Notes under the pieces: model-generated
What the model was told of the DNA's origin: nothing
Database searches by the model: none
Seen by the model: the letters and a program-made list of their open reading frames with translations, nothing else
Assembly: GCA_042570305.1 (NCBI GenBank)
Contig: JBHPGP010000001.1
Coordinates: 828-64,827 of the forward strand
Source of the DNA: Candidatus Omnitrophota bacterium
GTDB lineage: Bacteria > Omnitrophota > Gorgyraeia > Gygaellales > JAHJCI01
Direction of reading: 5' to 3'
DNA length: 64,000 nucleotides
Shown here: positions 1 to 64,000 of the stretch, one piece after another
Position numbering within the stretch: the stretch's first letter is position 1
Layout: every line of letters begins with the position of its first letter
Program-made: the position numbers and the translations under genes

Positions 1-3000
1 GTATGGCATTTGAACCTGTTTCACCCTGAAATAATCCCCATACTTGCTTTATTTCTCCTGTATCCTTATCTATCTCCTGTATTGGCGCAAAGAACTTTGT
101 CTGAGCTGTGTCTAGCTCTGGATGTCCCGCAAGTAAGGTCTTTTGCCCCTCAATATATGCTTCCTTTGCTTCAGAATCCATTTTGTCTTCTAATGTGAAA
201 TATTCTAATGGAGCGCTAAACAGGCGGGGCTGAGAAAGCTGTTCATAGGTGGCTTTCTCAAGTTCTCCTTGCTGATTAAGAACATATGTTGTCTCTCCCA
301 TTATCCGATTAATTGCGTAATCGCCTACCAACTTCTTTGTTCCCAGCCAACCCGCACCTGCTGAGACGCTGCCTAGGGTAGCTCCGGTCCCCCAAGAGAG
401 AGTGCCCTTCAATAAGGTTTGCCCACGAGAAAGCGTTCCAGTAGGACTTGCTGCTGCTGGCTTTAGTGCAAAACGGCTGTTTATCCCTTTCATCGCTGCA
501 CCCAAAGTAAGAAAACCGCCGGCGCTAAAAGTTAACAGCCCTAGATTAGCTAGAACATTTCCTCCGATTGTGCCTTTTAAGCCATCATGGTGTGCTCCAA
601 AATAGTACATAGTTGCACCTGCGCCCATTACGCCTACACCCATTGCCCCCGCCTTTACCGGATTATCCTGAACAAACCTGCTTACTGCTTTTGCATACCT
701 GTTATTTGTAGCGAACTTAGTAACCGGTCTTAAGGCACTAAATGCTGTATTGAAGAGTACTGCTGAAGATGCAACAGAATCAAAATTATAGGCCAATCTA
801 TTTGCGGATTTGCCCAAAGCACTAAAATCTCCACCGCTGCCTAAAAGAGGCATACCTAAAGCAAAGGCTGTATTAATCGCAAGGAACTTTGGTGTAGTTG
901 CTATGGCCTTACCAACAAAGTTCATTGCCTTACCAACACCAGTGAGATTTCCACCAACCAGCGGAAAACCGCCATGGCCAAACTCACCTACCATAACAAA
1001 CCCATTAGAAGATTGTTTTATATGATGCATCCTGGCATGAGATTGTATTCCCTTGCCAACATCTCTAAAACCTGTTCCTGAACCAATTAAACTACCGAAC
1101 AAATAAGCCCATTCTGCAGGGCTGGCAGGCATTATCCCAGCTGCATCAGGGCTACCAGTGGTTATGTCGCGAAGAAGATTACCTAAAGCAAGAAGTTCTT
1201 GTAATGTCTCGGGGTGAAAAGCATTCAATACTAACCCGGGAGAAGCCAGATAAAATTTGGTTAATCCAAAGGCGTAGGAAGAGGCAACTCCAACCCCAAG
1301 TATACTATTGAATGATTGCAAGACTACGCCTGTTTCTATCTGGTCTAATTTCTTCACCCTTTCTCGCAAAGGAGTAATCCCTAAAACCTGCCTGCCGCCG
1401 GCCGTTGCGATATTATTCGCTAGCGACCTGACAAAAGAAGGCTGGTAGTAATCAAATTCATCTACTTTTCCATCTGCATTAATATCTAAATCCTTGTTAT
1501 CTATTATTCCATCCTGGTTAAAATCTTCAGTAGCCACTGTTGGAGGCTTTATTTTTAATGCGTCATATGCAGCATATGGCGTACTCAGGCTATAGTAAGT
1601 AATAAAGGATGTTTTTAATGGATGCTGCATTAACTTTTGCCCTAATCCTGGGAATGCTTTACCTACTAACCAACCTCCAGCATACCCCATTTTGCTCATA
1701 ATCACGTTGGGCGCCTTATAACCAAACCTAAACAAATTCCACGTAAATTTAGGAGGCGCGACCTTAATCGGCGGCGGGGCTGAGTTGGGTTTAAATGGTG
1801 AACGCATAGCTGTAACGCCGCCAAAAACTGCTCCGATTCCAAAGTGGATTAAATCTCCCTGCCAGCCAAGGTTATACTGTTCGGGCAGGCCGAATGAGGT
1901 TAAGTAGGTGCGGGTTGAGCCTGGATTTTCAGGATCCGGTACATCGAGTAGAGGAGTAAGGCGACCTCCGGCAAGACCAACCGTACCATAAAGAAGCGAG
2001 GAACTTCCCACTTTCGCCAGTGTGCCGGAAGTCCCAGCCAACGCAGAACTAAATCTGGGAATAAACTTGAATCCCGCACCTATCGTAACGGCTAAAGCAG
2101 CTCCTGTCCCAAAATCAACCCCTGCCTGTTTCCAGCTGTAGGGCATACCCCGGAATTGGCTATCCAGGTATCCCCTGCCAACGCCTATAGTACCGCCCGT
2201 ACCTGCCATAGCTGCCCATTTAGCGCCTTGATAAACTACTGGATGAGCGCTGGCAAAAGATGCGAGCCTGCTTGAGTGGACAACTGAATTAAGACCCCTG
2301 CTCACAAGGCCTAGCCCCTTAAAGCCGACTGTCATCAATATGCCCGTCATCATAGACTGCATGGCAATTTGTCCGGACTGCTGAGGGGACAGACCTTGCC
2401 CATTACTCATTGCATTGGCCACAAGCAGGTTCACTCCTGTCAAGCCAACGCCGGTTAACAGTGCCCTTGATGACAGGCTGGCCGTCGTTGTCAATATGCT
2501 TGCAGTCCGGGAGGCTGTAGCAGCGGTTGTTGTACCCATTAACCTTAATGCGCCTGTTGCTCCAGCTCCCACAGCACACGTTCCTACAACCAGCGCTACT
2601 GTAGCAAGGTCTCCATAAGTAAAGTGGTTGGTGCTACTTCCTACCGTTGCTGTTCGCGGGTACTTCATTTCCCAGCTCAATCTTGAGAAAACCGGAATGC
2701 CCTCTCCCCATCCAGGCCTTGATTTCATCATATTATCGCGCAGTTTTTGATACGAGGATTTGGGATATGTATAGCCTCCAACAATAGTTCTGGTCTGCTT
2801 TTCGGAAAGCTTGCCTATCTCTATTCCTTTAATCTCCTCTCCGATAAGGAGGAATCCGCTGACTTCAGTAATCAGCGCGATCTTGGGAATAAATTTCTCT
2901 TCTCCCTTTTCCTGATAATAGATGCCGTCTTCGGATATTCCGGTAACATAGACAAAGTGGTCGGAATTAAGGTGTGCAATAAAAGGAATTAATTTATTGG

Positions 3001-3883
3001 TTGGTTGGTTGATGAGCTGACTGGGCAGCAGCTTAACCGGGTAGAGCTTAAGCCCTAATGACTTGGCTACCTCGCTTAATGCAAAAAAGGATGTTTTAAG
3101 CTTGCCTTTTAATTCCTTAATATTGCCGGTAAGCAGGTCAACCAGTATAACCCGCAGGGCTAATTCTTCTAACGTTATATCTATCTTATTGTACTGCAGA
3201 ATGTTATGTAAAGCATAAACGCCACAGTAATTGTCTATCTGGGTTGATGGTTCCCTTAACCATTTGTAAATCTTCTTAATAAGTGGGTAACTAATATAGA
3301 GGCTGTCTGGGCGTAACATGCTTTTACTTAAATAGAACGGCACTCCTCTTGGCCAATAATCAACAAACTTCCGGCCATGTTTGACAATATCCACTATTGT
3401 CTTTGCCGGTGCCTGGCTTTCGGCAATCTCCTTCTCTGACCTGCCATATGATATGGAAAACTCCAGCAGCCTGATTATGCTATTTAAGGATAATTCCATG
3501 CCCTTCATTACCTGAAGGGATATCTGGTCATAATAAGGGTTTAACCACCACGACGGAATATTCTCATTTGGATCCTGCGTTAAGGCATTAGAGTGATTCG
3601 GCGTCGGGGTATCTACTACCAGATTGGAGGCGATCTCAACCCGCTGCAAGGGTTTCTCAGCCAAGAAATCAAGAGAGCGGCGCACGTTCTCGGCAACAAA
3701 ATTAGCCAGATACCCTGTTTGCCCTGAACCAAGATAATAGCGCGGAGCCCAAAGCACGCTGGGATCATAACCCATTGCCCAGGCTGCCTGTTCAGGGACA
3801 AAAACAATCACCACCAACAAGGCAACTGCCCTTATCCAGCGCTTGAATTTTGACTGAGTTTCTTGTTTAATCTCTTCTTTCAT
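1..3883 (-). CDS. Giant membrane-anchored protein, 3' end outside the window (at least 1294 aa). Has an N-terminal signal-anchor, a papain-like/C39-like cysteine peptidase domain, a long Gly/Ala/Thr-rich hydrophobic region and tandem EF-hand-like Ca-binding loops.
   Basis: Absent from the supplied ORF track because it has no stop codon inside the window. Hand translation from the ATG (complement of 3881-3883) gives MKEEIKQETQSKFKRWIRAVALLVVIVFVPEQAAWAMGYDPS... I checked it codon by codon for 3883->2701 and 1561->1441 without a stop. No minus-strand ORF is listed below 3616, consistent with one open frame to base 1. Motifs: NYCGVYALHN (Cys codon 3224-3226) and NSDHFVYV (His codon 2957-2959). 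Confidence 0.8.
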   Translation of the reverse strand, partial: MKEEIKQETQSKFKRWIRAVALLVVIVFVPEQAAWAMGYDPSVLWAPRYYLGSGQTGYLANFVAENVRRSLDFLAEKPLQRVEIASNLVVDTPTPNHSNALTQDPNENIPSWWLNPYYDQISLQVMKGMELSLNSIIRLLEFSISYGRSEKEIAESQAPAKTIVDIVKHGRKFVDYWPRGVPFYLSKSMLRPDSLYISYPLIKKIYKWLREPSTQIDNYCGVYALHNILQYNKIDITLEELALRVILVDLLTGNIKELKGKLKTSFFALSEVAKSLGLKLYPVKLLPSQLINQPTNKLIPFIAHLNSDHFVYVTGISEDGIYYQEKGEEKFIPKIALITEVSGFLLIGEEIKGIEIGKLSEKQTRTIVGGYTYPKSSYQKLRDNMMKSRPGWGEGIPVFSRLSWEMKYPRTATVGSSTNHFTYGDLATVALVVGTCAVGAGATGALRLMGTTTAATASRTASILTTTASLSSRALLTGVGLTGVNLLVANAMSNGQGLSPQQSGQIAMQSMMTGILMTVGFKGLGLVSRGLNSVVHSSRLASFASAHPVVYQGAKWAAMAGTGGTIGVGRGYLDSQFRGMPYSWKQAGVDFGTGAALAVTIGAGFKFIPRFSSALAGTSGTLAKVGSSSLLYGTVGLAGGRLTPLLDVPDPENPGSTRTYLTSFGLPEQYNLGWQGDLIHFGIGAVFGGVTAMRSPFKPNSAPPPIKVAPPKFTWNLFRFGYKAPNVIMSKMGYAGGWLVGKAFPGLGQKLMQHPLKTSFITYYSLSTPYAAYDALKIKPPTVATEDFNQDGIIDNKDLDINADGKVDEFDYYQPSFVRSLANNIATAGGRQVLGITPLRERVKKLDQIETGVVLQSFNSILGVGVASSYAFGLTKFYLASPGLVLNAFHPETLQELLALGNLLRDITTGSPDAAGIMPASPAEWAYLFGSLIGSGTGFRDVGKGIQSHARMHHIKQSSNGFVMVGEFGHGGFPLVGGNLTGVGKAMNFVGKAIATTPKFLAINTAFALGMPLLGSGGDFSALGKSANRLAYNFDSVASSAVLFNTAFSALRPVTKFATNNRYAKAVSRFVQDNPVKAGAMGVGVMGAGATMYYFGAHHDGLKGTIGGNVLANLGLLTFSAGGFLTLGAAMKGINSRFALKPAAASPTGTLSRGQTLLKGTLSWGTGATLGSVSAGAGWLGTKKLVGDYAINRIMGETTYVLNQQGELEKATYEQLSQPRLFSAPLEYFTLEDKMDSEAKEAYIEGQKTLLAGHPELDTAQTKFFAPIQEIDKDTGEIKQVWGLFQGETGSNAI

Positions 3884-3915
3884 ATCTTATTGCTGCACAA
3901 AAAGTTACATACTCT

Positions 3916-4048
3916 AAAATCTCAGCGGGTTAGTGCTCCCCCGCGGCCTTCGGTAGCCTGGCTTTTTCCGATTCTGCATCGGGAACCCATGGCTTTGCGC
4001 GCCCCTAACTCCTTAGGTGTCAAGGGTTTGCCTTTTCGATGCCGTCAC
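3916..4048 (-). promoter_or_regulatory. Candidate c-di-GMP-I (GEMM-I)-like riboswitch in the 5' leader of the giant-protein gene
   Basis: The minus-strand RNA reads ...AAAAGGCAAACC-CUUGACACCUAAGGAGUUAGGGG-CGCGCAAAGCCAUGGG...GCCGCGGGGGAGCAC... GGCAAACC (4025-4032) and GCGCAAAGCC (3991-4000) flank a hairpin. From memory, these resemble the GEMM-I core (GGCAAACC...GGGACGCAAAGCC). The element ends in a GCGGG/CCCGC hairpin followed by GAUUUU. It lies in the 210-nt TadC-to-giant-ORF spacer. Confidence 0.5.
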
Positions 4049-4093
4049 AAAACAACACACTTCTTAAAAAACAATATCTATCTACAGAACGCG

Positions 4094-4957
4094 TTAAAAC
4101 TTAAGGAATCCGCCACGCGTAAACTGAATTAATATTGGCCCGGCCACAACTATCATAACCACCGGCAAAATAAATAACAGCAAAGGCGCTAAAAGTTTTA
4201 TCGGCGCCTTTAATGCCATTTCCTCGCCTTTTTGAAACCGGCGCATTCTTATCTCTTCTGACTGCATCTTTAATGTTTCTCCAATTGGAGTTCCCATACG
4301 GTCTGCCTGCAGCAGGGTGCGCACAAAAGAAATCATCTCCGGGCTGTTTATCCGGTTGGCCAAATTCTTTAATGAGTCGCGGCGGGAGCCTCCCATCTTT
4401 ATCTCGTGAATCAAAACCTTAAGCTCATCAACCAGGACGCAGGAACGGAACCCCTCAACCACGCGATTGACTGCCATCATAAAATCTAACCCGGCTCCTA
4501 CGCAAATATTTAAGAGGTCGATAATGTGCGGCAAGTCCTTTAAAACCGCAGCCTGCCTTTTCTTTATTTTACTGTTAATCCACAGGTCCGGGACAAAGTA
4601 GCCAACGCACAAAGCCAAAATGAGCATAAGCGGTTCTGGACGGAATATAATGAATACCACAAAAGGCACAGATGCCATCGCCGAAAATTTAATCGCCAGG
4701 AATTGAGCAGCCTTCATCGGCCTGCCTGCGGAGACCAACTTTCTCCTCAAGTTCTCCATAGGAATATGGACTCTTTCCAGTAAGCGTTCAGTAATCTGCG
4801 TAGGAAAACTCAAGATGCTCCTGAATCCAGATGCAGAATGCGCATCTTTAATCTCTTCCGGCAGGTGCAATCCGCCAGCCAGGCTGCGGGAGGAGAACTG
4901 ATAAGCCAGCAACCCGATACTGGAAAAGAGAAATGCGGAAATAAGCAATAGTTCCAT
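4094..4957 (-). CDS. tadC: Tad pilus inner-membrane platform protein TadC (T2SS F-family domain)
   Basis: 287 aa with TM segments and a T2SSF-type core (GLDFMMAVNRV...MGGSRRDSLKNLANR...LLQADRMGTPIGETL...). Directly follows tadB. Confidence 0.85.
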   Translation of the reverse strand: MELLLISAFLFSSIGLLAYQFSSRSLAGGLHLPEEIKDAHSASGFRSILSFPTQITERLLERVHIPMENLRRKLVSAGRPMKAAQFLAIKFSAMASVPFVVFIIFRPEPLMLILALCVGYFVPDLWINSKIKKRQAAVLKDLPHIIDLLNICVGAGLDFMMAVNRVVEGFRSCVLVDELKVLIHEIKMGGSRRDSLKNLANRINSPEMISFVRTLLQADRMGTPIGETLKMQSEEIRMRRFQKGEEMALKAPIKLLAPLLLFILPVVMIVVAGPILIQFTRGGFLKF

Positions 4958-4959
4958 AT

Positions 4960-5811
4960 TTACACCTCAACCCGGCTTAGTTTCTTGATTAAGATTACTC
5001 CGATTATTTCCGAAGCAACTGCCCACATCAGCAAGCCTTGTCCGAGTTTATCCTGCAGCATTATCTTAAAATTTTCCGGATTAACAAAATAGATAAAAAT
5101 TCCGAAGGCAATGGGCAATAAGCCCATAATTACTCCCTGCAGCCTGCCCTGGACTGTCAATGCTTTTACCCGGTCTTCCAGCTTCTTTTTCTCTCTTATG
5201 GTGGACACCAACTGGCTAAATATCTCGGTCAGGTTTCCTCCCGTCTCCCGGGAAATTCCGATAGCAGTGGTGATTAAATCCAGGTCATCCACAGGCATGC
5301 GTTTCTTAAGATGGGCCAGGCACTCCTCCAGGGCCACTCCCATTTGATTCTCTCTCATTACCAGGGAGAACTCATCGCTAATCGGTGGCGGCAATTCCTC
5401 TGCCAGCACCTCAAAGGACTGGTTTAAACTCATGCCTGCCTTAAGCGAACTGGAAAGAAGCATCAGCCCGTCAACCAGCTGGCTGCTGAATTGATTTCGC
5501 CTGCGCCCAGAAATAGTCCTGATGATTGTCGGCGGTGCGGCCAAACCAAGAAGCAATCCCGCAATAAAACCAATGGGATTGCGCATAAGAATCAGCCCGA
5601 GCAATCCCAGGCTTAATGGTACAATCATAAATATTTGAAATAGCTTGCGTTTCTCCGTGAAGATAAACATCCTGTCCAGCTGTTTGGTTACCTCGTGCAT
5701 GCGTATTTCTTGAATCTGAGAATAACGCTTCAGCAAAAGCGGAATTAGCTTAAAGGCTAAAAATACAACCGAGGCAAAGGTTAATAGAAAAATAATGCTT
5801 TTTAATACCAT
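4960..5811 (-). CDS. tadB: Tad pilus inner-membrane platform protein TadB (T2SS F-family domain)
   Basis: 283 aa. T2SSF-like core (LKAGMSLNQSFEVLAEE...AIGISRETGGNLTEIFSQL) with TM helices at both ends. Confidence 0.85.
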   Translation of the reverse strand: MVLKSIIFLLTFASVVFLAFKLIPLLLKRYSQIQEIRMHEVTKQLDRMFIFTEKRKLFQIFMIVPLSLGLLGLILMRNPIGFIAGLLLGLAAPPTIIRTISGRRRNQFSSQLVDGLMLLSSSLKAGMSLNQSFEVLAEELPPPISDEFSLVMRENQMGVALEECLAHLKKRMPVDDLDLITTAIGISRETGGNLTEIFSQLVSTIREKKKLEDRVKALTVQGRLQGVIMGLLPIAFGIFIYFVNPENFKIMLQDKLGQGLLMWAVASEIIGVILIKKLSRVEV

Positions 5812-6014
5812 TATCTCTCCCAGACTAAAGGTTTATCACCACGGGGCAGCTCGTATTGCCGGCCAAAACCAAAGACATCGGCTGATTGGCGCCAACGGCT
5901 ACATACTGCCCGTTTAATATATATCTGGATTCCCAATAACATAGCAATAACTACTGCTAACAACACAGTATATTCAATAAACGAAATCGCTTTTAAGTGT
6001 TTGCTTTTCATCAT
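5811..6014 (-). CDS. Flp-like pilin/pseudopilin (divergent, A instead of G before the xxxxEY motif)
   Basis: 67 aa. N-terminus MMKSKHLKAISFIEYTVLLAVVIAMLLGIQIYIKRAV shares the IEY + hydrophobic helix + Q.YIKR motif with the upstream pilin array. Confidence 0.6.
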   Translation of the reverse strand: MMKSKHLKAISFIEYTVLLAVVIAMLLGIQIYIKRAVCSRWRQSADVFGFGRQYELPRGDKPLVWER

Positions 6015-6015
6015 C

Positions 6016-8196
6016 TTACCTGTGCCTTTTCTTTATATAAATATCCTTGGTCCTTTTAGCAGCTTCGCCAGGAAGCTCATCGGGTTTATAAGTATACCCC
6101 GGCCCGTAATGAAAGGTTGCCTTGGCAACTATCCCGTGGTTCATGGCCAAATTCACCAATCTGGCCCTTGGCGTATTCGGGTCAGAAGGGTTGCCATACG
6201 CAAGTAATTGCTCCAGCGTTGTTGCGTCTCCGTTATTAAGAAAAGCCATGAATCTGTCGGCAGTAGGCCGCAACAGGTTTGTTACATCTGCGTTTTCAGC
6301 AAGCGCCGCATTACGGCGGAATCTGAATCTCCAGAAATTACTCAACGGGCCACGCTTGGCTAAATCCTCATCATAGCGGGCAACTGTAAGGTCAAATTCC
6401 TCCTCTGCCCATTCTATCCTCTGACAAATCCTGAATCCCCAGTTACGGCGCTTCACTGTAAGATAGGGCAATTTAAAATCTTGCGGCACATCTAATCTAA
6501 CATAAACCATATGCGCGGGGCTTTCTTTCTGTACTGTATTGCTAAACTCGTCCAAAACTACATCCTTCCAAACATAAATAGCCTCGTGAACCCATGGCTC
6601 GTCTTTCCTGCTTGCTGCCTCAAGGGCTACCTCGTTAATCCTTGTGCGAAGGCTCTCAATACTTTCTTGCATTAGTTGAAGGCGCGCGATAAAGGGCGGA
6701 ATGATAGTATTGCGATTACTATCATTGTTACAACCACAGTTATAATAGTTATCGCAAGCTGCCGATGCACAGATGCCGCCACCGGAACAATACCGCCCCA
6801 TGGCGCAATTCTGAATATAGAGAGGGCAAGCGCTGCTGCAACATCCCCTTACACCGCCGGTAGGGGTATTGCAGCTATTCTCAACCAAACAACTCGATGA
6901 ACAAAGCTGACAACAGCCCCTGCCGCCGCCGCAGCCAGCGTAAGCATCACACACGCACCACCATGAATATTCATCGTATTCCACGTGCCCGGCGCAACAA
7001 CCTCCGCCGCCCGGACCGCATGTCCAGGGGCCGGGAGACGAACAGCTGTTTACGCATGCAAGTATCTCGTTTTGCCTTTGCGCTAATTGAGCAATCCAGC
7101 CTTGCAACATTGCTTCCCACTCCAGCATATGGTCATACCAATCCTTGAAGTCATCGGTCGGCGCTTTCAGATCATCAAACTGATTCATCCAAGTCTCAAA
7201 ACTGCCAACGAGATCTTCCTTGCTGGTATTATAAATACCCTTGGCAAATATCTCAAAAAGTCTTATGTCTCTGTAAAACTGGCCCAGTTCGTCATTCTCG
7301 TAGTCGCCATTATCCGGGTCCGCAGGATCAAAGAAAGTCAAATCTTTTGTGTAATCATCCGCAAACTCAACTCCGTAGCCATGGCTCCATAACCGCACAA
7401 TAAAGGATTTAAATTCGCCTGCCAGCCAATCAGTTATTCTCCAGTTTCCATTTACCAACAAATGAACGCTATGAGCATCCCCGGTCTGGGGAACCGGCAC
7501 AATATGAAATTGAGGGCTGCCAAATAGGTATTCATAAAAATCGTCAACGAGGTCTCCTATGCGCGGCAATGAATCCAGTCTCTGGAAATACCAGTGGTTA
7601 AACCGGGAAATCTTATCTAATGTGCCGGGGAATTTATTTCCGTCTCTGTCCGCATCAAATCTATCCGGCACCAAGTCCTGGTCAGTGACCGTAGCAAAAA
7701 GCGCAAATTGAATTGCTGCCTCTGTAAGCCTCTGTTCGGTAGACATATTCTGAAATTTCTCTTTCAATGCCTGAACCAGCTGGGGGTCAATATGGGCTGC
7801 GCTAATACCTTCGGAGACTAAAAACCCGCCCGTAGCCCCTCCCATGACCAGTCCGAGTGCCACCTGGGCAATCAATGGTCCGGTAATTGCGCTTGCGGTA
7901 GCAAGGGTACAAATTGTTACTACGATTGAGGCAATAATTATTAAACATCCTATAATCAATGACCAATTAAACTCGCAAGATTCAATACTATCGCCCCACA
8001 TTTCCATCTGCTGCTTTATCCCTGTAGCCATACTGCCCAGCCCCGAGGCAAGCAAAAGACCTGCTCCGTCACAGGCATTATCAATGGCTGTCTTTTTCTG
8101 GGCTATCTGACCTATATTTATAGTAACCACAATAAACAGGAATATGGCTGCGATGGCTAAAGTGATTATAGTCGCAATCTGCGCCCTTTTTGCCAT
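6016..8196 (-). CDS. TadG-like pilus-associated protein with an internal Cys-rich module
   Basis: 726 aa. The N-terminus (AQIATIITLAIAAIFLFIVVTINIGQIAQKKTAIDNACDGAGLLLAS) resembles the TadE/G-like 'Tad' N-terminal domain. 22 Cys occur within 109 residues, encoded at 6730-7056. Confidence 0.65.
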   Translation of the reverse strand: MAKRAQIATIITLAIAAIFLFIVVTINIGQIAQKKTAIDNACDGAGLLLASGLGSMATGIKQQMEMWGDSIESCEFNWSLIIGCLIIIASIVVTICTLATASAITGPLIAQVALGLVMGGATGGFLVSEGISAAHIDPQLVQALKEKFQNMSTEQRLTEAAIQFALFATVTDQDLVPDRFDADRDGNKFPGTLDKISRFNHWYFQRLDSLPRIGDLVDDFYEYLFGSPQFHIVPVPQTGDAHSVHLLVNGNWRITDWLAGEFKSFIVRLWSHGYGVEFADDYTKDLTFFDPADPDNGDYENDELGQFYRDIRLFEIFAKGIYNTSKEDLVGSFETWMNQFDDLKAPTDDFKDWYDHMLEWEAMLQGWIAQLAQRQNEILACVNSCSSPGPWTCGPGGGGCCAGHVEYDEYSWWCVCDAYAGCGGGRGCCQLCSSSCLVENSCNTPTGGVRGCCSSACPLYIQNCAMGRYCSGGGICASAACDNYYNCGCNNDSNRNTIIPPFIARLQLMQESIESLRTRINEVALEAASRKDEPWVHEAIYVWKDVVLDEFSNTVQKESPAHMVYVRLDVPQDFKLPYLTVKRRNWGFRICQRIEWAEEEFDLTVARYDEDLAKRGPLSNFWRFRFRRNAALAENADVTNLLRPTADRFMAFLNNGDATTLEQLLAYGNPSDPNTPRARLVNLAMNHGIVAKATFHYGPGYTYKPDELPGEAAKRTKDIYIKKRHR

Positions 8197-8450
8197 TATT
8201 CATATCCTCCTTGATGGAAAACATTCAAATCAGGCTGGCGTCTATAACAACTACCGTCTTTGCAATAGAAATTTGATTTACCCGGGTCGTTTTTGCTGGT
8301 TGCAACCTCACGGGTGTCTTCGTACGCCATTTGGCGCTTCACTATATTATGATTAATCCAGACAAACAGGTTGCAGGTCAAGATAAGGAATAATATCGTG
8401 CAAACAAACGCAACGCTAAACTCAATGCTTGCCTGGGCCCTGGAGTTCAT
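8196..8450 (-). CDS. TadE-like minor pilin
   Basis: MNSRAQASIEFSVAFVCTILFLILT... is a TadE-type N-terminus. The ATG at 8448-8450 overlaps the upstream stop (ATGA), so I prefer it to the track start at 8465. Confidence 0.6.
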   Translation of the reverse strand: MNSRAQASIEFSVAFVCTILFLILTCNLFVWINHNIVKRQMAYEDTREVATSKNDPGKSNFYCKDGSCYRRQPDLNVFHQGGYE

Positions 8451-9619
8451 TTTCTTGCCTCCCAAGTAAATTTCTCGTTATCCGGACTGAATTCAGTGGT
8501 GGTATGAACAGGGTCTATTATTAACCCATAAGCAGGGTTAACTCTAGACCAGCCATTGGGTTTATTTAATCTTATTATGTGCGTAGCCCTCTGCCTTGCG
8601 TATACATTGGTGAATGAGGATATCGTACTGTCGTCTTCTGTTTTAGTCAAGTAATTATTCCTATTTTCTTTAACCAGGGTGTAAGCATTAAGCAGGCCCT
8701 GTTGCTCATCGAGCAATTCCCCGTCAAAATCCCGGTCCTTATCGTGCTCCCAGGTGCTAACCGCAAGATATCTATTATCCAGCTCGCCCTCCTGATAATC
8801 TACATATTTAAAACTCTGTATTCTGCCGCAGTAACCATTTGCATCGCAATCCCCGGTTCCCTCCTGAGTGCCCCTCACGGCAATGATCATTTCCTGCTGC
8901 CCGTCATAGTCAAGGTCAGCAGAGGATATTTTATGCTTTGGCTTCCCTGCCCCCTCTCTGAAATAGGCAAATTTTTTGTCAGGTTCTTCATCCGGGCTTG
9001 TGCGGTTTTGCACAAAGATTTGGTTGCAGGCTACCCAGCGCTCTTTAAATTGTTCTAAATCTGCGGCTCTTTCAACAGGAGTTTTTTCAAAAACCACCAT
9101 TATTGAACCACCGCAGACGGATTCGCGGTAATCCGCTGTTGTAAATGCGCCGTGGCTATAATTAATCCCTTCAATTGCCCCATCTGCCAGCTCTCTATCA
9201 GTTAAGCCTAAGGTATCGTTAATCTCGATTATTTGCAGCGGAAGATCAGAATCTACGGGGATTTCGTCATAATCGTCTATATAAAGTGCATTTGTGTTGC
9301 TGTCCCAGGTTACTGCTCCTCCGCCGCTTATTGGCGTGCGGTCAGCAAAACCCCAGGGGTCATTAGGATCGGGTATGCCTTTATCCTTTATGGTTGTCAT
9401 AGAAACGGTTGCGCCGGGTCCGGATTTATAAAAAGCCGTTTTCATTGCCTTGCGGAAAGACTGCATGACAGTATTTTGCTGATAATTTGCATGCATGCCG
9501 TATTGCAAAAGCATAGCCAGGCACAACAGCAGTATTGACCCGAAAGAAGCCAACTCCACCAATGATTGTCCCTTTTTATTATTCAAATAATTCATCCGGA
9601 AACTCCCCAAGCGTTTCAC
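8447..9619 (-). CDS. Large pseudopilin/TadE-TadF-like protein
   Basis: 390 aa. N-terminus ...NNKKGQSLVELASFGSILLLCLAMLL is a pilin-like leader plus hydrophobic helix, followed by a ~340-aa soluble domain. The start is uncertain: an internal Met sits at 9595, and the track start overlaps the upstream gene by 41 nt. Confidence 0.55.
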   Translation of the reverse strand: MKRLGSFRMNYLNNKKGQSLVELASFGSILLLCLAMLLQYGMHANYQQNTVMQSFRKAMKTAFYKSGPGATVSMTTIKDKGIPDPNDPWGFADRTPISGGGAVTWDSNTNALYIDDYDEIPVDSDLPLQIIEINDTLGLTDRELADGAIEGINYSHGAFTTADYRESVCGGSIMVVFEKTPVERAADLEQFKERWVACNQIFVQNRTSPDEEPDKKFAYFREGAGKPKHKISSADLDYDGQQEMIIAVRGTQEGTGDCDANGYCGRIQSFKYVDYQEGELDNRYLAVSTWEHDKDRDFDGELLDEQQGLLNAYTLVKENRNNYLTKTEDDSTISSFTNVYARQRATHIIRLNKPNGWSRVNPAYGLIIDPVHTTTEFSPDNEKFTWEARK

Positions 9620-9932
9620 TGCTTACTCTGCGTAGTCTTTCATTTCCCGTTACAGAGGTTGTTCTGATTCCAAAAATCTTTCCCTCTTCTGCCAGCTGGG
9701 GCGCTGAAACCTCTACCTGCCGCGATATGGTTGTGGTTGTCCCAGACTGAAAAATACTCATTACGGAATTAATATGGCCAGCATCGTATTGCCCGCCTAT
9801 TGTATCAGCCGCCTCTCGCAGCCTTCCCTGTGCGGCTCGCTTTACATAATGCTGCATAAGCAGCAGGGCAGCAGATAAGCAGACCACAAGCATGGTATAT
9901 TCAATAATTGACTGTGCTTTTTTATTTCGCAT
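9579..9932 (-). CDS. Extended Flp-like pilin paralogue
   Basis: MRNKKAQSIIEYTMLVVCLSAALLLMQHYVKRAAQGRL... has a Flp-type xxxxEY N-terminus and the shared MQxYVKRxxQGR motif. Confidence 0.65.
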   Translation of the reverse strand: MRNKKAQSIIEYTMLVVCLSAALLLMQHYVKRAAQGRLREAADTIGGQYDAGHINSVMSIFQSGTTTTISRQVEVSAPQLAEEGKIFGIRTTSVTGNERLRRVSSETLGEFPDELFE

Positions 9933-9934
9933 AT

Positions 9935-10408
9935 TTAATAGCTGTGTTCAGGCGTGTTTGGCCGAGTAACCTGGTCGTATTCCATTTTCTGAAAAGCTTC
10001 ATTATTCCTAATCATAACGCGTGTATTTTCATCAATGCGTGAAAAATGCCTGCCTTTCGTCCAGTTTCTTGTTAAGTTAGTATTGTCGAAATTGCTTAAG
10101 CTCATGGAAGGGATAGGAGGACCAAACTCCTCATCCACATTATCCTCTATGCCTATTTCCTGAATGCGCTGGGCACGAAGCTCACTTTTCCTTGCCGTTA
10201 CTTCCGAGACACTCAATCCCGGTCCAAAAGTCATATTCTCGATATAATCAGGTATAAAGCCAAACATTCCTAAGTTATCCACCGGCTCTTTTATCACTAC
10301 CTGAACCCCGCGCTGGATATAAAGGTTGATTGCCAGCAGCAGGGAGCTAATCACCCCTATAACAATCGCGTATTCAGAAACATTTTGAGCTCTCTTGTTA
10401 CTAATCAT
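9935..10408 (-). CDS. Extended Flp-like pilin paralogue
   Basis: MISNKRAQNVSEYAIVIGVISSLLLAINLYIQRGVQ... with a 157-aa body. Confidence 0.6.
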   Translation of the reverse strand: MISNKRAQNVSEYAIVIGVISSLLLAINLYIQRGVQVVIKEPVDNLGMFGFIPDYIENMTFGPGLSVSEVTARKSELRAQRIQEIGIEDNVDEEFGPPIPSMSLSNFDNTNLTRNWTKGRHFSRIDENTRVMIRNNEAFQKMEYDQVTRPNTPEHSY

Positions 10409-10754
10409 AACAATCTATCTCCTGGATACTGAGGCCGCCCCTGACGCTTTCGCCAGCAAAGTCGTCAAGCGAGCCGGAAAAAGCTATTCGTTGCCGTCCG
10501 TCCGTGTTTACCACAACATCAATTTCTCTGCCCTGTTCGGCTTTGGAATACTCGTGAACATAGTATGGCTCGTACTGGGTTATTGGCCGGGCGGAAGAGG
10601 GAGAGACCTGCCGGGCTGTTCGATCTACTAAATCAGCGTAACGACCCTGCAGGCCTCTCTTGACATATGACTGTATGGTTATCATCGCAAGTATAATTAC
10701 AGCCACGCAAATGGTGTATTCACTAACGCTTTGTCCTCTTCTCGGTATTCTCAT
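10401..10754 (-). CDS. Extended Flp-like pilin paralogue
   Basis: MRIPRRGQSVSEYTICVAVIILAMITIQSYVKRGLQGR... It shares the QYEPYYV motif with the 11126-11500 product. Confidence 0.65.
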   Translation of the reverse strand: MRIPRRGQSVSEYTICVAVIILAMITIQSYVKRGLQGRYADLVDRTARQVSPSSARPITQYEPYYVHEYSKAEQGREIDVVVNTDGRQRIAFSGSLDDFAGESVRGGLSIQEIDCYD

Positions 10755-10787
10755 AATCGCCTTAACAAGGGTTGCTGGTTTAAGCTT

Positions 10788-11105
10788 TTACTTGCTATAC
10801 AAATCCTCGTCCTCTGCCCATGCCTCAACAGATTCTGAGCCTGTTCTTGAGCTTACCTGAGCAGCCGTATGTTCTGTCCTGCCCACGCGGTCATGTACAG
10901 ATTGCTCAACCTCTGACGACTGAGTGATTGAAAAATTGCCCGTATAAACAGTCGGGTCATACTGGTCACCCATATCATCAGAAGCGCTTTTTAATCTGCC
11001 GGCAAAACCGCGTCTTACATAGTGCTGCATAAGCAAAAGACCAGCCACCACCACAGCAATAATTAAGGCATATTCTAATGTACTCTGGCCCTTACGGTTA
11101 AACAT
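10788..11105 (-). CDS. Extended Flp-like pilin paralogue
   Basis: MFNRKGQSTLEYALIIAVVVAGLLLMQHYVRRGFAGRL... A GGAGG Shine-Dalgarno sits upstream. The 5' end is identical to that of 11126-11500. Confidence 0.7.
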   Translation of the reverse strand: MFNRKGQSTLEYALIIAVVVAGLLLMQHYVRRGFAGRLKSASDDMGDQYDPTVYTGNFSITQSSEVEQSVHDRVGRTEHTAAQVSSRTGSESVEAWAEDEDLYSK

Positions 11106-11125
11106 TTCTTTTCACCTCCTCAATA

Positions 11126-11500
11126 TTAGCGGCCCGAATCATAATCGTCTCTGTGATAATCATCATCCCATGTTGTCTCATCATAGGCTCCGACCTGACG
11201 TGTTGTCGACTCGGCAATAGCTGTACGATCCGTTTCACCGCGCGCTGCAATGTCTTCTGTGAGGCTCCTGCTGCTTCCAACAGTACCTTCTGAATCAACG
11301 TAGTATGGCTCGTACTGCTTGGTAGTAAACTCTATATTTGCTCCTCCTAAAACTCCTGGTGTTGGAGCATGGTCAACAGCATCTGCTACTCTACCCTGAA
11401 GACCCCTTTTTACGTAAACCTGCATTGCCACTGCTGCGGCAATTACCAACGCAATAAGTATTGAATACTCCGCAATATTCTGGCCCTTACGGTTAAACAT
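11126..11500 (-). CDS. Extended Flp-like pilin paralogue
   Basis: MFNRKGQNIAEYSILIALVIAAAVAMQVYVKRGLQGRV... with a GGAGG Shine-Dalgarno. Confidence 0.7.
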   Translation of the reverse strand: MFNRKGQNIAEYSILIALVIAAAVAMQVYVKRGLQGRVADAVDHAPTPGVLGGANIEFTTKQYEPYYVDSEGTVGSSRSLTEDIAARGETDRTAIAESTTRQVGAYDETTWDDDYHRDDYDSGR

Positions 11501-11527
11501 TTCTTTTCACCTCCTCATTTAAAGATT

Positions 11528-11698
11528 TCAATCTGGCAACCTGCCAGCTGCGCCTTCAATAGACCCTTTAGATTCCGTGAAGACTGTGTCTACTGCGGTC
11601 GGAAGAAACGTCCTTGCCGCAACGACAACTGCAGCTATAATTGCCGTTAACACAATCACATACTCCAACACGCTCTGGCCCTTTTTTTTCCTGCGCAT
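11528..11698 (-). CDS. flp: Classical short Flp pilin (56 aa), below the ORF-track cutoff
   Basis: Hand translation gives MRRKKKGQSVLEYVIVLTAIIAAVVVAARTFLPTAVDTVFTESKGSIEGAAGRLPD*. ATG is the complement of 11696-11698 and the stop is at 11528-11530. GGAGG lies about 10 nt upstream. It carries the G/xxxxEY Flp processing motif. Confidence 0.75.
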   Translation of the reverse strand: MRRKKKGQSVLEYVIVLTAIIAAVVVAARTFLPTAVDTVFTESKGSIEGAAGRLPD

Positions 11699-11740
11699 AT
11701 CCATTCACCTCCTTTCGCTTTCCGATCTTAATATATATAA

Positions 11741-11887
11741 TTATTGCGGCTCAGCATTAATCTGGTCCTGAATCAGTTTAAAATTCGCCTGCACTGCTCG
11801 CTGTACATAGAGATGCATGGCCAGGAATGCCGCTGCCACAATAGTAATTAGTAATGCGTATTCAATTGTGCTCTGCGCTCTTCTCAT
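11741..11887 (-). CDS. Short Flp-like pilin (48 aa), below the ORF-track cutoff
   Basis: Hand translation gives MRRAQSTIEYALLITIVAAAFLAMHLYVQRAVQANFKLIQDQINAEPQ*. Its ATG overlaps the stop of the upstream gene (ATGA at 11884-11887). Confidence 0.65.
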   Translation of the reverse strand: MRRAQSTIEYALLITIVAAAFLAMHLYVQRAVQANFKLIQDQINAEPQ

Positions 11888-12090
11888 CTTAGCATATCGT
11901 CGACTGCTTGGTCAAAGGCATCATTGCAAATCTCTTTTATGCCCGGACGCTCACCGGGTCCGGGATTCGGATTGGTAAAGAATTTGCTTTTAGTAAAAAA
12001 CAAAACGATTGCCACTACGGAAATCGTTAATATACAATACTCGAATATTGACTGACCATGAATACTTTTATTAATCTTTTTAAAAGTCAT
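11884..12090 (-). CDS. Flp-like pilin, first gene of the pilin array
   Basis: MTFKKINKSIHGQSIFEYCILTISVVAIVLFF... has a G-QSxxEY motif. GGGAG lies upstream of the ATG. Confidence 0.6.
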   Translation of the reverse strand: MTFKKINKSIHGQSIFEYCILTISVVAIVLFFTKSKFFTNPNPGPGERPGIKEICNDAFDQAVDDMLR

Positions 12091-12227
12091 TATTAACTCC
12101 CAAATAAAAAACCGGCGCTACCGTTTCGGCAGCCCGGTTACAACATAAATTCCACAATAATTTTTCCCGTGGCTTTGCTATCCCCTTGTCTTGCTTAAGG
12201 GAACAACCCTTGTCGTTCGGCAGTTAA
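12091..12227 (-). promoter_or_regulatory. Structured ~135-nt leader of the pilin operon ending in a terminator-like hairpin plus U-run (possible riboswitch or attenuator)
   Basis: The minus-strand RNA contains an AAGGG-UUGUU-CCCUU hairpin (12197-12211). It also contains GGGGAUAGCAAAGCCACGGG (GCAAAGCC at 12171-12178), similar to the 3991-4000 core. A CCGGGCUGCCGAAACGGUAGCGCCGG hairpin (12112-12137) is followed by UUUUUU (12106-12111), about 15 nt before the GGGAG SD and ATG. Confidence 0.5.
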
Positions 12228-12256
12228 AGTATAACATAGGTGCAAGATGCTGTCAA
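12228..12256 (-). promoter_or_regulatory. Sigma70-type promoter of the pilin operon
   Basis: On the minus strand, TTGACA (12251-12256), a 17-nt spacer, then TATACT (12228-12233). Confidence 0.7.
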
Positions 12257-12287
12257 GCTCAAAATTAGGGGCATAGAAAGCGTTTTC

Positions 12288-13169
12288 TTAGGGCAGGTTT
12301 TTTGGCAAAATTTCCAATTTTGCATCCACCAGAACCAGTTCTTTTTCCGGACTGAATACTCGCAGGCTGTTTATCTTTTCAGCGGCATACAACAAATCCT
12401 CATGCCAGACAGCGTCATTCATCCAAGGAGAATGCTCAGGACAGAAGAATTGAACCTCTAAAAGGCCGTCTGTTTTCTTGAAATTTGCCCATAATGCATA
12501 GAAACGCTCCTGCATAGCAGGCAAACCCAGGTATTGGTATGAATGAGGAAAGAAATTTGTCTGAGCATAGGAGCTTAATTCTAAAAGGCATTCTTTATGT
12601 AACTCATTGATTTTGTTAATGTTATGGCTAAAATTAGCTCTCATTAAAGCATTATTTATCGCAGCAATTTTAATGTTTGCTAATTGCTGCAAATACTGGC
12701 TTATGCAGCCAGGAGACACTTCTTTGCCAGTAAACAGCCAAAGGCTTTTCTTATCTTTAAAAAAGGGCATATAGAGTGCGGTTTCGATTAGTGTTTGCAG
12801 GTCCTGCTCAGACCAGCCAGGAAAATAAGCAAAAAGGCCATTTGCGAGAATAGAGGTCAAGCTGAGCTGAAAATCAGCTATTTTTAAGAAAATAATGCCG
12901 CCGTACTCAATAAACACCCTTTCTTTACTGATCAATTTTATCTCAGCCGGAGCACTAAAAGCAGCCTGTTGTTTCCTGCTTCTTCTTCCTACTGGACTGC
13001 TTAAATTACTCTGTTTAATTACGCTATTTATTAATGATTTTGACAGGCTTACCTGGAATTTCTCCCTAATCAGCGGAATTAATCTTCTGCAGGATAATTC
13101 CGGACTAGCCTTCTTTTTCTCAATAATAAAGTCCTTAATTACGTTACTTAACTTGTAAGAACTGGTCAT
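12288..13169 (-). CDS. Hypothetical protein with an N-terminal helix-turn-helix-like segment
   Basis: 293 aa. The N-terminus (SPELSCRRLIPLIREKFQVSLSKSLINSVIKQSNLSSPVGRRSRK) looks like an HTH followed by a basic linker. I recognise no family for the rest. Confidence 0.35.
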   Translation of the reverse strand: MTSSYKLSNVIKDFIIEKKKASPELSCRRLIPLIREKFQVSLSKSLINSVIKQSNLSSPVGRRSRKQQAAFSAPAEIKLISKERVFIEYGGIIFLKIADFQLSLTSILANGLFAYFPGWSEQDLQTLIETALYMPFFKDKKSLWLFTGKEVSPGCISQYLQQLANIKIAAINNALMRANFSHNINKINELHKECLLELSSYAQTNFFPHSYQYLGLPAMQERFYALWANFKKTDGLLEVQFFCPEHSPWMNDAVWHEDLLYAAEKINSLRVFSPEKELVLVDAKLEILPKNLP

Positions 13170-13173
13170 TTTA

Positions 13174-13217
13174 ATTTGGACATTGATTTGGACATTGATT
13201 TATTAAATTGGACATTA
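13174..13217. repeat. Three direct copies of an ATTTGGACATTG-like motif between a candidate promoter and the 12288-13169 start codon
   Basis: ATTTGGACATTG at 13174-13185 and 13186-13197 (tandem), and AATTGGACATTA at 13206-13217. On the minus strand a TTGACA lies upstream. Confidence 0.7.
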
Positions 13218-13276
13218 ACTATAGATATAGATTAACTTATTTATTATAATTTGTCAAGTGTAATTTAAACTATATC

Positions 13277-13618
13277 TTATATAATAGTGATAATATCGCC
13301 TATTTTGGTTTGGCTTGATTTGAGCATTCCTTCAGGAAGCTCTATAGTCAAACTTGCGTTAAAATAGATGGGGCTGACCCTGAAAGGCTTTAATGAAGGA
13401 AGAACAGCAATTACCCTGCCTTTATTGTCCAGGAAGATAGCATCTATAGCAAAACGCATAAACAGCGTGTGAATAGAGTTTGAGGGCTTAAGAACCAGGG
13501 CTTCCCCTGTTTCCAGGGACTGGCGATTAAGCAATCCAACCAGCCTCCCCCAAAATGTATGCGCAATCTTTACCCTATCAGCAAGAATGGCATTATTTCT
13601 TAAATTAGTAATCTTCAT
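13277..13618 (-). CDS. DUF192 family protein
   Basis: 113 aa. ADRVKIAHTFWGRLVGLLNR...NSIHTLFMRFAIDAIFLDNKGRVI matches the DUF192 pattern as I remember it. Confidence 0.65.
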   Translation of the reverse strand: MKITNLRNNAILADRVKIAHTFWGRLVGLLNRQSLETGEALVLKPSNSIHTLFMRFAIDAIFLDNKGRVIAVLPSLKPFRVSPIYFNASLTIELPEGMLKSSQTKIGDIITII

Positions 13619-13627
13619 CTTATAAGC

Positions 13628-16600
13628 TTAATCTTGTTCATTATAACAAAATGCAAGCATATTTGCAAAATTCTTATATGCTCCCAAATGAAAATCCCTA
13701 AGCTGACGATGCCAGGAGTAGGTGGTAAAAATGTAGCTGCCCCTTCCGTAACGCGCAATAAGATAGCCTCCTTTAAGCGGAATATCCTGAGAAAAACAGG
13801 AAATTAATTCAGTATATTTGCTTGAATATTCAAAAGCAAAAGAAAGGCCCCGATCCTGCAGCCAGCCATCAAAGTCCAGCGCAGTAATTTTATTTGGGAA
13901 ATTGAACAGGGAGTGCCCGGGCTTAAGAATTACAATCTTGGCATCCTCATCAGTTACAGGATTAAACTCCATCTTAATACGATAGGGAGCATAGCTAAAC
14001 TCGGGTTGCTTCCTTAGATAAGCAGGGGCAAACACTATAAGATTGCCTCCATTTTTCACAAATTTAAGCAGGTGTTTATTGTTCGCCTTAACAAGTGCCT
14101 CATCAGAGGAATAAACCCCTTGCCCCAAAACTATGGTATCGAATTGCGATAAATCAGCTCTATTCAGGAAATCCGCATCCAGGCTCTCGAAATCACAGCC
14201 TAAAGTTTTCAGCGCAATGAACAAAAGATTGTTGTTTTCTTCAACCAAGCCTATGCGCAAAGGAGTTGCTATTTTTACGCCCGGGAGGCCTGAAGGCACG
14301 GGGGCCTGCATATCTTCAACAGGCAAAGACAGGCCTGTCTGGATTCCGTCAAGGAAAGAATATTCCTGCTGCACAGGAACACTGGATTTGGCCAATTGAT
14401 AGCTGACTTCTGCCTGCTTATACATAGTGCTCAGCCATTGCCAATCGCCCTGGCTGCGGTGTTGCCTTAATGCATCCAGGGCAATCTGGCTTATCGTTTT
14501 ATCTTCTGGCTGAATACGCTGCCTGACATCTATTGTAACCGTATCGCTATCTGTATCGTTCTTTAAACTGAATTCCTGACCGGTACGCCTCTGGTAAAAT
14601 TTAAGGGGCTGCCAGGGAAGAAGCCCCTGCTCTTGCATCTCTGGATAGGCTGCAGGGTCACCCGCCAAATCAAAAGCCTGCTCAGCTAAAATAACCAGAG
14701 CTTGATGCTGACAATGATCATCAGCGTTGAATTTATTGTGTTTAGTAATAATGATGTGCGGCTTTATAAGGCGGTAAAAATATACTAATCTTTCCAGGGT
14801 ATCCTGCTGGCCCCATACTGTAAATGCCTCTTGGGGATTACGGCAATAGCCAAAATCATGCTTACCTAAATAATAAACCCTGTTAACTCCCAGAATAGAT
14901 GCAGCCCTTTCCATCTCATCGGTACGCAAGAAGCCCAGTTCTTTATCAAGCAGCTGGTTAAGCTCGTTCTCTCCTGCTTCGCCCCGCGTAGCCAAAAGGA
15001 TATAGCTGGAACAGCCTAGCTTTCTTTTAAGATATGCCAGAGCCTGTCCATCCTCATCATCTGGATGAGCAGCCAGACAGAGTACGCGGATTGAGCCTTT
15101 ATTCCCTTGAGCCCTGATACTGTTTTTAAGGTCGCTAAACTTGGCAACTATATTCTTGAATACGCTGCCTTGCCCCCTCTGACTATCCAGCCATTCTTCA
15201 AATGCCTTTTTAAATAATTGATAGGCGCATAGCGCCTGGCTTTGATTAGAAAACATGCTTAACCATTCTATGGGTAAATCTTCAAAGGGCTTAATCTCCA
15301 GCCTGCCGTCAGAATGGATAATCACAGGGGAGAGGTCATTAGGATTAGGCGATACATAGCCTGTATTGTGTAGCTTTAAGAATAGCGCTATTATTTCTTC
15401 CTGGGATGCAACCAAAGAATCAATAATGGACTGCTTGGCCTGGCCGTCTAACCGGCTACAGGCTTCCTGCTGCCTGGCATAAGGAGAAGTTCTATTGCTT
15501 GCGCTGAACCTGGTATGCGCTTTTAATTTACCGCCGCTACCTAATCTCTCGAACTCTTTGCCGATTAAATATGCGCTGCGCGTATAGAGGTTAAGCCCAT
15601 ATTGATTGACTAAACCTCCTTCATGCTGTCCGGTAATAAACATCGGTATCCTGGAAGATTCCTGAAACTTATCTATAAACCTGGGGTCGCGCGCGTGTAT
15701 GCCAGACAGGGTATAGTTACTAAGCACCTCTCTCCAGCTGTTGAATTCTTCCTCCGTGCGGCAATAGACGTCACTAATCAGTTTTTGGGTAATCTTCTCC
15801 TCCACTGTCATATCCCTTAATAAATGACTTAAAGGCTTTCCAAAGATCCTTTCCTTTTCTGCTAATATCCTGGCAAGGGAAGCATCCAGATCTTCCTGCT
15901 TAATTCTGCCCTCCTCGATTGCTTTTTTTACATGCTTAATTATAGATGAAATGGTCTCTTTCGCATGCTGGGGAGATTTTACATAGAATATAGCAATGTC
16001 GGCTCCTGCCTGAAACGCCCTGACTACAATCTCTCCTATATACGGCTCTTTGATTTCCTGCTGCAGGGCATATTCTCTAACTGCCTGCATAACCAATAAC
16101 TCGTCAACAATGATTATTCCTTTAAACCCTAATTCCTCCCGCAGGATCCCGGTTTGGATCTGGCGGGATAGAGAAGCTAATTCCTTCTTTAAGTCAGGAT
16201 AAATTGCATGGCCAATCATTATCCAGAAATTAACCGGTTCTTTAATCAACCTCATAAAGGGCAGAAAATCTTTTTTCAGGAGCTCTTTTTTAGAAATCTT
16301 TATTTCAGGCAGCCAGACATGACTATCTGAACGACTGTGCCCTAAGCCAGGAAAGTGCTTTAATACCGGGGTTATCCCGCCTTTAGCCATGCCTTTGATT
16401 ACTGCATAGGCCAGCTCAGCTACTATGTCGGGGTCCTGGGAATAAATGCGTTTCTTTCTTGCCAGGGGAATACTGGTATCCTCAATATCATCAGCCACAT
16501 CCACCACAGGAGCAAAATTTATATTGTATCCTTGCCTTTGCATAGACCGGCTGATACTCGCCCATTCGTGCTCAAGCTGCTTAAGGTAATCTTGCGCATT

Positions 16601-17485
16601 GGAAGGCAAATACCAGAATAATTCATTATCCTCCAGCAGGGTCTCCAAATCAGCCATTTCTTTTATATCCATAAGGAGATATTCTCTTAAGGCATTGATC
16701 TTCTGCTCCTTCACCTCAACGATATCCTCTTTATAATTCGGCTCTTGAGAAAATACGTAGGAGTAAGGCGATTCCTGTTCAGGGCCGCCAAAGAAATAAT
16801 ACAATATCTCTGCCTGGTTAGTCCATCCATTCTGGCCTCCATATTCCAGTTCTTCCAAGGCCAGGTTTACAAAGTCTGTGCTTGTTGCATAATCAGGATT
16901 ATTATCTAACGGGTGGGGTAGATAAATCGTCCTGGGTTTACATTCCTGTAGAATATCCTTTATATCAAAGAGCATGTTCTCCTTTGTATACCCTTGCTTT
17001 GCCCTGTTATATGTTGCGCGATAAGCAGAGGCATAAGTTCTCGTCATATCTGAATTATAATGCACTTCGTATCTCTCCTGCCAAAGATGCGACAATCCGT
17101 TATCAGGGTAACTTAAAAATATAATATCTTCCTTATCCAGGCCTAAGCCATTGGTTGCGGATAAAGCCTGTTTCTGAAACTCCTCTGCCCGGGCAATATA
17201 ATCATTGGGGGATAAAGCTTCTGGGTTTTGATTGAAGCCGGCGCGGGAGAGGCCAAACCTGCCTTCGCCATTAGTCAAAAACACAACCTTTATTTTTTTA
17301 TTTGCTTTAACTGCCTTGAGAATCGTTCCCCCGCAACATAGGGTTGCAACACCCGGGTGCGGTGAAAAGATGATTATGTCAGTGGAGGCTTGCTTGGCAT
17401 GGGCGGGAAAAAAGAACAGGAAAAGATAAGGCAGTGCGAGGATTAAAACCCTGGCCTTTAATTTACTGAGGATCAAATAACTCAC
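13628..17485 (-). CDS. Secreted multidomain carbohydrate-active enzyme: degenerate PIG-L-like domain, GH3 (NagZ-like) domain, intact PIG-L/LmbE deacetylase domain, and a GATase1/ThuA-like C-terminal domain
   Basis: The track ORF (to 17683) overlaps cpaF by 175 nt. An in-frame GTG at 17483-17485 gives VSYLILSKLKARVLILALPYLFLFFFPAHA, which looks like a signal peptide. Motifs seen are SPHPGVATLCCGG (degenerate), KHFPGLGHSRSDSH (GH3), AAHPDDEDG...DDHCQHQA (PIG-L) and FDTIVLGQGVY...NGGNLIVF. Confidence 0.7.
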   Translation of the reverse strand: MSYLILSKLKARVLILALPYLFLFFFPAHAKQASTDIIIFSPHPGVATLCCGGTILKAVKANKKIKVVFLTNGEGRFGLSRAGFNQNPEALSPNDYIARAEEFQKQALSATNGLGLDKEDIIFLSYPDNGLSHLWQERYEVHYNSDMTRTYASAYRATYNRAKQGYTKENMLFDIKDILQECKPRTIYLPHPLDNNPDYATSTDFVNLALEELEYGGQNGWTNQAEILYYFFGGPEQESPYSYVFSQEPNYKEDIVEVKEQKINALREYLLMDIKEMADLETLLEDNELFWYLPSNAQDYLKQLEHEWASISRSMQRQGYNINFAPVVDVADDIEDTSIPLARKKRIYSQDPDIVAELAYAVIKGMAKGGITPVLKHFPGLGHSRSDSHVWLPEIKISKKELLKKDFLPFMRLIKEPVNFWIMIGHAIYPDLKKELASLSRQIQTGILREELGFKGIIIVDELLVMQAVREYALQQEIKEPYIGEIVVRAFQAGADIAIFYVKSPQHAKETISSIIKHVKKAIEEGRIKQEDLDASLARILAEKERIFGKPLSHLLRDMTVEEKITQKLISDVYCRTEEEFNSWREVLSNYTLSGIHARDPRFIDKFQESSRIPMFITGQHEGGLVNQYGLNLYTRSAYLIGKEFERLGSGGKLKAHTRFSASNRTSPYARQQEACSRLDGQAKQSIIDSLVASQEEIIALFLKLHNTGYVSPNPNDLSPVIIHSDGRLEIKPFEDLPIEWLSMFSNQSQALCAYQLFKKAFEEWLDSQRGQGSVFKNIVAKFSDLKNSIRAQGNKGSIRVLCLAAHPDDEDGQALAYLKRKLGCSSYILLATRGEAGENELNQLLDKELGFLRTDEMERAASILGVNRVYYLGKHDFGYCRNPQEAFTVWGQQDTLERLVYFYRLIKPHIIITKHNKFNADDHCQHQALVILAEQAFDLAGDPAAYPEMQEQGLLPWQPLKFYQRRTGQEFSLKNDTDSDTVTIDVRQRIQPEDKTISQIALDALRQHRSQGDWQWLSTMYKQAEVSYQLAKSSVPVQQEYSFLDGIQTGLSLPVEDMQAPVPSGLPGVKIATPLRIGLVEENNNLLFIALKTLGCDFESLDADFLNRADLSQFDTIVLGQGVYSSDEALVKANNKHLLKFVKNGGNLIVFAPAYLRKQPEFSYAPYRIKMEFNPVTDEDAKIVILKPGHSLFNFPNKITALDFDGWLQDRGLSFAFEYSSKYTELISCFSQDIPLKGGYLIARYGRGSYIFTTYSWHRQLRDFHLGAYKNFANMLAFCYNEQD

Positions 17486-17507
17486 CTGAAATTTGCCAGG
17501 CGTTGTT

Positions 17508-19679
17508 TTAGGATTTTTTCTCAAATATCTCTTTTGACAGGGGGATGCCGCGGCTTTGTATCTCGTCAAAAAAGGTAGGCAACGTTCCGGTTGGGCGGAA
17601 TTCACCTTTGATATTGCCCTGCTCGTCAACAGAAACCTGATGAAAGGAAAAGATATCCTGTAATCCGATGTGTAATTCATCAAGCATCCCGGTAACCTCG
17701 GTTATTTGCAAAATCTTTCTTGAGCCATCCGAGAGTCGCGCTGTATGCACAATAATATCGATGGCTGAAGCAATCATCTCACGAATAGCGCGTATTGGTA
17801 TCTCTATGCCGCTCATCAGAATTAAGGAATCCAGGCGCGCTAAGACATCGTGGGTGGAATTGGCATGGATGGTGGTCATTGAGCCGTCGTGGCCCGTATT
17901 CATTGCCTGAAGCATATCCAGGCTTTCCGGCCCCCGGCATTCTCCAATAATAATCCGGTCTGGCCGCATACGCAAGGAATTGCGGAATAAATCGCGTACC
18001 GTTATAGCACCCTTGCCTTCAATGTTGGGAGGCCGCGACTCAAGCCTTACCCAATGCTGATGATGAAGTTTTAATTCTGCAGCGTCCTCAATAGTAAGTA
18101 CGCGCTCGCCCTGTGAAACATATTCAGAAAGTACGTTTAAAACCGTAGTTTTACCCGAACCGGTTCCCCCTGAAACGATTATATTCTTGCGCCCTAAAAC
18201 ACAAGCCCTCAAGAATTCAGACATTACATTATCAAGTGCGTTTAATCTTGTCAAATCCGCGATTTTAAGCCTCTCTCGTCCAAACTTACGGATAGTCAGA
18301 GTGGGGCCGGTAAGGGAAAGCGGAGGGATAATCGCATTAACCCGCGAACCATCGCTGAGTCGCGCATCCACCATCGGCACTGATTCATCTATTCTCCTTC
18401 CCAACGGCGCAATAATTCTCTCAATAATCTGGCGCACCTGCTCATTAGAAACGAACCGCTTAGAAGCCAACTCCAGCCTGCCGAACCTCTCCACGTAAAT
18501 CTGACTTTTGTTGTTAACCATAATATCGGTGATCTCCGCATCGTCAATCAGATCCTCCAATGGGCCAAAGCCCAGGGCTTCGTCGGTTATTTCTTTTACC
18601 AGGCGCTCGCGCTCCTCTCGGGTAGAAATTAATGTTCCTGCCTCCTGACTCAGTGCGTTATTTACTGACTTTATTGTCCTCTGCCGTAAATTTTCAATCT
18701 TTGTCTCATCTCCCGCAAAGCGGTCTAGCCTGCGCAAATCCAGCTCTTGAATAATCCGGCGGTGAACCCGTTTTTTCAATTCATCCATTCTTTCCTCGCG
18801 GCTTATATGCTTGGCAACCGCGGTGACTTCGCCCAGATGAACGGACTCCATAGGCGTGGGCAGGTTTTCTTCCGGCTTCTTAGGATGTGCGGAAAAGATT
18901 GTCTCCAGCTCCTGGTGGGAAATAAAAAAATCAGGGTGCTCCAGCAAATCTGCCGCTAATTTAATCAGTGTAGTGCTCACCCGGGAACGGGCGCTATCTA
19001 ATACTACGGGAACACGACGGTTCAAGGCAGAGCCAACAATCCTGCCCTCAGAGGGAATACGGGCGATTATGTCGCAAGGCAGAGCCATACTTACTTCCCG
19101 CCAGGTCACTGCTCCTTGAGATTCCGCGCGATTCAATATTGCCTTCATCATTCTCAGGGGAAGTAAATAAACTGACTGCAATATTTCGATTGCTTCTTTG
19201 GCCTGATAAACTGAAAGCACATCCGGGTTAACCACTATCAGGATTAGATTTGTCTGTTCAAACAGGGTAATCTGGAGTTTGCCAAAACTGCGGCCGGAAT
19301 CAACAACAATAAATTCATAATCCTTGCTGAGGTCTTTTAAAACCTGTGAGATGAATTGATAATCTATTAATGGCGCTTCCCTAGGGTTTAAAATAACAGA
19401 AAGCAGGTCAATCTTGCCTTTTGGATAATGGCAAATACAATTACGCAACTCGGAAGCAGCGTATTTGCCCTTCTTCCACTCGGAAGCCAAATTTACCAGC
19501 GCCTTATCTGATTTTAAATTAAGCATCCGCGCCATATCTCCGGGCAGATGCAGATCGATATCCAAAAGCAAGACCTTTTTATCTTTTAGTTTTTTTGCCA
19601 GGCAAACAGCGAGGTTAGTGGCAATAAGCGTTCTGCCAACACCGCCCTTTGTGCTGAAAACAGATATAGTCTGAGCCAT
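17508..19679 (-). CDS. cpaF: Fusion of a TadZ/CpaE-like ParA/MinD-type domain with the TadA/CpaF secretion ATPase
   Basis: 723 aa. The N-terminal ~255 aa read ISVFSTKGGVGRTLIATNLA...LLLDIDL...IVVDSG, a deviant Walker A with R in place of K as in CpaE/TadZ. The C-terminal part reads VSGGTGSGKTTVLN...IIIGECRGPESLDMLQAMNTGHDGSMTTIHANS, the T2SS-E/CpaF core. Confidence 0.85.
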   Translation of the reverse strand: MAQTISVFSTKGGVGRTLIATNLAVCLAKKLKDKKVLLLDIDLHLPGDMARMLNLKSDKALVNLASEWKKGKYAASELRNCICHYPKGKIDLLSVILNPREAPLIDYQFISQVLKDLSKDYEFIVVDSGRSFGKLQITLFEQTNLILIVVNPDVLSVYQAKEAIEILQSVYLLPLRMMKAILNRAESQGAVTWREVSMALPCDIIARIPSEGRIVGSALNRRVPVVLDSARSRVSTTLIKLAADLLEHPDFFISHQELETIFSAHPKKPEENLPTPMESVHLGEVTAVAKHISREERMDELKKRVHRRIIQELDLRRLDRFAGDETKIENLRQRTIKSVNNALSQEAGTLISTREERERLVKEITDEALGFGPLEDLIDDAEITDIMVNNKSQIYVERFGRLELASKRFVSNEQVRQIIERIIAPLGRRIDESVPMVDARLSDGSRVNAIIPPLSLTGPTLTIRKFGRERLKIADLTRLNALDNVMSEFLRACVLGRKNIIVSGGTGSGKTTVLNVLSEYVSQGERVLTIEDAAELKLHHQHWVRLESRPPNIEGKGAITVRDLFRNSLRMRPDRIIIGECRGPESLDMLQAMNTGHDGSMTTIHANSTHDVLARLDSLILMSGIEIPIRAIREMIASAIDIIVHTARLSDGSRKILQITEVTGMLDELHIGLQDIFSFHQVSVDEQGNIKGEFRPTGTLPTFFDEIQSRGIPLSKEIFEKKS

Positions 19680-19681
19680 AT

Positions 19682-21316
19682 TTAGTCTATGCTATAGGTA
19701 ATCGGTATATTTATCCAAAGTTCATTTTCTTCAATTTCCGGGGAAAAGGCAGGAAAGGGAGCAATGCTTTTTATCATCCCAATTGCACTCTCATCAAGCA
19801 CCCCCCAGCCTGATGATTGGCCGATTTTGACCTCGAGAAGTTCGCCTGTTGAGGCAAGATGCAGTGATAATACGACTGACCCCTCCAGGTTTTTTTCATG
19901 CGCCTCTTGGGGATAGACAAAATTATCTTGTATGAGTCTGACTACCTTTCTGGTATAGCTGGTTACTACCGGCTTTCTTATATCAGGATATGACTCTGCT
20001 GACTTTGTAAAGATATCCTTTTGCGAGCTGCCTTCTAAACCTGCCCGCATAGGAAATGCTTCGCTAATATTAAGAATGGTTGGCGTAAGCGTAATTATCA
20101 ATTCAGTATCGCCCAGTTCACCCCGTCCGCCTCCGGCTTTAGTCTTTTTGCCTCTAAAGAACACCCCCAGCAGAGGAATATCTCCCAAGAAAGGAATCTT
20201 GCTTATTGTCTCCTCATCCTTCTGTTTAATCAGACCGCTTATTGCTAACGTCTGGCCATTGTCCAGCAATAGCTGTGTCGAAGTATTGCGCTTAATCAAC
20301 GGATAAGCCAGGGCCGTAATTACGGTGGTTGAGCTGGTGGCTGATGACTCCTCTGAGCCAAGCGTCTCTGCCTCCGTAATCTCGCTAACCTCCACATTCA
20401 AGGCAACCTGGATTCGGTTCTCTGGCATAATCTTTGGCCTTATCTTTAACTTGATCCCGTACTCCTTATATGATACTTCTGTTCCCTCTTCTCCCTGCGT
20501 GCCAAATGCTGTGGTCAAAATCGGCTTCTCCCCTCCCACCAACAGCTCTGCTTCCTTGCCGCTCTGACATACTAGGCGAGGCCGAGAGAGCGTCCTGGCC
20601 TTACCTTCCTCAACCAAATAATCTAATGTAGCTACGAGATCCTGCCTTGTCCACTTCATAAGATGGAATAAGGCATCGGGCAAATCACTTAACTTAGCTC
20701 CATACCTGCCTGCGGGCTCAGCAAGCGCAATAACTCCTTGATGACTAAAGCCCAGGTCTTTTGTTGCGTCTTTGCTGACCTCTAAAATCTGTACCTCGAT
20801 TTCAATACTTGCTGTTTCTTCTTCTATTTTTATCAGATTAACGGTTTTGTCTTTAAGCGGGCCCAATGCGGTATCAATACGCCCCAAATCATCGGCAATA
20901 CTTGTCTTTCCTAAAAGCAAGATTTTTCCTTCGCTATCAGCCCGACGGGTATAAACACCGGGCAAATCTAACTCCTTAAGCAATCTATCAACGCGCTGCT
21001 GAACCGCCTCCATATCTTCAAGGAAAACCTGCAATTGTAACGCGTGCTGACCAAGGTCGTCCCACCAGATAAGGCTAGTCGTTCCCTGCCTCTTAGCCAT
21101 AATCACCATCTCAACCTTGGTGCTTGAAGTAACATCGGCAACATCAGGGTTGTTTATCGCTATCCTTGTGGGATTAGAAACATTAAAAACCTTAATCTCT
21201 CCCACATATAAAGTAATCAACTCTCCTTCTTTATAATCCGGCTGAGCGAAGCAAAAGCCATGGCAGGCGAGAACAATAAGCAATAGTAAAAATAAAATTC
21301 TGTCGATATTTCTCAT
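19682..21316 (-). CDS. cpaC: CpaC/RcpA-type secretin with a C-terminal TonB-C-like domain
   Basis: 544 aa with a signal peptide. It has a pilus N-terminal (BON-like) segment and a secretin core (LSRPRLVCQSGKEAELLVGGE...IPFLGDIPLLGVFFR). The last ~91 aa (19682-19957) read YPQEAHEKNLEGSVVLSLHLASTGELLEVKIGQSSGWGVLDESAIGMIKSIAPFPAF, the TonB_C pattern. Confidence 0.8.
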   Translation of the reverse strand: MRNIDRILFLLLLIVLACHGFCFAQPDYKEGELITLYVGEIKVFNVSNPTRIAINNPDVADVTSSTKVEMVIMAKRQGTTSLIWWDDLGQHALQLQVFLEDMEAVQQRVDRLLKELDLPGVYTRRADSEGKILLLGKTSIADDLGRIDTALGPLKDKTVNLIKIEEETASIEIEVQILEVSKDATKDLGFSHQGVIALAEPAGRYGAKLSDLPDALFHLMKWTRQDLVATLDYLVEEGKARTLSRPRLVCQSGKEAELLVGGEKPILTTAFGTQGEEGTEVSYKEYGIKLKIRPKIMPENRIQVALNVEVSEITEAETLGSEESSATSSTTVITALAYPLIKRNTSTQLLLDNGQTLAISGLIKQKDEETISKIPFLGDIPLLGVFFRGKKTKAGGGRGELGDTELIITLTPTILNISEAFPMRAGLEGSSQKDIFTKSAESYPDIRKPVVTSYTRKVVRLIQDNFVYPQEAHEKNLEGSVVLSLHLASTGELLEVKIGQSSGWGVLDESAIGMIKSIAPFPAFSPEIEENELWINIPITYSID

Positions 21317-22257
21317 TTTTCTTCTTCGGATAATGGCATAAAGCCTCTTTCCAATCCGCGATATACTTCAATCATTGTCTGTGGTCCTGTCGCGCGAGGC
21401 TCTGCTTTCCTGACAGGACGCGTAGGATATAGATATCGAAACAACGCATCCCAATCTGCTGTTTCAACCGGCTCTATACCAACATCATCCGATGAACGAA
21501 TAACCAATTTAATCTTTCCCTGTTCCTGGACAAAAGAAAGCAGAATGGATTCCTGTGGCGCCAGGGCAAGAGTAGCGGTGCGCATGCCAACACCTGACTT
21601 CCTCGACTTATCTTGCGTATCCTCCTGGCCGAAACTGGAAGTGGTATAAAATTCGCTGCCAACTGCCAATACCTCAACCCCTTGAAAAAGCGACACCAAG
21701 CGAGGCTTCTGACTATCCTCACCTAATCCCCCCACCCCAGAAGGCGGCGTGAGCAATGCCAGGACATCAACAAAATCTCCGGGCTTAAGCAAGCCGGATA
21801 CAGTAGAAGCACTGTCTACCGTAACAGTTACTGCCCTTTTGCCTTCGGGAGTAATCTCGGATAATGTTTTTCCTATTCTGCCTGGGGGTAGCAATTTTGT
21901 TTTAAGTATCTGTTCTCCCGCGGCAATTGGCGTAGATGAAATTTGACCGATCACTGCATCAAGAGAAGTAATCGCTCCTGGCTGGATATATTTAACCGGC
22001 ATCTCCTTGATTACGAGGTCCTCGGGGGTGACCGGAGTCTGCGGAGCAATATTAGTCGCTGCCAGCAGCACTATCCCGGTTCTCTCCGGCTGCGCCTGAA
22101 CAGCCGGCTGCATTTTTTTCTGGATCTCTTTTACCCTCGCCCACATTTCAGCTTCCCTGCGGCGCAGGTAAACATTAAGCAACAATATAGCTATAATTCC
22201 GCAGACTACAGCAATAATTAACGGAGACTTTTCACGTAATTTTTCCTTCAGCTGCAT
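21313..22257 (-). CDS. cpaB: Flp pilus assembly protein CpaB/RcpC
   Basis: 314 aa with an N-terminal TM helix. SAF-like segment ITPEDLVIKEMPVKYIQPGAITSLDAVIGQ...AGEQIL and RcpC-like segment KRAVTVTVD...LKPGDFVDVLA. Confidence 0.8.
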   Translation of the reverse strand: MQLKEKLREKSPLIIAVVCGIIAILLLNVYLRRREAEMWARVKEIQKKMQPAVQAQPERTGIVLLAATNIAPQTPVTPEDLVIKEMPVKYIQPGAITSLDAVIGQISSTPIAAGEQILKTKLLPPGRIGKTLSEITPEGKRAVTVTVDSASTVSGLLKPGDFVDVLALLTPPSGVGGLGEDSQKPRLVSLFQGVEVLAVGSEFYTTSSFGQEDTQDKSRKSGVGMRTATLALAPQESILLSFVQEQGKIKLVIRSSDDVGIEPVETADWDALFRYLYPTRPVRKAEPRATGPQTMIEVYRGLERGFMPLSEEEK

Positions 22258-23169
22258 CTATTTTATTCTTTCTTCATATACTACAATTTGGGCGCCTTCC
22301 ATCAGCTGGCTGCTTAACTCCTGTAGCTTCTGCTGCTGCTTCAGGAACAAAACATTCCTTTTGATTTCGTCCCATACCTCGGATAGCGACTTTGCTTGAC
22401 CGCCCCTGACCAGCTCAACCTTGACAATATAATATCCGCGCTTATCCTTAAACACATTGCTTATCTGTCCGGCTCCCAGGGCAGGAGAAAAAACTACTTC
22501 ATCAAATCTGAGAAAATCATTTCCGCGCTGGCCCTTTTTTATAAATCCCAGGCTCCCCCCGGAAGAGGCGTTTTCTGACTGCGAGCGTTCCCGAGCCAAT
22601 TGACCAAAATCTGCACCCTTTAACAATTCAATTAAAGTTTCCTTCGCACCGGCCTCATTGTCAAGAACAATCTCCCTCACCTGCCTCTCTTCCGTCTGGC
22701 GATATTGCTCCTTATAAAGATTATAAAAATCTTCGACCTCTGAAGAGGTAACCAGTATATTTTCTGTCTTTTGCTGCAGTAACTGGTTAGCTAAAACATT
22801 AATCTCTAGGTTCCTTAAGAGTTCCTGATTCTTGGGCAGTTTATCCAAGCCTTGCTTTTTCGCCTCTTGATAAAAAAGATAGCTTCTGACCAGCTCTTCG
22901 TTCAAATAAGCCAATTTCTCTTCGCGGGCAGTAATCTGGGCTTCGGGGCTGCCTACCAACTCATTATAGCCCTGAATTGCCTGCTCTAAATATTCTAAGG
23001 TAATTGGCATGCCGTTAACCTTGGCAATAATCGTTCCCTCAACCGGCATGAATTTCTCTTTAGAAACCAATTTAGAGACAAACGGCAACTGGGCAAGCTT
23101 CTCGCATCCCGCTAATGATAAGGCTGCCGTTGCGCAAAGAACTAAAGCCAAAATTGCCTTTTTATTCAT
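22258..23169 (-). CDS. Parvulin-type peptidyl-prolyl isomerase lipoprotein (PrsA/SurA-like)
   Basis: A PpiC rotamase region is present (VREIVLDNEAGAKE...GGSLGFIKKGQ...RGYYIVKVE). The lipobox LSLAGC follows MNKKAILALVL. The ATG at 23169 with AGGAGG 8 nt upstream is preferred to the track start at 23214. Confidence 0.75.
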   Translation of the reverse strand: MNKKAILALVLCATAALSLAGCEKLAQLPFVSKLVSKEKFMPVEGTIIAKVNGMPITLEYLEQAIQGYNELVGSPEAQITAREEKLAYLNEELVRSYLFYQEAKKQGLDKLPKNQELLRNLEINVLANQLLQQKTENILVTSSEVEDFYNLYKEQYRQTEERQVREIVLDNEAGAKETLIELLKGADFGQLARERSQSENASSGGSLGFIKKGQRGNDFLRFDEVVFSPALGAGQISNVFKDKRGYYIVKVELVRGGQAKSLSEVWDEIKRNVLFLKQQQKLQELSSQLMEGAQIVVYEERIK

Positions 23170-23206
23170 GTGTTTTCCTCCTGTTTTATTCTTTTCTTTT
23201 AAACAT

Positions 23207-23234
23207 ATTATCACAAATAAAAAAATGAAGTCAA
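23207..23234 (-). promoter_or_regulatory. Sigma70-type promoter (extended -10) for the PPIase-cpaB-cpaC... operon
   Basis: On the minus strand, TTGACT (23229-23234), a 16-nt spacer, then TGtGATAAT (-10 at 23207-23212). Confidence 0.55.
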
Positions 23235-23246
23235 TACATTTTTATC

Positions 23247-23324
23247 TGGTAGCCCCAACGAGATTTGAACTCGTGCCTAATGGCTGAGAACCATTTGTCC
23301 TGAACCAGGCTAGACGATGGGGCC
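23247..23324 (-). tRNA. tRNA-Glu (anticodon CTC), CCA encoded
   Basis: The reverse complement is GGCCCCATCGTCTAGCCTGGTTCAGGACAAATGGTTCTCAGCCATTAGGCACGAGTTCAAATCTCGTTGGGGCTACCA. The anticodon stem is AATGG/CCATT with loop TTCTCAG. Confidence 0.85.
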
Positions 23325-23369
23325 GTCGCTATATTTTAATCAATAATCATACGTGGGTCAACTAATTTA

Positions 23370-23398
23370 TTGACCATGAGGGATTTTTGTATTAGAAT
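23370..23398 (+). promoter_or_regulatory. Sigma70-type promoter of the FIST-HK-RR operon, positioned for a leaderless transcript
   Basis: TTGACC (23370-23375), a 17-nt spacer, then TAGAAT (23393-23398). The ATG of the FIST gene begins 7 nt after the -10 element and has no SD. Confidence 0.55.
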
Positions 23399-23404
23399 CC
23401 TCAT

Positions 23405-24607
23405 ATGCCTTTATATGCCAGTGTGGGGGTAAGCTTTAATAAAGAGTACAAATCTGCGATTGCCGAGGCCGCCTCTCAGGCAAAGACTGACCTTAAGCAA
23501 AATAATATTTCCCTGGCTATAGTGCTCACCTCTTTTGACTTTGCCTTTCCTTATGTATTAAAGGCGATTGGCAGCCTTATAGGAGAAAACGTCCCTTTAA
23601 TCGGGACAACCAGTAATGCCATCCTGACAAAGGACGGAGCCCACCGCCATGCAGTAGCGATAATGCTGATCAGCACAGAAGACGCTTACTGTAATACCGC
23701 CGCCATCAAGGATATCTTAATAGACCTCTACGCAGGAGGCGACCGGCTGGGAAAACAATTATTATTCGGCATGAAAGAATTCCAACGGCGCTTCTGCCTC
23801 TTTTTCTCCGATGGGATGATCATGGACAGCCTCCCCCTCCTAAAAGGACTGCAGCAGAGATTAGGCATCAGCTTCCCGATAATAGGGGCCACCGCCGCCT
23901 CCGATGATATCCAGGCAAAGAAAACCCATCAGTACTTTAACCAGAGGGTATTAAATAGCTCGATTGCCGGACTGCTCTGGGCCGGTAAAATAAATTTTGG
24001 CGTGGGCATAAAACACGGCTGGAAGCCTCTCGGCAAGCCCCGCCGGGTCAACCTTGCGGATAAAACCGTCATTAAGGAAATTGAAAACAGGCCTGCTGTA
24101 TCGTTATATCAGGATTATTTTGCCAAGGACACAGCGGAATTAAGAAAGGAATTAAAACGCATATCCTGCCTGTATCCCGTGGGAATAAATATTTCAGGAG
24201 AAGAAGAATATCTCCTCAGGAACATCCTCTCCATAGAGGAAGACGGCTCGTTAGTCTGCAGGGGCGATGTGCCCGTAGGCAGCAGGGTCAGATTGATGAT
24301 TGCCACTAAAGAATCGTGCCTGGCCGCTACAGAAGAGGCCGCTCAAGACGCAAAACAGGCTTTTGCGATGCGCACATTCCCCAAACAAGAACCGATAAAC
24401 GCGATACTGGTATTTAATTCCGCTTCGAGGCTATACCTGCTGGGCAGGCAAATTACCAAGGAATTGGAAATTATCAAATCGCATTTCCCGGATACGCCGA
24501 TTATGGGCCTTTGCACTTTCGGTGAGCAGGCGCCTTTAAAGGCAACTGATTTCGCAGGCAAAACCTACTGCCATAACCAAACTATCGCTATCATAGCAAT
24601 GGGCTAA
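23405..24607 (+). CDS. FIST-domain sensor protein (FIST_N + FIST_C)
   Basis: 400 aa with typical FIST layout and motifs (...IVLTSFDF...PLIGTTS...; C-terminal GLCTFGEQAP). Confidence 0.7.
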   Translation: MPLYASVGVSFNKEYKSAIAEAASQAKTDLKQNNISLAIVLTSFDFAFPYVLKAIGSLIGENVPLIGTTSNAILTKDGAHRHAVAIMLISTEDAYCNTAAIKDILIDLYAGGDRLGKQLLFGMKEFQRRFCLFFSDGMIMDSLPLLKGLQQRLGISFPIIGATAASDDIQAKKTHQYFNQRVLNSSIAGLLWAGKINFGVGIKHGWKPLGKPRRVNLADKTVIKEIENRPAVSLYQDYFAKDTAELRKELKRISCLYPVGINISGEEEYLLRNILSIEEDGSLVCRGDVPVGSRVRLMIATKESCLAATEEAAQDAKQAFAMRTFPKQEPINAILVFNSASRLYLLGRQITKELEIIKSHFPDTPIMGLCTFGEQAPLKATDFAGKTYCHNQTIAIIAMG

Positions 24608-24609
24608 AG

Positions 24610-26109
24610 ATGAACCCGTACCCGTTCTACATACTTGGCACTGTAAGCATGCTCACGATAGCCGTCTTGAGTTTCATCCTGATACTCAAAACGGAAAGGA
24701 TAAGAAAGCTGACTTCCAGCGTCAAGCGCTTGCAGAATTCGCTCGAACAAATGGACGAACAGGCAAAGTTGATTGTGCGTACGGACCTTGAATTAAATAA
24801 AATCCAGGAGGAACTGGATAAAAAAATCTCCGGTCTTTACACGCTGCAGAAGCTCTCGCGCGCCTTTGCCTCCACGCTGGATGAAAAAGAAATATTAAAC
24901 CAGATCGGACCTGAATATATCGAAGAGCTCGGGATGCAGAAGGCTCTCGGTTTTATCTGGCAAGACAGGGAAAAGCGCTTTCTGCAGGGGCTGACGATCG
25001 GCTATAACCGGCAGGAGCTTGATAATATTATGCTGCAGGTCAATAAAAAACAAGGCCTTTATCTAAAAATAATCGAGCAGGAAAAAACCCTTTCATCGCG
25101 AATCGCTGATGCTGCGCCTATCTCTGCGGAGGAGATAAAAAGCGTATTCCGGGTAAAGGCCTTCTGCATCTCTCCCATCCTGCCCAAAGAGGGCGCTCAT
25201 GGATTTCTCTTTGTGGGCACGGACTCAGAAGAAATTCCCATAACCGAAGGCGACGAAGAGCTGATTACGATTCTCGGACGCTCTATCGGACAGGCATTCG
25301 AGAATGCAAGGCTTTTTGAGGCAAGCTGGCACGCTCAGCAGGAACTGGAAAAAAGGGTCGAGCAGAGAACCCAGGAATTAACCGCGGTGGTCAAGGAATT
25401 AAAAAACGTAAGTAAAAGAAAGAGTGATTTCGTTTCCGCCGTCTCTCATGAATTGAGGACGCCGCTTACCTCTATTAAAGGATACGCCGCCATTCTACTC
25501 AGCAAAAATCTGGGCGAGATACCCGAACCGATAAAGGAAAGGCTGGAAAGAATTAACCGGCACAGCGACGAATTGGTGCATATGGTCAATGACCTCTTGG
25601 ACATCAGCCGGCTGGAATCCGGTCGCATCGTTATGAAAAAGCAGTCCTGTAATCTGAAGGGGCTTGTGGAAGGCATAATGGAACTTCTCTCTGTTCAGAT
25701 AAAGCAAAAAGACATCGCCTTCTCGGCAGAGATTCCGGCCCAGCTTCGCGTCCTGGTGGATAAAAGCCAGATCGAGCGGGTATTTGTCAATCTCATCGGT
25801 AATGCGGTGAAATTTACTCCTGAAAAGGGAAAGATTGCCTTAACCGCGCGGCCGACGGATAATTTCGTGCAGGTAGATATTTCAGATAGCGGCATCGGCA
25901 TACCTAAAGAGGCGCAGGAAACCATATTCGAGGAATTTTATCGCGTGGATAATTCCATTAACGAACAGGTAAAGGGTACGGGCCTGGGCTTAAGCCTGGT
26001 CAAGAACATTATCGAGGCACACCAGGGCTCAATCTGGATAAAAAGCGAAACGGACGCCGGCTCGACCTTCAGCTTCCTTTTGCCTCTCGCAGATACCGGT
26101 AAAGGATAA
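24610..26109 (+). CDS. Membrane-anchored sensor histidine kinase (coiled-coil/GAF-like region, HisKA, HATPase_c)
   Basis: H-box SDFVSAVSHELRTPLTSIKGYA, N-box NLIGNAVKFT, and G-boxes DSGIGIP and GTGLGLS. Confidence 0.9.
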   Translation: MNPYPFYILGTVSMLTIAVLSFILILKTERIRKLTSSVKRLQNSLEQMDEQAKLIVRTDLELNKIQEELDKKISGLYTLQKLSRAFASTLDEKEILNQIGPEYIEELGMQKALGFIWQDREKRFLQGLTIGYNRQELDNIMLQVNKKQGLYLKIIEQEKTLSSRIADAAPISAEEIKSVFRVKAFCISPILPKEGAHGFLFVGTDSEEIPITEGDEELITILGRSIGQAFENARLFEASWHAQQELEKRVEQRTQELTAVVKELKNVSKRKSDFVSAVSHELRTPLTSIKGYAAILLSKNLGEIPEPIKERLERINRHSDELVHMVNDLLDISRLESGRIVMKKQSCNLKGLVEGIMELLSVQIKQKDIAFSAEIPAQLRVLVDKSQIERVFVNLIGNAVKFTPEKGKIALTARPTDNFVQVDISDSGIGIPKEAQETIFEEFYRVDNSINEQVKGTGLGLSLVKNIIEAHQGSIWIKSETDAGSTFSFLLPLADTGKG

Positions 26110-26112
26110 AAT

Positions 26113-27039
26113 ATGCCAGTAAAAATTCTGATTGTTGACGATGACCCGGATATACGGGATGTATTAAAATTGACTCTTGCCGAGGAAAATTACACTATCC
26201 TGGAGGCTGCTGACGGAGAGGAGGCGCTCAAAATCATCACCAGCAAGCCGTTAGACCTGGTGCTTCTGGATTATAAAATGCCGAAAGTCGACGGTAGACA
26301 GGTAGTGCAGCGGGTAAAAGAGGACTTGTTGCTGCGGCACCTGCCGATTATCATGGTCACCGGCAAGCGCGAATTACAGGATAAGGTCGTCGGCCTGGAT
26401 TCCGGTGCCGATGACTATATTACTAAGCCGTTTGAACCCAAAGAACTACTGGCCCGTATCCGTATGACTTTAAGGCGCACTGAAAGGGATTTAGAGGCCA
26501 ATCCGCTGACCAAGCTGCCGGGTAATGTCTCCATACTCAATGAGCTCTCCCTGCGCCTGGAAAGCAATGCCCTGTTTGCGGTTGCCTATATTGATTTGGA
26601 TAAATTTAAAAGCTACAACGACAAATACGGCTTTGAGCTGGGAGATGAAGTCATCCGAGAAACCGCGCGCATATTAATCAAAACAGTGCATGAACAGGGC
26701 AACCCCGGTGACTTTATCGGGCATATCGGAGGAGACGATTTTGTAGTGATCACCACCCCGGAGAAGGTAGACGGCATCTGCAAACAGGTGATTGCAGAGT
26801 TCGGGGCAAGGTCGCCTTCCTTTTACAATGAAAGCGACAGGCAAAAGGGTCATATTATTTCTCAAAACCGCAAGGGTCAGGAGGAAGAGGTTTCCCTGCT
26901 TTCTGTGTCAATAGGCGTGGTTACCAACGCATCCCGCAAGATAACTCATGTTGCCGAGATCGGAGAAATAGGTGCGGAATTAAAGGGTTATGCCAAATCC
27001 CTGGAAGGCAACAGCTACATCAAGGACAAGCGCGCATAA
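26113..27039 (+). CDS. Response regulator with REC + GGDEF-family domain (signature GGDDF)
   Basis: REC region: ILIVDDDPDI...DLVLLDYKMPKVDG...TGK. Output domain: NPLTKLPGN...YIDLDKFKSYNDKYGFELGDEVI...GHIGGDDFVVI. Confidence 0.85.
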   Translation: MPVKILIVDDDPDIRDVLKLTLAEENYTILEAADGEEALKIITSKPLDLVLLDYKMPKVDGRQVVQRVKEDLLLRHLPIIMVTGKRELQDKVVGLDSGADDYITKPFEPKELLARIRMTLRRTERDLEANPLTKLPGNVSILNELSLRLESNALFAVAYIDLDKFKSYNDKYGFELGDEVIRETARILIKTVHEQGNPGDFIGHIGGDDFVVITTPEKVDGICKQVIAEFGARSPSFYNESDRQKGHIISQNRKGQEEEVSLLSVSIGVVTNASRKITHVAEIGEIGAELKGYAKSLEGNSYIKDKRA

Positions 27040-27045
27040 AGATTC

Positions 27046-28266
27046 TTAGAGCGATAAATTAGCTTTAATAAATTTTGCTATTCGGTTTGTACCTTCGGTA
27101 ATATTGTCCATCGAAGTAGCGTAAGAAAACCTCAAATAGGCATCTGCTCCGAATGCCCCTCCGGGCACTACTGCTACTCGGGCCTGAGAAAGCAGTATAT
27201 CAGCAAAGGTAAAGGAATCCCGGATTGCCTGATTTTTATAATCCCTGCCCAGAATTCTGGAAATATCCGCAAAAACATAAAAGGCGCCCTGCGGCTTCAG
27301 GCAGGAAAAGCCATTGATGCTGTTCAGGCGCTCGGTTATACAGTCCCTGCGCTTGCGGAATTCCCCCACCATATTTTTAACCTCCGCTTGCGGGCCGCAT
27401 AAAGCGGCAATCGCTGCCTTTTGAGAAATGGACGACGGGTTAGAGGTAGAGTGACTCTGCAAATTTGCCATTGCCTGGATTACGCCTGTTGGTCCGGCGG
27501 CATAACCGATTCTCCAGCCGGTCATGGCATAGGTTTTGGAAACTCCGTTTACCACAATAGTCAGGTCTTTAATCTTCTCGCCCAGCGAGGCAATACTGAC
27601 ATGCTGCTGATTATCGTAAATAATCTTCTCATAGATTTCGTCTGACAGGCAAAAAACATTATTTTCTTCGAGAACCTTGGCTAGTACCTCTAGCTCTTCT
27701 CTTGTATAAACGCAGCCCGTAGGATTAGAGGGGGAATTAAGGATTAAGAGTTTTGTTTTGGGAGTGAGTGCCTTGTTTAACTGTTTGGGAGTTATCTTAA
27801 AGTTATTGTCCTGCCCTGTTTCTAAAACAACTAATTTTGCGCCTGCTGCCCTGACCATTTCCGGATAACTCACCCAGTAAGGCGAAGGCAAAATTACCTC
27901 GCTGGCTTCATCGCACAATGCTAGAATGGCATTAAAAAGAGAGTGCTTTGCGCCGCAGGAAACCAGAATCTCTTCCGGCTTATATTCAAGGCTGTTATCG
28001 CTCTTAAATTTTTCACGGATGGCGCCTTTTAATTCCTTGATTCCGGAGCTGGGGGTATATTTGGTAAATCCTTCGTCTAAGGCGCGCTTGGCTGCTTGCT
28101 TAATATGCTCTGGCGTATCAAAATCCGGTTCTCCGGCGCCAAAGCCGACAACGTCAATCCCTTCGGCCTTCATCGCCTTTGCCTTGGCAGTAATCGCCAA
28201 AGTCGCTGAGGCACCGATCTGGCTTATTCTCTTCGATAGAAGCATTTTTCTTGTCATCTTCTTCAT
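27046..28266 (-). CDS. PLP-dependent class I aminotransferase (aspartate aminotransferase-like)
   Basis: 406 aa. GAGEPDFDTPEHI, NSPSNPTG and SKTYAMTGWRIGY (PLP lysine). Confidence 0.85.
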   Translation of the reverse strand: MKKMTRKMLLSKRISQIGASATLAITAKAKAMKAEGIDVVGFGAGEPDFDTPEHIKQAAKRALDEGFTKYTPSSGIKELKGAIREKFKSDNSLEYKPEEILVSCGAKHSLFNAILALCDEASEVILPSPYWVSYPEMVRAAGAKLVVLETGQDNNFKITPKQLNKALTPKTKLLILNSPSNPTGCVYTREELEVLAKVLEENNVFCLSDEIYEKIIYDNQQHVSIASLGEKIKDLTIVVNGVSKTYAMTGWRIGYAAGPTGVIQAMANLQSHSTSNPSSISQKAAIAALCGPQAEVKNMVGEFRKRRDCITERLNSINGFSCLKPQGAFYVFADISRILGRDYKNQAIRDSFTFADILLSQARVAVVPGGAFGADAYLRFSYATSMDNITEGTNRIAKFIKANLSL

Positions 28267-28301
28267 AGTACACCTTTATTATACATAAAAATAACGGCCG
28301 G

Positions 28302-29339
28302 TCAAATAATCAGTGTGGCATCTCCAAAGCTGTAGAATCTGAAATTTTTTTTCATCGCGTATTGGTACGCCTTACGCACCAGCCCGATGCCGGCAAAGGC
28401 ACTGACCATAATCAGATTGGTAGAATGCGGCAGATGAAAATTAGTCAATAGCGCCTCTACCATCTTGAATTTATACCCGGGATAAATATAAAGTCCGGTT
28501 TCTGCCTGCCCGGGCCTTACTTGGTAAGGGCCATGCTGATTTTTAAAGCTTGCTGCCTCAAGGGCACGGGCCACTGTAGTGCCTACAGCAATTATCCTCC
28601 TGCCCTGCACCTTGGCTCTGTTGATGCTGTGACAGGAATGAGAATCTATCTCGTAGAATTCTGATTCCATGCGGTGAGCTCGGATATCCGCAGTCTTTAC
28701 CGGGCGAAAGGTTGCCAATCCACAATGGAGCGTGATATAAACAATCTCTGTCCCGCTGGAAATTAATCTGGCAAGTAACTCTTTGGTAAAATGCAGCCCT
28801 GCAGTCGGAGCGGCAACCGCACCCTCCTTTTGCGCATAAACAGTCTGATAGGCATCGGGCTGCCTGAGTTCTTTTTTGATGTAGTGCGGCAGGGGCATGC
28901 TGCCGTATTGATGCATCAGATCTTGGATATCCGCAGCGGAAAATCTTATCAGGCGGCCGCCGCAAGGAGTCTTAGCTTGAATTTCTGCAGAGAATCTGCC
29001 TTCGGCAAATGATATCTTCTCGCCGGGTAAGGCCTTTTTTGCCGGCTTGACCAAAGCCTCCCAGGTCTCCGGGTCTTTTTCCTTTAAAAGCAGTATCTCT
29101 AATTTCCCGCCTGTCTTTCTACGGGCAAATAATTTTGCCGGCAGGACGCGCGTATTATTGAGAACAAGCAGGTCGCTGCGTTTGATGGATTTAACTATGT
29201 CTTTAAACACTGCCTCCTGCAGGCTCTTCTTCTTCCTGTTTATCAGGAGTATTCGGGATTCGTCTCTATGCGCAACTGGCTCTTGGGCTATTAACTGGCG
29301 GGGTAAAGAAAATTCAAATTGCGTAAGTTTGAATTTCAC
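28302..29339 (-). CDS. queA: S-adenosylmethionine:tRNA ribosyltransferase-isomerase
   Basis: FEFSLPRQLIAQEPVAHRDESRIL..., LHFTKELL and TVGTTVARALE, typical of QueA. Confidence 0.9.
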   Translation of the reverse strand: MKFKLTQFEFSLPRQLIAQEPVAHRDESRILLINRKKKSLQEAVFKDIVKSIKRSDLLVLNNTRVLPAKLFARRKTGGKLEILLLKEKDPETWEALVKPAKKALPGEKISFAEGRFSAEIQAKTPCGGRLIRFSAADIQDLMHQYGSMPLPHYIKKELRQPDAYQTVYAQKEGAVAAPTAGLHFTKELLARLISSGTEIVYITLHCGLATFRPVKTADIRAHRMESEFYEIDSHSCHSINRAKVQGRRIIAVGTTVARALEAASFKNQHGPYQVRPGQAETGLYIYPGYKFKMVEALLTNFHLPHSTNLIMVSAFAGIGLVRKAYQYAMKKNFRFYSFGDATLII

Positions 29340-29372
29340 GGCTAAATCAGGGGTTTTACTGGAATCAAGAGG

Positions 29373-30275
29373 CTATTGCCTGCAGGATGCTTCATTCGGG
29401 ATAAGCATTTTCAGGGCCTGAAGATATTTCTGGGTTGTCTTTAAAACAACCTCCTGCGGCAATTCAGGGGCAGGAGGAGTTTTATCCCAGTCCAGGCCCT
29501 CTAAATAATCCCGTACGAATTGCTTATCAAAACTCGGCTGAGCCCTGCCCGGGGTATATTCATCTTTTGGCCAGAAGCGCGATGAGTCTGGGGTGAGTAT
29601 CTCGTCGATCAGCATAATGCGCTTGTCGTATATGCCGAATTCGAATTTTGTATCGGCGATAATTATGCCTTTGCCAAGCGCGTAACTGCTGGCTTTTTCA
29701 TAGAGCTTTAGGCTAATCTCCTTGAGCTTTAAGGTAATGTCCCTGCCGATCTCTTGCTCGACATAATCCTGCGAGACATTGATATCGTGTCCCTTGTCCT
29801 CTTTTGTCGCAGGCGTAAAAATGGCGTGGGGCAATTTATCTGATTCCCTCAAGCCTGCCGGTAACTTTATCCCACAGATGGATTGCGTCTTTTGATACTC
29901 CTTCCAGCCAGAGCCGGATAGATAGCCCCGGACCACGCATTCAACCGGCATGGACTTTGCCTTTTTCACCAGCATTGAGCGCCCGACAATATCCTGGCTG
30001 TATTTTAATAATTCCTTAGGGCAGGCATTGATATCGGCGGTAATCAAATGATTGGCAACGATCTCTTTGGTAAATGCGAACCAGAACAGGGAAAGCCGGG
30101 TTAAAACCTCTCCCTTCTGGGGAATAACTGTAGGCAGGATAACGTCAAAGCAGGAAATGCGGTCGGTGGAAACAATTAACAGTTTATCCCCTAAATCGTA
30201 GACGTCCCTGACCTTGCCCCTTTTGAAAAGCTGAACATCGCTAAACTGGGTTGAGCGTAGTGCTTGAACTGTCAT
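29373..30275 (-). CDS. purC: Phosphoribosylaminoimidazole-succinocarboxamide (SAICAR) synthase
   Basis: LFKRGKVRDVYDLGDKLLIVSTDRISCFDV... The ATG at 30275 is preceded by GAGGGA. The track GTG at 30290 overlaps the pckG stop. Confidence 0.88.
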   Translation of the reverse strand: MTVQALRSTQFSDVQLFKRGKVRDVYDLGDKLLIVSTDRISCFDVILPTVIPQKGEVLTRLSLFWFAFTKEIVANHLITADINACPKELLKYSQDIVGRSMLVKKAKSMPVECVVRGYLSGSGWKEYQKTQSICGIKLPAGLRESDKLPHAIFTPATKEDKGHDINVSQDYVEQEIGRDITLKLKEISLKLYEKASSYALGKGIIIADTKFEFGIYDKRIMLIDEILTPDSSRFWPKDEYTPGRAQPSFDKQFVRDYLEGLDWDKTPPAPELPQEVVLKTTQKYLQALKMLIPNEASCRQ

Positions 30276-30286
30276 AAGATTATCCC

Positions 30287-32164
30287 TCACTTATCTTTAA
30301 ATGCGGTCGGTGCAACATAGCTTCCGAATTGCTTCTCTGCTTCTTTCAGTCTCTTTTCCTGTTCTTGCAAAACGCTGAAGAAGATATCTGGCACTTGCGA
30401 GGCCTCCTGTCGATAAAGCTGGTTTATCCTCTCCAGTTTCTTGAGGTTCTGGGCTACCCTGAGGCTGAATTGTTCTAGATAGTCCTTTTTAGTATAATCT
30501 TGTGCCAGCACTTTGCGAAATAACTTTTTAAGGTCCGGGTATTTAGGCAGAAACCCAATCGGAGTTTTTATTGCCCGCACACCGCGATGAGCCCTTAATT
30601 CCATCCATTTCAACCAGACCCGCTTCTCTTGCCTGCCGGTTAAGTAATCGCCGTCTTTGCCCTTAAGAAAATAATTCACTGCGAATATCAAGGGTATATT
30701 TTTCAAATCCTTGGCAAAATCAAGATAATTCGTTATATACCTGCCCAACGGAATAGAGAGAAAATCAAGATTCGCCATTGGGTTAAATTTTCTGACTCCT
30801 TCTTTACCCAGGGTAGCAGCGGTAGTCTCTGATTCTAGGGACGCAGCCATAGTTATAATCCCGTGCGTCCAATCAAAACTCTCGCATACCAGAGGCCAGG
30901 CATCAGAATCCCTGCCTCCATAAATTATTCCTTCGACCTTAACTCCGCCGGGATTCTCTAATTCCGGGTCACAATTCTTCAGGGCGCTTAAGGCTAAGGT
31001 AAATCTGGCATTTGGATGCGCATAGGGAACGGAGTTGCCCTTCTCGTCCTTTTTGTCCTTGAACCACCTGCCCGAAAAATTTACCCCTTCCTCAGGAGTC
31101 TTCCTGCCGTCTCCCGGCCAATGGGGAACGCCGTCTCTAACCAGGATATTAGAAAAGATTACTTCGCCAGGAGTATTCAATGCCTCCCAGATTAAGGGGT
31201 CGTCCTGGCTATTCACATCTTTAATTATGCCGAATATGCCTCTCTCCACGTTAACGGCGAATACGCTGCCGCTCCTCTTTCTTAAATAGGCAATATCGTC
31301 TCCGAGTATGGTCTCGCCCCTGACCATACAGGTAGAGGTTTTTCCGCAGAGGCTGGGGAATGCTCCGGTAAAATAGGTCTTGCGGTTATTCGGGCCATGC
31401 ACCCCCATAGCAAACATATGCTCAGCCAGCCAGCCCTGTTTATCCGCCTGCCTGATTGCCAGCCTTAAAGCCAATTTTTTCAGTCCGACGGTGTTGCCTG
31501 CGTATTGGGTATTCACGCTATAGACAATATTGTCTAAAAAATCAATATAAATCCTTCTTTTATCTACGTTCCTGCTTACATTATTTTCTAATTCACCGGC
31601 TGAATGCACATATTTAAAAAATTTGACATCCGGACCCTTCTTCTTAAATACGTTATAGGCAGGCCGGTAAAGGATATCCTCCGAATGCGCAACATAAGCA
31701 GAATCAGTAATCTGCACGGCATAAATAGAGAATTCCGATTCCAGTGGCCCCAGGCAGAAGAATGCAACAAACATCTCTTTGCCCTGCATAATATTGGCCA
31801 GCAAGCGCTGCATCTCCTCCAGGCCGGCCTCCCTGCCAATGCAATTAAGGCCCGAGCCTAAATTGATTTCCTTGGTAACAAGGAATTTGGTGTTTCCTTT
31901 ATCCCGGCCCTGGTCAAGGTATCCGTCGAAATGAAAGGTATGCCCCCTGGTTTTCAGCCTTGTTTCGCCTCCCAGGGCAATCGCCTTGTCTCTTTTATAC
32001 TGGATGTCTTGCGCAGAATCGGTGCGCACAAAAACCGAGGCGGGATTGCACAGCTTGACATACTGGGCAATAAAATCGAGCAGCGCCTGGTTATTCAATG
32101 CAAGCAGCTTTTCGTAATTACCCTGACCGCATTTGGCCTTGAGTAATGTTATATTTGTTTCCAT
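30287..32164 (-). CDS. pckG: Phosphoenolpyruvate carboxykinase (GTP)
   Basis: 625 aa. GAFPSLCGKTST kinase-1a-type motif and overall GTP-PEPCK layout. Confidence 0.88.
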   Translation of the reverse strand: METNITLLKAKCGQGNYEKLLALNNQALLDFIAQYVKLCNPASVFVRTDSAQDIQYKRDKAIALGGETRLKTRGHTFHFDGYLDQGRDKGNTKFLVTKEINLGSGLNCIGREAGLEEMQRLLANIMQGKEMFVAFFCLGPLESEFSIYAVQITDSAYVAHSEDILYRPAYNVFKKKGPDVKFFKYVHSAGELENNVSRNVDKRRIYIDFLDNIVYSVNTQYAGNTVGLKKLALRLAIRQADKQGWLAEHMFAMGVHGPNNRKTYFTGAFPSLCGKTSTCMVRGETILGDDIAYLRKRSGSVFAVNVERGIFGIIKDVNSQDDPLIWEALNTPGEVIFSNILVRDGVPHWPGDGRKTPEEGVNFSGRWFKDKKDEKGNSVPYAHPNARFTLALSALKNCDPELENPGGVKVEGIIYGGRDSDAWPLVCESFDWTHGIITMAASLESETTAATLGKEGVRKFNPMANLDFLSIPLGRYITNYLDFAKDLKNIPLIFAVNYFLKGKDGDYLTGRQEKRVWLKWMELRAHRGVRAIKTPIGFLPKYPDLKKLFRKVLAQDYTKKDYLEQFSLRVAQNLKKLERINQLYRQEASQVPDIFFSVLQEQEKRLKEAEKQFGSYVAPTAFKDK

Positions 32165-32185
32165 TGATAATCCCCTTATTTTTAG

Positions 32186-32264
32186 TGGCGGGCCCGACGG
32201 GATTTGAACCCGCGATCTTCAGATCGACAATCTGACGTGTTAGACCAAGCTACACCACGGGCCC
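32186..32264 (-). tRNA. tRNA-Asp (GTC), CCA encoded
   Basis: The reverse complement is GGGCCCGTGGTGTAGCTTGGTCTAACACGTCAGATTGTCGATCTGAAGATCGCGGGTTCAAATCCCGTCGGGCCCGCCA. The anticodon loop is TTGTCGA. Confidence 0.88.
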
Positions 32265-32295
32265 GGATTTTGCTGATTGAGTTCTCGTATTATGC

Positions 32296-32372
32296 TGGTG
32301 GGCGGTAGAGGACTCGAACCCCTGACCTCGTGAATGTAAGTCACGCGTTCTAACCAGCTGAACTAACCGCCC
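32296..32372 (-). tRNA. tRNA-Val (TAC), CCA encoded
   Basis: The reverse complement is GGGCGGTTAGTTCAGCTGGTTAGAACGCGTGACTTACATTCACGAGGTCAGGGGTTCGAGTCCTCTACCGCCCACCA. Confidence 0.88.
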
Positions 32373-32441
32373 TTTAATGTAATGCAATATTATAAAATAT
32401 AAAGGCGGTGTAGTCAATTAGATTTCAATAAAGAGAGGGGA

Positions 32442-32870
32442 TTATTTGTAGTAGTCTACTCCGCGCAGAATAAATTGTTCATCCATGCGCTTAGGGGCAA
32501 AAAACCTGCGGCAAAAAAGTTTGGCCTTGCCAATATCGAATTCTTTACAGCAGTATATATCGATAGAAATAAAATTCTTCGGCGTGAGGGTATGGATAAC
32601 CACGGAGCTCTCTACAAGGGGAGCCCACCCGGAAAGCCCGGCTTTATCCGGAAAGCGTTCATCGGGAGTGCGGAATATATTAGGCGGCGCCTGCTTCTCC
32701 ATACCAAGATAACCGACAATTTCGTCTAAGAATTGATAGCATAGCGTCAAATCGTCGCAAGCCCCCTTGCGGCAATCGTATAAATCCAAAAGCAGCTCAA
32801 ATCCGAAGGCTGCCTCTTTTGCGGCTGATTTAATATTCGCCTTAACCTCTTGAGCACCCGCATTTAACAT
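32442..32870 (-). CDS. speH: S-adenosylmethionine decarboxylase proenzyme (small bacterial/archaeal class)
   Basis: GFELLLDLYDC... and LVESSVVIHTLTP, the ES/S self-cleavage site pattern. Confidence 0.75.
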   Translation of the reverse strand: MLNAGAQEVKANIKSAAKEAAFGFELLLDLYDCRKGACDDLTLCYQFLDEIVGYLGMEKQAPPNIFRTPDERFPDKAGLSGWAPLVESSVVIHTLTPKNFISIDIYCCKEFDIGKAKLFCRRFFAPKRMDEQFILRGVDYYK

Positions 32871-32973
32871 CTTTTATGCTCCTTATAACCACAAGATAAT
32901 GTGGTATTATAATTATATTAATACTACGGATATTATGGTAGAAATTTTAAAAAATGCAAGTATTTTTTTATTT

Positions 32974-35019
32974 TTATCTCTGCTGCGCGGAAAAAGCGGT
33001 TCTTAAAACATCGATGACCTTTTGCTGAAAAGCATCTACTTCCTCGGCGGTCAGGGTACGGTCTTTTGCGCGATAGATACAGGAAATGGTCAGGCTTTTA
33101 AACCCGGTGGGTATTTGCGAACCATCAAATTTGTCACTATATTTGATCTCGGATAGAGGCTTTATGCCCAGGCTTAAAATTTTTGTGATGATATCTTCAA
33201 AGGAAATATTCTCCTTGAGCATAATACTGATATCGCGCGTCACTCCGGGGTATAAAGGCCTCTTCTCGTAAATTTTCATTTTATCCATTGCGCTAAAAAG
33301 CACTTTTAGATTTAATGCCGCGGCAAAAACAACATCTTTAATATCAAACGGTTTTAAAATGCTCGGCTTAATCCTGCCTGCTGATGCACAAAGCTTGTTA
33401 TCCACTTCCAACGACAACGATATATCCTCGAAATAATAAGCCGGATGCGCTTGCGCTCTGAATTTATATTTAGCTTTAGGAATCCCCATGCGCTGACAGA
33501 GCAGTTCTAATAGGCCGCGCAGCCACGATATTTCTTCGCCTTCGTCCTTCTTTGCGCAATAGGCAATTTCCAGAAAAGGCTCTTCCCGATTGTTGCGAAA
33601 TATATCGCCGACCTCAAATAAACGGATATCCCTTCGCCGTTGATTCAGATTATATGCAATGCAATTGATAAGACCCGGGATTATGCCCGGACGCAAGACT
33701 TCCTGTTCGCTGCTTAAGGGATTGGCAACAGTCATTATTTCTGCTTCGGGGTAGCCGAATTCATCAACTAGACGCCTACTTAAGAGACTGTAGGTAACCG
33801 CCTCATTCAACCCTTGGCTAATTAGGATATTTTTTACCTGCCTTGTCTTTATCCAGGATGAATAAACCTCGGCACCCTGAGGAATAATTCTGGGCAGACA
33901 GCTGGGTATCTGATCATAACCGCTAATGCGGGCTATCTCCTCAATCAAATCAACCGGCTGATTAATGTCCGGCCTAAAGGAGGGTATGCACACCTTGTAA
34001 GTCTTGCCTGATTGCTGCCGCATGGAAAAGGATAACCCGGAGAGCGTCTGTTTGATTTCCCGCTTAGTATAATCCCTGCCTAAAATCCGCTTAATCTCCG
34101 AGCATTTTAAAGCCACTGTTTTCTTTGTTGCTTGCTTTCCCGACGCTGACTTGCGGTAAATAACCGGCTGGCCGCCTGCCAGCTGCACAATCAGCCCTTG
34201 CGCTAAGCCGACAGCAGACTCTAAAAACCCTGCATCAACGCCGCGTTCAAAACGATACGATGACTCCGAAGAAATGCCTAAGAGCCGGGAGGCCCGGCGG
34301 GTAATAATCGGGTCAAATACTGCTGCTTCCAGCAAGATTGCGCTGCTTTTTTTGCCAACCTCGCAATCAGCGCCCCCCATGATTCCAGCAATGGCAACCG
34401 GTTTTTGAGAATCTGCAATCACCAGCATCTCCTGGCTCAATTCGCACTTCTGTCCGTCGATGAGGATAATAGTTTCTGAGGGTTTAGCCCGGCGCACAAA
34501 TATACCGTTGCCCTGTAGCCTGTTTAAATCAAAGGCGTGCAGCGGCTGGCCGGTTTCCATCAACACGTAATTGGTGATATCAACAATATTATTGACGCTA
34601 CGCAGCCCCACTAATTCCAGCCGCTTTTTCAGCCAAGCCGGAGAAGGGCCGACCTTAACATCCTGAATAACCCTGGCGGTATATAGCGGACAGTCGCGCT
34701 TGTCTTCGACCTTAATGAAGAACTTCGATGCCGAATCATGGACGCGGCTGGTGCGGCTTTCTTTAGCAGAAACGGGCTTGGAATATCCGGTATGCGGTTT
34801 CAGTTTCCTGCCAATAATCGCGGCTGTTTCTCTGGCAATGCCGATTACTGACAAAAGGTCCGGCCGGTTAGAGGTAATCTCAAACTCCAAAACAACATCC
34901 CCGTCTCTGGGCTCCAGGCGCACTACCTCATGCCCAGCCATAGTCAGCTTCTCAGCCAAAGTCTCGGCAGGAATCCGGATATCCACAAAATCCTTTAACC
35001 AGTTATACGTTACCTTCAT
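32974..35019 (-). CDS. pheT: Phenylalanine-tRNA ligase beta subunit (short form, 681 aa)
   Basis: MKVTYNWLKDFVDI... N-terminus, B3/4 and B5 regions and a C-terminal FDX-ACB-like end. Directly follows pheS. Confidence 0.9.
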   Translation of the reverse strand: MKVTYNWLKDFVDIRIPAETLAEKLTMAGHEVVRLEPRDGDVVLEFEITSNRPDLLSVIGIARETAAIIGRKLKPHTGYSKPVSAKESRTSRVHDSASKFFIKVEDKRDCPLYTARVIQDVKVGPSPAWLKKRLELVGLRSVNNIVDITNYVLMETGQPLHAFDLNRLQGNGIFVRRAKPSETIILIDGQKCELSQEMLVIADSQKPVAIAGIMGGADCEVGKKSSAILLEAAVFDPIITRRASRLLGISSESSYRFERGVDAGFLESAVGLAQGLIVQLAGGQPVIYRKSASGKQATKKTVALKCSEIKRILGRDYTKREIKQTLSGLSFSMRQQSGKTYKVCIPSFRPDINQPVDLIEEIARISGYDQIPSCLPRIIPQGAEVYSSWIKTRQVKNILISQGLNEAVTYSLLSRRLVDEFGYPEAEIMTVANPLSSEQEVLRPGIIPGLINCIAYNLNQRRRDIRLFEVGDIFRNNREEPFLEIAYCAKKDEGEEISWLRGLLELLCQRMGIPKAKYKFRAQAHPAYYFEDISLSLEVDNKLCASAGRIKPSILKPFDIKDVVFAAALNLKVLFSAMDKMKIYEKRPLYPGVTRDISIMLKENISFEDIITKILSLGIKPLSEIKYSDKFDGSQIPTGFKSLTISCIYRAKDRTLTAEEVDAFQQKVIDVLRTAFSAQQR

Positions 35020-35020
35020 A

Positions 35021-36067
35021 TTAAAATTGCCTTAAAAACCATAAATCGTTCTCAAAAAACAGGCGGATATCATTGATGCGGTATTTGAGCATGGCAATGC
35101 GCTCAACGCCCATGCCAAAGGCAAACCCTGTATACTTTCCCGTAGGGTATCCGACCTGCTTAAAAACAGTAGGATGAATCATGCCGCTGCCTAATATCTC
35201 CAGCCACCCTTTGCGGCCGCAAACACTACACCCCTTGCCCTTGCAAATAATACAGGCAATATCTACCTCTGCAGACGGCTCGGTAAAAGGGAAAAAATGA
35301 GGCCGGAAACGCATCCTCGTTTCCTTGCCGAATATAGATTGGACAATAAACTCCAGCGTTCCCTTTAAATCCGCAAAGCTGATGTTGCGGTCCACCATAA
35401 AACCCTCGATCTGATGAAAAACAAACGAGTGAGATGCATCTACCGCATCCGGCCGGTAAACCCTGCCCGGCACAACTACGGCCAAAGGGGGTTTGCGCGA
35501 TTGCATTGTCCTGATCTGTACAGGCGAGGTATGACTTCTTAATAAAAGCCGCTCTTTGCCTTTTGCTGTATGAAGATAAAACGTATCAAACATATCGCGT
35601 GAGGGGTGCTCTAAGGGAATGTTTAAGGCAGTAAAGTTATTAAATTCGCTTTCTATCTCCGGGCCCTCTGTGACTACAAAACCCATTCGGATAAAGATAT
35701 CGCAAATCTCTTCAATTACTTGGGTAACCAGATGCCGGTGGCCTAATTTTGGCTCTTCCCCGGGCAAAGGGGGCAAAGTAACATCAATTCTTTTCTTGGG
35801 TCCGGCAGCGCCTGCCGAAAGCCCTTCCAGTGCCTGCTTTTTGCTTTCCAATAAACCAGAAACCCTCTGCTTGAGCTGATTAATCCCCCTGCCGAATCCG
35901 GGCTTTTCTTTGGCTGGCAGCTCAGCAATGCCGGCAGTCAGCTCGGCAATAATGCCTTTTCTGCCTAAATATTTTATGCGCAGATTCTCAAGCGCATCGA
36001 GGTCAGCAACGCCTGCGAAATCCTGGTCTATTTTTTGATTAAGATTCTCAAGATTAAAATTAGACAT
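35021..36067 (-). CDS. pheS: Phenylalanine-tRNA ligase alpha subunit
   Basis: HPLTQVIEE-like HLVTQVIEEI, class II motifs (FRPHFFPFTEPSAEVD, GFAFGMGVERIAML). Confidence 0.92.
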   Translation of the reverse strand: MSNFNLENLNQKIDQDFAGVADLDALENLRIKYLGRKGIIAELTAGIAELPAKEKPGFGRGINQLKQRVSGLLESKKQALEGLSAGAAGPKKRIDVTLPPLPGEEPKLGHRHLVTQVIEEICDIFIRMGFVVTEGPEIESEFNNFTALNIPLEHPSRDMFDTFYLHTAKGKERLLLRSHTSPVQIRTMQSRKPPLAVVVPGRVYRPDAVDASHSFVFHQIEGFMVDRNISFADLKGTLEFIVQSIFGKETRMRFRPHFFPFTEPSAEVDIACIICKGKGCSVCGRKGWLEILGSGMIHPTVFKQVGYPTGKYTGFAFGMGVERIAMLKYRINDIRLFFENDLWFLRQF

Positions 36068-36546
36068 AACACCGCCGACAGCATAATTGCCAGGCTACGC
36101 TTGGCAGGAACCACCCTCTCCTGTCTGTCCCAGCCGGGTTTTATTTTGCGCAAAGTAATTGCGTGAATATCCAAATCCCCTCCGTGCTCGGCACAGACGC
36201 GGTTAAATATGCCCCTGACCTGCAGAATATCGCCTTTGGTTTTATAGTCGCCGCTGTATTGGATGGTTTCTGCCAGTTCAAGGGGCATCCAGACGCTCAT
36301 GGAGGTTTCTCCGTCATTAATGCTCGCCCAGGCTCCGCCGCGCCGCATCATTACCTCTCCTACTACCTCGCCCTCATAGATAATCTCTTTTGCGTCATAG
36401 TCCTTGGAATGTTCTATTAGCTTTTCACCGGATACTGCCTCTTGGGCATAACAATAGCCCTGAGGAAAGAGAAAGAGGTGATAAACGAAGAGCAAAAGGG
36501 CCAAGAAAGTCATAATTCGTAATTTATGCCTCATAATCTCGACCAT
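36028..36546 (-). CDS. Hypothetical membrane-anchored protein (signal peptide/TM at both ends)
   Basis: The ATG at 36546 overlaps the trkH stop (TAATG). The product reads MVEIMRHKLRIMTFLALLLFVYHLF... and ends in a hydrophobic helix. I recognise no family. Confidence 0.45.
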   Translation of the reverse strand: MVEIMRHKLRIMTFLALLLFVYHLFLFPQGYCYAQEAVSGEKLIEHSKDYDAKEIIYEGEVVGEVMMRRGGAWASINDGETSMSVWMPLELAETIQYSGDYKTKGDILQVRGIFNRVCAEHGGDLDIHAITLRKIKPGWDRQERVVPAKRSLAIMLSAVLCLILILRILIKK

Positions 36547-38048
36547 TATTTCCCCCTCAGCGTTGCCACCAGCACCCCAAAGAGGGTAAATATGGAAACA
36601 AACTCTAGCCTCCCTACCCACATCTGAAAGATATAGGTCAGCTTCAGTATGGCCGGCATAGCGGGATTGGTCACGCCACAGGAAAGGCCTACGTTGGCTC
36701 CGGCAGAGACCGATTCAAACAAGGCCTCGCGCAAAGGATAGCCGCAAAGACAACCGATAATCGTACCCAGGATGTATAACCCCAGATACATTAAGAATAT
36801 CAGGAGGCTGAAACGAATCTGCCTGTCCTCTAAAACCACTTCCTGGATATGGTGGAATTTCTGTACCAATACCGTTGACTCCGGAAGCATAATCTTTTTC
36901 ACTTCTCCGGCCAGGGCCTTAAAAAAGATGTCCAGCCGCAATAGCTTAATGCCGCCGGTAGTCGAACAGATAGAGCCTCCCAGGCTCATTGCCATAATCA
37001 CCCCCATAAAGGCAAAGCCCAGCCATTGATGAATAAATTGCCTGGCATATATGGTCATATAGCCTGTTCCCGTATGGGCAGAGATAATATGGTAAAATCC
37101 CTTGCGAAACAAGATAATCGCCTTAGTATACAGCCCTGTACCGCTTAAACTAATTGCGGTAAGCAAAAAGATAACAGTCACGCTGATAAACAGGGTAATG
37201 ATTTCGATATTCTTGAAAATCTCTTTTCTGTTACCGGTCCAGAGGCTATAATGCAGCCTGAAATTAACCGCTCCAAAAAGCATCAACAAAACCGTAACCG
37301 TCTCAAAGGCAAAGCTGTGGTAATAGAGAATGTTCTGCGAGTAAGGGGCAAACCCCCCTGTATCAAAGGCAGCCATAAATATGCAAAGGCCGTGGAAAAA
37401 GGAGGTTCCGCGCGACATGCCTTCGGCCTGCGCAATATAACTCAAGGCTGTGCTGCCCAGGACAAGATAGACAATGCTTACCAGCCAGATAAACCGCGCA
37501 GTATGCACTACATTAGGCAGAACCCGTTCATCCCTGGCCTCGCCCACATACATTTTAAAGGCCCCGGAGAAGCCGCGCACAAAAAAAGACAGGGCAACAA
37601 TAACGATTCCCTGTCCGCCGATAAACATCATCAGGTGCCGCCAGAGGTTACAGGATAAAGACAGGTGATCTAAGTCCTGCACCAGGACCAAGCCGGTTGT
37701 GGCAAAGCCGGACATCGCGTCAAAGCAGGCATCAAGATAAGACCCCCAATGCCCGCTTAAAAATAAGGGGATTGCTCCCAGGAACATTGCCGCCAGCCAG
37801 CTAAGCGCAACCAGGCTCATGCCCTGCATCCAGTTCAAATCCTCGCGTGTTTTACAAAGCGCTGTCAGGATTAAACCGATAATTAAACTAACCAGTAAAC
37901 TGATGCCGAAATCAAACGCGGGATTTATCTCGCTGTTGGCTAAGGCCAGGGACAATGGCAATAATAAGGTCAGGCTCAGGCCGATAATAATCTTGCCGAG
38001 ATAATAGGTGACAATTTTTATGTCTTTTACCTGGGGTTTTAGTAGCAT
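36546..38048 (-). CDS. trkH: TrkH/KtrB-family potassium transporter membrane subunit
   Basis: 500 aa, polytopic, with repeated pore-loop-like segments (GFATTG, AFDTGG, AHTGTG, SAGANVG). Confidence 0.88.
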   Translation of the reverse strand: MLLKPQVKDIKIVTYYLGKIIIGLSLTLLLPLSLALANSEINPAFDFGISLLVSLIIGLILTALCKTREDLNWMQGMSLVALSWLAAMFLGAIPLFLSGHWGSYLDACFDAMSGFATTGLVLVQDLDHLSLSCNLWRHLMMFIGGQGIVIVALSFFVRGFSGAFKMYVGEARDERVLPNVVHTARFIWLVSIVYLVLGSTALSYIAQAEGMSRGTSFFHGLCIFMAAFDTGGFAPYSQNILYYHSFAFETVTVLLMLFGAVNFRLHYSLWTGNRKEIFKNIEIITLFISVTVIFLLTAISLSGTGLYTKAIILFRKGFYHIISAHTGTGYMTIYARQFIHQWLGFAFMGVIMAMSLGGSICSTTGGIKLLRLDIFFKALAGEVKKIMLPESTVLVQKFHHIQEVVLEDRQIRFSLLIFLMYLGLYILGTIIGCLCGYPLREALFESVSAGANVGLSCGVTNPAMPAILKLTYIFQMWVGRLEFVSIFTLFGVLVATLRGK

Positions 38049-38054
38049 GAAAGG

Positions 38055-38201
38055 CTAAAAGGAGGTTGCCAGAATACAAATAACAAAAGCCGCCAGCATA
38101 ATTGTAAAGGCATAGCCGATTTCCGTGACAATGCCGAATATGCCTTGGATTATGGCAATGATGACAAGTTTGACCTGCTTAAATCTTTCCCAATAGGACA
38201 T
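38055..38201 (-). CDS. Possible 48-aa hydrophobic peptide between trkA and trkH
   Basis: Hand translation gives MSYWERFKQVKLVIIAIIQGIFGIVTEIGYAFTIMLAAFVICILATSF*. It overlaps the trkA 3' end by 23 nt and has no clear SD. Confidence 0.25.
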   Translation of the reverse strand: MSYWERFKQVKLVIIAIIQGIFGIVTEIGYAFTIMLAAFVICILATSF

Positions 38202-38841
38202 TTAACAGCTTAGACTCATTGCCAATCATAGTTAAGGCAACGATGTCGTCTCCTGATTCCAGCACCGTGTCTCCGCGGGGCACAATTACCTCTCCGCCGC
38301 GCACAATGGAAACCAAAACCGAATCCGGAGGCAATTTAATATCCCCCAGGCTCTGGTTAATTACCGGCGCCTCATCCGGCAGGTCTACGCGCACGATAGC
38401 CAGCTTGCCGCGCTTAAAGCTAAGCAGATTCACAAAATCATTAAAGCTGACTTCCTCCTCAATGATTTTGGCGATAATTGCAGTTGCATCAATGGGGATA
38501 TCCACGCCTAATTCGAAAAAGATATGCTCGTTCTTCGGGTCATTCACCCTGCCGACTGTCCGCTTGACAGAAAATCTCTCTTTGGCAAGCTGGCAAATAA
38601 TCAGGTTATCCTCATCTTCCCCGGTCACGGCAGCAACTACATCGGCACGCTCAATACCCGCTTCCTTGAGCACGGCAGGGCTGCAGCCATCTCCGCAAAT
38701 CATCAAAACATCCAGCTGGCGGGTAACCCCTTCGCACACACTTTTTTCCTTATCTACCAGGGCCACGCTGTGCTTATCGCGCGCAAGCCGCTGGGCTAAA
38801 AAATAACCGACCTTTCCTGCGCCTGCAATCAATATATACAT
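38179..38841 (-). CDS. trkA: Trk system NAD-binding regulatory subunit (TrkA-N + TrkA-C)
   Basis: MYILIAGAGKVGYFLAQRL Rossmann motif and a C-terminal RCK_C-like domain. Confidence 0.88.
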   Translation of the reverse strand: MYILIAGAGKVGYFLAQRLARDKHSVALVDKEKSVCEGVTRQLDVLMICGDGCSPAVLKEAGIERADVVAAVTGEDEDNLIICQLAKERFSVKRTVGRVNDPKNEHIFFELGVDIPIDATAIIAKIIEEEVSFNDFVNLLSFKRGKLAIVRVDLPDEAPVINQSLGDIKLPPDSVLVSIVRGGEVIVPRGDTVLESGDDIVALTMIGNESKLLNVLLGKI

Positions 38842-38842
38842 T

Positions 38843-39487
38843 TTACAATTTATATTTTTTCTTCACCTTATCCAGGCTTGCGGTCTTGACGATTGCCATA
38901 ATCACGTCGTTCTTCTTTAATGCTGTCTCTGGCGTGGGAATGATCGTACCCTCCATCTGCTTTATTGCCACGACTTGGAATTCTCCTGCCAGATTAACAT
39001 CCTTAACCGCCTTATTCAACAGGCTATCCTTAACCTCCAGCTGGATAACCCCCACGTCTTTGGTTTCAATGAGATAGCCGGAAAAGCGGCTCTCAATAAT
39101 CTTATCCCTGAGCATAGCTGCAAAAAGAATAGTGCCGCTGATGATATCCAGGCCCAGGCTTTGGTAAATACGCGCTCTTTCCGGATCATACACCCTGGCA
39201 ATTACCTTGGGCACGGAAAATATCCTCTTGGCAACCTGGGCAGCAACCAGATTGGTATTATCTCCGTTAGTCAGGGCGCAGAAGGCATTTGCCTTTTCTA
39301 TGCCTGCCTCTTTTAATAAATCAGGGTCAAAACCACTGCCTACCAGGGTAAGGCCGTTGAATGTCCCTCCCAGTCGGTTAAACGCAGCGACGTTCTTGTC
39401 CACCACCACCACGTCATGACCTTCGTTGGTGAGCAGTTTAGCCAGCTCTGCGCCTACCCTGCCGCAACCTACTATAATCACATGCAT
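38843..39487 (-). CDS. trkA: Second Trk system NAD-binding regulatory subunit
   Basis: MHVIIVGCGRVGAELAKLL Rossmann motif plus an RCK_C-like C-terminus. Confidence 0.85.
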   Translation of the reverse strand: MHVIIVGCGRVGAELAKLLTNEGHDVVVVDKNVAAFNRLGGTFNGLTLVGSGFDPDLLKEAGIEKANAFCALTNGDNTNLVAAQVAKRIFSVPKVIARVYDPERARIYQSLGLDIISGTILFAAMLRDKIIESRFSGYLIETKDVGVIQLEVKDSLLNKAVKDVNLAGEFQVVAIKQMEGTIIPTPETALKKNDVIMAIVKTASLDKVKKKYKL

Positions 39488-39493
39488 ATAAGA

Positions 39494-39844
39494 TTACCCG
39501 CTTTTGGCTATTTCTATTAATTTCTTAAATGCCTGGCTATCCCTGGCTGCTAAATCAGCCAGAACCTTACGGTCCAGATTAACCTTGGCCTTTTTTAATC
39601 CGTTGATAAACTGGCTGTACTTAATCCCGGCACCGCGGCAGGCAGCGTTAATCCTGGCAATCCATAGCCGGCGAAACTCTCTTTTCTTTCTCCTGCGGTC
39701 GCGATAGGCATACGCCTGGGCGCGCGCCACAGTACGCCGCGCCTGCTGATATTGCTTGCTGCGGTCGGAATAATAGCCTTTGGCCTTTTTTAATAACCTC
39801 TTTTTGCGCTTCCGCCTCGCTGGGCTGTATCTTACTCTTGCCAT
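39494..39844 (-). CDS. rplT: 50S ribosomal protein L20
   Basis: [25 protein letters not shown]...[10 protein letters not shown]... Confidence 0.95.
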
Positions 39845-39943
39845 TTCCCCTCACTATTCTGGAGCATACAGTTTATCATTAATAACCGGCGTGCTCAAGC
39901 CGAAAACTGCGCACTCTCAACCGTAGACTCCTTGTTGCCTCTT

Positions 39944-40141
39944 CTAACTATACGGTAATAGCCGCTTAATATATTTTTTCTGGCCCAAACCCTGCAACCG
40001 GCGTAGCTTGCGTAAAGACCTCTTTCTCTTTCTTGTCTTTCCGGTCAACAGATGGCTTCGGCCACCGGCAATATATTTTACCTTGCCTGACTTGCTTATC
40101 TTAATCCTTTTGCTGATGCCCCTATGCGTCTTTAGTTTCAT
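39944..40141 (-). CDS. rpmI: 50S ribosomal protein L35
   Basis: MKLKTHRGISKRIKISKSGKVKY... Confidence 0.93.
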   Translation of the reverse strand: MKLKTHRGISKRIKISKSGKVKYIAGGRSHLLTGKTRKRKRSLRKLRRLQGLGQKKYIKRLLPYS

Positions 40142-40166
40142 TTTGTTTTGTGTTTAATGCCCCTGT

Positions 40167-40676
40167 TCACTTGTTGGGCGCAAGTACAGCTGAAATAATT
40201 CTGCCCTCTAATGAGGAACCCTTTTCTATCTTGCCTGCCTGTTGAGCATCATTAATAAAACGGTCCAGTACTTTTCTGCCCAAGTTCAGATGCTCCATCT
40301 GCCTGCCGCGGAAGAACAGGCTTACCTTGACCTTGTCCTTTTTATTTAAGAATCCGATTGCCTGCCTTAGCTTCACTTGATAATCGTGTTCGTCGATATT
40401 GGGCTTCAGGCGAATTTCCTTCAGGCGCATTCTCAACTGGTGTTTTTTTGCCTCGCGCTCCTTTTTTTCCTGGTCGTACTTAAATTTACTAAAGTCCATG
40501 ATACGGCAAACAGGCGGCTCCACCTGCGGGGCAACCTCAACCAAATCCAATTCATGCTGATTAGCCAGGCTCAGTGCTTTTTGTATGGGCAGAATGCCCA
40601 GTTGACCGCCTTGCGGACCGATAAGCCGCACCTGCGATGCGCGAATTCTTTCGTTTATGCGGATGAACTTCCTAAT
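40167..40676 (-). CDS. infC: Translation initiation factor IF-3, probable AUU start
   Basis: INERIRASQVRLIGPQGGQLGI...DLVEVAP...VCRIMDFSKFKY. The track GTG (40685) lies directly against AAGGAGG, which is too close. An in-frame ATT at 40674-40676 sits 8 nt after the SD, matching the classical infC AUU start. Confidence 0.85.
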   Translation of the reverse strand: MRKFIRINERIRASQVRLIGPQGGQLGILPIQKALSLANQHELDLVEVAPQVEPPVCRIMDFSKFKYDQEKKEREAKKHQLRMRLKEIRLKPNIDEHDYQVKLRQAIGFLNKKDKVKVSLFFRGRQMEHLNLGRKVLDRFINDAQQAGKIEKGSSLEGRIISAVLAPNK

Positions 40677-40694
40677 CGCAACCACCTCCTTTAA

Positions 40695-42440
40695 TCAGCC
40701 CCTGTTCTCTGTCTCCCGCCTAACCTTATTGATAAACTCTTCAACCGGCATTGCGCCGATATCGCCTTGACCCCTTTGCCTTACTGCCACAGCCTGAGAT
40801 TGCTCCTCCCTCTCTCCGATAACCAGAATGTAGGGAATCTTCTCTATCTCCGCCTCGCGAATCCTTTTTTGCAGCGTGAGATTGCGGCTATCCAAACTGC
40901 CCCTGATTGCATTCTCCCTGAGAGCAGCTTCTACCCGCGCCGCATAACCCTGTAGCGCAGATTTTATGGGAATGACGCGCGCCTGCACCGGAGAAAGCCA
41001 CAGCGGCAGGCTGCCCGCATAATGCTCGATAAGCACTCCGATAAAGCGCTCTAGGCTCCCCAGGATGACGCGGTGCAGCATAATCGGCTGCTGCCTCTCG
41101 CCTTGAGAATCAACGAATTCCAGGTTAAACCGCGCAGGCAAGGCAAAGTCACATTGAATAGTAGCACACTGCCATTTTCTTTTCAAGGCGTCTTTTACCT
41201 TGATGTCTATCTTGGGCCCGTAAAAGGCACCTTCCTGCGGATTAATCTCATACTCCAGCCCTCTGTCCTTCAGCGATTCTTCCAGAGCGGCTGTTGCCTT
41301 ATCCCAGTCGCTTGCTGTGCCGATAAATTTTTCAGGGCGCGTGCTCAATTCCACCGATAAATCCGAGAAGCCAAAATCCTGCATCGCCTTTAAAACAAAA
41401 TCTATTATGCCGATAATTTCTGGCTTTATCTGTTCTGGCGCACAGAATATATGCGCATCGTCTTGGGTAAAACCCCGCACGCGCAAAAGCCCGTGCAATA
41501 CACCGCCCTTTTCGTGACGGTAAACCGTACCCAACTCAAATAACCGTAAAGGCAAATCCCTGTAGCTTCTCATCTTGGATTTATAAATCAAAATGTGGCC
41601 GGGGCAGTTCATGGGCTTGAGCACGAATTCCCTATTCTCAATATTCAGTGTATACATATTGTCGTGATAATAATCATAGTGTCCGGAGGTGCGCCAGAGC
41701 CCGGCCTCTATGATATGCGGGGTAATTACCAGCTGGTAGTCCCTCTTCAGATGCTCGCGCCTGAGATAGTCCTCGATGATGGTGCGTAAAAGTGCTCCCT
41801 TGGGATGATAGAAAACCAGGCCTGCCCCCGCCTCTTCATGGTAGATATTAAAAAGCTCCAGTTGCGGACCTAGCCGACGGTGGTCGCGCTTCTTTGCCTC
41901 CTCTACATTCTTTAGATATTCGTCTAATTCCTCGCCCTTCTCAAAGCAGGTTCCGTAAATACGCTGCAGCATAGGATTGGTTTCGATCCCGTGCCAATAT
42001 GCTCCTGCCACCGACAATAACTTGAACGCCTTGACCTTGCCGGTTGACTCAACATGCGGACCGCGGCATAAGTCCACAAACTCCTTGCCTGTTCTATAAA
42101 CGGTTACCTTGTCAGCGGGCAAGGCATTAATCAATTCCACTTTATAGCTCTCGCCAAGGCCGGTGAATAGTTCAAGTGCCTCTGCCTTATTGAGTTCCTG
42201 GCGCCTGAAGGGTTCGTCGGTAGCGATAATCTCTTTCATCCTGCTTTCCACAAGCGACAATTCCTCCTCGCTGAAAGGCTCTTGTCTATCAAAATCGTAA
42301 TAAAAGCCGTCTTCAATAGAGGGGCCGATTCCCAATTTTGTCTCAGGCCAAAGCTGCTTAACTGCCGCAGCCATAATATGAGAACAGGAATGCCTTAAGA
42401 TTTCTAAACTGGTTTTCTTTCCCATCGCAATAGTCTTCAA
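40695..42440 (-). CDS. thrS: Threonine-tRNA ligase (lacks the N-terminal TGS domain)
   Basis: LRHSCSHIMAAAVKQLWP editing-domain motif and class II core (FRHEKGGVLHGLLRVRGFTQDDAHIF). The track start is a TTG at 42440. An ATG at 42425 is an alternative. Confidence 0.9.
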   Translation of the reverse strand: MKTIAMGKKTSLEILRHSCSHIMAAAVKQLWPETKLGIGPSIEDGFYYDFDRQEPFSEEELSLVESRMKEIIATDEPFRRQELNKAEALELFTGLGESYKVELINALPADKVTVYRTGKEFVDLCRGPHVESTGKVKAFKLLSVAGAYWHGIETNPMLQRIYGTCFEKGEELDEYLKNVEEAKKRDHRRLGPQLELFNIYHEEAGAGLVFYHPKGALLRTIIEDYLRREHLKRDYQLVITPHIIEAGLWRTSGHYDYYHDNMYTLNIENREFVLKPMNCPGHILIYKSKMRSYRDLPLRLFELGTVYRHEKGGVLHGLLRVRGFTQDDAHIFCAPEQIKPEIIGIIDFVLKAMQDFGFSDLSVELSTRPEKFIGTASDWDKATAALEESLKDRGLEYEINPQEGAFYGPKIDIKVKDALKRKWQCATIQCDFALPARFNLEFVDSQGERQQPIMLHRVILGSLERFIGVLIEHYAGSLPLWLSPVQARVIPIKSALQGYAARVEAALRENAIRGSLDSRNLTLQKRIREAEIEKIPYILVIGEREEQSQAVAVRQRGQGDIGAMPVEEFINKVRRETENRG

Positions 42441-42443
42441 AAA

Positions 42444-42517
42444 TGGGCGCTACAGGACTTGAACCTGTGACCCCTTCCATGTCAAGGAAGTACTCTATCC
42501 AACTGAGCTAAGCGCCC
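42444..42517 (-). tRNA. tRNA-Val (GAC)
   Basis: The reverse complement is GGGCGCTTAGCTCAGTTGGATAGAGTACTTCCTTGACATGGAAGGGGTCACAGGTTCAAGTCCTGTAGCGCCCA. Confidence 0.88.
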
Positions 42518-42533
42518 CTCAACACTCGCCTTC

Positions 42534-42616
42534 TGGGCGAGAAGGGAGTCGAACCCTTACGGTCTTGCGACCATTGGATTTTAAGTCCAACGTGTATACC
42601 ATTCCACCACTCGCCC
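42534..42616 (-). tRNA. tRNA-Leu (TAA) with a long variable arm
   Basis: The reverse complement is GGGCGAGTGGTGGAATGGTATACACGTTGGACTTAAAATCCAATGGTCGCAAGACCGTAAGGGTTCGACTCCCTTCTCGCCCA. Confidence 0.85.
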
Positions 42617-42637
42617 GTTAATATCAAAAGCCTTAAC

Positions 42638-42709
42638 AGGCGCGGAGCGGATTCGAACCGCTGAATAAAGGTTTTGCAGACCTCTGCCTTGCCACTTGGC
42701 TACCGCGCC
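42638..42709 (-). tRNA. tRNA-Cys (GCA)
   Basis: The reverse complement is GGCGCGGTAGCCAAGTGGCAAGGCAGAGGTCTGCAAAACCTTTATTCAGCGGTTCGAATCCGCTCCGCGCCT. Confidence 0.85.
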
Positions 42710-42710
42710 G

Positions 42711-43256
42711 TTATTTCAACAACCTCTTTACTTGCCTGACTATTGTCTCAACCTCTGCAAGGCGCCCTACGCCAATATCCCCGCAGGCAAGCCTGCCTGT
42801 TTCTGCTCCTATAAATTTAAAGCCCAGTCCCTTGAGCTTGCGAATATTCTCCTGGACAATTTTATTCTTATACATGTTCTCGTTCATTGCCGGAGCAATC
42901 AAAACCGGGGCGCGCGTAGCCATAACGGTTGTACTTAATAAATCATCGGCGATCCCGCTGGCGATCTTTCCGATAATATTCGCGGTTGCCGGGGCAATCA
43001 AAAGCAGGTCTGCCTTTTTTGCCAAAGAAATATGCTCTATGTCCCAATCAGCCGGATGCTGAAATTCATCGCAGTAAACCGGCCCGCCGACCAAGGAAGA
43101 AAAAACCCGTGCAGATATCAGCCGCGCAGCATGCCCTGTCATTACCACGCTCACGGTAAAATCGCCCTCAAGCAGCCTGCTGGCAATCTCACAAGCTTTA
43201 TATATAGCTATGCTCGCCGTTACTCCCAGCAAAATGTTTTTTCTTTTTACGGCCAT
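42711..43256 (-). CDS. coaC: Phosphopantothenoylcysteine decarboxylase-type flavoprotein (CoaC half only)
   Basis: 181 aa. ILLGVTASIAIYKA, APATANIIGKIASGIADDLL and APAMNENMY match the Dfp N-terminal half. No CoaB half is adjacent. Confidence 0.75.
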   Translation of the reverse strand: MAVKRKNILLGVTASIAIYKACEIASRLLEGDFTVSVVMTGHAARLISARVFSSLVGGPVYCDEFQHPADWDIEHISLAKKADLLLIAPATANIIGKIASGIADDLLSTTVMATRAPVLIAPAMNENMYKNKIVQENIRKLKGLGFKFIGAETGRLACGDIGVGRLAEVETIVRQVKRLLK

Positions 43257-43263
43257 CTCAAGA

Positions 43264-43458
43264 CTACCGCTTTAAGCTTACCTTGCCCTCGGCAATCTCC
43301 GCCAGCGCCACGCTGGAGGGCTTAAGCGAGGAATTGCCCTCAACGAGCCTAGGTTTGCCTTCAGCAATTTCTAAGGTCCTTTTTGCCGCCAGGATTACTA
43401 ATTTATATATTGAATTGTCTGTTTTATCTAAAAGCTGTTCTATCGGGATATAGCCCAT
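43264..43458 (-). CDS. rpoZ: DNA-directed RNA polymerase subunit omega
   Basis: NSIYKLVILAAKRTLEIAEG is the typical omega core. It lies next to gmk, as in many bacteria. Confidence 0.85.
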   Translation of the reverse strand: MGYIPIEQLLDKTDNSIYKLVILAAKRTLEIAEGKPRLVEGNSSLKPSSVALAEIAEGKVSLKR

Positions 43459-44048
43459 TGTATTATCCTCACGACCTCTCCGAGCGTCTGATTTAAATTA
43501 TCGTTTACGAGGTAATAATCATACTGCCTGGCGTAGCTTAGCTCGTGAGCGGCTAGGCGCAGGCGCCCCTTGACTTCCTCTGGCCTGGTTTTTGCACAAC
43601 GGCGCACAATCCGTTGCCTGGCAATACTCAACGAGGGCGGCTTAACAAAAATGGTCACCGCCCTCTTATGGAATGCCCTTTTAACAAAAATGGCGCCCTT
43701 GATATCCAGACAGAGAATGACGTTTATCCCCTTCTTCACCGCCTCTGTCAGGAAATCTCGCGGCGTTCCGTAATCATATCCTAAATAACGCGTGTGTTCA
43801 AGGATTTTTTTTGCCCTTAGCAGGCGGCGAAATTCTTCTTTAGAGACAAAAAGGTAATCCCTGCCCTGCCTTTCCCCCTGCCTTTTGGGACGGGTGGTAA
43901 AAGAAACCGGCTTAATAAATTTGCCTTTAAATTGCGGGTGTTGGAGTATTTTTTGGGCGAGCGTAGTTTTGCCTGAGCCGGAAGGACCGGAGATAACAAA
44001 TACAAAGCCTTGGGCTGATTGTTTAGCCCGACCCGTTGCTGAGCTCAT
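43440..44048 (-). CDS. gmk: Guanylate kinase
   Basis: VISGPSGSGKTTL P-loop and TTRPKRQGERQGRDYLFVS. Confidence 0.92.
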   Translation of the reverse strand: MSSATGRAKQSAQGFVFVISGPSGSGKTTLAQKILQHPQFKGKFIKPVSFTTRPKRQGERQGRDYLFVSKEEFRRLLRAKKILEHTRYLGYDYGTPRDFLTEAVKKGINVILCLDIKGAIFVKRAFHKRAVTIFVKPPSLSIARQRIVRRCAKTRPEEVKGRLRLAAHELSYARQYDYYLVNDNLNQTLGEVVRIIQWAISR

Positions 44049-44054
44049 CGGGAT

Positions 44055-44879
44055 TCATTCCACATTCTGAACCTGCTCGCGCATCTTTTCAATTGCGTCT
44101 TTCATGCCGATTACCTTACCAGAGACAATCGCGTCTATGGACTTTGCCCCCACCGTATTGGCTTCGCGCTGCATTTCCTGCAGAATAAAATCCAGCTCCT
44201 TACCCACTGCCTTGTTGTTCCTAAGGCACCGGGATAAGTTTTTTAAATGAAAACTCAGGCGGACAATCTCCTCATTGATATCCGAGCTTTTTAGAAACGC
44301 GTTTTTTTCCTCCTCTGTTTCGTATAAGCCGAGCCTCTGCTTGATGGCTGTCCGGGACCTCAGCCTGATTGCTGCCAGGAGCCTTTCCAGTTTATCCACC
44401 TTGAGCCGCAGGTCTTTATAAAGGGCCCTGCCCTCCTGCTGGCGTTTGCGCACCAGCGTATCAAGCGCTTCTTTTAACAGGGGCCGCAGCCTTCCCCAGC
44501 TAAAAGACAGGTGCGGGTGAGTCTGCACAGACCATACCCCTGGAAGCGCTGCCAGGGCATTGATATCAATATCCTGTTTAAGTTGGAATTTGCGCGATAT
44601 CTGCTTCAGAGAAACATAATATTCCTGAATCAGCTGTTTATTCAAGAAGGGCTTTTTAAGATGGGAGGTGTTGATCTCGATCCTGCAAAGTATATGCCCC
44701 CGTTTGATGCGCCTTGAGATTTCGTCCCTGATCTTTTGCTCTAAATAAAAAAATCCGTCAGGAAAATGCAGCACGATATCTAAAAACCGGTGATTTACGC
44801 TGCGTATTTCCAGGCTTACCCTGCCCCAGGGTGAGACCATCCTCCTTGCCCTTGCAAACCCGGTCATGCTTTTTATCAT
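44055..44879 (-). CDS. yicC: YicC-family stress-induced protein
   Basis: MIKSMTGFARA...SVNHRFLD...REANTVGAKS, typical of YicC. Confidence 0.88.
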   Translation of the reverse strand: MIKSMTGFARARRMVSPWGRVSLEIRSVNHRFLDIVLHFPDGFFYLEQKIRDEISRRIKRGHILCRIEINTSHLKKPFLNKQLIQEYYVSLKQISRKFQLKQDIDINALAALPGVWSVQTHPHLSFSWGRLRPLLKEALDTLVRKRQQEGRALYKDLRLKVDKLERLLAAIRLRSRTAIKQRLGLYETEEEKNAFLKSSDINEEIVRLSFHLKNLSRCLRNNKAVGKELDFILQEMQREANTVGAKSIDAIVSGKVIGMKDAIEKMREQVQNVE

Positions 44880-44931
44880 AGAAATCGGCTCCTTATCTCC
44901 TAAGCGTCATCCCTGCCTTCAGGCTTAAACC

Positions 44932-45441
44932 TCATGATGACGCCCAAACCGTAACTTTTTGTTTTTCCTTGACCGCTTCTTTTACCGGATATAAATCCAC
45001 AATGATGTCTTTAGGGTCAAACCACAATTTAATCTCCCGCTCGGCGTCGGTTTTGTTGGCGGAAACATGTATAACATTTTCGTACAGCCCGGAGGTAGTG
45101 ATCCTGCCATATGCCCCCCGGATGGAAGTTGCCTCTGCCTCTTCGGGATTAGTTGCCCCAGCTAACTGGCGGCATTTGATAATAGCATCCTTACCCCAAT
45201 AACACAGGGCCATGACCTTACGGCGGTCATGCAATGTGCCCTGAATATATTTAATCAAATCCGGAAAGAATGGCTTATCCTTAAGATGCGCATAATGCAT
45301 TTCTGCTAATTCTCTGGAGGCCCGCACTACCTTTGCGGCTACAATCTCTAATTTAGTTTCAGACAGGCGGGTCAATATATTGCCAGTCAAAGATTTTTTT
45401 AACCCGTCGGGCTTAATTAAAATTAGGGTTGCTTCGCTCAT
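44932..45441 (-). CDS. ndk: Nucleoside-diphosphate kinase (with a C-terminal extension)
   Basis: EATLILIKPDG...KPFFPDLIKYI...NVIHVS. The ATG at 45441 avoids overlap with parB. Confidence 0.8.
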   Translation of the reverse strand: MSEATLILIKPDGLKKSLTGNILTRLSETKLEIVAAKVVRASRELAEMHYAHLKDKPFFPDLIKYIQGTLHDRRKVMALCYWGKDAIIKCRQLAGATNPEEAEATSIRGAYGRITTSGLYENVIHVSANKTDAEREIKLWFDPKDIIVDLYPVKEAVKEKQKVTVWASS

Positions 45442-45448
45442 TATATTC

Positions 45449-46297
45449 CTATGCTCCACTTAATTGGCTTACAATTCTTTCCAAATCTTCCTGCGAAAAG
45501 AATTCGATTAACACATAGCCGCGCTTTTTTTTCTTGTGTATTCTTACCTTGGTAGCCAAAATCCGCTGTAGTTCCTCTTCCCACACGCTTAAGCGGATAT
45601 CTCGCTGGGCAGCGCTGGAAGAGTGCTTCTGTGTTTTGGGCCTAAGCCTCTTGATTAAATTCTCTAACTCATTGACAGACAAGCGCTTAGCAATAATCAT
45701 TTCTGCCAAGCGACGCTGCTGCTTAACATCGTCAACCTCCAACAGCGCACGGCCATGCGCAAAAGAAAGACGATTATTTTTAATCTCCTGCTGAATTTCC
45801 TGTGGCAGCCTTAAAAGCCGCAATACATTAGTCACGGAAACCCGGGCCTTGCCCAGCACTTCGCTTATCTTCTCTTGTGTAAGGTTGAATTTTTCCATCA
45901 GGTATTTGTATGCGCGCGCCTCCTCAATGGAATTCAGCTCCTGCCTCTGAATATTCTCGATTAAAGATAGCTCTAGGGAATCGCGGTCATCAACATCTTT
46001 GATTATAACTGGCAGCTCCTGAAGATTAAGCAAGCTGGCTGCCCTAAACCGTCTCTCTCCGGCAATAATCTCGTAATGATCTCCCTTGCGTCTTACAAGT
46101 ATGGGCTGAATCACTCCCTTTTCTTTAATGGATTGCGCAAGTTCCGCCAGGTGTTCGCTGTCGAAATCCTCTCGCGGCTGAAAAGAACTGGCTCTGAGCT
46201 GGTCTATCTTGACAAAAAGGATCCTGGCTCCCTTTTCCTCATGTTCTGTTTCAGGAATTAAAGCGCTAATTCCTTTCCCTAAGGCTTTTCTTTCCAT
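45449..46297 (-). CDS. parB: Chromosome partitioning protein ParB
   Basis: QPREDFD...GVIQPILVRR...YEIIAGERRFRA and an HTH region. Confidence 0.92.
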   Translation of the reverse strand: MERKALGKGISALIPETEHEEKGARILFVKIDQLRASSFQPREDFDSEHLAELAQSIKEKGVIQPILVRRKGDHYEIIAGERRFRAASLLNLQELPVIIKDVDDRDSLELSLIENIQRQELNSIEEARAYKYLMEKFNLTQEKISEVLGKARVSVTNVLRLLRLPQEIQQEIKNNRLSFAHGRALLEVDDVKQQRRLAEMIIAKRLSVNELENLIKRLRPKTQKHSSSAAQRDIRLSVWEEELQRILATKVRIHKKKKRGYVLIEFFSQEDLERIVSQLSGA

Positions 46298-46301
46298 GGT
46301 C

Positions 46302-47141
46302 TTACTCCTTTTTAGGTTCGCTGAAATCTATATCTTGTTCGACAGGGAAATCTGCAGGGCTGATTCTCTGAGGCGGTGATAATGGTATGCCCAATATCTC
46401 CTGGGTAAGCTCATCGTATTTTTGGGCGCCTATAGAATTTTTATCATAGAGGGCTATGGGCTTGCCAAAACTGGGTGATTCCGATAAACGAATACTACGG
46501 GGGATAATTGTCTCATAAACCCTTTCTTTAACATAAGTCCTGGCTTCCTGAATAACCTCTCGAGTTAGATTAGTACGGTAATCTGCCATCGTAAGAATCA
46601 CTCCTTCGACAGCCAGCTGCTGATTGAGATTATCTCTCACAAGTCTAATAGTATTAAAGAGTTGCGTTAGTCCTTCTAAGGCATAATACTCACACTGCAC
46701 TGGAATCAGCACTGAATCTGCTGCGCACAAAGCATTTATGGTTAACAACCCTAAAGAGGGCGGCGAGTCAATGAGTATGAAGTCAAAATTATCCTTGTTT
46801 TTAGCCAGGGCTTTTTTTAACCTGTGCTCCCTGCCCATGGCACCCACTAGCTCTACCTCTGCTCCTGTAAGGTCTAAATTAGAGGGCGCTAAATATAGGT
46901 TGTTAATGGCTGTTTTTTGCCAAATTTCATTTATGTCCAATTCTTCCAGCAATACATGGTATGTGCTTTGCTTAATGTTATGCCTGTTGATGCCTGCGCC
47001 GCTAGTAGCATTGGCTTGAGGGTCTAAGTCAACCAGTAATACCCTTTGTCCTTTTAAGGCTAAATAAGCTGCGATATTGATAGCAGAAGTGGTTTTGCCT
47101 GTTCCTCCCTTCTGATTACAGATGGCAATAATCTTACTCAT
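46302..47141 (-). CDS. parA: Chromosome partitioning ATPase ParA/Soj
   Basis: MSKIIAICNQKGGTGKTT deviant Walker A. The internal ATG at 47141 is preferred to the track start at 47186. Confidence 0.92.
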   Translation of the reverse strand: MSKIIAICNQKGGTGKTTSAINIAAYLALKGQRVLLVDLDPQANATSGAGINRHNIKQSTYHVLLEELDINEIWQKTAINNLYLAPSNLDLTGAEVELVGAMGREHRLKKALAKNKDNFDFILIDSPPSLGLLTINALCAADSVLIPVQCEYYALEGLTQLFNTIRLVRDNLNQQLAVEGVILTMADYRTNLTREVIQEARTYVKERVYETIIPRSIRLSESPSFGKPIALYDKNSIGAQKYDELTQEILGIPLSPPQRISPADFPVEQDIDFSEPKKE

Positions 47142-47195
47142 TGTCAATACAGTAGTTACGCTATGTTCCATGCGGAACAATATCAAATAAGCCTG

Positions 47196-47384
47196 TTAAA
47201 CAGGCTGTTTACGGGTGACCCTGACTTTAGCTGGCCTACCCCCTGGCATGCCAAAAAGCCCTTTTTCACCTTCAAACAGTATTTCTATTTCTACCTGATT
47301 ACGCGGAAGATTCAACTGTTGTAAGGCGGTTTTTATTGCGGCCTCAACTGTTTTACCCTCAATTTCAATGCTTGGCTGATTCAT
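47196..47384 (-). CDS. Jag_N-domain-only protein (truncated Jag/KhpB-like)
   Basis: 62 aa. IEIEGKTVEAAIKTALQQLNLPRNQVEIEILFEGEKGLFG...AKVRV. Sits in the conserved position after yidC. Confidence 0.65.
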   Translation of the reverse strand: MNQPSIEIEGKTVEAAIKTALQQLNLPRNQVEIEILFEGEKGLFGMPGGRPAKVRVTRKQPV

Positions 47385-48879
47385 GGGTTACTTTCATTTT
47401 CCTTTGATAAACAAACATTAACAAGCTATTCACAAACCAATACATAACCAGGCCAGATGGCATACGATAAAATATAAAGCCAAATAAAATTGGAAATAGC
47501 AGAGACATTAATTTTTGCTGTTCCCCTGAAGAACCAGTTCCAGGCATCATAGTAAATTTTTGCTGTAAAAACATGGTTATTGCCATTAAAATTGGCAATA
47601 TATTAATTTCCGGGGAGGCAATAAAACGGTCTGGCTCTGATAAGTCCTTAATCCACAAGAAATGAGCGCCTTTGAGTTCAATGGAGCGGATTAAGGCTTG
47701 ATACAATGAGAAAAATATGGGTATTTGTAAAACCAAGGGCAAACACCCGCCCAAGGGATTGATTTTATGCCTGCGATATAATTCTAATACTTCTTTGTTT
47801 AATCTTTGTGGATTGTCTTTATAGAGGCTGCGTAATTCTTCTATTTTAGGCTGCAGGGCTTGCATGTCTCTTGCAGAACGCATTTGCTTTGCAGAAAGTG
47901 GGAATACAATAAAAAATATAAAAATGCTTAGCGCTATTATAGCCCAACCCCAATTGTGGAATAAGCGAGAAAAAAAGTATAGAATTTGCAAAAGGAGCTT
48001 GGCAATAGGGTCAAACACTCCATAGTAAATGATTGCTTCGGCTCCATTATAAAATGCGCGCAAAGGCTCTGCCTGTTGAGGCCCAAGGTAAATCCTATAT
48101 TGCAAGTGCGCAGATTGTTGTACAGGCAATTGTACCGTCGGGCGCGATAAGATTAACTGGCTTTGCGTGCGGCTGGATCGGATAATCTGCAATTTTTCAG
48201 GAAAGGACATTGGCATTATTATAGCACAAAAATATCGTTCGCGAAAGCCAAAAAAATCGCCTTCATAAGCAAATTTAGTTGCCTTGCCCGGGCTTAAGCG
48301 CACAATCTTATCCGGTTGTTTTACAAAAATTTCCTTAAATCTGCTTTCCAGGCCTTTGGAATTCAGGTCCATGGACGCTAAGACTAAATCAGTCTGAAAG
48401 GCAAGGGGCTGCTCAGAAAGGTTCTCAATTTCTATGTCTAGTGTTATACCGCTGGCAGGTTCAGAATAATCAAAGCGTTTGGTAATTTTTATTTGTGCAT
48501 CTTCATGCACAAATATTGCCTGCTCAGGACCGAGTTGTTGCTGCTCAAATACAAGGTTTTTATCAGCCAAGCAAAAGCCTGTTTCTAACAACAGCTCGTG
48601 GTCATTCATCTGGGTGAAAACAACCTTGCGCAAAGAGGCAGAAGGAAGGTTAAATACAAGCTCCTGATTATTAGTTTTGGCGCTAACTGTAACCTGGTCT
48701 TGAGCTGTTGTTTGTTGTGACACAACAGGGAGAGGCGCAGCTTGCGATAGAGGCTGATGTTGCGATATTTCTGTTGTAACATCTTGTGTATCAACAGGAT
48801 ATAACTTTTGGGTAATCCTGGACCACGTTACCATTATCAGAAAGGAAAGGGCTATGGCTAAAACAAGATTTTTGTTCAT
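47365..48879 (-). CDS. yidC: Membrane protein insertase YidC
   Basis: 504 aa. C-terminal 60-kDa IMP core (LSAKQMRSARDMQALQPKIEELR...INPLGGCLPLVLQIPIFFSLY). Confidence 0.92.
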   Translation of the reverse strand: MNKNLVLAIALSFLIMVTWSRITQKLYPVDTQDVTTEISQHQPLSQAAPLPVVSQQTTAQDQVTVSAKTNNQELVFNLPSASLRKVVFTQMNDHELLLETGFCLADKNLVFEQQQLGPEQAIFVHEDAQIKITKRFDYSEPASGITLDIEIENLSEQPLAFQTDLVLASMDLNSKGLESRFKEIFVKQPDKIVRLSPGKATKFAYEGDFFGFRERYFCAIIMPMSFPEKLQIIRSSRTQSQLILSRPTVQLPVQQSAHLQYRIYLGPQQAEPLRAFYNGAEAIIYYGVFDPIAKLLLQILYFFSRLFHNWGWAIIALSIFIFFIVFPLSAKQMRSARDMQALQPKIEELRSLYKDNPQRLNKEVLELYRRHKINPLGGCLPLVLQIPIFFSLYQALIRSIELKGAHFLWIKDLSEPDRFIASPEINILPILMAITMFLQQKFTMMPGTGSSGEQQKLMSLLFPILFGFIFYRMPSGLVMYWFVNSLLMFVYQRKMKVTHESAKH

Positions 48880-48886
48880 CGTATAT

Positions 48887-49090
48887 TTACTTTAACGGAT
48901 CGTATCCATGGGCACCAGAAAAGGGATGACACCTGAAAAGCCTTCGGACGGTCATCCACGCTCCCCGGGTTAGGCCGTATTTGAAGATTGCCTGCTTAGC
49001 ATACTCTGAACAGCTCGGGAAAAACCGGCATGCACACGGCAGGCATCTGCTGACATATTGCTGATAGAAGTTGAGCAGGCTAATAATCAC
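48887..49090 (-). CDS. yidD: Membrane protein insertion efficiency factor YidD
   Basis: CRFFPSCSEYAKQAIFKYGLTRGAWMTVRRLFRCHPF..GYDP. An in-frame GTG at 49088-49090, just after the rpmH stop, is preferred to the track ATG at 49171, which overlaps rpmH. Confidence 0.8.
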   Translation of the reverse strand: MIISLLNFYQQYVSRCLPCACRFFPSCSEYAKQAIFKYGLTRGAWMTVRRLFRCHPFSGAHGYDPLK

Positions 49091-49107
49091 AACTCGATTG
49101 AGGGATC

Positions 49108-49245
49108 TTAAATACAAAGTCGTTTTCGAGCTTTTTGGCGCCGCCGCTTTAAAACCTTCCGGCCCTGGCAAGACTTACTGCGTCGACGAAATCCGTGCTT
49201 TCGTTTACCCTTTATATTGCTCGGGGTTTTCAGATGTTTTTTCAT
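49108..49245 (-). CDS. rpmH: 50S ribosomal protein L34
   Basis: MKKHLKTPSNIKGKRKHGFRRRSKSCQGRKVLKRRRQKARKRLCI. The internal Met of the track ORF 49108-49311 is used as the start. Confidence 0.9.
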   Translation of the reverse strand: MKKHLKTPSNIKGKRKHGFRRRSKSCQGRKVLKRRRQKARKRLCI

Positions 49246-49273
49246 GGCTCTCCCTTTGTGGTAATTGTGAAAG

Positions 49274-49301
49274 ATTATAACACAAAACTTAATCTGGTCA
49301 A
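49274..49301 (-). promoter_or_regulatory. rpmH promoter (sigma70 type, extended -10)
   Basis: On the minus strand, TTGACC (49296-49301), a 16-nt spacer, then TGtTATAAT (-10 at 49274-49279). Confidence 0.6.
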
Positions 49302-49512
49302 GATAAATCAACCGCCGTTGAAAATATTGGATTGATTTTCCTTGCCCTTCTGAAGAATAATGCTATAATAAAAAAATTGTCCGGCAGTTGCTTCGGTAAC
49401 TGACCATTTTATAGACGCGATGTCTTTGCATATACAGGGTCTCGTCATCCCGATTCTGTTAATCCGAGCTGTTGCTAACAGAGAATTTTTTGAGAATAAA
49501 ATTTTGCAGGGC

Positions 49513-49540
49513 TTGCAATATTGCAAACTTCTGCTATAAT
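49513..49540 (+). promoter_or_regulatory. Candidate dnaA promoter overlapping a 14-bp palindrome
   Basis: TTGCAA (49513-49518), a 16-nt spacer, then TATAAT (49535-49540). The -35 lies inside the perfect palindrome TTGCAATATTGCAA (49513-49526). Confidence 0.55.
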
Positions 49541-49643
49541 TAAAACCCGTCAAGCAGGCTGCTGGTATGTGTATAATGACGGCTGTACGGACGGCGGATT
49601 TGAATTGTCTTATCAATAAGGTCTATCGGTGGATTTGGGTGTC

Positions 49644-49672
49644 TGTGGATAAGCTGTGAAAACTGTGGAAAA
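49644..49672 (+). promoter_or_regulatory. DnaA boxes flanking the dnaA start codon
   Basis: TGTGGATAA at 49644-49652 is the perfect complement of TTATCCACA. TGTGGAAAA at 49664-49672 has one mismatch. Weaker matches are TTATCAATA (49610-49618) and GGTGGATTT (49629-49637). Confidence 0.7.
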
Positions 49673-51026
49673 AGCCCACTTGGTTACAATCTGGCAGGAA
49701 ACCCTTCCTAAGCTGAAAGATATACTGGGCGAAACTATATTTGACACCTGGATTGCGCCCTTAGCCTTGCAGGAAAAACAATCTCAACAAGCTCAACAAT
49801 TGATCCTGGAGGCGCCAGATCCGTTCTTTAAAAATTGGGTATCCAAAAACTATCTAGGTTTAATCCGCAAGACCATCGGGATGCCCGGCTTCCCGGACGC
49901 CGGGCAGGAGGGCCTGAAAATAACCATAACCTCTAAAGATCAACTGGTTGGTCCGGAAGTCAATATCAAGGACTTTCAGAATCATATACTCGGAGAGCAA
50001 AGGGAAGGCTTTATCCTGAATCCGCGTTTTACGTTTGAGAATTTTGTGGTTGGCTCGTCTAACCGTTTTGCTCACGCCGCTTCTATGGCTGTTGCCGAAT
50101 CGCCGGCAAGAGCCTATAACCCGCTGTTTATCTACGGGGGGGTGGGTCTTGGCAAAACCCATCTTATGCAAGCTATCTGCCATTATGCGCGCAGCAAAGA
50201 CAAGACAACGCGTATATGCTATATGCCTTCGGAAAGATTCACCAACGAACTTATCAACGCCATACAGCACCATTCGACTTCGGCCTTCCGCCAGAAATAC
50301 CGGAATATGGACATTCTGCTGGTAGACGATATTCACTTTATTGCGGGTAAGGAATCTACGCAGGAAGAGTTTTTCCACACATTCAACTGCCTGTATGACG
50401 CGCACAAGCAAATTATTATTTGCTCTGACCGCCCGCCTCGCGAAATCTTGAAGCTGGAAGAGCGCCTGGTGTCGCGATTCAGCTGGGGTTTAATCACCGA
50501 TATTCAGCCCCCTGATTTTGAAACCCGCGTGGCGATACTCAAAAAAAAGATAGAGAGAGAGCCGGTCTATATTTCCGACGAAGTGATCTTTCTGATTGCG
50601 CAAATTATCAAAACCAACATCAGGGAGCTGGAGGGTGCCTTGATCAGGGTAGCGGCTTGCTCTTTGCTGGAGGAAAAACCAATAACGGTAGATTTGGCCA
50701 AAGAGGTTTTAAGGGATTGCATACAGCGTGAGTCTAAGCCAGTCAATTTTCAAAAGATACAGCAATATGTGGCGGATGAGTTTGGCATATCGTTGGTTGA
50801 ACTAAAAAATAAGCGTCGGAGTAAAAATATCGTCTTACCCAGACAGGTGGCTATGTATCTGAGCCGTCAATTAACCGAGGCCTCTTTGCCGGAAATCGCA
50901 AGGTTTTTTGGTGGCAAAGACCACACAACTGTATTATACGCATACAATAAAATAAAGTCTGATTTGGAGAAAAACACCTCTTTAAGGCAGAGGGTTGATA
51001 AAATTATTCAAGCTATTAAACAATAA
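49656..51026 (+). CDS. dnaA: Chromosomal replication initiator protein DnaA
   Basis: 456 aa. AAA+ core (NPLFIYGGVGLGKTHLMQAI, LLVDDIHF) and C-terminal DNA-binding domain (RQVAMYLSRQLT...FGGKDHTTVLYA). GTG start. Confidence 0.95.
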   Translation: MKTVEKAHLVTIWQETLPKLKDILGETIFDTWIAPLALQEKQSQQAQQLILEAPDPFFKNWVSKNYLGLIRKTIGMPGFPDAGQEGLKITITSKDQLVGPEVNIKDFQNHILGEQREGFILNPRFTFENFVVGSSNRFAHAASMAVAESPARAYNPLFIYGGVGLGKTHLMQAICHYARSKDKTTRICYMPSERFTNELINAIQHHSTSAFRQKYRNMDILLVDDIHFIAGKESTQEEFFHTFNCLYDAHKQIIICSDRPPREILKLEERLVSRFSWGLITDIQPPDFETRVAILKKKIEREPVYISDEVIFLIAQIIKTNIRELEGALIRVAACSLLEEKPITVDLAKEVLRDCIQRESKPVNFQKIQQYVADEFGISLVELKNKRRSKNIVLPRQVAMYLSRQLTEASLPEIARFFGGKDHTTVLYAYNKIKSDLEKNTSLRQRVDKIIQAIKQ

Positions 51027-51172
51027 TTACAGAGCTTATTCAGAGTTGTAATATAACATAACTATTACTCTTACAGTCTATTTTTATATTTATAAACAGA
51101 TTTTGCCTTTGATTACTACTTTTATTACTATTTTATATTATTAAAATAGTAAAGAATCCGGAGGATAGGTAG
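51027..51172. other. AT-rich dnaA-dnaN spacer, candidate DNA-unwinding part of oriC
   Basis: The 146-bp spacer is visibly AT-rich with repeated ATTACT-containing units (ctATTACTctt, gATTACTactttt, ATTACTatttt). I saw no perfect DnaA box. Confidence 0.35.
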
Positions 51173-52264
51173 ATGAAATTTATTGTTAACAAAGAGAATT
51201 TAACAAAGGGAATTCAGTCAGTACAAAATATAATCAGCCAAAGAGCTAATTTACCGATATTATCCTATCTTTTACTTGAAACAAACAAAGATAATATACG
51301 CCTTACTACTACTGATTTGGATATCGGAATAATTAGAGAAATACCAGCGCAAATTGAAGAACCCGGGAGTATTGTTCTACCGGCAAAGAAGTTTGGGGAT
51401 ATTATAAAAGAGTTTCCAGAAGAAACAATTAATATCAATACCAAAAAAAACAACCTTACCTTTATTGAAACCAAACAATGCCAATTTAAACTTATGGGTC
51501 TACCATGCGAGGAGTTTCCTAAATTACCCAAATTTACCAATCAGGAAGTCATTAAAATCAATCAAGGAGACTTTAAGCAGATATTATCCCTGGTGTCTTT
51601 TGCGGTTTCCTATGACGAAACCCGGTATATTCTCAACGGACTCCTCTGCCAGATAAAAAAAGATAATATTGGCCTGGTTGCTACTGACGGCAAAAGACTC
51701 GCCCTGTATCAAAAGAAGCTTACCCAGGGGGTCAACCAACCAGTTCAGATTACCATCCCCATAAAAACCATTCAGGAGTTAAATCGTAATTTAAGCGAAG
51801 AAGGCGAGATGTTTCTGGGCATAGGCGGCAACCAGATCCTGTTTGATTTAGGGAAAACCCAGATTATTTCGAGGCTGATTGAAGGCGAATTTCCCGACTA
51901 TAAACAAGTGATTCCTCCTGCCTCGTCCAGTAAAATCAAGGTTGAACGGGAACAATGCCTATTAGCCGTCAAAAGGGCAGCATTGTTGTCCACCCCGGAT
52001 TATCAGGCAATCAAGCTGGAGGTTTTTAAGAACAGATTGGTTATCTCGAAATCCACTCCGAATATGGGGGAATCACGCGAAGAACTTCCCTGTGAGTATA
52101 ACGGCAAAGATATGATTATAGGCTTTAACCCCAATTACCTCATGGATGTTTTAAAAAACTTAGATGACCAAACAGTAGAATTGGAGGTCACTGATAGCGA
52201 GAAGCCCGGAGTAATCCGCAGCAACGGGTATATTTATATTGTTCTTCCCATGAGGCTGACATAA
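51173..52264 (+). CDS. dnaN: DNA polymerase III beta sliding clamp
   Basis: 363 aa. MKFIVNKENLTKGIQSVQNIIS...LPILSYLLLE...ATDGKRLA... GGAGG lies upstream. Confidence 0.93.
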   Translation: MKFIVNKENLTKGIQSVQNIISQRANLPILSYLLLETNKDNIRLTTTDLDIGIIREIPAQIEEPGSIVLPAKKFGDIIKEFPEETININTKKNNLTFIETKQCQFKLMGLPCEEFPKLPKFTNQEVIKINQGDFKQILSLVSFAVSYDETRYILNGLLCQIKKDNIGLVATDGKRLALYQKKLTQGVNQPVQITIPIKTIQELNRNLSEEGEMFLGIGGNQILFDLGKTQIISRLIEGEFPDYKQVIPPASSSKIKVEREQCLLAVKRAALLSTPDYQAIKLEVFKNRLVISKSTPNMGESREELPCEYNGKDMIIGFNPNYLMDVLKNLDDQTVELEVTDSEKPGVIRSNGYIYIVLPMRLT

Positions 52265-52269
52265 ACGGC

Positions 52270-55027
<2,758 letters not shown>

Positions 55028-55029
55028 CC

Positions 55030-57474
55030 ATGTATACCAAAGACGAAAAGATAATCCCCCGTGATATAGAGCAGGAAGTCAAGGACTCCTTTCTAAACTA
55101 TGCGATGAGCGTAATTGTCAGCCGCGCCCTTCCGGATGTCAAGGATGGCCTAAAGCCGGTGCACCGCAGGATTCTCTACGCCATGTATGAAGACGGGCTA
55201 GTGCATAATAAGCCGTTCCGCAAGAGCGCTACAGTGGTAGGTAATGTCATCGGCCGTTATCACCCGCATGGCGACCTGGCTGTCTATGACGCACTGGTGC
55301 GCCTGGCCCAGGATTGGAATATGCGTTACCTACTGATTGGCAGCCAGGGTAACTTTGGCTCCATCGACGGAGACCCCGCAGCAGCTTATCGCTATACCGA
55401 AGCCCGTCTGAATACCCTTGCCGAGGAGATGCTCGCCGATATTGAAAAAGATACAGTTAAATTTATGCCCAATTTTGATAATTCCCGCTCCGAGCCAGAG
55501 GTATTGCCGGGCCGGGTTCCCAATCTCCTGGTTAACGGTTGTTCGGGTATTGCCGTTGGCATGGCCACTAATATGCCTCCCCATAATCTGGGGGAGGTTT
55601 TGGATGCGGTAATTTACCTGATAGATAACCCTACAGCGGAAATAAAAGACCTTATGCGTCATGTCCGCGGACCGGACTTTCCAACCGGGGGACTTCTCTG
55701 CGGCAGAGAAGGCATTAAAGGGGCCTATCAAACCGGAAAAGGCAAGCTGACCATCAGGGCAGTTGCTTCCATCGAACATGTAAAACAGGGCAAGAGCTCC
55801 ATAGTGATTACGGAAATTCCCTATCAGGTCAATAAGGCCAATTTGATTAGTGCGATTGCCTCTCTGGCAGAAGAGAGAAAGATCGAAGGGATTACGGACA
55901 TTCGCGATGAGTCGGATAAGGAAGGCATACGCATCGTCGTGGAGCTAAAGCGCGATGTTGAGCCTCAGATAGTCCTGAACCAGCTGTTTAAACATACACA
56001 GCTGGAGATTACCTTTGGCATCATTAATTTGGCGCTGGTAAACGGGCGCCCGGAGGTGTTAAATTTAAAACAGCTCCTTTTGCTGTTTCTTAACCACCGC
56101 AAGGATATTGTTCGCCGAAGAACGCAGTTTGATCTGGCTAAGGCCGAGAGGCGCGCACACATTCTGGAAGGCCTGAAGATCGCCCTAAAACATATTGACC
56201 GGATTATCAAAACCATCAAATCGTCCAAGAATACTTCGGAGGCAAAGCAGAGATTAATTAAGGAATTCGGCTTAACTGATGTGCAGGCGCAGGCAATCCT
56301 GGAAATGCAGCTGCAAAGGCTGACGGCTCTGGAGCGCGGAAAAATCGAATCAGAATATCTGCAGCTGATTAAGCAGATAGAGCTGTATAAGTCCATTCTT
56401 GCCTCCGAGCAAAAGATAGAGGAGATTATTAAAGAAGAATGCCGTGAGCTCAAGAAAAAATTTGCAGATGAGAGACGCACGCAGATTGTGGCTGAGACAG
56501 AAGACATCGAGCTGGAAGACTTGATTGCCGAAGAGGACATGGTGATTACCATATCCCATCTGGGATATATTAAGCGGCTGTCGGTCAGCAGTTATCGTAA
56601 GCAGAGAAGGGGCGGCCGGGGCGTTACCGCAATGGAAACCAGGGATGAGGATTTTGTCAAGCACCTCTTTGTTGCCTCCAGCAAAGACTATCTCCTGGTT
56701 TTTAGCAATACCGGCAAAGCCTATTGGCTTAAGGTTTATGAGATCCCAGAGGCCTCTCGTACAGCTAAGGGTAAGGCAGTCGTTAATCTTCTGGCTTTCA
56801 GTGCAGGCGAAAGAATAAGTTCGGTAGTGGCTGTCAAGGAATTCAGCGAGGATAAGTATCTATTTATGTGCACCCGGCAGGGCTTGGTCAAAAAGACCAA
56901 GTTATCTGCTTTTGCCAATCCCCGTAAGGGCGGCATCATCGGCATAGGCCTGGCTAAAGACGATTACCTGGTCCAGATCGGGCTGACCGACGGCAACCAC
57001 CGGATTATGCTGGCTACGCGAAAAGGCAAGTCAATACTGTTTAAGGAAAAGGAAATCCGGGATATGGGCAGGTCCGCACGCGGCGTGCGGGGCATCAGAT
57101 TACAAAAAAAGGATGAAATTGTCGGCATGGAGGTCATTCCCGCGGAAGCGGAAAAGATGAAGATGGCTCTGCTTACGGTTACAACCGGCGGTTTTGCCAA
57201 GCGCACTGCCTTTGAGGAATACAGGCTTCAGTCGCGCGGCGGAGCAGGCACTATTAATATCAAGACTACCTCGCGCAACGGGGACGTTGCCGGGGTCGAC
57301 TCGGTTAATAATGATGATGAAATTATGTCTGTGACTCAAAAGGGGATGATTGTTCGCTGCCCGGTGAAGGATATACGCCAGACCGGCAGGAATACGCAGG
57401 GCGTGCGCCTGATCAGCCTGGAGAAGAGCGATACGGTTGCCTGCGTTGCCAAGGTAGTGTCCAAAGAAGACTGA
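55030..57474 (+). CDS. gyrA: DNA gyrase subunit A
   Basis: [34 protein letters not shown] and C-terminal beta-pinwheel repeats. Confidence 0.95.
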
Positions 57475-57481
57475 TGCCTTC

Positions 57482-57555
57482 GACCCCATCGTCTAGCCTG
57501 GTTAGGACAAGAGCTTTTCAAGCTCTCGACACCGGTTCAAATCCGGTTGGGGTCG
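57482..57555 (+). tRNA. tRNA-Glu (TTC), CCA not encoded
   Basis: GACCCCATCGTCTAGCCTGGTTAGGACAAGAGCTTTTCAAGCTCTCGACACCGGTTCAAATCCGGTTGGGGTCG. The anticodon loop is TTTTCAA. Confidence 0.88.
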
Positions 57556-57569
57556 CTTACATTTATTAA

Positions 57570-59402
57570 ATGTGCGGAATAATCGGATATATCGGAGATA
57601 AGCAAGCACAGCCGCTGCTTCTGGCCGGCTTAAAGCGCCTGGAGTACCGCGGCTATGATTCGGCCGGCATGTGCGTCTTCACGGAGAAGAAGAGTGCGCT
57701 GTCATTGAGAAAGCTCCCCGGCAAGGTAAAGGCACTGGAGGGGCTACTGAAAAAGAAGCCACTATATGGCTGCCTGGGGGTTTCTCACACGCGCTGGAGT
57801 ACCCACGGCATTCCTAATCAGGTTAATGCCCATCCGCACCTGGACTGTGAGGGGGAGGTCGTGGTTGTGCATAACGGCATTATCGAGAATTACGCCGAAT
57901 TAAAACAAAGATTGGCCAAGGACGGACACAGGTTTAAAAGCCAGACCGATACCGAAGTCATTCCGCACCTGATTGAAAAGTTTTATAAGGATATACCTCT
58001 TGAAGAGGCAGTAAGAAAGGCAGTGGGCTTGCTTTGCGGCTCATTTGCTATCGGCGTAATTTCCAAGAGAGAACCCGACAAGCTGGTAGGCGCCCGTTGC
58101 GGAAGCCCTTTGATTATCGGGCGGGGTAAGGGCGAGAACTTTTTAGCTTCGGATATCCCCGCGGTCTTGGACTACACACAGGAGATAATCTTTCTGGAAG
58201 AAAATGAAATTGCAGTGCTTACAAAGGACGCGATAAAAGTAAGCGATTTTTCCGGACAGAGAATCCAGCGCAGTCCGACAAGCGTTACCTGGGATGCAAG
58301 CCAGGCGCAGAAAGCCGGATTTGCGCACTTTATGCTTAAGGAGATTAACGAGCAGCCGGATATTTTAGAGAGTATTCTTAAATACCGCATCAGGGATTCT
58401 CAAGTTGTTTTTGAGGAATTGTCGATATCCCGCGAGAGGCTGTCCAGAATAAAAGACATAGTAATTATTGCTTGCGGGACCGCCTATCATGCCGGGTTAG
58501 TAGGCAAGTATGTATTGGAAGAATTGGTAGGTCTGCCGGTCAGCGTGGACCTATCCAGCGAATTCCGTTACCGCCGGGTTTTTCTGGATAAGCAGACGCT
58601 GGTTCTTGCTATCAGTCAGTCTGGCGAAACTGCCGATACGCTGGCTGCACTGCGCCGCGCCAAGGAGATGGGGGTATTAACGCTGGGCATTTGTAATGTC
58701 CTGGGCTCGAGCCTAACGCGTGAATGCGCAGGCGTAATCTATACTCACGCAGGGCCTGAAATCAGCGTTGCCTCAACCAAGGCTTATACCGCGCAGCTGG
58801 CGATTCTCTATCTATTTGCCATTTATCTGGCGGGGATACAGTCTAAGATTGCCTCTCAGTCCGGGCAGGGATGTTTAGCTGAGTTCAGGCAGATACCGCG
58901 TCTACAGCGCCGGGTGTTAGCTAATCAGGCCTTGATTCGCCGGTTAGCCCAGAGGCACTCGCATTTCGGCTCATTCCTGTTTCTGGGCAGAAATATCAAT
59001 TATCCTTCGGCGCTGGAAGGGGCGCTGAAACTAAAGGAAATTTCTTATATACCGGCCGAGGGATATGCTGCCGGAGAAATGAAACACGGACCGATTGCGC
59101 TGATTGATGAATATCGGGCAGTTGTTTGTATCTGCCCTCAATCCAGAATTTACGAGAAGATGCTTTCTAATATCCAGGAGATTCGTGCCCGCCGCGGCAG
59201 ACTGATTATTCTCGCTACCGAGGGGGATAAAGAAATAAGACAGCTCTCCAAAGAGGTTATCTATGTTCCCAGGCTAGACGAATTTTTCTCTCCTCTCCTG
59301 GTGATTCTGCCCTTGCAATTAGCCGCTTATTTTATCGCAGTGAAGCGCGGCTGCGATGTAGACCAGCCGCGCAATCTGGCAAAGTCAGTCACTGTGGAAT
59401 AA
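57570..59402 (+). CDS. glmS: Glutamine-fructose-6-phosphate aminotransferase
   Basis: MCGIIGYIG N-terminal nucleophile, two SIS domains, and a C-terminal ...NLAKSVTVE. Confidence 0.95.
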   Translation: MCGIIGYIGDKQAQPLLLAGLKRLEYRGYDSAGMCVFTEKKSALSLRKLPGKVKALEGLLKKKPLYGCLGVSHTRWSTHGIPNQVNAHPHLDCEGEVVVVHNGIIENYAELKQRLAKDGHRFKSQTDTEVIPHLIEKFYKDIPLEEAVRKAVGLLCGSFAIGVISKREPDKLVGARCGSPLIIGRGKGENFLASDIPAVLDYTQEIIFLEENEIAVLTKDAIKVSDFSGQRIQRSPTSVTWDASQAQKAGFAHFMLKEINEQPDILESILKYRIRDSQVVFEELSISRERLSRIKDIVIIACGTAYHAGLVGKYVLEELVGLPVSVDLSSEFRYRRVFLDKQTLVLAISQSGETADTLAALRRAKEMGVLTLGICNVLGSSLTRECAGVIYTHAGPEISVASTKAYTAQLAILYLFAIYLAGIQSKIASQSGQGCLAEFRQIPRLQRRVLANQALIRRLAQRHSHFGSFLFLGRNINYPSALEGALKLKEISYIPAEGYAAGEMKHGPIALIDEYRAVVCICPQSRIYEKMLSNIQEIRARRGRLIILATEGDKEIRQLSKEVIYVPRLDEFFSPLLVILPLQLAAYFIAVKRGCDVDQPRNLAKSVTVE

Positions 59403-59412
59403 TACATATTAC

Positions 59413-60066
59413 ATGCTTTATATTGTTGCAACCCCGATCGGCAACCTCAAGGATATCAGCCTGCGCGCAGTCGAGGCCCTAAAAAGCGTCGATTTAATTG
59501 CCTGCGAGGATACACGCCACAGCCGGATTCTGCTTAAGTCCTATAATATTAATGTCCCCACTACAAGTTATTACCAGCACAACCGTTTTATCAAGGCGCA
59601 ATACCTGCTTGGCAGGCTCAAGGAAAATGCCGATATCGCGCTGATTTCTGATGCGGGTACACCCGGCATATTAGACCCGGGGTACCATTTGATCAATCTT
59701 GCCATCAAGAATAATATCCCTATTACAGCAATACCGGGGTCTTGCGCCCTGATTATTGCCCTGGTCCTATCCGGCAAACCAGCTCACAAATTCATCTTTG
59801 AAGGATTCCTGCCCAATAAATCCGCTGCCAGGCGCCGCCGCCTGGAGGAATTAAAGGGCTTAAACTACACCCTGGTGTTTTATGAATCCTGCCACCGCAT
59901 TGTTGCGTGTCTTTCGGATATCCAGGACATATTCGGCGATAGACCCATAGCAGTGAGCCGCGAACTTACCAAGAAATTTGAGGAAACCGTACGCTCAAAG
60001 GCAAGCAATATACGCGAGCAATTCATGAAGAGAAGACCGCGCGGGGAGTTCGTAGTCGTGATTTAG
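59413..60066 (+). CDS. rsmI: 16S rRNA (cytidine1402-2'-O)-methyltransferase
   Basis: MLYIVATPIGNLKDISLRAVEALKSVDLIACEDTRHS...SDAGTPGILDPG. Confidence 0.88.
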   Translation: MLYIVATPIGNLKDISLRAVEALKSVDLIACEDTRHSRILLKSYNINVPTTSYYQHNRFIKAQYLLGRLKENADIALISDAGTPGILDPGYHLINLAIKNNIPITAIPGSCALIIALVLSGKPAHKFIFEGFLPNKSAARRRRLEELKGLNYTLVFYESCHRIVACLSDIQDIFGDRPIAVSRELTKKFEETVRSKASNIREQFMKRRPRGEFVVVI

Positions 60067-60078
60067 GCCCACCCCTTG

Positions 60079-60849
60079 CTAAAAACTGAAACAGAAGCGG
60101 CTGGAGATTTGCAGGTCATCGGCACCGTCAGAAATGCCGGATGCCAACCCCAGCTTGACAAACAGGCGCTGGTTGATTTCATAGCCCAGGCTCAGGGCTC
60201 CTATACAGACATTGTCATTGAAGTTGCGTTCAAACTCTATCTCGCCGTAAAGTTCAGCGTACAGATAGAATGCTTCTTTAAATCCGCCGGTTATACCAGC
60301 GCTATAGATGAATACGTCATCTGCATCTTTGCCGCCGGAAAAGTAATACCCCAGGTTCAAATCAAGCCAGAGGTTTTCTTTGAGGGTCTTGCTGAAAATG
60401 CTGTTTAGCCAGAGATCTTCATCGCCGCTACCTAAGGATTTGGCTTCATTTGCAGAGCTCGTAAAGAACTCAAGGAAAATGGCAAGGGAAGGCAGAAGAT
60501 TAGTTTCTTCCGACAGGCGGATTTTAGTTTCTATGTCTAAATCCATAAAGCCGTTATGCTTTGTTGCCCGGTCGTAGTTGATAAAACCGTAGGGCATGGT
60601 CATGCCGATATCCCAGTTATCCGCCAGGCCATACAAGAGGTATAAGTACAGAATGGTTTCCCGGCTCCTGGTTTTGTAATCCTCATCGTAGTCGTATTGC
60701 GTATCCTTATAATAGTCAACGCCGTATTCCAGCTCAAAATGACCTTTGTCCGTAGTCCAAGTGTCATCTGTAAAAAGCGCGGCCTCTGCATAAGCAGCCG
60801 GGCCTGCAGATATTAAGAGGATTGCTATAATAATCAGGCTCAAACGCAT
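60079..60849 (-). CDS. Outer-membrane beta-barrel protein (MetA-pathway/transporter-like)
   Basis: Signal peptide MRLSLIIIAILLISAGPAAYA, alternating amphipathic strands rich in Y/D/G, and a C-terminal ...RFCFSF aromatic terminus. Confidence 0.55.
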   Translation of the reverse strand: MRLSLIIIAILLISAGPAAYAEAALFTDDTWTTDKGHFELEYGVDYYKDTQYDYDEDYKTRSRETILYLYLLYGLADNWDIGMTMPYGFINYDRATKHNGFMDLDIETKIRLSEETNLLPSLAIFLEFFTSSANEAKSLGSGDEDLWLNSIFSKTLKENLWLDLNLGYYFSGGKDADDVFIYSAGITGGFKEAFYLYAELYGEIEFERNFNDNVCIGALSLGYEINQRLFVKLGLASGISDGADDLQISSRFCFSF

Positions 60850-60882
60850 GGTATACGGCTATATTACGGACAGGTGGCTTAT

Positions 60883-60939
60883 TTGTCAAGACAATATAAG
60901 GCAATTGTCCTTGACAAGGGGTAGTTTATGTGCTATTTT
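60883..60939 (+). promoter_or_regulatory. pyr operon promoter with an overlapping inverted repeat
   Basis: TTGACA (60911-60916), a 17-nt spacer, then TATTTT (60934-60939). The imperfect inverted repeat TTGTCAAGACAAT (60883-60895) / ATTGTCCTTGACAA (60904-60917) covers the -35. Confidence 0.55.
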
Positions 60940-60998
60940 TAATTACTTTAACTTGAGTCCTTTAAGCCTGACCCGGCGAGGTCGGCAAGGAGTAATCA

Positions 60999-61603
<605 letters not shown>

Positions 61604-61608
61604 GCAGC

Positions 61609-62565
61609 ATGCTCTGGACAAAAAAGGATTTACTGGGCCTGGAGGATTTAACCAAAGAGGAGATAGAGCTGATTATCGCCACTGCCGAGTCTTTTAAGGA
61701 TGTTTCGCGCAGGGCGATTAAGAAGGTCCCTGCGCTGCGCGGCAAAACAGCAGTGAATCTGTTTTATGAACCCTCCACCCGCACGCGAGTTTCTTTTGAG
61801 ATCGCTGCCAAGAGATTGTCCGCGGATGTAATCAACATTATGACCGAGACCTCAAGCGTGAAAAAGGGGGAAACCCTGATAGATACCGGAACAAACATCC
61901 AGGCCTTGAAAACCGATATTATTATTATCCGGCATAACTGTTCAGGCGCTGCCAGAATGCTGGCGCGCCACGTGGATATGAGCGTAGTTAATGCCGGAGA
62001 CGGATGGCATGAGCACCCCACACAGGCCTTGCTGGATATGCTCACACTAAAGGAGAGGCTGGGCAGGATTGAAGGACTTAACATAACAATCGTAGGCGAC
62101 ATTGCTCATTCTCGGGTTGCGCGCTCCAACATCTGGGGCCTGACTAAGCTGGGGGCGCAGGTGACAGTTTGCGCTCCCAAGATGCTTATACCAGTAGCCA
62201 TAGAGCAAATGGGCGTGCGGGTAGCCTCTGATATAGACCAGGCCCTGAAAGATGCCGATGCAGTCAATGTTTTAAGGATGCAATTTGAGCGCGATGAAAA
62301 AAATGCCTTTCCCAGCCAGATAGAATACTTTAGGCAATTCGGCATAACCAGCGAGAGGATAAAAAAGGCAAAGAAAGATATTATTGTGATGCACCCAGGA
62401 CCGCTTAACCGGGGAGTGGAAATATCCAGCGCGGTGGCAGACGGGGTTAATTCAGTGATACTGGAGCAGGTTACCAACGGCATAGCCGTAAGAATGGCAG
62501 TGCTTTTTCTGGTTTCCCAGGCAAGAGATGCCGCAGAGGCAGGCGAGGAAGATCAAAAACAATGA
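61609..62565 (+). CDS. pyrB: Aspartate carbamoyltransferase catalytic subunit
   Basis: FYEPSTRTRVSFE, HPTQALLD and HPGPLNRG motifs. Confidence 0.95.
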   Translation: MLWTKKDLLGLEDLTKEEIELIIATAESFKDVSRRAIKKVPALRGKTAVNLFYEPSTRTRVSFEIAAKRLSADVINIMTETSSVKKGETLIDTGTNIQALKTDIIIIRHNCSGAARMLARHVDMSVVNAGDGWHEHPTQALLDMLTLKERLGRIEGLNITIVGDIAHSRVARSNIWGLTKLGAQVTVCAPKMLIPVAIEQMGVRVASDIDQALKDADAVNVLRMQFERDEKNAFPSQIEYFRQFGITSERIKKAKKDIIVMHPGPLNRGVEISSAVADGVNSVILEQVTNGIAVRMAVLFLVSQARDAAEAGEEDQKQ

Positions 62566-63851
62566 AGCTATTGATTAAGGGCGGACGCGTAATTAACCCA
62601 GCCAACAATGCCGACGACATATTGGATATTCTCATTGAGCAATCTAAGATTGTCCAAGTCGCCAAAGGCATCCCATCAGAGGCAGGGCGGATAATCGATG
62701 CTACCGGAAAGCTGGTTATGCCTGGCCTGGTAGATATGCATGTGCATTTCAGAGAGCCCGGCAGAGAGGATAAGGAAACTGTTTTAACCGGCACCTGCGC
62801 GGCTCTCAGGGGCGGCATTACCTCATGTTTGGCAATGCCCAATACGCTGCCCGCCGTTGATTGTGTTGAGGCCGTCGGTTCGCTAAAGGAGATTATTAAA
62901 AAAACCGCAAAGGCCAATGTATTTATCTGCGCAGCTATTAGCAAGGGGCGTCAGGGCCAGGAGATGACTGATATGGCCGCTCTCAAAAAGGCTGGAGCCC
63001 TGGCGGTTACTGATGACGGCTGTTCCGTGGACTGCGATTCACTATTACTTAAGGCCTTGCAGGCTGCCGGGAAAAACCGGGTTTTGGTAATCTGTCATAG
63101 TGAGGATAAATCTCTCTCGGCAGGCGGCGTGGTTAACCTGGGAATCGTCTCAACCCGTATGGGGCTACGAGGGATTTCCAAGGAATCAGAGTATAAAAGG
63201 GTTATGCGGGATATCCAGTTGGCAAAACAGGCCGGCGTATCCATACACATCGCCCATGTCAGTTGCCGCGAATCCGTAGAGATTATTGCCAATGCCAAGA
63301 AGGAGGGAGTGGCGGTAAGCGCAGAAACCGCCCCGCATTATTTTTCTCTGACTGATGCACAGGCTCTGGGTTATGATACCAACATGAAGGTTAATCCACC
63401 GCTGCGCAGCCAAGATGACGTAGAGGCGATAAGGCAGGGTTTGGCAAGCGGGGCAATCGATGCGATTGCCTCAGACCACGCACCACATACCGAGAATGAA
63501 AAGGATATAGAATTTGAACACGCTGCATTCGGCAGCATAGGCCTGGAAACGGAATTAGCAGTGAGCATAACGGAATTAGTCAAGACCGGGGTTTTGGATT
63601 GGATAAGCCTGGCTAGAAAGTTGTCGCTTAATCCAGCCAGCATTCTAGGATTGGGCAAAGGGGATTTGTCTATCGGAAAGGACGCCGATATAATCATTAT
63701 CGACCCAGAGCGGGCATGGACAGTGACCAGAGAGGGTTTTTTATCTAAGTCCAGGAATTGTGCTTTTCTAGGAAAAGGCTTAAGGGGCTTAGTTGAATAC
63801 ACCATTTGTAACGGCAGGGTTGCGTATGCCGAGAGTAGTAAATCTTTCTAA
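62562..63851 (+). CDS. pyrC: Dihydroorotase
   Basis: PGLVDMHVHFREPG, ...HIAHVS... and ASDHAPH motifs. Confidence 0.92.
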   Translation: MKLLIKGGRVINPANNADDILDILIEQSKIVQVAKGIPSEAGRIIDATGKLVMPGLVDMHVHFREPGREDKETVLTGTCAALRGGITSCLAMPNTLPAVDCVEAVGSLKEIIKKTAKANVFICAAISKGRQGQEMTDMAALKKAGALAVTDDGCSVDCDSLLLKALQAAGKNRVLVICHSEDKSLSAGGVVNLGIVSTRMGLRGISKESEYKRVMRDIQLAKQAGVSIHIAHVSCRESVEIIANAKKEGVAVSAETAPHYFSLTDAQALGYDTNMKVNPPLRSQDDVEAIRQGLASGAIDAIASDHAPHTENEKDIEFEHAAFGSIGLETELAVSITELVKTGVLDWISLARKLSLNPASILGLGKGDLSIGKDADIIIIDPERAWTVTREGFLSKSRNCAFLGKGLRGLVEYTICNGRVAYAESSKSF

Positions 63852-63868
63852 GTTTTACTTCGGCAAGC

Positions 63869-64000
63869 ATGAAATTTCTTGTAACTCCTGAATTGGGCAG
63901 GCTTGCAAAATGGCTGAGAATTTTAGGTTTTGATGCAGCCTATACCTCCAAGGCCAATTTTTCCTTCTTACTGATTCAGGCGCTGCGAGATAGGCGCGTT
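63869..64000 (+). CDS. Mut7-C/DUF82-like (PIN-related) protein, 5' fragment running off the window
   Basis: Hand translation gives MKFLVTPELGRLAKWLRILGFDAAYTSKANFSFLLIQALRDRRV..., resembling the LGRLARWLRxLGYD N-terminus of DUF82 proteins. Not in the track because it has no stop. Confidence 0.5.
   Translation, partial: MKFLVTPELGRLAKWLRILGFDAAYTSKANFSFLLIQALRDRRV

Follow-up and report, generated by a model that had tools for sequence, protein, structure and literature searches.

A Tad-type pilus locus directly upstream of a giant membrane-protein gene in Omnitrophota, with probable gating by c-di-GMP riboswitches

Gene organization of the cluster

The window analysed here is a 64-kb stretch of Omnitrophota DNA, whose minus strand carries a Tad-type gene cluster and a downstream giant open reading frame (ORF) at positions 2..23214, as defined by ORFs and Pfam matches above curated cut-offs. 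NCBI proteins with 100% identity (P0001, P0121 and P0128) assign the window to a Candidatus Omnitrophota MAG. These matches confirmed the Tad core of CpaB, secretin, ATPase, TadB and TadC that a sequence-only reading of the same DNA had proposed. The genes are tightly packed, as that reading had described, with gaps of at most 2 nt at most junctions; instead of several ATGA overlaps, we counted a single one together with two TAATG overlaps. The order PPIase-CpaB-secretin-ATPase-DUF192-orf293-pilins-TadG-TadB-TadC-giant is kept in 80+ Omnitrophota loci, including that of Velamenicoccus archaeovorus LiM, and because the identical order recurs so often, a chance arrangement is excluded.

The first gene of the cluster (22258..23214) encodes a SurA/PrsA-like periplasmic peptidyl-prolyl isomerase (PPIase; Rotamase_2, 49 bits, and SurA_N), an equivalent of which was reported at such loci by West-Roberts et al. 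2023. It is followed by CpaB/RcpC (21313..22257; RcpC, 80.5 bits, and SAF) and by an RcpA-type secretin (19682..21316; Secretin and T2SS-T3SS_pil_N) with the C-terminal TonB_C domain that had been read from the sequence (aa 465-542, nt 19691-19924; 53.5 bits). The best PDB matches of the secretin were 8jvb and RcpA 8odn, while its C-terminus matched the TonB CTD 6sly/5lw8. The next product is a 723-aa fusion (17508..19679) between a MinD/ParA-like domain in the TadZ/CpaE position (Pfam AAA_31/CbiA/ParA, aa 3-190) and a CpaF/TadA-type ATPase (T2SSE, aa 369-648). The proposal that TadZ and TadA form one polypeptide thus stands as regards the fusion, but the N-terminal domain is not specifically TadZ because its best PDB matches were MinD 4v03 and ParA 3ea0. 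Full-length homologs of the fused ATPase number more than 100 (57-78% identity), those with names being nearly all labelled Omnitrophota/Omnitrophica, and the secretin-TonB_C fusion was present in all 8 of 8 further loci examined. By sequence comparison, both fusions, which the sequence-only reading took as atypical, are the norm across Omnitrophota. At the other end of the cluster, the T2SSF family of Pfam identified a TadB-type platform protein (4960..5811), kept in 78 of 80 loci, and a TadC-type one (4094..4957) with 625 homologs, mainly from Omnitrophota. Neither a prepilin peptidase (A24) nor a TadD pilotin was found in the cluster or the 64-kb window.

Between the fused ATPase and the pilins lies, as had been noticed before, a PIG-L/GH3 N-domain/PIG-L enzyme of 1285 aa that is predicted to be exported (13628..17485; two PIG-L matches and Glyco_hydro_3 in Pfam). 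Its frame is open over 13628-17683, the GTG start at 17485 gives the stated length, and the C-terminal ~300 aa form a domain without annotation. A DUF192 protein (13277..13618; Pfam, 60.3 bits) and a conserved 293-aa protein with a probable N-terminal HTH (12288..13169; homologs in 25 loci) are encoded next. For the latter, the Pfam search returned no match, longer homologs gave weak matches to HTH_Tnp_Tc3_2, HTH_33 and HTH_32, and the AF2 model was confident at aa 7-56 only.

Ten ORFs share the N-terminal leader [GA]-x4-E-[YFL], and seven of them have [GA]Q[SN]xxEY in common, in which Q, E and Y do not vary. They comprise an array of seven paralogs (117, 157, 117, 105, 124, 58 and 68 aa; 9579..12090), two overlapping ORFs (8196..9619) of 89 aa (8196-8465; leader RA/QASIEF) and 390 aa (8447-9619; KG/QSLVEL) that are kept in 36 and 50 loci, respectively, and a 67-aa ORF (5811..6014; KA/ISFIEY) with a BLAST match in 72 of 80 loci, a count in which paralogous pilin-like ORFs cross-match one another. 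Pilin arrays are also kept in relatives. The 58-aa array member (11528-11704) is Flp-sized, so that the inventory consists of one Flp-sized pilin and at least nine larger pilin-like proteins. Since the Pfam models PF04964 (Flp) and PF07811 (TadE) did not match these ORFs and NCBIfam yielded zero matches, the label 'Flp-like' rests on the motif, size and weak Class_IIIsignal matches; the earlier count of at least nine Flp-like genes is borne out as a count of pilin-like ORFs, but not by PF04964. Similarly, the assignment of TadE/G-like proteins found no PF07811 match, and the 726-aa TadG-like pseudopilin (6016..8196; homologs in 35 loci) scored 16.9 bits with PF13400, below the threshold of 22.3. 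The cysteine-rich module ascribed to this protein contains exactly 22 Cys (aa 381-489, nt 6730-7056). In a rearranged locus, L023, an ORF of different size (460 aa), at most a candidate counterpart of the 726-aa protein, passes PF13400 (29.1 bits).

Downstream of TadC, the giant membrane-protein gene (2..3883; frame open from 3886, ATG at 3883) encodes an N-terminal 1294 aa before it runs off the window edge, and in the source assembly it runs off the contig end (P0121, 1570 aa, 'partial'). Because the gene is truncated, its identity here rests on N-terminal homology. Homologous giant N-termini follow TadC in 49 of 80 loci, most of them exceeding 2000-3300 aa and staying open up to the end of the locus, and numerous remaining loci end at contig ends; the product in L084 reaches 32,492 aa. 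The protein has a signal-peptide-like N-terminus and hydrophobic G/A-rich segments, and the C39-like domain that had been proposed was supported as Peptidase C39 (double-glycine peptidase; aa 219-323, 2915..3229; PF03412, 33.5 bits vs a cut-off of 22), as were all other fused or extra domains (TonB_C, ParA-type plus T2SSE, PIG-L twice with GH3) in the Pfam searches. The Cys (N-x-C-G) and His ([DEGS]-H-[FMY]-[VI]) motifs occur in all aligned sequences from 48 loci, including V. archaeovorus, and the AF2 model of the region (pLDDT 70-90) matches the fold of LahT150 6mpz (TM 0.73), PCAT1 and ComA. Given these conserved motifs and the predicted fold, the domain is likely to be catalytically active as a cysteine peptidase. 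C39 domains close to the N-termini of giant proteins were also described by West-Roberts et al. 2023.

c-di-GMP riboswitches in the window and its relatives

TadC and the giant gene are 210 nt apart, and this gap contains a c-di-GMP-I aptamer (3943..4047, minus strand) that scored 41.8 bits with RF01051 against a gathering score of 35 (match span 3949-4042) and 79.3 bits with our lineage model R1, and that has the canonical pocket G20/A47/C92. The GEMM-like leader suspected at this position was thereby confirmed. No recognisable overlapping terminator was found for the giant-gene aptamer of the window or for the two aptamers most closely related to it, those of L001 and L004. In the leader of the pilin array (12106..12256, minus strand), a sigma70-like promoter (TTGACA-17-TATACT with TG; 12256-12228) is followed by a c-di-GMP-I-like aptamer (12119-12224). 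The aptamer overlaps with an intrinsic terminator, CCGGGCUGCCGAAACGGUAGCGCCGG-U6 (~12137-12106; -18.3 kcal/mol), the 5' arm of which is the 3' strand of the aptamer itself. This aptamer is weak (R1 29.6 bits, E=2.4e-5; Rfam 22.3 bits, under the gathering score), and the -10 box and terminator are kept in L001, L002 and L006.

Across 1.24 Mb, R1 gave 61 matches, 58 of them in the same orientation as TadC, and Rfam gave 12 matches in 8 relatives. The 80 loci hold 59 of the aptamer matches (57 co-oriented with TadC), 25 before pilin-like and 17 before giant-like ORFs; counted by locus, an aptamer precedes the pilin array in 25 of 51 and the giant gene in 18 of 49. In the aptamer alignment 92% of cells pair, compared with 24-53% in slid controls, and compensatory changes were seen at 14 of 19 pairs. 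A hairpin with a U-tract follows the aptamer in 55 of 59 cases, and in 49 of 59 the 3' strand of the aptamer is the 5' arm of the terminator. A terminator that shares the aptamer's 3' strand is the classic antitermination ON architecture, which the pilin leader of the window matches exactly, and at the level of sequence this overlap implies that the aptamers would act as transcriptional ON switches. No riboswitch was found in the Velamenicoccus-type loci, which share the synteny; the system can therefore do without the riboswitches.

The cluster adjoins a divergent operon on the plus strand (23405..27039; Pfam) encoding a FIST sensor, a HisKA/HATPase kinase and a REC-GGDEF protein, and an equivalent operon flanks the locus in L082. 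In alignment to PleD the A-site reads GGDDF, which makes the cyclase activity uncertain; the module may be a c-di-GMP source. The suggestion of likely c-di-GMP control over the cluster was supported.

Proposed function and competing explanations

We consider it likely that the region is an Omnitrophota Tad (type IVc) pilus machine directly upstream of a giant membrane-protein gene, with the pilins and the giant gene gated by c-di-GMP riboswitches. The upstream secretin and ATPase genes would be transcribed independently of the riboswitches. When c-di-GMP rises, ligand-bound aptamers would block terminator formation, and transcription would continue through the genes from the pilins to TadC and, past the second switch, through the giant gene. 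As both proposed switches let transcription through, fibre subunits and giant surface protein would be produced jointly, to attach to another cell or to attack it. Omnitrophota are tiny bacteria and probably predatory.

A possible but doubtful reading is that the machine is not chiefly an adhesive pilus but a dedicated secretion or assembly system, its T2SS-like pseudopilus serving to export or position the giant protein, whole or in fragments, as put forward by West-Roberts et al. 2023. It is consistent with the giant gene lying strictly next to TadC in those 49 of 80 loci, many others being cut by contig ends, and with the parallel riboswitch control of pilin array and giant gene; the ten pilin-like proteins and the TadG-like one form an unusually large set that recalls pseudopilin sets, and Myxococcus Kil is a Tad-like apparatus usable for contact-dependent killing, its role in secretion being left open. 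However, each core component is of the Tad type (split TadB/TadC, CpaB/RcpC, RcpA-like secretin, CpaF-like ATPase), GspC/L/M are absent from the Pfam matches, and the giant protein carries its own signal-peptide-like N-terminus and, according to West-Roberts 2023, SecA-like domains. Passage of a multi-TM protein of 10,000-40,000 aa through a secretin is implausible. Export by the machine is in any case compatible with a pilus and no exclusive alternative to it. It appears improbable that the locus is an undescribed supercluster, with a mechanistic coupling of the pilus both to a giant effector and to a glycan-remodelling mega-enzyme embedded among its genes. Every part is present, co-oriented and tightly packed, PIG-L/GH3 genes lie near Tad or giant loci in L002, L007, L012 and L084, and glycoside hydrolases are reported in the literature as recurrent flanks of giant genes. 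Yet only L002, L007 and L012 have the enzyme where the window has it; its homolog sits at a different place in L084 and, in L081, away from any Tad locus, and near-full-length versions amount to only ~20 cluster representatives among 1.8 billion. In 21+ loci the DUF192 gene comes immediately after the fused ATPase, and this arrangement, with no enzyme in between, is that of most loci, the close relative L082 among them. This distribution identifies the enzyme, as far as gene neighbourhoods tell, as a lineage-specific insertion and no integral part of the cluster; it would be an exported accessory gained by the lineage, with GlcNAc-containing glycans as the probable substrates that it de-N-acetylates and trims.

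We regard it as very improbable that the GEMM-I-like elements sense another ligand (for instance 3',3'-cGAMP or that of the c-di-GMP-I-GGC variant) or have decayed to terminators alone. The variant model RF03167 scores above gathering in five relatives and gives the giant-gene aptamer of the window 44.1 bits, below its gathering score, vs 41.8 for RF01051; the pilin-leader aptamer is divergent, with GGUUGU for GGCAAA and 22 bits in Rfam, and the position-20 equivalent is A in 6 of 61 aptamers. On the other hand, position 47, at which the GGC variant has its defining G, is A in all 55 readable aptamers of the 61, position 20 is G in 49, CC stands at the C92 site in 48, and covariation maintains the aptamer structure. 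PilZ genes and GGDEF domains were reported around giant genes (West-Roberts 2023), and here a REC-GGDEF gene adjoins the cluster.

Relation to described loci

The riboswitch layer over the pilin and giant genes is apparently unreported, the searchable literature containing no mention of riboswitches at these loci. The combination of parts, for which the sequence-only reading knew of no described system, is an already described locus type, and its novelty is largely refuted. The published locus has proteomic support in one organism, while neither a Tad-subtype name nor an experimental characterisation has been attached to it; a neighbourhood comparison thus recovers a described, recurrent locus, but not a named and characterised subtype. 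Seymour et al. 2023 (PMC10066038) named it a Tad complex and cited its expression in V. archaeovorus LiM, and both they and West-Roberts et al. 2023 described a conserved Tad/T2SS-like locus ahead of giant genes, for which the latter list gspD/E/F homologs, rcpC, the Rotamase_2 PPIase and numerous small genes with class III signal peptides.

Content and family of the Tad-like cluster

ORF calling placed 21 co-oriented and closely spaced ORFs on the minus strand from 2 to 23214, and domains were assigned to their products from Pfam matches exceeding the curated cut-offs. They comprise a SurA-like PPIase (22258-23214(-)), CpaB/RcpC (21313-22257(-); RcpC, 80.5 bits), a secretin with a Tad-type N-terminal domain and a C-terminal TonB_C domain (19682-21316(-); Secretin, 130 bits, and pil_N), a 723-aa protein that joins a MinD/ParA-type domain to a T2SSE ATPase (17508-19679(-); T2SSE, 212.9 bits), a PIG-L/GH3 N-domain/PIG-L protein (13628-17683(-)), a DUF192 protein (13277-13618(-)), TadB and TadC as adjacent minus-strand T2SSF ORFs of 283 and 287 aa, and a Peptidase_C39 domain inside a minus-strand ORF that stays open from 3886 up to the edge of the window. 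The CpaB, secretin, ATPase, TadB and TadC labels given in the sequence-only reading were supported by these matches, and so were the giant ORF with a C39-like domain, the PIG-L/GH3/PIG-L enzyme of about 1285 aa (the length obtained with a GTG start at 17485) and the TonB-C domain on the secretin, the tail of which resembles TonB C-terminal domains while the best PDB matches of the protein include the Tad secretin RcpA (8odn).

The machinery is of the Tad type. Its ATPase belongs to the CpaF/TadA family, with homologs named CpaF by JGI, its platform consists of two separate single-domain proteins, and an RcpA/CpaC secretin accompanies RcpC/CpaB as judged from Pfam and PDB matches. A type II secretion system does not fit this gene set, as TadB and TadC make up a split platform and the GspC/L/M/O families were absent from the Pfam scans. 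Across the 64-kb window, Pfam scans of ORFs chosen from the 50-aa and 100-aa ORF lists likewise found no Peptidase_A24 (TadV/CpaA) and no TadD/CpaD pilotin; either may be encoded elsewhere in the genome. The proposed TadZ-TadA fusion held in so far as one polypeptide includes the ATPase, but its N-terminal domain is MinD/ParA-type and not specifically TadZ: it carries the Walker A motif KGGVGRT, lacks the TadZ N-terminal domain, has MinD and ParA, not TadZ in particular, as best PDB matches and cannot be distinguished from MinD/ParA by sequence.

In ten ORFs, a short basic leader precedes [GA]-x4-E-[YFL], with [GA]Q[SN]xxEY common to seven of them, and one Flp-sized pilin of 58 aa is present. 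The leader motif hence agrees with the earlier count of at least nine Flp-like genes, but the family label does not follow from Pfam, in which the Flp (PF04964) and TadE (PF07811) models gave no match to the cluster pilins and PF13400 stayed below threshold for the TadG-like protein; nothing from NCBIfam matched the pilins or the TadG-like protein either. The 22-Cys module ascribed to the latter was recovered exactly, with 22 Cys within residues 381-489 of a 726-aa protein. The 293-aa HTH-like protein encoded at 12288-13169(-) had no NCBIfam match, and AF2 run on its sequence alone gave a poor model (pLDDT 44, confident only at aa 7-56). Within 12001-14000, which spans the HTH-like gene, the DUF192 gene and their intergenic regions, GC falls to 0.38 from ~0.45-0.48 nearby. 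At the other end of the cluster, a tRNA-Glu(CTC) gene (23247-23324(-)) lies between the PPIase gene and a divergent operon.

The fused ATPase, TadC and the giant ORF of the window each have a 100% identical NCBI protein, encoded on an 81-kb contig of a 'Candidatus Omnitrophota bacterium'. The fused ATPase has more than 100 full-length homologs at 57-78% identity among the matches listed, and the named ones almost all carry an Omnitrophota/Omnitrophica label, one being labelled Deltaproteobacteria. A TadC profile search of GTDB species genomes yielded 80 loci, Velamenicoccus archaeovorus LiM included, and synteny was read by BLAST of the window proteins against the ORFs of the fetched loci (L001-L084). 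The gene order recurs among the 80 Omnitrophota loci: PPIase, CpaB, secretin, fused ATPase, DUF192, HTH-like protein and pilin array, followed by pilin-like proteins of 390 and 89 aa, the TadG-like protein, a small pilin, TadB, TadC and a very long ORF. DUF192 comes immediately after the ATPase in at least 21 loci, the secretin is fused to TonB_C in all eight other loci with the secretin in range, and the MinD-like/CpaF fusion is general among these loci. The comparison shows, at the level of sequence, that both fusions are lineage norms and not oddities or assembly errors, which is useful for genome annotation; the departures from the textbook locus seen for secretin and ATPase are therefore real, but they are the norm across the phylum. 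Two loci carry an additional 443-aa CpaF-like ATPase ORF without the MinD-like domain between TadC and the riboswitch and giant gene (L010:10977-12308 and L016:12689-14020). A rearranged locus type (L021-L027, L048, L060, L064 and L069; e.g. L023:11043-17658) has a short pilin set before TadB/TadC and, after TadC, a second pilin set with a 460-aa protein in which PF13400 is above threshold and with 301-, 413- and 357-aa proteins without a family; riboswitch and giant gene come next.

The claim that this combination is undescribed fails because the same locus type is already in the literature. Seymour et al. 2023 (PMC10066038) counted Tad complexes together with giant ORFs among the markers of symbiosis and cited expression of the LiM locus, and West-Roberts et al. 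2023 described more than 10 secretion-system genes that form a conserved locus ahead of giant genes, listing gspD/E/F homologs, rcpC, a Rotamase_2 PPIase and small class III signal peptide genes, with giants that have an N-terminal C39 and internal GGDEF domains and with PilZ genes downstream. A 2026 preprint adds pilus/secretion and glycoside-hydrolase flanks of giant genes and a PF03412 architecture cluster. The window cluster belongs to this type: it shares phylum, gene families and order (Rotamase_2 PPIase, rcpC, gspD-like secretin, gspE-like ATPase, class III signal peptide genes, two gspF-like genes and a giant gene with N-terminal C39) with the locus in Fig. 7A of West-Roberts et al. 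2023 and with the LiM locus (CP019384.1, 12382-29832; Kizina 2022 / Seymour 2023), to which it aligns part by part from the pilins through the giant N-terminus. It differs in the PIG-L/GH3/PIG-L insertion after the ATPase and in that its giant gene is incomplete in the window. Overall, the earlier observation was confirmed and its interpretation in part supported.

The giant gene, its C39 domain and the genes around it

The giant ORF runs to 1294 aa within the window, where the edge cuts it, and to 1570 aa within the contig, and is annotated as 'partial' by NCBI. A long ORF with a homologous N-terminus was found in 49 of the 80 loci, many of the remainder being ended by a contig break, and in the relative L084 the called product after TadC has 32,492 aa. 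At L084:20795-22175, a 23-bit riboswitch match lies 60 nt upstream of the gene for this product.

The C39 domain (Pfam, 33.5 bits) keeps its Cys and His across 48 loci, LiM included. Its AF2 model has a pLDDT of 70-90 in the domain, and Foldseek matched it to the double-glycine peptidases LahT150 (6mpz, TM 0.73), PCAT1 and ComA; the C39 segment had no phmmer match among PDB sequences, and the giant-protein N-terminus had none in NCBIfam. As judged from sequence and model, the region is a papain-like fold with predicted catalytic Cys and His, as expected of Peptidase C39. It shares fold and conserved catalytic Cys/His with the PCAT/AMS ABC transporters LahT, PCAT1 and ComA, but unlike theirs it has no attached ABC transporter, and no double-glycine substrates for it were identified. 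The domain is probably extracytoplasmic because it is placed behind a signal-peptide-like segment at the start of the giant protein. We considered whether it might stand in for the missing prepilin peptidase and rejected this: the pilin leaders are short class-III leaders ([KR][GA]|Q) and not double-glycine leaders, and the position behind the signal-peptide-like segment, probably on the wrong side of the membrane, also disfavours such a role.

A PIG-L/GH3/PIG-L enzyme after the ATPase is peculiar to the window, L002, L007 and L012. In L084 it is encoded four genes ahead of the PPIase, in L081 it is outside any Tad locus, and the close relative L082 is without it. An exhaustive HMMER search with a 1200-aa query found the complete architecture in only about 20 cluster representatives, and the enzyme does not belong to the conserved core of the locus.

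The window also holds a replication-origin neighbourhood (45449-57474), with parB, parA and yidC on the minus strand and then dnaA (49656-51026), dnaN, dciA, gyrB and gyrA on the plus strand. The cumulative GC-skew minimum falls at ~46-48 kb and the flanking genes on both sides point away from it, which places the Tad/giant locus ~26-49 kb from oriC and co-oriented with replication; West-Roberts et al. 2023 reported giant genes ~100 kb from the origin. At 32442-32870(-), a small AdoMet_dc (SpeD-like) gene adjoins tRNA-Asp and tRNA-Val; neofunctionalised SpeD homologs have been described, with mention of V. archaeovorus (PMC10407285).

c-di-GMP-I-like aptamers at two positions

The leader described as GEMM-like in the sequence-only reading is a c-di-GMP-I aptamer by Rfam (RF01051), which placed it before the giant gene at 3949-4042(-) with 41.8 bits against a gathering threshold of 35. 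As an nhmmer query, it returned many co-oriented matches in the fetched loci, and 14 nhmmer-found sites were used to train a lineage covariance model, R1. A search of 1.24 Mb with R1 gave 61 matches, 58 of them on the strand of TadC, and detected a second, weaker element before the pilin array of the window (12119-12224(-), 29.6 bits), for which the Rfam score is under the gathering threshold (22.3 bits, 12124-12217); a strong sigma70-like promoter, TTGACA-17-TATACT, lies just upstream. Both positions are thus occupied in the window. Across the loci, an aptamer separates the HTH-like gene from the first pilin gene in 25 of the 51 in which that junction is visible, and immediately before the giant gene in 18 of 49, a position that is kept even in rearranged loci with several genes between TadC and the giant gene; L083 and L084 add one further case each.

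In the R1 alignment, 92% of cells pair and compensatory changes occur at 14 of 19 pairs, while slid controls pair at 24-53%, so that conservation of the aptamer structure is well supported by covariation. Independently, Rfam placed 12 R1 aptamers from eight loci above gathering, five of which fit the scaffold of RF03167, the variant family c-di-GMP-I-GGC. These five giant-gene riboswitches, which exceed RF03167 gathering, lie at L034:3108-3192, L045:14320-14418, L048:11100-11210, L023:18042-18134 and L022:20028-20123. Identity with the GGC variant was nevertheless rejected, since position 47 is A in all 55 readable aptamers. G20 is present in 49 of the 61 and CC at the C92 site in 48, and alignment to the RF01051 model places G20, A47 and C92 in the giant-gene aptamer of the window. 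Since these nucleotides are retained, the predicted ligand pocket is the canonical c-di-GMP pocket, and the Omnitrophota aptamers seem to have the RF03167 scaffold without the pocket change of the variant, canonical A47 being kept also in the RF03167-passing copies.

Neither model found a riboswitch in Velamenicoccus-type loci, despite the common synteny, and the switches are therefore confined to part of Omnitrophota; unlike LiM-type loci, the clade of the window has c-di-GMP-I riboswitches before pilin array and giant gene. Riboswitches are unmentioned in Seymour 2023, West-Roberts 2023 and the 2026 preprint, and a full-text literature search (riboswitch + Omnitroph*) returned only unrelated papers. 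Within the searchable literature, c-di-GMP riboswitches at two conserved positions thus appear to be new.

Proposed regulation and comparison with known systems

Of the 59 cases that could be tested, 55 have a hairpin with a U-tract after the aptamer, and in 49 of the 59 the 5' arm of this terminator is the aptamer's own 3' strand, CCGGGYURCCGAA. Only one of the two, aptamer or terminator, could therefore form at a time, as is standard for a transcriptional ON-switch. In the pilin leader of the window, the predicted terminator is CCGGGCUGCCGAAACGGUAGCGCCGG followed by U6 (-18.3 kcal/mol), with an arm that overlaps the aptamer; L001, L002 and L006 retain both this terminator, with a compensatory change, and the -10 box. 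The giant-gene aptamer of the window and its two nearest relatives are without a clear terminator, and searches found no convincing translational-platform pairing for the window copy. In L004, the P1 3' strand forms a small hairpin over the UUG start codon, a hint that the giant-gene switch of that locus acts on translation.

Omnitrophota are widespread, uncultured, ultra-small bacteria and suspected predators or parasites. In our model, the upstream motor and conduit genes would be expressed independently of the switches, and high c-di-GMP would turn on the genes from the pilins to TadC and, after them, the giant gene. The candidate source of the signal is the neighbouring module of FIST sensor, HisKA-HATPase kinase and REC-GGDEF response regulator (23405-27039(+)). 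This operon is a plausible source because it is divergent at the 5' end of the cluster and, together with its aminotransferase neighbour, also flanks the L082 locus; the A-site of the REC-GGDEF protein reads GGDDF as compared with GGEEF in PleD, and cyclase activity is therefore uncertain. In L082, the FIST operon is separated from the PPIase gene by an inserted AbiEii-family gene pair (L082:4274-5672). We give an even chance to the reading that much of Omnitrophota has an unreported regulatory layer of paired c-di-GMP-I ON-riboswitches, which turn on the pilin-to-TadC genes and the giant gene as a unit. The giant ORF, with 32,492 aa in the relative, may also be the longest riboswitch-gated ORF.

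The Tad-like locus and the giant proteins are the main candidate attack apparatus of Omnitrophota, and few parts of such organisms other than short RNA aptamers can be put to a direct in vitro test in the absence of a culture. If both switches respond to c-di-GMP, they would provide a concrete 'attack mode' signal, a marker for apparatus genes (pilins and giant gene as against upstream motor and secretin genes) and a read-out usable on metatranscriptomes; if the paired-switch reading is true, the attachment/attack apparatus of uncultured nanobacteria would be turned on as a unit by c-di-GMP. The useful addition is thus a testable regulatory hypothesis, made up of a pair of ON-riboswitch positions and an adjoining signalling operon.

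Like canonical Tad/Flp (type IVc) systems, represented by tad of A. actinomycetemcomitans, cpa of C. crescentus and rcp/tad of P. aeruginosa, the window has CpaB/RcpC, an RcpA-type secretin, a CpaF/TadA ATPase with a MinD-like partner and split TadB/TadC, and it also has a short putative pilin bearing the G-x4-EY motif and candidate TadE/F/G-like pseudopilins. Unlike them, its MinD-like protein is fused to the ATPase and without a receiver-like N-domain, its secretin ends in TonB_C, its 10 pilin-like genes mostly encode 100-390 aa and escape the Flp and TadE Pfam models, the locus is without TadV/CpaA peptidase and TadD/CpaD pilotin, and it has extra PPIase, DUF192 and HTH-like genes and physical linkage to a giant gene. 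Tad-like machines of predators are the Kil system of Myxococcus xanthus (Seef et al. 2021, PMC8460266) and the Bdellovibrio Tad system. Kil is likewise a Tad-derived apparatus with a lineage-specific ATPase fusion (an N-terminal FHA domain in KilF), an atypical secretin and several pilins, but its genes lie in two clusters that include a CpaA-type peptidase, and it is without giant gene, TonB_C or riboswitch; whether Kil also delivers a killing factor was left open (Seef et al. 2021, PMC8460266). Kil and the Bdellovibrio system have a predatory context, and the organism of the window may likewise be a predator.

With RF01051 riboswitches such as Vc2 of V. cholerae, the aptamers of the window's clade share the fold, supported by covariation, and the G20/A47/C92 pocket, and their predicted terminators would compete with the aptamer as in known c-di-GMP ON-switches, with pilus/adhesin genes as targets. 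In Clostridioides difficile, a class II c-di-GMP riboswitch controls the type IV pilin gene pilA1. Unlike known c-di-GMP-I riboswitches, those described here come from Omnitrophota, some copies resemble RF03167 but have A47, and they are paired in one co-oriented cluster, where one of them would gate an ORF whose counterpart in a relative has 32,492 aa.

Follow-up and report, generated by a model that had tools for sequence, protein, structure and literature searches.

C39 (double-glycine) cysteine peptidase domains are known as cytoplasmic domains fused to ABC transporters. In the MARTX and TcdA/TcdB toxins a built-in peptidase, the CPD (family C80), frees the rest of the large toxin. In Pseudomonas, the giant adhesin LapA is freed by a cut near its N-terminus made by LapG, a periplasmic cysteine protease of the bacterial transglutaminase-like proteinase family that acts in trans as a separate protein; LapA leaves the cell through a type I system, and its gene does not adjoin a Tad cluster. 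The closest described genes come from the phylum studied here. Of the papers on the Omnitrophota giants ('Archaeovorins' and relatives; West-Roberts et al. 2023, bioRxiv 10.1101/2023.11.21.568195; Seymour et al. 2023, PMC10066038; 2026 bioRxiv 10.64898/2026.06.07.730766), the first describes giant genes with an N-terminal signal peptide and a C39 domain, preceded by a Tad/T2SS-like cluster.

The window (the whole 64,000-nt stretch of Candidatus Omnitrophota DNA that was analysed) opens with the N-terminal part of a gene of this kind, a class of giant membrane proteins of ultra-small Omnitrophota already described by West-Roberts et al. An earlier note on this DNA read the domains correctly and missed this described class with its Tad/T2SS-like cluster.

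An open frame behind a Tad-like cluster

The frame in question is the following.

1..3883, minus strand: 5' part of a giant ORF (codons 1-1294), starting at the ATG at 3883 and extending past base 1

Its translation begins MKEEIKQ and runs through 1,294 codons with zero stops, and the frame is missing from the list of ORFs only because it leaves the window at base 1. The earlier note had taken it to stay open to base 1 and to encode a longer protein, and recovery of the full ORF bears this out as far as the contig allows: an identical protein (100% match) is on public record with 1,570 aa, on an 81,168-bp contig, as 'cysteine peptidase family C39 domain-containing protein, partial [Candidatus Omnitrophota bacterium]'. 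As this record is itself partial and stops only at the contig end, the gene is cut by the contig end too. Among 78 related loci the ORF leaves the available DNA in 74, exceeding 3,600 aa wherever 10 kb are present.

The truncation by the contig end and the earlier stops in the other 4 of these 78 loci could point to a non-functional frame (a long ORF arisen by chance, a pseudogene or a chimeric assembly). Against this, the base composition of 1-3883 gives such a stop-free frame a random occurrence of ~1e-33, the closest relative, from another sample, is 49% identical across 1,562 aa, and hundreds of homologues share invariant catalytic residues as well as conserved synteny. A non-functional frame is thus effectively ruled out by the conservation data, and positions 1-3883 almost certainly encode the N-terminus of an Omnitrophota giant gene, known here from 1,294 aa (1,570 in the record).

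The gene is the last member of a Tad/type-II-like pilus-secretion cluster, or lies directly behind it, with the cluster genes upstream on the same strand, those for the TadC- and TadB-like proteins immediately before it:

4094-4957, minus strand: TadC-like platform protein (Pfam T2SSF, E 9e-15)
4960-5811, minus strand: TadB-like platform protein (Pfam T2SSF, E 6.5e-18)
6016-8196, minus strand: TadG-like protein (the Pfam Tad and Class_IIIsignal matches in 6016..12090 are both weak)
within 6016..12090, minus strand: about nine small Flp/TadE-type prepilin genes with class III signals G↓QSxxEY (ORF N-termini such as MFNRKGQSTLEYALII)
13277..23214, minus strand: rest of the Tad-like cluster (Pfam and NCBIfam matches), encoding a DUF192 protein, a GH3+PIG-L protein (1,351 aa), a TadZ-TadA fusion ATPase, a secretin with TonB_C, RcpC/CpaB and a Rotamase_2 PPIase

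In 47 of the 49 related loci examined, TadB/TadC homologues precede the giant ORF on its own strand. The upstream genes agree gene for gene with the cluster described in the examined text of West-Roberts et al.: a Rotamase_2 PPIase, RcpC, a secretin, GspE/TadA, two GspF/TadBC proteins and small genes with class III signals precede the giant gene in both cases. The phylum, the signal-like segment followed by C39, the long Pfam-free stretch and the many hydrophobic segments are shared as well, while the defining length and the downstream domains of the described giants (SecA_DEAD-like, glycosyl hydrolase and others) would lie beyond the available 1,294 aa (1,570 in the record). With the Tad (type IVc) pilus the cluster shares RcpC/CpaB, an RcpA-type secretin, TadZ and TadA domains, TadB, TadC, a TadG-like protein and Flp-type prepilins. 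It differs in the fusion of TadZ with TadA, the TonB_C domain of the secretin, the inserted GH3/PIG-L enzyme and the lack of an A24 prepilin peptidase (TadV/CpaA) encoded within the cluster.

The anchored C39 domain

The first ~370 aa form a conserved module found in our scan in at least 133 species genomes (nearly all Omnitrophota) and at least 208 protein clusters. Its order is a hydrophobic N-terminal helix, a variable helical insert, a C39 peptidase and a double-glycine leader-type motif:

3749..3838, minus strand: conserved signal-anchor motif, aa 16-45, WIRAVALLVVIVFVPEQAAWAMGYDPSVLW (AF2, hydropathy, alignment of 77 relatives), with the signal-anchor itself at aa 16-36 (nt 3776-3838)
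3290..3601, minus strand: variable helical insert between anchor and peptidase, aa ~95-198 (alignment, AF2)
2840..3289, minus strand: C39 (double-glycine) cysteine peptidase, aa 199-348 (Pfam, PDB profile, AF2, Foldseek)
3224..3226, minus strand: codon of the catalytic Cys220, within NYCGVYALHNIL, paired with the nucleophilic Cys of LahT150
2957..2959, minus strand: codon of the catalytic His309, within IAHLNSDHFVYV, paired with the catalytic His of LahT150 and PCAT1
2909..2911, minus strand: codon of Glu325 at the catalytic Asp position, paired with the Asp of the LahT150 motif ...INDP...
2774..2809, minus strand: double-glycine leader-type motif L359-S-E-K-Q-T-R-T-I367-V-G369-G370, followed by Y371 (alignment, PSSM, AF2)

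The N-terminal hydrophobic anchor recognised in the earlier note is found at aa 16-36, as a helix at 15-36 in the AF2 model and a hydropathy maximum at 19-37. Residues W16, F28, P30, Q32, A36 and Y39 are invariant in 77/77 relatives, with R/K in position 18 and E/D in position 31, giving the pattern W-x-[RK]...F-x-P-[ED]-Q-x-[SA]-W-A...Y-[ND]-P, for which no family was matched in Pfam or NCBIfam. With K/R before the helix and E/D after it, an N-in/C-out orientation is predicted. The stretch A-W-A↓M would, we infer, be compatible with a signal peptidase I site. The insert that follows, modelled by AF2 as helices at low to medium confidence, is shared by P0003, P0005 and P0010, while most homologues lack it.

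The earlier note had assigned the Cys/His region to the C39-type peptidases and suggested profile searches and AlphaFold modelling, all of which agree on a C39 domain at aa 199-348. Pfam PF03412 matches aa 218-322 with 33.5 bits (cut-off 22, E 4.3e-8), a PDB search with the family profile retrieves 6mpz (LahT150) at E 2.7e-7 as well as PCAT1, and the AF2 model, with pLDDT 86-95 across the domain, has 6mpz (TM 0.72), 7n87, PCAT1 and 3b79 as its best Foldseek matches, 7sgr being likewise among the fold matches. The catalytic residues align with those of LahT150 and PCAT1, and the Cys220 and His309 columns are Cys and His, respectively, in all 77 relatives; the Glu325 column holds D in 61 and E in 12 (D/E in 73/77). 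Judged from this alignment and the predicted fold, the domain is very probably an active peptidase.

The domain shares its fold and its Cys/His/acid arrangement with the C39 domains of PCAT/AMS ABC transporters (LahT150 6mpz, PCAT1 4ry2, ComA), the acid here being Glu. However, those domains are fused to ABC transmembrane and ATPase domains, whereas the Omnitrophota domain is not, and it is predicted, by hydropathy and charge rules only, to be periplasmic.

A double-glycine motif in the same chain

The leader-type motif starts 12 residues behind the C39 domain, as a conserved island past the point where the crystallised C39 fold ends, and has the family form L359-S-x-x-Q/E-x-x-x-I-x-G369-G370. 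Among 98 cluster representatives, position 359 is L/V/I/M in 98/98, 363 is E in 58, 367 is I/V in 98/98, 369 is G in 98/98 (4.32 bits) and 370 is A in 52, S in 14 and G in 12, and conservation in this alignment drops away right after position 370. The register is that of C39 substrate leaders, including those of the PCAT/AMS enzymes: position -12 is hydrophobic, -11 is S/T, -8 is E, -4 is I/V, -2 is always G, and -1 is in most cases one of the small residues A/S/G. Position -7 is hydrophobic in classical double-glycine leaders and is mostly Ala in this family and Thr in the window, and the family has Asn or Asp at -1 in about 31% of its members, which is unusual for C39 substrates. A further difference from the PCAT/AMS systems is that enzyme and substrate-like motif belong to one polypeptide, in which the motif comes after the enzyme. 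In the AF2 model it forms a helix at 361-366 (-10 to -5) and an extended segment at 368-370 (-3 to -1) with pLDDT ~89, a shape that the leader also takes when bound to LahT147 (PMC6363468).

The motif is present in 185 of 192 sequences, 56-77 aa past the catalytic His (56-65 in all but three), and it tracks the C39 domain, since in a subfamily whose first C39 copy lies ~600 aa into the protein it still follows that copy. Scanning 406,512 aa (the first 1.5-7.8 kaa of each family protein) with a motif PSSM gave a single site per protein, always N-terminal, and none in shuffled sequence; the 106 sites of at least 16 bits all lie in the first 700 residues. The site of the window protein itself scores only 13.0 bits.

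This distribution bears on a proposal, made in the examined text of West-Roberts et al., that the C39 domain dices the giant protein at multiple internal sites into many smaller polypeptides. In its favour, some relatives carry two or three internal C39 copies, but no second PSSM site was found in the 406,512 aa, and while internal sites of another pattern could exist, we regard multiple cutting as very improbable.

The earlier note suggested that the domain may process partner proteins. Such action in trans would be aimed at proteins or peptides that carry Gly-Gly leaders, for example effectors bound for secretion or the cluster's own pilins. It would follow the example of the PCAT/AMS transporters, whose C39 domains cut separate substrates, and the examined text of West-Roberts et al. 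likewise states that the domains 'may cleave other protein substrates'. Yet the small neighbours are Flp-type prepilins with class III signals (K/R-G↓QSxxEY), which face the cytoplasm, rather than L-S-x-x-E-L-x-x-I-x-G-G leaders, the cluster encodes neither a bacteriocin-like ORF nor an ABC exporter, and the sole conserved GG-leader-like motif found is in the protein's own chain. The suggestion was probably mis-aimed, and we consider action in trans unlikely.

Alternatively, the motif could be a docked pseudo-substrate (a tether or autoinhibitor) that is bound and not cut, so that the module stays attached to the body. Chaperone or tether C39-like domains exist, such as the CLD of HlyB-type type I secretion systems, where a C39 fold is likewise tied to very large secreted or surface proteins and, in HlyB, keeps hold of the substrate in its unfolded state; 7sgr and 3b79 among the fold matches are in line with this, and sites with Asn/Asp at -1 may be cut poorly. 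However, the known non-catalytic C39-like domains, these non-cleaving CLDs included, are without the catalytic Cys, whereas the Omnitrophota family keeps its triad throughout, and the conservation of the catalytic residues across at least 133 species argues for catalysis. We consider binding without cutting unlikely.

The best overall explanation, and on balance a probable one, is that the N-terminus of this giant gene carries an active C39 module for which cutting of its own chain at the motif is proposed. Taken alone, cleavage by the C39 domain after G370, as suggested by the alignment and the predicted structure, is a step that may or may not occur with about equal likelihood.

The glycine-rich body and a possible maturation step

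Beyond the motif, three features make up the remainder of the available chain:

1694..2686, minus strand: Gly/Ala/Ser/Thr-rich hydrophobic region, aa 400-730 (composition, hydropathy)
1..1696, minus strand: conserved body module, aa ~730-1294 in the window (~1570 in the record), recognised by its recurrence in other giants
1451..1525, minus strand: two adjacent EF-hand/dockerin-type Ca-binding loops, aa 787-798 and 800-811 (sequence pattern)

Composition and hydropathy agree with the body described in the earlier note as rich in Gly/Ala/Ser/Thr and partly hydrophobic, G+A+S+T amounting to 41-54% of the 100-aa blocks in 401-700 and 901-1200 as compared to 18-27% in the first 400 aa. About ten weakly hydrophobic segments of helix length are present, with candidate membrane helices by hydropathy at 426-444, 474-492, 510-528 and 587-609 and, further on, at 857-879, 1000-1018, 1078-1096, 1110-1128 and 1162-1180. 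The body looks like a polytopic membrane region. The region aa 400-730 is conserved with P0016, P0015 and P0002 and matched no Pfam family. The body module that follows recurs elsewhere in other giants (P0021 775-1537, P0125 2706-3451, L030 2915-3633, P0148, P0079), with 65 invariant columns in its alignment (A3); its AF2 model is unusable (pLDDT 41.6).

All sequence strings quoted in the earlier note were located where it had placed them, among them the tandem loops DFNQDGIIDNKD-L-DINADGKVDEFD (aa 787-811), exactly at nt 1451-1525. Each loop fits D-x-N-x-D-G-x-[IV]-D-x-x-D, and resemblance to Dockerin_1 (E 0.01, 16.5 bits vs the cut-off of 22.9), FG-GAP and EF-hand is sub-threshold. Among 232 family proteins, only four entries match the pattern D.[DN].[DN]G..[DN]..[DE]: the window protein, in which two copies adjoin, its closest relative, entered both as P0016 and as L001, and P0149, with one single, unrelated match. 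The loops are no chance product of composition. The loops are real and had been given too much weight, the pair being kept in the closest relative only (as DFNGDGKIDNED...DANEDGVITIDE); by this pattern the tandem loops are not a family feature. They might represent a lineage-specific extracytoplasmic decoration.

On the preferred reading, self-cleavage at the motif, the N-terminal helix would insert N-in, which would put the peptidase on the periplasmic side. The motif would then dock into the C39 domain of the same chain, as a leader docks into a PCAT peptidase, and be cut after G369-G370. Anchor and peptidase would thereby be released together from the giant polytopic body, which would then begin at Y371. 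Such a cut would probably be a maturation or release step tied to the neighbouring Tad-like machine. It would resemble the LapG/LapA system in combining a giant surface protein, a periplasmic thiol protease and one predicted cut at a small-residue dipeptide near the N-terminus, with c-di-GMP signalling genes close by (here a FIST/histidine-kinase/GGDEF operon at 23405-27039). A built-in peptidase that cuts its own large chain would also recall the autoprocessing toxins and the N-terminal 'releasing peptidases' of polymorphic toxins (Zhang et al. 2012, PMC3482391). The autoprocessing toxins, on the other hand, use another peptidase family, have no double-glycine motif and are switched on in the host cell by InsP6 or GTP, of which there is no sign here.

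To the published description of these genes the present analysis adds the conserved ~370-aa module, its invariant anchor motif and the double-glycine motif in cis; neither the invariant N-terminal motif nor the motif behind C39 is described in the examined text of the Omnitrophota giant papers. If the proposed cleavage is true, this would be a leader that carries its own leader peptidase, and the protein would trim its own front end.

The giant gene, its class and its neighbourhood

Translation of the minus strand from the ATG at 3883 to base 1 gave 1,294 codons without a stop, an event with a chance of ~1e-33 given the stretch's base composition. The frame is missing from the ORF listing because this listing leaves out ORFs that run off the source. 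A public record of 100% identity ([quoted passage not shown], 1,570 aa, from a Candidatus Omnitrophota MAG) is carried on an 81,168-bp contig. An earlier note on this DNA had proposed that the frame stays open to base 1 and that the true protein is longer than 1294 aa; both points hold, and each of the sequence strings quoted there was found at its position. As the record is partial at 1,570 aa, the gene is cut by the window and then, 276 codons later, by the contig end. The full ORF could be recovered in part: the record takes the protein to 1,570 aa and is itself partial, and a scan of metagenome contigs using its C-terminal 301 aa gave neither a longer copy nor a relative.

The N-terminal module of this protein (~370 aa: signal-anchor helix, variable insert, C39 domain and double-glycine motif) is encoded in 133 species genomes, nearly all of Omnitrophota. 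An exhaustive profile search returned 1,234 cluster representatives (208 at E <= 1e-30), the longest having 7,820 aa; these relatives, too, are mostly truncated. In 74 out of 78 related loci the ORF is open to the end of the available DNA, and it is longer than 3,600 aa in every case with 10 kb of sequence. Four of the 78 loci (L021, L024, L054 and L067) have the module in ORFs of 1,035, 1,000, 566 and 527 aa; these may be true short forms or may reflect frameshifts or assembly errors. Several others (L002, L007, L010, L064 and more) belong to MAGs that carry the labels Dehalococcoidia, Deltaproteobacteria, Elusimicrobia or "Planctomycetales"; since the distribution is otherwise exclusively Omnitrophota, mis-binned or mislabelled contigs are more likely here than transfers.

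The accessible text of West-Roberts et al. 2023 (bioRxiv 10.1101/2023.11.21.568195) describes exactly the window's arrangement of cluster and giant gene, and gives as criteria of such genes a length of at least 7,000 aa / 20 kb, a signal peptide with C39, and SecA_DEAD. The window gene shares with the Omnitrophota giants the phylum, the signal peptide followed by C39 and the T2SS/T4P-like cluster ahead; as the arrangement is as described and the family scans agree, it belongs to this published class. Along the same lines, the accessible parts of two further sources report a Tad complex plus a 39,678-aa ORF in the V. archaeovorus genome (Seymour et al. 2023, PMC10066038) and a PF03412 group as the largest domain-architecture cluster of long Omnitrophota proteins (2026 preprint, bioRxiv 10.64898/2026.06.07.730766). 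The divergent SecA_DEAD domain of the window gene would lie past the contig end. PF07517 gave no match at E <= 0.01 in four family proteins (P0002, P0003, P0004 and P0006) and none at E <= 0.001 in P0016 (the closest relative) and P0018. Beyond C39, only TPR (with a sub-threshold HemY_N) and DnaJ were found in these four; Walker-A-like strings seen in them by eye were not counted as evidence. The succession of a hydrophobic body and either a DnaJ J-domain (P0006, aa 958-1010) or TPR repeats (P0002, P0004) hints that the segment behind the membrane region is cytoplasmic in these three proteins.

Genes of the Tad-like cluster upstream of the giant gene
22258-23214, minus: Rotamase_2 PPIase (Pfam/NCBIfam)
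21313-22257, minus: RcpC/CpaB (Pfam/NCBIfam)
19682-21316, minus: secretin with C-terminal TonB_C (Pfam/NCBIfam)
17508-19679, minus: TadZ-TadA fusion ATPase, 723 aa (Pfam/NCBIfam)
13628-17683, minus: GH3 plus PIG-L protein, 1,351 aa (Pfam/NCBIfam)
13277-13618, minus: DUF192 (Pfam/NCBIfam)
8196-12090, minus: about nine small Flp/TadE-type proteins with class III signals, e.g. MFNRKG|QSTLEY (Pfam, ORF translations)
6016-8196, minus: TadG-like (Pfam)
4960-5811, minus: TadB-like (Pfam)
4094-4957, minus: TadC-like (Pfam)

All cluster components named in the accessible text of West-Roberts et al. 2023 are present at 4094-23214 on the giant gene's strand, and 47 of the 49 related loci have TadB/TadC homologues upstream in the same orientation. 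No A24 prepilin peptidase (TadV/CpaA) was found among the cluster ORFs of at least 80 aa or the ORFs scanned elsewhere in the window, which implies that it is encoded elsewhere or that the pilins are processed differently. The C39 domain was considered as a substitute and rejected on two grounds: in the prepilins QSxxEY is preceded by K/R-G or K/R-A and a double-Gly register is missing, and the leaders are on the cytoplasmic side whereas the C39 domain is predicted to lie outside.

Two cluster genes are unusual fusions (TadZ-like ParA/MinD and TadA/T2SSE ATPases in one ORF; secretin and TonB_C). In the 13628-17683 protein, a GH3 beta-N-acetylhexosaminidase-like domain is joined to two stretches of PIG-L-type de-N-acetylase, which fits a proposed role in the degradation of cell-wall sugars; from its called TTG the ORF would share 176 nt with the ATPase gene ahead, and translation therefore probably begins downstream of this codon. 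An operon divergent from the cluster (23405-27039, plus strand) is made up of genes for a FIST sensor, for a histidine kinase with GAF and for a response regulator whose GGDEF domain is partial, and it may feed c-di-GMP signals into the Tad cluster; conserved PilZ genes downstream of giant genes are mentioned in the accessible text of West-Roberts et al. 2023. The replication origin region occupies 47365-57474 of the window (yidC at 47365-48879, minus; dnaA at 49656-51026, plus; dnaN, dciA, gyrB and gyrA), with the cumulative GC skew minimum at ~46-48 kb. The Tad cluster and the giant gene start ~45 kb from dnaA and are transcribed co-directionally with replication; the V. archaeovorus genome likewise has its Tad complex at 12-30 kb (Seymour et al. 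2023, accessible part).

The body and its calcium-type loops

The body is rich in Gly, Ala, Thr and Ser, as the earlier note had described: these residues account for 41-54% of the 100-aa blocks at 401-700 and 901-1200, whereas their share up to aa 400 is 18-27%. By simple hydropathy scales, the recorded 1,570 aa are predicted to contain, with the N-terminal helix counted in, about 11 weakly hydrophobic segments of helix length that are rich in Gly, a pattern consistent with the "numerous transmembrane regions" of the giant-gene class.

Candidate helices of the body (simple hydropathy scales; residues, gene on the minus strand)
426-444
474-492
510-528
587-609
857-879
1000-1018
1078-1096
1110-1128
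1162-1180
1473-1505

No Pfam/NCBIfam family besides C39 was found in the body of the window protein, P0016 (2,618 aa) or P0018 (4,101 aa), and an AlphaFold model of aa 730-1570 built on six sequences was unusable (mean pLDDT 41.6). The closest relative (P0016, locus L001) is 49% identical to the window protein over 1,562 aa. A body module at ~730-1570 recurs at 775-1537 of P0021, 2706-3451 of P0125 and 2915-3633 of L030. Its occurrence at differing positions suggests that the giants are assembled from shuffled large modules. The ~800-aa module is carried also by P0148 and P0079 (compared with nt 1-1696 of the window), lies in the other giants 0.8-2.9 kaa from the N-terminus, and terminates in a strongly conserved E-R-x-F-F-x-x-T-F-A-A-F-W-D-D.

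The two back-to-back DxNxDGxxDxxD loops reported previously are present: both fit D-x-N-x-D-G-x-[IV]-D-x-x-D and are separated by one residue. This spacing is unlike that of a dockerin or EF-hand pair, and the profiles stay below threshold (Dockerin_1 16.5 bits vs the cut-off of 22.9; EF-hand models E >= 0.5; FG-GAP also sub-threshold). The single-residue spacing is closer to that of thrombospondin type 3. Among 232 family proteins the loop pair is limited to the window protein and its closest relative (the latter with a five-residue spacer), while P0149 has one unrelated single match to the pattern. The loops were therefore dismissed as a family feature and are regarded as a real, lineage-specific small one; they are probably extracytoplasmic, if four helices lie between the peptidase domain and the loops.

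The C39 domain and the N-terminal helix

C39 domain of the window protein
aa 199-348, minus strand: C39 peptidase domain (Pfam, PDB profile, AF2, Foldseek)

PF03412 (Peptidase_C39) matches aa 218-322 with 33.5 bits vs a gathering score of 22 (E 4.3e-8), and homologues score 30-42 bits. A single-sequence phmmer search with aa 1-428 gave no PDB match; a PDB search with profile A2, made from 14 family N-termini, matched LahT150 (6mpz) at E 2.7e-7, as well as PCAT1, both C39 peptidases of PCAT ABC transporters. In this alignment Cys220 and His309 correspond to the catalytic Cys and His of 6mpz and PCAT1, and Glu325 to the catalytic Asp. Cys and His are kept in all 77 relatives from species-representative genomes, in which the acid column holds Asp in 61 and Glu in 12; in the window protein Glu325 stands in place of the Asp. 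AlphaFold2 on A2 gave pLDDT of 86-95 for aa 200-350, and in a Foldseek search of this model against PDB the best match was 6mpz (E 1.6e-6, TM 0.72 on target), followed by 7n87, PCAT1 peptidase domains and 3b79. The C39-like Cys/His region recognized in the earlier note is borne out by all these lines, including the Pfam and AlphaFold checks proposed there.

In C39 peptidases a Gln upstream of the catalytic Cys is the proposed oxyanion-hole residue. The window protein has Q215 at Cys-5, in a column that is mostly His or Asn among the 77 relatives, while N218 is kept in 73 of them; for LahT, the role of this Gln has itself been questioned (PMC6363468). Overall, judged by its residues, the window C39 domain looks catalytically competent. 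In this respect it differs from the C39-like domain of HlyB type, which has no Cys, whereas the window domain keeps it.

The window peptidase is predicted to operate in the PCAT manner. On the other hand, in PCAT/AMS proteins C39 is fused to ABC transmembrane and nucleotide-binding domains, whereas Pfam matched neither ABC_membrane nor ABC_tran in the 1,570-aa record or in relatives with as many as 4,101 aa, and the window protein is thus not a PCAT. Furthermore, PCAT C39 domains are cytoplasmic whereas this one is predicted to be periplasmic, and the peptidase would sit on the cargo, not on an ABC transporter.

The predicted location derives from the N-terminal helix, a single helix at aa 15-36 in the AF2 model, with basic residues ahead of it and acidic ones behind, which points to an N-in/C-out orientation. 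Conservation at residues 16-45 goes far beyond that of an ordinary signal peptide: W16, F28, P30, Q32, A36 and Y39 are invariant in all 77 relatives, position 18 is R/K and 31 is E/D throughout, and W35 and P41 are almost invariant. The string A-W-A|M fits a candidate signal peptidase I site. No Pfam/NCBIfam sorting-signal or leader model matched the N-terminal motif or the GG linker, even at E <= 10. The insert between helix and C39 domain (aa ~95-198) is variable and occurs in only some of the relatives.

A double-glycine motif behind the C39 domain

The alignment to 6mpz stops at ~aa 350, and a second conserved island is located past the crystallised C39 fold, 12 residues behind the domain. 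Its columns agree, -7 excepted, with the double-glycine leader consensus L(-12)-S-x-x-E(-8)-L(-7)-x-x-I(-4)-x-G(-2)-G(-1), and gaps take over the alignment from 371 onward.

The cis motif and its conservation (alignment of 98 cluster representatives)
nt 2774-2809, minus: L359-S-E-K-Q-T-R-T-I-V-G-G370, followed by Y371
359 (-12): L/V/I/M in 98/98
360 (-11): S/T in 54 of 98
361 (-10): D/E in 68 of 98
363 (-8): E in 58/98
364 (-7): A in 51 of 98
367 (-4): I/V in 98/98
369 (-2): G in 98/98; 4.32 bits, the maximum of the region
370 (-1): A52 S14 G12 N8 D8; A/S/G in 78/98

By a pattern test, the motif is present in 185 of the 192 unique sequences, 56-77 residues past the catalytic His (56-65 in all but three), and five of the seven failing sequences have near-variants. 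A subfamily of giants (representative proteins P0017, P0133, P0152 and P0154) is instructive, as here ~550 aa separate the conserved N-terminal motif from the first C39 copy, ~600 aa in. I-[RK]-G-[AS] is still found behind this first copy, which indicates that the motif tracks the domain and not the N-terminus. One or two extra C39 copies at ~aa 1,550-2,000 of these proteins keep Cys and His and are followed by a different, Pro-rich sequence. In the AF2 model residues 361-366 are helical and 368-370 extended (pLDDT ~89). In the LahT147-leader co-crystal (PMC6363468), the leader has a two-turn helix at -4 to -11 by which -4, -7 and -12 come to occupy a hydrophobic groove, and the stretch -1 to -3 is bound extended.

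The likeliest reading of these observations is a C39 domain that would bind its own chain and cut it after G370, either in cis or from one copy to its neighbour. The cut would part the giant body from an anchor-plus-peptidase module of ~370 aa and, going by the positive-inside rule, would take place on the periplasmic side. From sequence and model together, we give processing at the chain's own motif an even chance. Counted against it are the departure from consensus at -7 and the Asn or Asp at -1 in 31% of the family by the pattern test. Cuts at many sites, by which C39 would dice the giant protein, appear very unlikely from a scan with a PSSM of the motif island over 406,512 aa (covering, in family proteins no shorter than 1,500 aa, the initial few thousand residues): all 106 sites of at least 16 bits fall inside the first 700 residues, with none beyond and 0 in shuffled sequence, and the window protein has a single match (13.0 bits). 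That C39 is a non-cleaving tether, as is the CLD of HlyB, conflicts with the invariant triad, and we consider it improbable. The earlier suggestion that C39 processes partner proteins in trans found no candidate substrate nearby, the small neighbours being Flp-type prepilins, and is to our judgement equally doubtful.

We tentatively extend self-cleavage at the cis motif to a wider reading, somewhat less probable than the cut itself, in which the first ~370 residues are a self-removing leader with its own periplasm-facing C39, and one cut at this motif frees the N-terminus of the body. The W-x-R...F-x-P-E-Q-x-S-W-A...Y-N-P segment would then be a dedicated targeting signal, and the cut possibly the hand-over to the adjacent Tad-like machine. 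As to its purpose we can only speculate that it would provide a free body N-terminus for this Tad/T2SS-like machine or release the body from the anchor.

At tens of thousands of residues, the giant proteins of Omnitrophota rank with the largest proteins predicted, and their supposed role is predation or attachment. The window gene itself is one more truncated, expected example of the described class. Neither the invariant N-terminal motif nor the cis double-glycine site was found in the literature searched, and both may be new; N-terminal releasing peptidases in large secreted proteins are a known principle (Zhang et al. 2012, PMC3482391). The cis site makes the general idea of C39 cleaving a giant protein specific and testable. 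If a Cys220/His309-dependent cut after G-[GAS] does occur, it would define the first maturation step of the giants and set a precedent for C39 double-glycine peptidases that cut their own chain outside an ABC transporter, while the invariant N-terminal motif offers a handle for tracing the machinery that recognises the giants.

Follow-up and report, generated by a model that had tools for sequence, protein, structure and literature searches.

An aptamer of the c-di-GMP-I (GEMM-I) riboswitch class is encoded on the minus strand of the 64-kb window (the whole stretch of DNA that was analyzed), at positions 3944-4044, in the spacer that separates a tadC gene from a giant ORF. We conclude that the element is a genuine c-di-GMP-I aptamer, one more representative of a class that is already known and very common: its family membership, its architecture, its ligand-contact nucleotides, the covariation of its helices among relatives, and its conserved but patchy position at this junction are all directly evident. 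We consider it likely that the aptamer binds c-di-GMP and that closure of its P1 helix alters expression of the giant ORF independently of the upstream pilus genes. A second, divergent GEMM-I-like element, termed RS2, is located at the 5′ end of the same pilin/Tad/giant-gene operon.

The minus-strand genes of this locus encode a SurA-like Rotamase_2 PPIase, RcpC/CpaB, a secretin, a TadZ-TadA-type ATPase fusion, a large GH3 + PIG-L protein, approximately eight small Flp/class-III-signal pilin-like proteins, and TadE/G-like proteins, and the series ends with two T2SSF genes (tadB and tadC) followed by the ORF that starts at 3883. The tadC gene (4094-4957, minus strand; T2SSF family, Pfam PF00482) has its UAA stop codon at 4096-4094, 49 nt before P1. 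The 5′ part of the giant ORF (1-3883, minus strand) begins with the ATG at 3883 and runs off the window after more than 1294 aa, and its ortholog in the related locus L001 is open for more than 2421 aa. At its N-terminus the predicted product has a signal anchor, and residues 218-322 form a Peptidase_C39 domain. The large GH3 + PIG-L protein is specified by a 1351-aa ORF in the Tad-like locus (13628-17683, minus strand), which combines a GH3 glycosidase with two PIG-L (GlcNAc deacetylase) domains and is adjoined by a DUF192 gene. This ORF fits the cell-wall-degrading enzymes reported beside giant genes.

An earlier note on this DNA had placed a REC-GGDEF regulator at the other end of the locus. 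A protein of this kind is indeed encoded there (26113-27039, plus strand, in an operon spanning 23405-27039), but it carries GGDDF in place of the canonical GG[D/E]EF motif. No other gene in view resembles a cyclase, and it is uncertain whether this protein acts as one, given the GGDDF motif and a Pfam match that covers only the first 92 of the 161 profile positions. The protein also has no RxxD I-site, the second half of its domain holds an insertion, and the genes that precede it encode a FIST-domain protein and a GAF-HisKA-HATPase kinase.

The proposal of a GEMM-I riboswitch at the junction of tadC and the giant ORF, also made in the earlier note, was borne out by the match to the family model, by covariation, and by the presence of aptamers at the same site in orthologous loci. 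The spacer is exactly 210 nt long (4093-3884), as had been reported, and the strings quoted from it, including AAAAGGCAAACC, CGCGCAAAGCCAUGGG, and CCGAU/AUCGG, were all found there on the minus strand. The Rfam model RF01051 (c-di-GMP-I/GEMM-I) matched positions 3949-4042 of the minus strand with 41.8 bits, which is above its gathering score of 35. The corresponding E value is 4.1e-7 when the local region is searched and 8.7e-5 when both strands of the 64 kb and 4227 Rfam families are taken into account. A scan of the 64-kb window with all Rfam families returned seven tRNAs and this RF01051 match, and nothing else. As a control, RF01786 (c-di-GMP-II) yielded no gathering-level match in the window and none at E <= 10 in positions 3800-4200. 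With a covariance model of our own (R1, described below), the aptamer including P1 scored 95.7 bits.

Alignment to the RF01051 consensus, together with folding, revealed the three helices and the junction that they enclose. The 5′ strand of P1 (4037-4044, minus strand, as for all of the following) consists of CGGC (4044-4041) and CG (4038-4037), whose partners are GCCG (3947-3944) and CG (3952-3951), respectively. In the junction, the equivalent of G20 is 4032 (segment 4030-4032), and the equivalents of G21-C22 (4031-4030) are paired with those of G45-C46 (3998-3997), which are flanked by the equivalents of C44 (3999) and A47 (3996); the C92 equivalent is 3953. The P1b hairpin (4002-4026) has the form CCCUUGACACC-UAA-GGAGUUAGGGG, with a UAA loop and no GNRA tetraloop. 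The P2 stem-loop (3955-3994) has the form AGCC-A-UGG...CCGAU[GCAGA]AUCGG...AG-CCAGGCU and holds no CUAAG...UAUG tetraloop receptor. The equivalent of G83 is 3962 in P2, and the C44-G83 tertiary pair is present at the sequence level only. Both P1b and P2 were recovered by unconstrained folding of the spacer.

Some details of the structure as it had been described before required revision. The 10-pair hairpin CCCUUGACACC-UAA-GGAGUUAGGGG (4026-4002) does contain its 10 pairs, and in addition an A.A mismatch. Neither the base of P2 (GCCAUGG...CCAGGC) nor P1 (GGC/GCC plus CG/CG) had been recognized. The reading of CCUAAG as half of a tetraloop receptor fails, because in RF01051 the receptor belongs in P2 and this string sits in P1b. 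There it comprises the loop and its closing pairs and is thus in the wrong helix, L001 has AAUCGUAGAU at this place, and the resemblance was set aside as coincidental.

The ligand contacts of this class have been established for Vc2, whose numbering is used here. The two guanines of the ligand are paired with G20 and with C92, the latter by a Watson-Crick pair in Vc2, and the identity of position 20 is informative: G is found in aptamers for c-di-GMP, and A is found in aptamers that bind cGAMP or are bispecific (PMC6140456; PMC5888326). The G21-C46, C22-G45, and C44-G83 pairs and the tetraloop/receptor contact have likewise been described, and a G83C mutation blocks holo folding in Vc2 (PMC11705072). 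Because the equivalents of G20, A47, C92, and C44/G83 are all kept in the spacer aptamer, c-di-GMP rather than cGAMP is the expected ligand.

Two further features of the spacer are recorded here. The approximately 45-50 nt between the tadC stop codon and the aptamer (4045-4093, minus strand; L001:5797-5840) appear by eye to be about as conserved as the aptamer itself, and UUGUUUU repeats within them can pair, with G.U pairs, to the aptamer segment AAAAGGCAA, which includes G20. In addition, the P1 5′ strand and adjoining junction GCAUCGAAAAGGC (4031-4043, minus strand) nearly repeat the 3′ arm of the P2 tip, AAUCGGAAAAAGCC (3961-3974, minus strand). GCAUCG can thus pair with CGAUGC of the P2 tip. 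L001 retains this potential pairing with one wobble, whereas L004 and L005 do not have it.

By searching with the N-terminal 420 residues of the giant ORF, we found 13 related loci (designated by L numbers); among genomes, a Candidatus Omnitrophota MAG matched most closely. In all of the ten closest loci (the window and L001-L009; 47-83% protein identity), tadC is followed by the giant ORF on one strand. This synteny was seen in the 12 related loci with the upstream gene in view, and the upstream context of L012 differs. At the same junction, three of these loci gave RF01051 matches above threshold: L001 with 52.7 bits, and L004 and L005 with 45.4 bits each. No aptamer is present at the junction in the other six of the ten closest loci: tadC and the giant ORF abut, a few nucleotides apart, in L002 and L007, and the spacers of approximately 70 nt in L003, L006, L008, and L009 gave no match to a GEMM model even at E <= 1. 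Overall, Rfam searches at E <= 1 yielded no GEMM match in nine related loci, which indicates that the canonical aptamer is truly absent from them at that sensitivity. Because it is missing from six of the ten closest loci, the aptamer is dispensable.

These comparisons also bear on how the aptamer is transcribed. Terminator and promoter scans of the window found no promoter-like site between tadC and the aptamer. Only approximately 12 nt separate the tadC stop codon from the aptamer in L005, and another 16 nt separate its end from a TTG start codon, which leaves no room there for an aptamer-specific promoter. This short gap and the abutting genes of L002 and L007 argue that tadC and the giant ORF are co-transcribed. 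The spacer aptamer is a patchily distributed intercistronic insert in an operon rather than part of a primary 5′ UTR. The use of TTG as the giant-ORF start, 16 nt past the aptamer, was seen in both L004 (2247) and L005 (3001) and is fixed by the conserved N-terminus MEEEI[KR]Q. No giant-ORF start has a clear Shine-Dalgarno sequence; the ORF that follows an aptamer in L010 has AAAGGAGGTG.

To assess covariation, the R1 model was built from four of these aptamers and used to align eight credible elements. Across 20 pairs in the eight elements, standard pairs occupy 97.5% of the cells, as compared with 22-46% when the partners are slid, and the covariation score was reached by none of 500 shuffles; note that these values come from an alignment of only eight sequences that was fitted to the model, which favors structure. 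Both partners are altered in eight of the 20 pairs. Few elements were available for comparison, namely three distinct canonical lineages and three variants. Compensatory changes are mostly found in the outer P1 pairs and in P1b. The four outer P1 pairs all change on both sides among the relatives (GGC/GCC versus CCG/CGG, with a flanking pair that is C-G, U-A, A-U, or G.U), and the P1b changes are seen against L001, L004, and L010.

Loci without the aptamer at this junction have features of their own. The tadC-to-giant-ORF spacers that lack it (L003, L006, L008, L009, L010 at 2931-3006, and L011) often contain a small hairpin followed by U7-U9, and this U-run is complementary to an A-run before the start codon (...AAAAAAAGAUGG). 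The hairpin and U-run could be a constitutive attenuator or a remnant of a lost riboswitch terminator. In L010, the C39 protein is encoded by a separate 469-aa gene directly after tadC. Downstream of this gene, at L010:4423-4640, there is a remnant of approximately 57 nt of the tadC 3′ end (...AGPILLQFTRGEFVKF*), followed by a canonical GEMM-I aptamer with a GUAA tetraloop that scores 60.9 bits with RF03167, yet has A at position 47. After it come a 9-bp terminator that uses the aptamer 3′ strand, a strong Shine-Dalgarno sequence, and a new ORF, for which BLASTP against the giant ORF of the window returned nothing significant. The arrangement looks like a rearrangement that took the riboswitch along.

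The R1 model produced three significant matches that Rfam does not call, namely RS2 in the window, L012:570-662, and L013:3837-3948. RS2 (12118-12225, minus strand) scored 32.1 bits (E 2.7e-7) with R1, whereas Rfam models gave it at most 22.3 bits, for a model whose gathering score is 59. Three weaker R1 matches at 37-39 kb (E 0.04 to 1) were rejected as noise, the core motifs being missing from their alignments. The three significant elements share the pattern GCCGAACGA-AAGG-UU[G/A]U-CCC...GGG-AUA-GCAAAGCCACGG...GGCUGCCGAAACGG, and all of them keep G20, A47, and C92 (12208, 12176, and 12129, respectively, in RS2). The AAA/GAC internal loop is replaced by a paired UGU/AUA, with a G.U changed to A-U in L013; the equivalents of C44 and G83 are both A, and there is no GNRA loop. 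Judging from these nucleotides, both long-range contacts of Vc2 (tetraloop/receptor and C44-G83) are missing from the three variants. In L012 and L013, which are more distant relatives, the variant is positioned directly upstream of the C39 ORF, which is the site of the canonical aptamer in the window, and we argue from this placement that the two forms are functionally interchangeable.

RS2 occupies the position expected of a leader at the head of an operon. A sigma-70-type promoter (12228-12256, minus strand; TTGACA-17-TATACT with TG before the -10 element) agrees with the consensus at 11 of 12 positions and is the best promoter match in 8.8 kb, and transcription is predicted to start at the first bases of RS2. 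The aptamer runs into an intrinsic terminator (12098-12139, minus strand), AACCGGGCUGCCG-AAA-CGGUAGC-G-CCGGUU followed by UUUUAUUU, which was identified by folding and whose inner stem was also found in the terminator scan. It is a 13-bp hairpin with a U-run, and its 5′ arm is the aptamer strand that comprises the 3′ side of P2, C92, and the 3′ side of P1. Downstream is the first of the approximately eight Flp/class-III-signal pilin-like genes (11884-12090, minus strand; ATG at 12090), which encodes the motif G-Q-S-I-F-E-Y; its paralogs have weak Class_IIIsignal and Flp_Fap matches. Among the other variants, L013, whose sequence is labeled as a Deltaproteobacteria MAG, has a TTGACA-17-TATATT promoter in front of the element, and in both L012 and L013 terminators overlap the aptamer 3′ strand.

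We evaluated possible expression platforms by folding each leader free and with the aptamer pairs enforced. The structures of lowest energy for L010, RS2, L012, and L013 each include an intrinsic terminator with a U-run, the 5′ arm of which is the P2-3′/C92/P1-3′ strand of the aptamer, and enforcing the aptamer costs 4.8, 14.5, 9.2, and 9.9 kcal/mol, respectively (for RS2, -51.9 kcal/mol with the terminator and -37.4 with the aptamer enforced). Because the aptamer 3′ strand serves as the 5′ arm of the terminator, ligand binding is predicted to prevent termination in these four leaders, which is the classical ligand-ON design. In L005, an alternative P1 and a small hairpin (GCCU-CGCUC-AGGC), the latter drawing on the 3′ strand of P1, are located 2 nt before the start codon, an arrangement that hints at ON control as well.

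The spacer aptamer of the window is already near its minimum-energy fold when its pairs are enforced (-53.7 versus -54.7 kcal/mol), as is that of L001 (-56.7 versus -56.7), and comparison of the free and enforced folds revealed no competing structure in either element. The 65-nt segment before the ATG has a consensus fold of only -7.75 kcal/mol. Sequestration of the Shine-Dalgarno region was rejected as a mechanism, the predicted accessibility of the start site being the same in both aptamer states for the window, L001, and L005. Immediately past the aptamer is the hairpin GCGGG-GGAGCACUAA-CCCGC (3944-3925), followed by UGAGA and UUUU (3919-3916), which together span 3916-3944 on the minus strand; G3944 of the hairpin also belongs to the outermost pair of P1. 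The earlier note had this hairpin followed by GAUUUU, which needs correction in that the U-run is 5 nt away and has only four U residues. We rejected it as a classical or conserved terminator: the scan finds none, the U-run does not adjoin the stem, and L001 has no more than a 3-bp core in common with it. The hairpin may nevertheless be part of the expression platform, and the spacer aptamer may act on the giant ORF through weak termination or pausing, through Rho-dependent polarity that follows translational control, or through the stability of the RNA.

The RNA at 3944-4044 folds into the P1/P1b/P2 three-helix junction. We propose that c-di-GMP would be contacted via the equivalents of G20, A47, and C92 (4032, 3996, and 3953), and that ligand binding would close P1 and thereby alter expression of the downstream giant ORF, independently of the upstream pilus genes. 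Transcription through the aptamer would begin upstream, most probably at the 12256-12228 promoter, which would also drive RS2; we infer such an operon-wide transcript from gene spacing and consensus scans only. If this promoter does drive the whole operon, two successive checkpoints, each requiring c-di-GMP, would stand before the giant gene. We tentatively suggest, with somewhat less than even confidence, that two c-di-GMP switches act in series on one transcript, with RS2 governing the pilins, the Tad-like machinery, and everything downstream, and the GEMM-I aptamer separately gating the giant ORF, and that RS2 and the L012 and L013 elements constitute an undescribed GEMM-I subclass. If this is true, the RS2-type subclass, having lost both long-range contacts that are considered necessary for Vc2 to fold, may fold differently or may have altered affinity or specificity for its ligand.

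We judge ON control by the spacer aptamer to be about as likely as not. By analogy, the ON direction, with more giant-gene expression at high c-di-GMP, is suggested because all relatives with a readable platform (L010, RS2, L012, L013, and tentatively L005) are ON designs. We rate it no higher because the platform of the spacer element itself shows no competing structure. The main competitor is an OFF switch, in which a c-di-GMP-binding aptamer would lower giant-gene expression through the GCGGG/CCCGC hairpin and its U-run or through a Rho-dependent or translational mechanism. Switches of both directions exist among GEMM-I RNAs, and Cd1 of C. difficile is an OFF example. An OFF design would be consistent with a hairpin that lies just outside the aptamer and that can form together with it in the free minimum-energy fold. 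Furthermore, AACCC (3931-3927) could pair with GGGUU of the P2 5′ strand, forming 6 pairs in the window and 7 in L001, to create a terminator/antiterminator arrangement. However, P2 is a stable local hairpin in every predicted state, which makes competition between GGGUU and AACCC unlikely, and the antiterminator pairing AUGGGUU (P2):AACCC was set aside on these grounds. The hairpin also shrinks to 3 G-C pairs in L001, the terminator scan calls nothing at this site, and the relatives with readable platforms all point the other way. Thus, we view OFF control as possible and on the whole unlikely.

A different possibility is that the element exerts no cis regulation at all, being either a decaying relic or a "sponge" RNA for c-di-GMP. 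There is reportedly a precedent for a sponge in the abundant GEMM-I transcript (merRNA) of the predator Bdellovibrio, and Omnitrophota are themselves suspected predators. The absence of a competing structure and of a readable platform, along with the absence of the element from most orthologs, would suit this explanation. However, compensatory changes have kept the sequence and its pairs across loci in which the flanking proteins share only 47-61% identity. The core nucleotides for ligand contact are also intact, and the aptamer invariably precedes the same gene, immediately upstream and on its coding strand. We therefore consider a relic or sponge improbable, and we return to cis regulation by c-di-GMP as the preferred reading.

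The ligand itself could also differ, as it would if the element were a cGAMP-sensing (GEMM-Ib) RNA or another clan member with altered specificity, such as c-di-GMP-I-GGC (RF03167). In a small search space, RF03167 gives 44.1 bits and slightly outscores RF01051 at 41.8, and the neighboring GGDEF-like enzyme is noncanonical. The RF03167 score is nevertheless far below the gathering score of 59 for that family, the aptamer has A at position 47 (GCAAAG) rather than the G of RF03167 (GCGAAG), and its position 20 is G and not A. An altered specificity is therefore very improbable, and c-di-GMP remains the predicted ligand. Finally, a chance resemblance with no structured RNA, for which only the modest margin over the gathering score (41.8 versus 35) speaks, can be dismissed given the E value of 8.7e-5 on the full window, the independent above-threshold matches at the orthologous site in three other loci, and the covariation.

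We know of no regulation that determines when or how the giant genes of Omnitrophota are expressed. An aptamer before such a gene is therefore the first regulatory clue for these genes, and together with RS2 it ties the giant-gene/pilus system to c-di-GMP, the bacterial signal for surface attachment. The giant genes reach up to tens of thousands of codons and are thought to serve prey attachment or cell-wall attack. The published accounts of them that were consulted (including bioRxiv 10.1101/2023.11.21.568195) make no mention of a riboswitch, of c-di-GMP, or of any regulator. With the aptamer in hand, giant-gene regulation becomes testable without culturing the organism, and the orthologous loci, only some of which carry the aptamer, provide a natural comparison of regulated and unregulated forms. 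The spacer aptamer alone is ordinary; it is lifted by its giant-gene context, its patchy intercistronic distribution, and the divergent RS2 that heads the same operon. RS2 also shows that curated models miss part of GEMM-I diversity.

Compared with known riboswitches, the spacer aptamer has in common with Vc2 of Vibrio cholerae, the type example of RF01051, the P1/P1b/P2 three-helix junction and all of the nucleotides G20, G21-C46, C22-G45, A47, C92, and C44/G83. Like other RF01051 members, it lies on the coding strand upstream of a gene of the surface/adhesion type. Unlike Vc2, it lacks both the GNRA tetraloop of P1b and the P2 receptor; the contact between the two is confined to "type 1" members and is not obligatory, and the spacer aptamer represents the "type 2" form. 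It also differs from Vc2 in its longer P1b, with 11 stem positions (10 pairs and the A.A mismatch), in its intercistronic location within an operon rather than in a primary 5′ UTR, and in having no recognizable terminator or platform that sequesters a Shine-Dalgarno sequence. RF03167 and GEMM-Ib belong to the same clan (CL00126) and have the same overall fold. RF03167 is numerically the best-scoring clan member for the spacer aptamer in the local search (44.1 bits), yet this score is below its gathering score of 59, and its consensus has GCGAAG, with G at the position of A47, where the spacer aptamer has GCAAAG. GEMM-Ib, which senses 3′,3′-cGAMP, has A at position 20 as its hallmark, whereas the spacer aptamer has G (G4032).

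For RS2, the closest functional parallel is Cdi2_4, a c-di-GMP-II riboswitch upstream of pilA1 in Clostridioides difficile that reportedly turns on a T4 pilus operon by antitermination. The antitermination logic matches that read for RS2 and L010. The two differ in that Cdi2_4 has an unrelated aptamer fold (GEMM-II), controls a T4a pilus rather than a Tad/Flp-like system, and is found in another phylum.

The locus as a whole is of the type that West-Roberts et al. (bioRxiv 10.1101/2023.11.21.568195) described as a conserved secretion/pilus set preceding the giant genes of Omnitrophota, and a 2026 preprint describes a C39 architecture cluster among the giant proteins, with pilus/secretion genes beside 13 of 14 giants. 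Like the window, the locus of West-Roberts et al. contains a Rotamase_2 PPIase, RcpC, a secretin, a T2SSE ATPase, two T2SSF genes, many small class-III-signal genes, and a giant ORF with an N-terminal C39 domain. What the window adds to this set is its RNA elements.

Follow-up and report, generated by a model that had tools for sequence, protein, structure and literature searches.

A divergent c-di-GMP-I-like leader as a probable riboswitch of a Flp-like pilin operon in the Omnitrophota

The RNA leader that precedes the first pilin-like gene of a Tad-type locus in an Omnitrophota genome is probably a transcriptional ON riboswitch, with a sensor that we read from sequence comparison as a divergent, periphery-reduced form of the c-di-GMP-I (GEMM-I) fold that has most likely kept c-di-GMP as its ligand. 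The earlier note on this DNA had described a transcription-attenuating, riboswitch-like leader and possibly a divergent GEMM-I, a proposal now backed by an alignment to Rfam models, the scores of homologous leaders, covariation, and a reciprocal match obtained with a model (R1) built from the leaders. If this reading is right, c-di-GMP riboswitch control extends to the Flp-like pilin/Tad locus of the Omnitrophota, an uncultured phylum about whose gene regulation next to nothing is known. Standard Rfam annotation misses the element at every locus examined (no family in Rfam 15 captures these leaders), and a literature search returned no paper linking c-di-GMP riboswitches with Omnitrophota or with Tad or Flp pilins. 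The leader also constitutes a natural experiment on GEMM-I, with its pocket fully conserved and the peripheral contacts that are indispensable in Vc2, the reference aptamer of Vibrio cholerae, gone; it could show a minimal scaffold for c-di-GMP recognition, or reveal a change in specificity.

Promoter, leader and pilin operon

The window, by which we mean the whole 64-kb stretch of DNA analysed, comes from a Candidatus Omnitrophota MAG, and the 293-aa protein encoded 5′ of the leader corresponds to NCBI ACFL1D_00075 (100% identity). The leader is framed by the following features:

12288–13169, minus strand: gene for the 293-aa protein, which adjoins the riboswitch promoter at 33 metagenomic and five genome loci
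12251–12256, minus strand: −35 hexamer TTGACA, kept in all 27 aligned loci
12228–12236, minus strand: extended −10 element, TG-T-TATACT; ATGTTATAYT is conserved in the homologues
12097–12101, minus strand: Shine-Dalgarno sequence GGGAG; GGAG is conserved, and the sequence is free in both predicted folds
11884–12090, minus strand: first gene, a 68-aa Flp-type prepilin-like ORF (…HG/QSIFEY plus a hydrophobic helix), identified by motif and context
4094–12090, minus strand: presumed regulated operon, delimited by gene spacing only

On the minus strand TATACT (12233–12228) is preceded by TG (12236–12235), and a spacer of 17 nt separates it from TTGACA; no other promoter-like site between 3000 and 14000 scores as high (11 of 12 matches). 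The earlier note had read TTGACA-17-TATACT at 12256–12228 on this strand, with a leader of about 135 nt before the ATG and a GC-rich hairpin (12112–12137) plus U6 ahead of the Shine-Dalgarno sequence; all letters and positions of the promoter hold, the hairpin is present and is also reported by a terminator scan, and transcription would start near G12221, 7 nt 3′ of the −10 element, giving a leader of about 131 nt up to the ATG at 12090. The terminator ends about 20 nt 5′ of that ATG. A further proposal, an AAGGG/CCCUU hairpin, stands in part: CCCUU (12201–12197) and the downstream AAGGG (12187–12183) are borne out as partners within the 11-bp helix P2, and pairing with the upstream AAGGG is rejected because this alternative is absent from the homologous leaders. 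The predicted folding energy of the leader is −51 kcal/mol (z = −4.5 against dinucleotide shuffles), and none of 200 shuffles is equally stable.

Gene order in the operon is nine ORFs with a G/XXXXEY motif, then ORFs of 390 aa, 726 aa (TadE/G-like) and 67 aa, then two T2SSF (TadB/TadC-like) genes, with intergenic gaps of at most 36 nt or overlapping ORFs. The G/XXXXEY motif (Flp-type, class III signal peptide) with its hydrophobic helix is confined, within the 64 kb, to these nine consecutive ORFs. None of the pilin-like ORFs matched a Pfam or NCBIfam family, Flp included, and the Flp-like pilin call therefore rests on motif and gene context; the TadE/G-like match of the 726-aa ORF is weak. 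An ortholog of the 68-aa gene lies 3′ of the leader at all homologous loci, and the first ~25 nt of this gene (12088–12064, minus strand, AUGACUUUUAAAAAGAUUAAUAAAA) show nucleotide conservation across loci as strong as that of the leader core, which may reflect a constraint on translation initiation. We also note that the 726-aa protein (6016–8196, minus strand) joins its TadE/G-like N-terminus to an unusually Cys/Gly-rich middle (CGPGGGGCCAGH…CGGGRGCCQLCSSSC…).

Homologous leaders and the c-di-GMP-I clan

Homologous loci were gathered independently of the RNA, by way of the adjacent 293-aa gene, using a query alignment of 24 protein homologues with 43–59% identity. This retrieved 33 metagenomic and five GTDB loci, nearly all labelled Omnitrophota. 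A complete leader is present at 26 of the retrieved loci and in the window (n = 27), with a common promoter, leader, terminator, Shine-Dalgarno sequence and first gene. Across these loci the adjacent protein is 39–59% identical, and the promoter, aptamer core and terminator hardly vary; such near-invariance in 26 further loci, set against the divergence of the neighbouring protein, indicates that the leader features are more than chance. A search through the first pilin protein for more distant cases yielded three matches only, on tiny contigs.

Individual loci show departures of their own. At Ga0315288_10000009 (L008) the copy at 4934–5034 is degenerate: it has lost the entire P2 hairpin (ACCGAAAACAAAGCCACGG), and UCA stands in place of the pocket CCG; its terminator is retained by compensatory changes (GCUUUC…GGGAAG) with U6, and it scores only 23.3 bits with R1. 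At Ga0102851_10572852 (L025, ~798–940) the start position of the first pilin gene reads ACT, not ATG, and the U-tract of the terminator is broken (UUAAAUUUU). L018 has no pilin leader 3′ of its 293-aa homologue; upstream and on the opposite strand (1688–1774, minus) it has a true c-di-GMP-I-GGC element, which exceeds the gathering score of 59 with 63.2 bits.

At Rfam gathering thresholds there is no match at 12091–12256, nor does any pilin leader at the 15 longer loci reach a gathering score. A sensitive scan of 12000–12350 against 4227 Rfam families (E ≤ 10, a lower-scoring overlapping match of the same clan being suppressed in the output) aligned RF03167, c-di-GMP-I-GGC, over its full model at 12124–12217, with 22.3 bits (local E 0.0042; gathering 59). 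Of the two models that the earlier note had proposed to run with cmsearch, RF01051 belongs to the c-di-GMP-I clan (CL00126) thus aligned end to end below threshold (its own score for the window leader lies under 22.3 bits; gathering 35), and RF01786, c-di-GMP-II, gave no match at E ≤ 10 in 12000–12350. Eight of 13 homologous loci scanned sensitively match the clan at the same position, with 26.9–32.2 bits for RF01051 and 24.6–35.6 bits for RF03167, all of them under the respective gathering scores of 35 and 59.

The covariance model R1, built from the leaders only, scores them at 72–105 bits (93.1 for the window leader). In a scan of the window it found nothing beyond this leader and a canonical GEMM-I element (3943–4045), matched over the full model length at 39 bits (E 3e-8); the RF03167 element of L018 is matched at 30.4 bits. 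The homology between the leaders and the GEMM-I clan is therefore reciprocal, since Rfam models align the leader and R1 finds bona fide members. A variant-core pattern gave nine matches in viral contigs, which we attribute to chance because all of them lie in GC-rich, coding-looking DNA and none matches R1.

The canonical element itself (3949–4042, minus strand) scores 41.8 bits against a gathering score of 35 and keeps both C44 and G83, and the string GGGGAUAGCAAAGCCACGGG of the leader (12185–12166) resembles its GGGGCGCGCAAAGCCAUGGG, a parallel that the earlier note had drawn. It lies (3943–4045, minus strand) directly after the TadC-like gene ending at 4094, in the same Tad locus, and precedes an ORF of >1295 aa (1–3886, minus strand, start near 3880) that runs off the window; it may act as a riboswitch for a giant surface protein, located inside the Tad operon or immediately behind it.

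Alignment to these models divides the leader into the following parts:

12117–12224, minus strand: whole aptamer domain, a divergent c-di-GMP-I-like three-way junction (Rfam alignment, R1, RNAalifold)
12218–12223, minus strand: P1 outer 5′ strand CUGCCG, partner CGGUAG at 12123–12118 (covariation)
12214–12215, minus strand: P1 inner 5′ strand CG (Vc2 C13-G14), partner at 12128–12127; paired in 26 of 27 leaders
12208–12213, minus strand: J1/2 ACAAGG, its last base the invariant G12208 (Vc2 G20), aligned to AAaGG of RF01051 and RF03167
12177–12207, minus strand: P2 hairpin GGGUUGUUCCCUU / AAGGGGAUAGC, 11 bp and a 9-nt loop, with no C44 bulge (fold, covariation, RNAalifold)
12174–12176, minus strand: J2/3 AAA (Vc2 A47, A48, A49), invariant, aligned to GCAAAGCC of RF01051
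12167–12174, minus strand: P3 5′ strand AGCC(A)CGG with bulged A12170 (alignment, pairing counts)
12138–12166, minus strand: P3 distal loop, A/U-rich, variable in length and sequence in the leader alignment
12131–12137, minus strand: P3 3′ strand CCGGGCU, also the 5′ base of the terminator stem (both fold models)
12129–12130, minus strand: J3/1 GC, with invariant C12129 (Vc2 C92), aligned to UGCCG of the Rfam models
12118–12128, minus strand: P1 3′ strand, consisting of inner CG, AAA (Vc2 A95 region; also the terminator loop) and outer CGGUAG (pairing, RNAalifold)

Positions G12208, A12176–A12174 and C12129 are invariant in 27 of 27 leaders, as are G12127 and A12126–A12125 in the A95 region, and the first strand of inner P1 (C12215-G12214) is kept in at least 90%. 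The roles of G20, A47–A49, C92 and the A95-region positions in the Vc2 pocket have been described (PMC3764141).

In comparison with GEMM-I (RF01051, with Vc2 as the reference) the leader has the same three-way junction and the same helix order. Common to both are J1/2 AAAAGG with G20, J2/3 GCAAAGCC with A47–A49, the P3 base AGCC(A)CGG/CCGGGCU, the G-C92 of J3/1, and the CG/CG of P1 followed by A95-like adenines, as well as the association with pilus or adhesion genes. The differences lie in the periphery. GEMM-I has an internal loop in P2 (A23–A25 / G42-A43-C44, with conserved C22, A23, A25, G42 and C44), whereas the leader has UUA/UAG pairs there, its P2 base reading G-C, U22·G45, U23-A44 and A/G24-U43; the position of C44 is thus a paired A and there is no C44-G83 pair. 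The GGCAAACC half of GEMM-I, which the earlier note could not find here, has its explanation in this replacement of GGCAAACC/GGGACGC by an uninterrupted Watson-Crick helix. A12138 occupies the G83 position, an A in 25 of the 27 leaders; in L025 the base there is a G, together with an AG to GA swap at the P2 base, a possible single case of tertiary covariation. The internal loop of P1 (AA/AAA) is larger than in GEMM-I and doubles as the terminator loop.

The tetraloop-receptor contact of GEMM-I, in which a type 1 GNRA tetraloop on P2 docks into a receptor in P3, is likewise missing: the leaders contain neither a receptor hairpin in P3 nor a conserved GNRA tetraloop on P2. Canonical type 2 members of GEMM-I also lack this contact. 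P2 loops in the leaders are variable (4–26 nt) and A-rich (e.g. AAAA in L002), P3 distal loops measure about 14–33 nt, and kissing complementarity between the two loops as a substitute tertiary contact found no support (mean z −0.36). In Vc2 the tetraloop-receptor and C44-G83 are the two long-range contacts, and G83C or C44G/G83C abolishes detectable binding (PMC11705072). Because C44-G83 is missing and G83C abolishes detectable binding in Vc2, binding of c-di-GMP by the scaffold of the leader is not guaranteed.

RF03167 is the best-scoring Rfam model for the leader and aligns over its full length (22.3 bits against a gathering score of 59), with a genuine member in the related Omnitrophota locus L018; its consensus GCGAAGCC, however, has a G at the A47 position, where the leader keeps GCAAAGCC. 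Among characterized systems, Cdi-2-4 (c-di-GMP-II, pilA1, Clostridioides difficile) and Bc2 (class I, cap, Bacillus thuringiensis) are ON switches (PMC6366702). The logic predicted for the leader is like theirs, with termination in the unliganded state and read-through into pilin or adhesin genes with c-di-GMP. The aptamer of Cdi-2-4 is of another class (RF01786), which has no match in the leader, and Bc2 is canonical class I; both are from Firmicutes and concern type IVa pili or an adhesin, whereas the leader belongs to Omnitrophota and to Flp-like pilins of a Tad-type locus.

Two folds and a proposed switch

The 3′ part of the leader contains a second structure, which overlaps the 3′ strand of P3:

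12112–12137, minus strand: intrinsic terminator hairpin CCGGGCUGCCG-AAA-CGGUAGCGCCGG, 11 bp with one bulge and an AAA loop, −17.8 kcal/mol (scan, covariation, RNAalifold)
12106–12111, minus strand: U6 tract; about 23 of 27 homologues have a run of at least five U, and L022 and L025 have a broken or weak tract

Alignment columns 110–130 are used both by P3/P1 and by the terminator, and the two folds are mutually exclusive. The covariation analysis of homologous leaders that the earlier note had recommended supports the three-way-junction aptamer and the terminator alike. For the aptamer model (outer P1, inner P1, P2 and P3), 95.5% of the cells in the 27 leaders are paired, as against 24–44% when the partners are slid, and there are two-sided changes at seven pairs, six of them in P2; in that helix 97% of cells are paired and six of nine aligned pairs show compensatory changes. 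In outer P1, columns 8–127 and 9–126 are invariant C-G pairs, and column pair 10–124 is G-C in 19 leaders and A-U in eight; these eight form two separated groups in a clustering of the neighbouring protein, and the competing terminator pair in them only turns to G·U. P3 is fully paired at AGCC/GGCU, three pairs being invariant and column pair 70–115 being G-C in 23 and G-U in four leaders. The outer three P3 pairs are kept in 19–27 of the 27 leaders, with column pair 74–112 mismatched in eight, and columns 110–112 covary with the terminator and not with P3. In the terminator, 94.2% of cells are paired, with compensatory changes at four pairs.

RNAalifold, run without a supplied structure, returned P2 and the terminator for the full leaders, and the GEMM-I three-way junction (outer P1, inner P1, P2 and P3) for leaders cut before the lower 3′ strand of the terminator. 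Because covariation supports each fold and RNAalifold returns one or the other according to the 3′ extent, we conclude that two mutually exclusive folds are both conserved. The terminator state is the minimum free energy (MFE) fold in 17 of the 27 leaders, and in 26 the aptamer state is the less stable of the two, the difference being 0.6 to 27 kcal/mol. This preference suggests that termination (OFF) would be the unliganded default, and since secondary-structure energy favours the terminator, antitermination would have to be kinetic, or be achieved through ligand and tertiary energy. Two further pairings were considered and set aside: one between the 5′ end of the leader and the Shine-Dalgarno region (in the MFE fold of the window, and by eye as UUCCUU/AAGGAG in one clade) differs in register between clades and is left out of the mechanism, and a CCACGG/UUGUGG hairpin of the window MFE fold lies within the variable P3 loop and is not conserved.

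These observations can be assembled into a switching scheme, in which we infer the transcription start, the identity of the ligand, the ON direction and the extent of the operon. A strong sigma-70-type promoter would start the RNA near 12221 and P2 would form first; P3 (AGCC(A)CGG with CCGGGCU) and a split P1 (CG/CG, the AA/AAA loop and CUGCCG/CGGUAG) would close the three-way junction, whose bases would be those that touch c-di-GMP in Vc2 (G20, A47–A49, C92 and A95). The 3′ strands of P3 and P1 (12137–12118) would then also supply the 5′ half, the loop and the upper 3′ half of the terminator. With no ligand the local 11-bp hairpin and U6 should win, ending transcription some 20 nt short of the start codon. 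Ligand would lock the junction and keep the internal CUGCCG engaged in P3 and the pocket, leaving CGGUAG to the 5′ CUGCCG; the terminator would be blocked and RNA polymerase would read into the Flp-like pilin/Tad operon. As the Shine-Dalgarno sequence is free in both folds, control would be transcriptional. The repeated CUGCCGAA(A)CG to which the earlier note had drawn attention fits this scheme, as CUGCCGAACG (12223–12214) and CUGCCGAAACG (12132–12122) would be two competitors for one 3′ strand. Such an expression platform would be unusually compact, with two copies of one sequence competing for the terminator 3′ strand in a clear case of strand-exchange switching. The regulon logic matches, in that a canonical GEMM-I in the same Tad locus and the known c-di-GMP ON switches at pilin and adhesin genes would both fit. 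On the opposing side, no GGDEF motif was found in the 64-kb window, and L008 has kept its terminator with the aptamer destroyed.

Alternative readings and the neighbouring gene

Other accounts of the leader invoke a different ligand, control by a protein, or a constitutive leader, and we give them lower odds, since the letters that never vary are precisely those of the c-di-GMP pocket. The same GEMM-I-derived fold and terminator logic could serve another cyclic dinucleotide, pGpG or a related nucleotide, if the rewired P2 base (U22·G45, U23-A44 and no C44-G83) reshapes the pocket. We think this improbable, although the receptor pair of the A49 A-minor contact is U·G and not C-G, GEMM-I variants with altered pocket letters form Rfam families of their own (RF03167), and U22, U23, A24 and their partners are almost invariant though Watson-Crick paired, which suggests a sequence-specific role. 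The direct-contact positions G20, A47, A48 and C92 nevertheless keep their c-di-GMP letters, and a pilus and adhesion regulon fits c-di-GMP. Known specificity switches act at these positions, G20A for cGAMP and the GGC consensus GCGAAGCC replacing GCAAAGCC, and so work through exactly those that the leader retains. A somewhat better, if still low, chance attaches to a related idea, that the leaders form a distinct GEMM-I subclass without either P2-P3 contact (C44-G83 and tetraloop-receptor), in which some novel arrangement would hold the pocket together; the A conserved in place of G83 might, for instance, dock on the P2 base with its invariant U·G, U-A and A-U pairs. Ligand specificity might be altered, or binding might be much faster and of lower affinity, to suit a terminator whose fate is decided over a few nucleotides.

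That the aptamer-like fold is a relic or an RNA-protein platform, in a ligand-independent or protein-controlled attenuator with read-through set by a protein (e.g. the 293-aa protein) or by transcription speed, seems to us quite unlikely. In its favour are the constant adjacency of the 293-aa gene, the conserved inverted repeat GAAAnCGnTTTC near −60, the terminator that L008 retains without the aptamer, and the lack of tertiary contacts that Vc2 needs; but the invariant positions are, beyond the helices, precisely the ligand-pocket nucleotides of GEMM-I, and a relic would not keep its pocket fixed across lineages in which the neighbouring protein is 39–59% identical. Nor does the 293-aa protein have a recognisable RNA-binding fold, its weak Pax-like HTH match pointing to DNA. 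Least probable of all, and by our estimate very unlikely, is an ordinary leader without switching, in which the hairpin would serve only for mRNA stability or for ending transcription of the upstream gene. In its favour, the window leader and the RNAalifold consensus both take the terminator as their MFE fold. Against it, a constitutive 11-bp hairpin and U6 would shut the operon off, standing as they do between a near-consensus promoter and the sole gene downstream of it. Covariation also shows that a second fold, incompatible with the first, has been conserved, and one of its compensatory pairs joins the 5′ end to the terminator 3′ strand. A divergent c-di-GMP-I sensor coupled to the terminator is thus the reading that we prefer.

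The 293-aa protein matches no Pfam or NCBIfam family. AlphaFold places a three-helix HTH-like domain at its N-terminus (model pLDDT 84.5); a comparison of the model with the PDB gave no whole-protein match with E < 0.1, the N-terminal domain matching a Pax paired domain weakly (E ~1.4) and the remainder matching nothing. Right after the stop codon of its gene is the inverted repeat GAAAACGCUUUC (12276–12287, minus strand; consensus GAAAnCGnTTTC), about 60 nt 5′ of the inferred transcription start and followed by an A/T-rich AATTTT just before the −35 hexamer. The consensus is kept at nearly all homologous loci, including L018, which has no riboswitch leader, and the repeat may be a transcription-factor operator or an UP element. 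Elsewhere in the window, the model of the PyrR binding site (RF00515) aligns over its full length to 60955–61062 (plus strand) with 43.6 bits (E 0.011), below its gathering score of 54.
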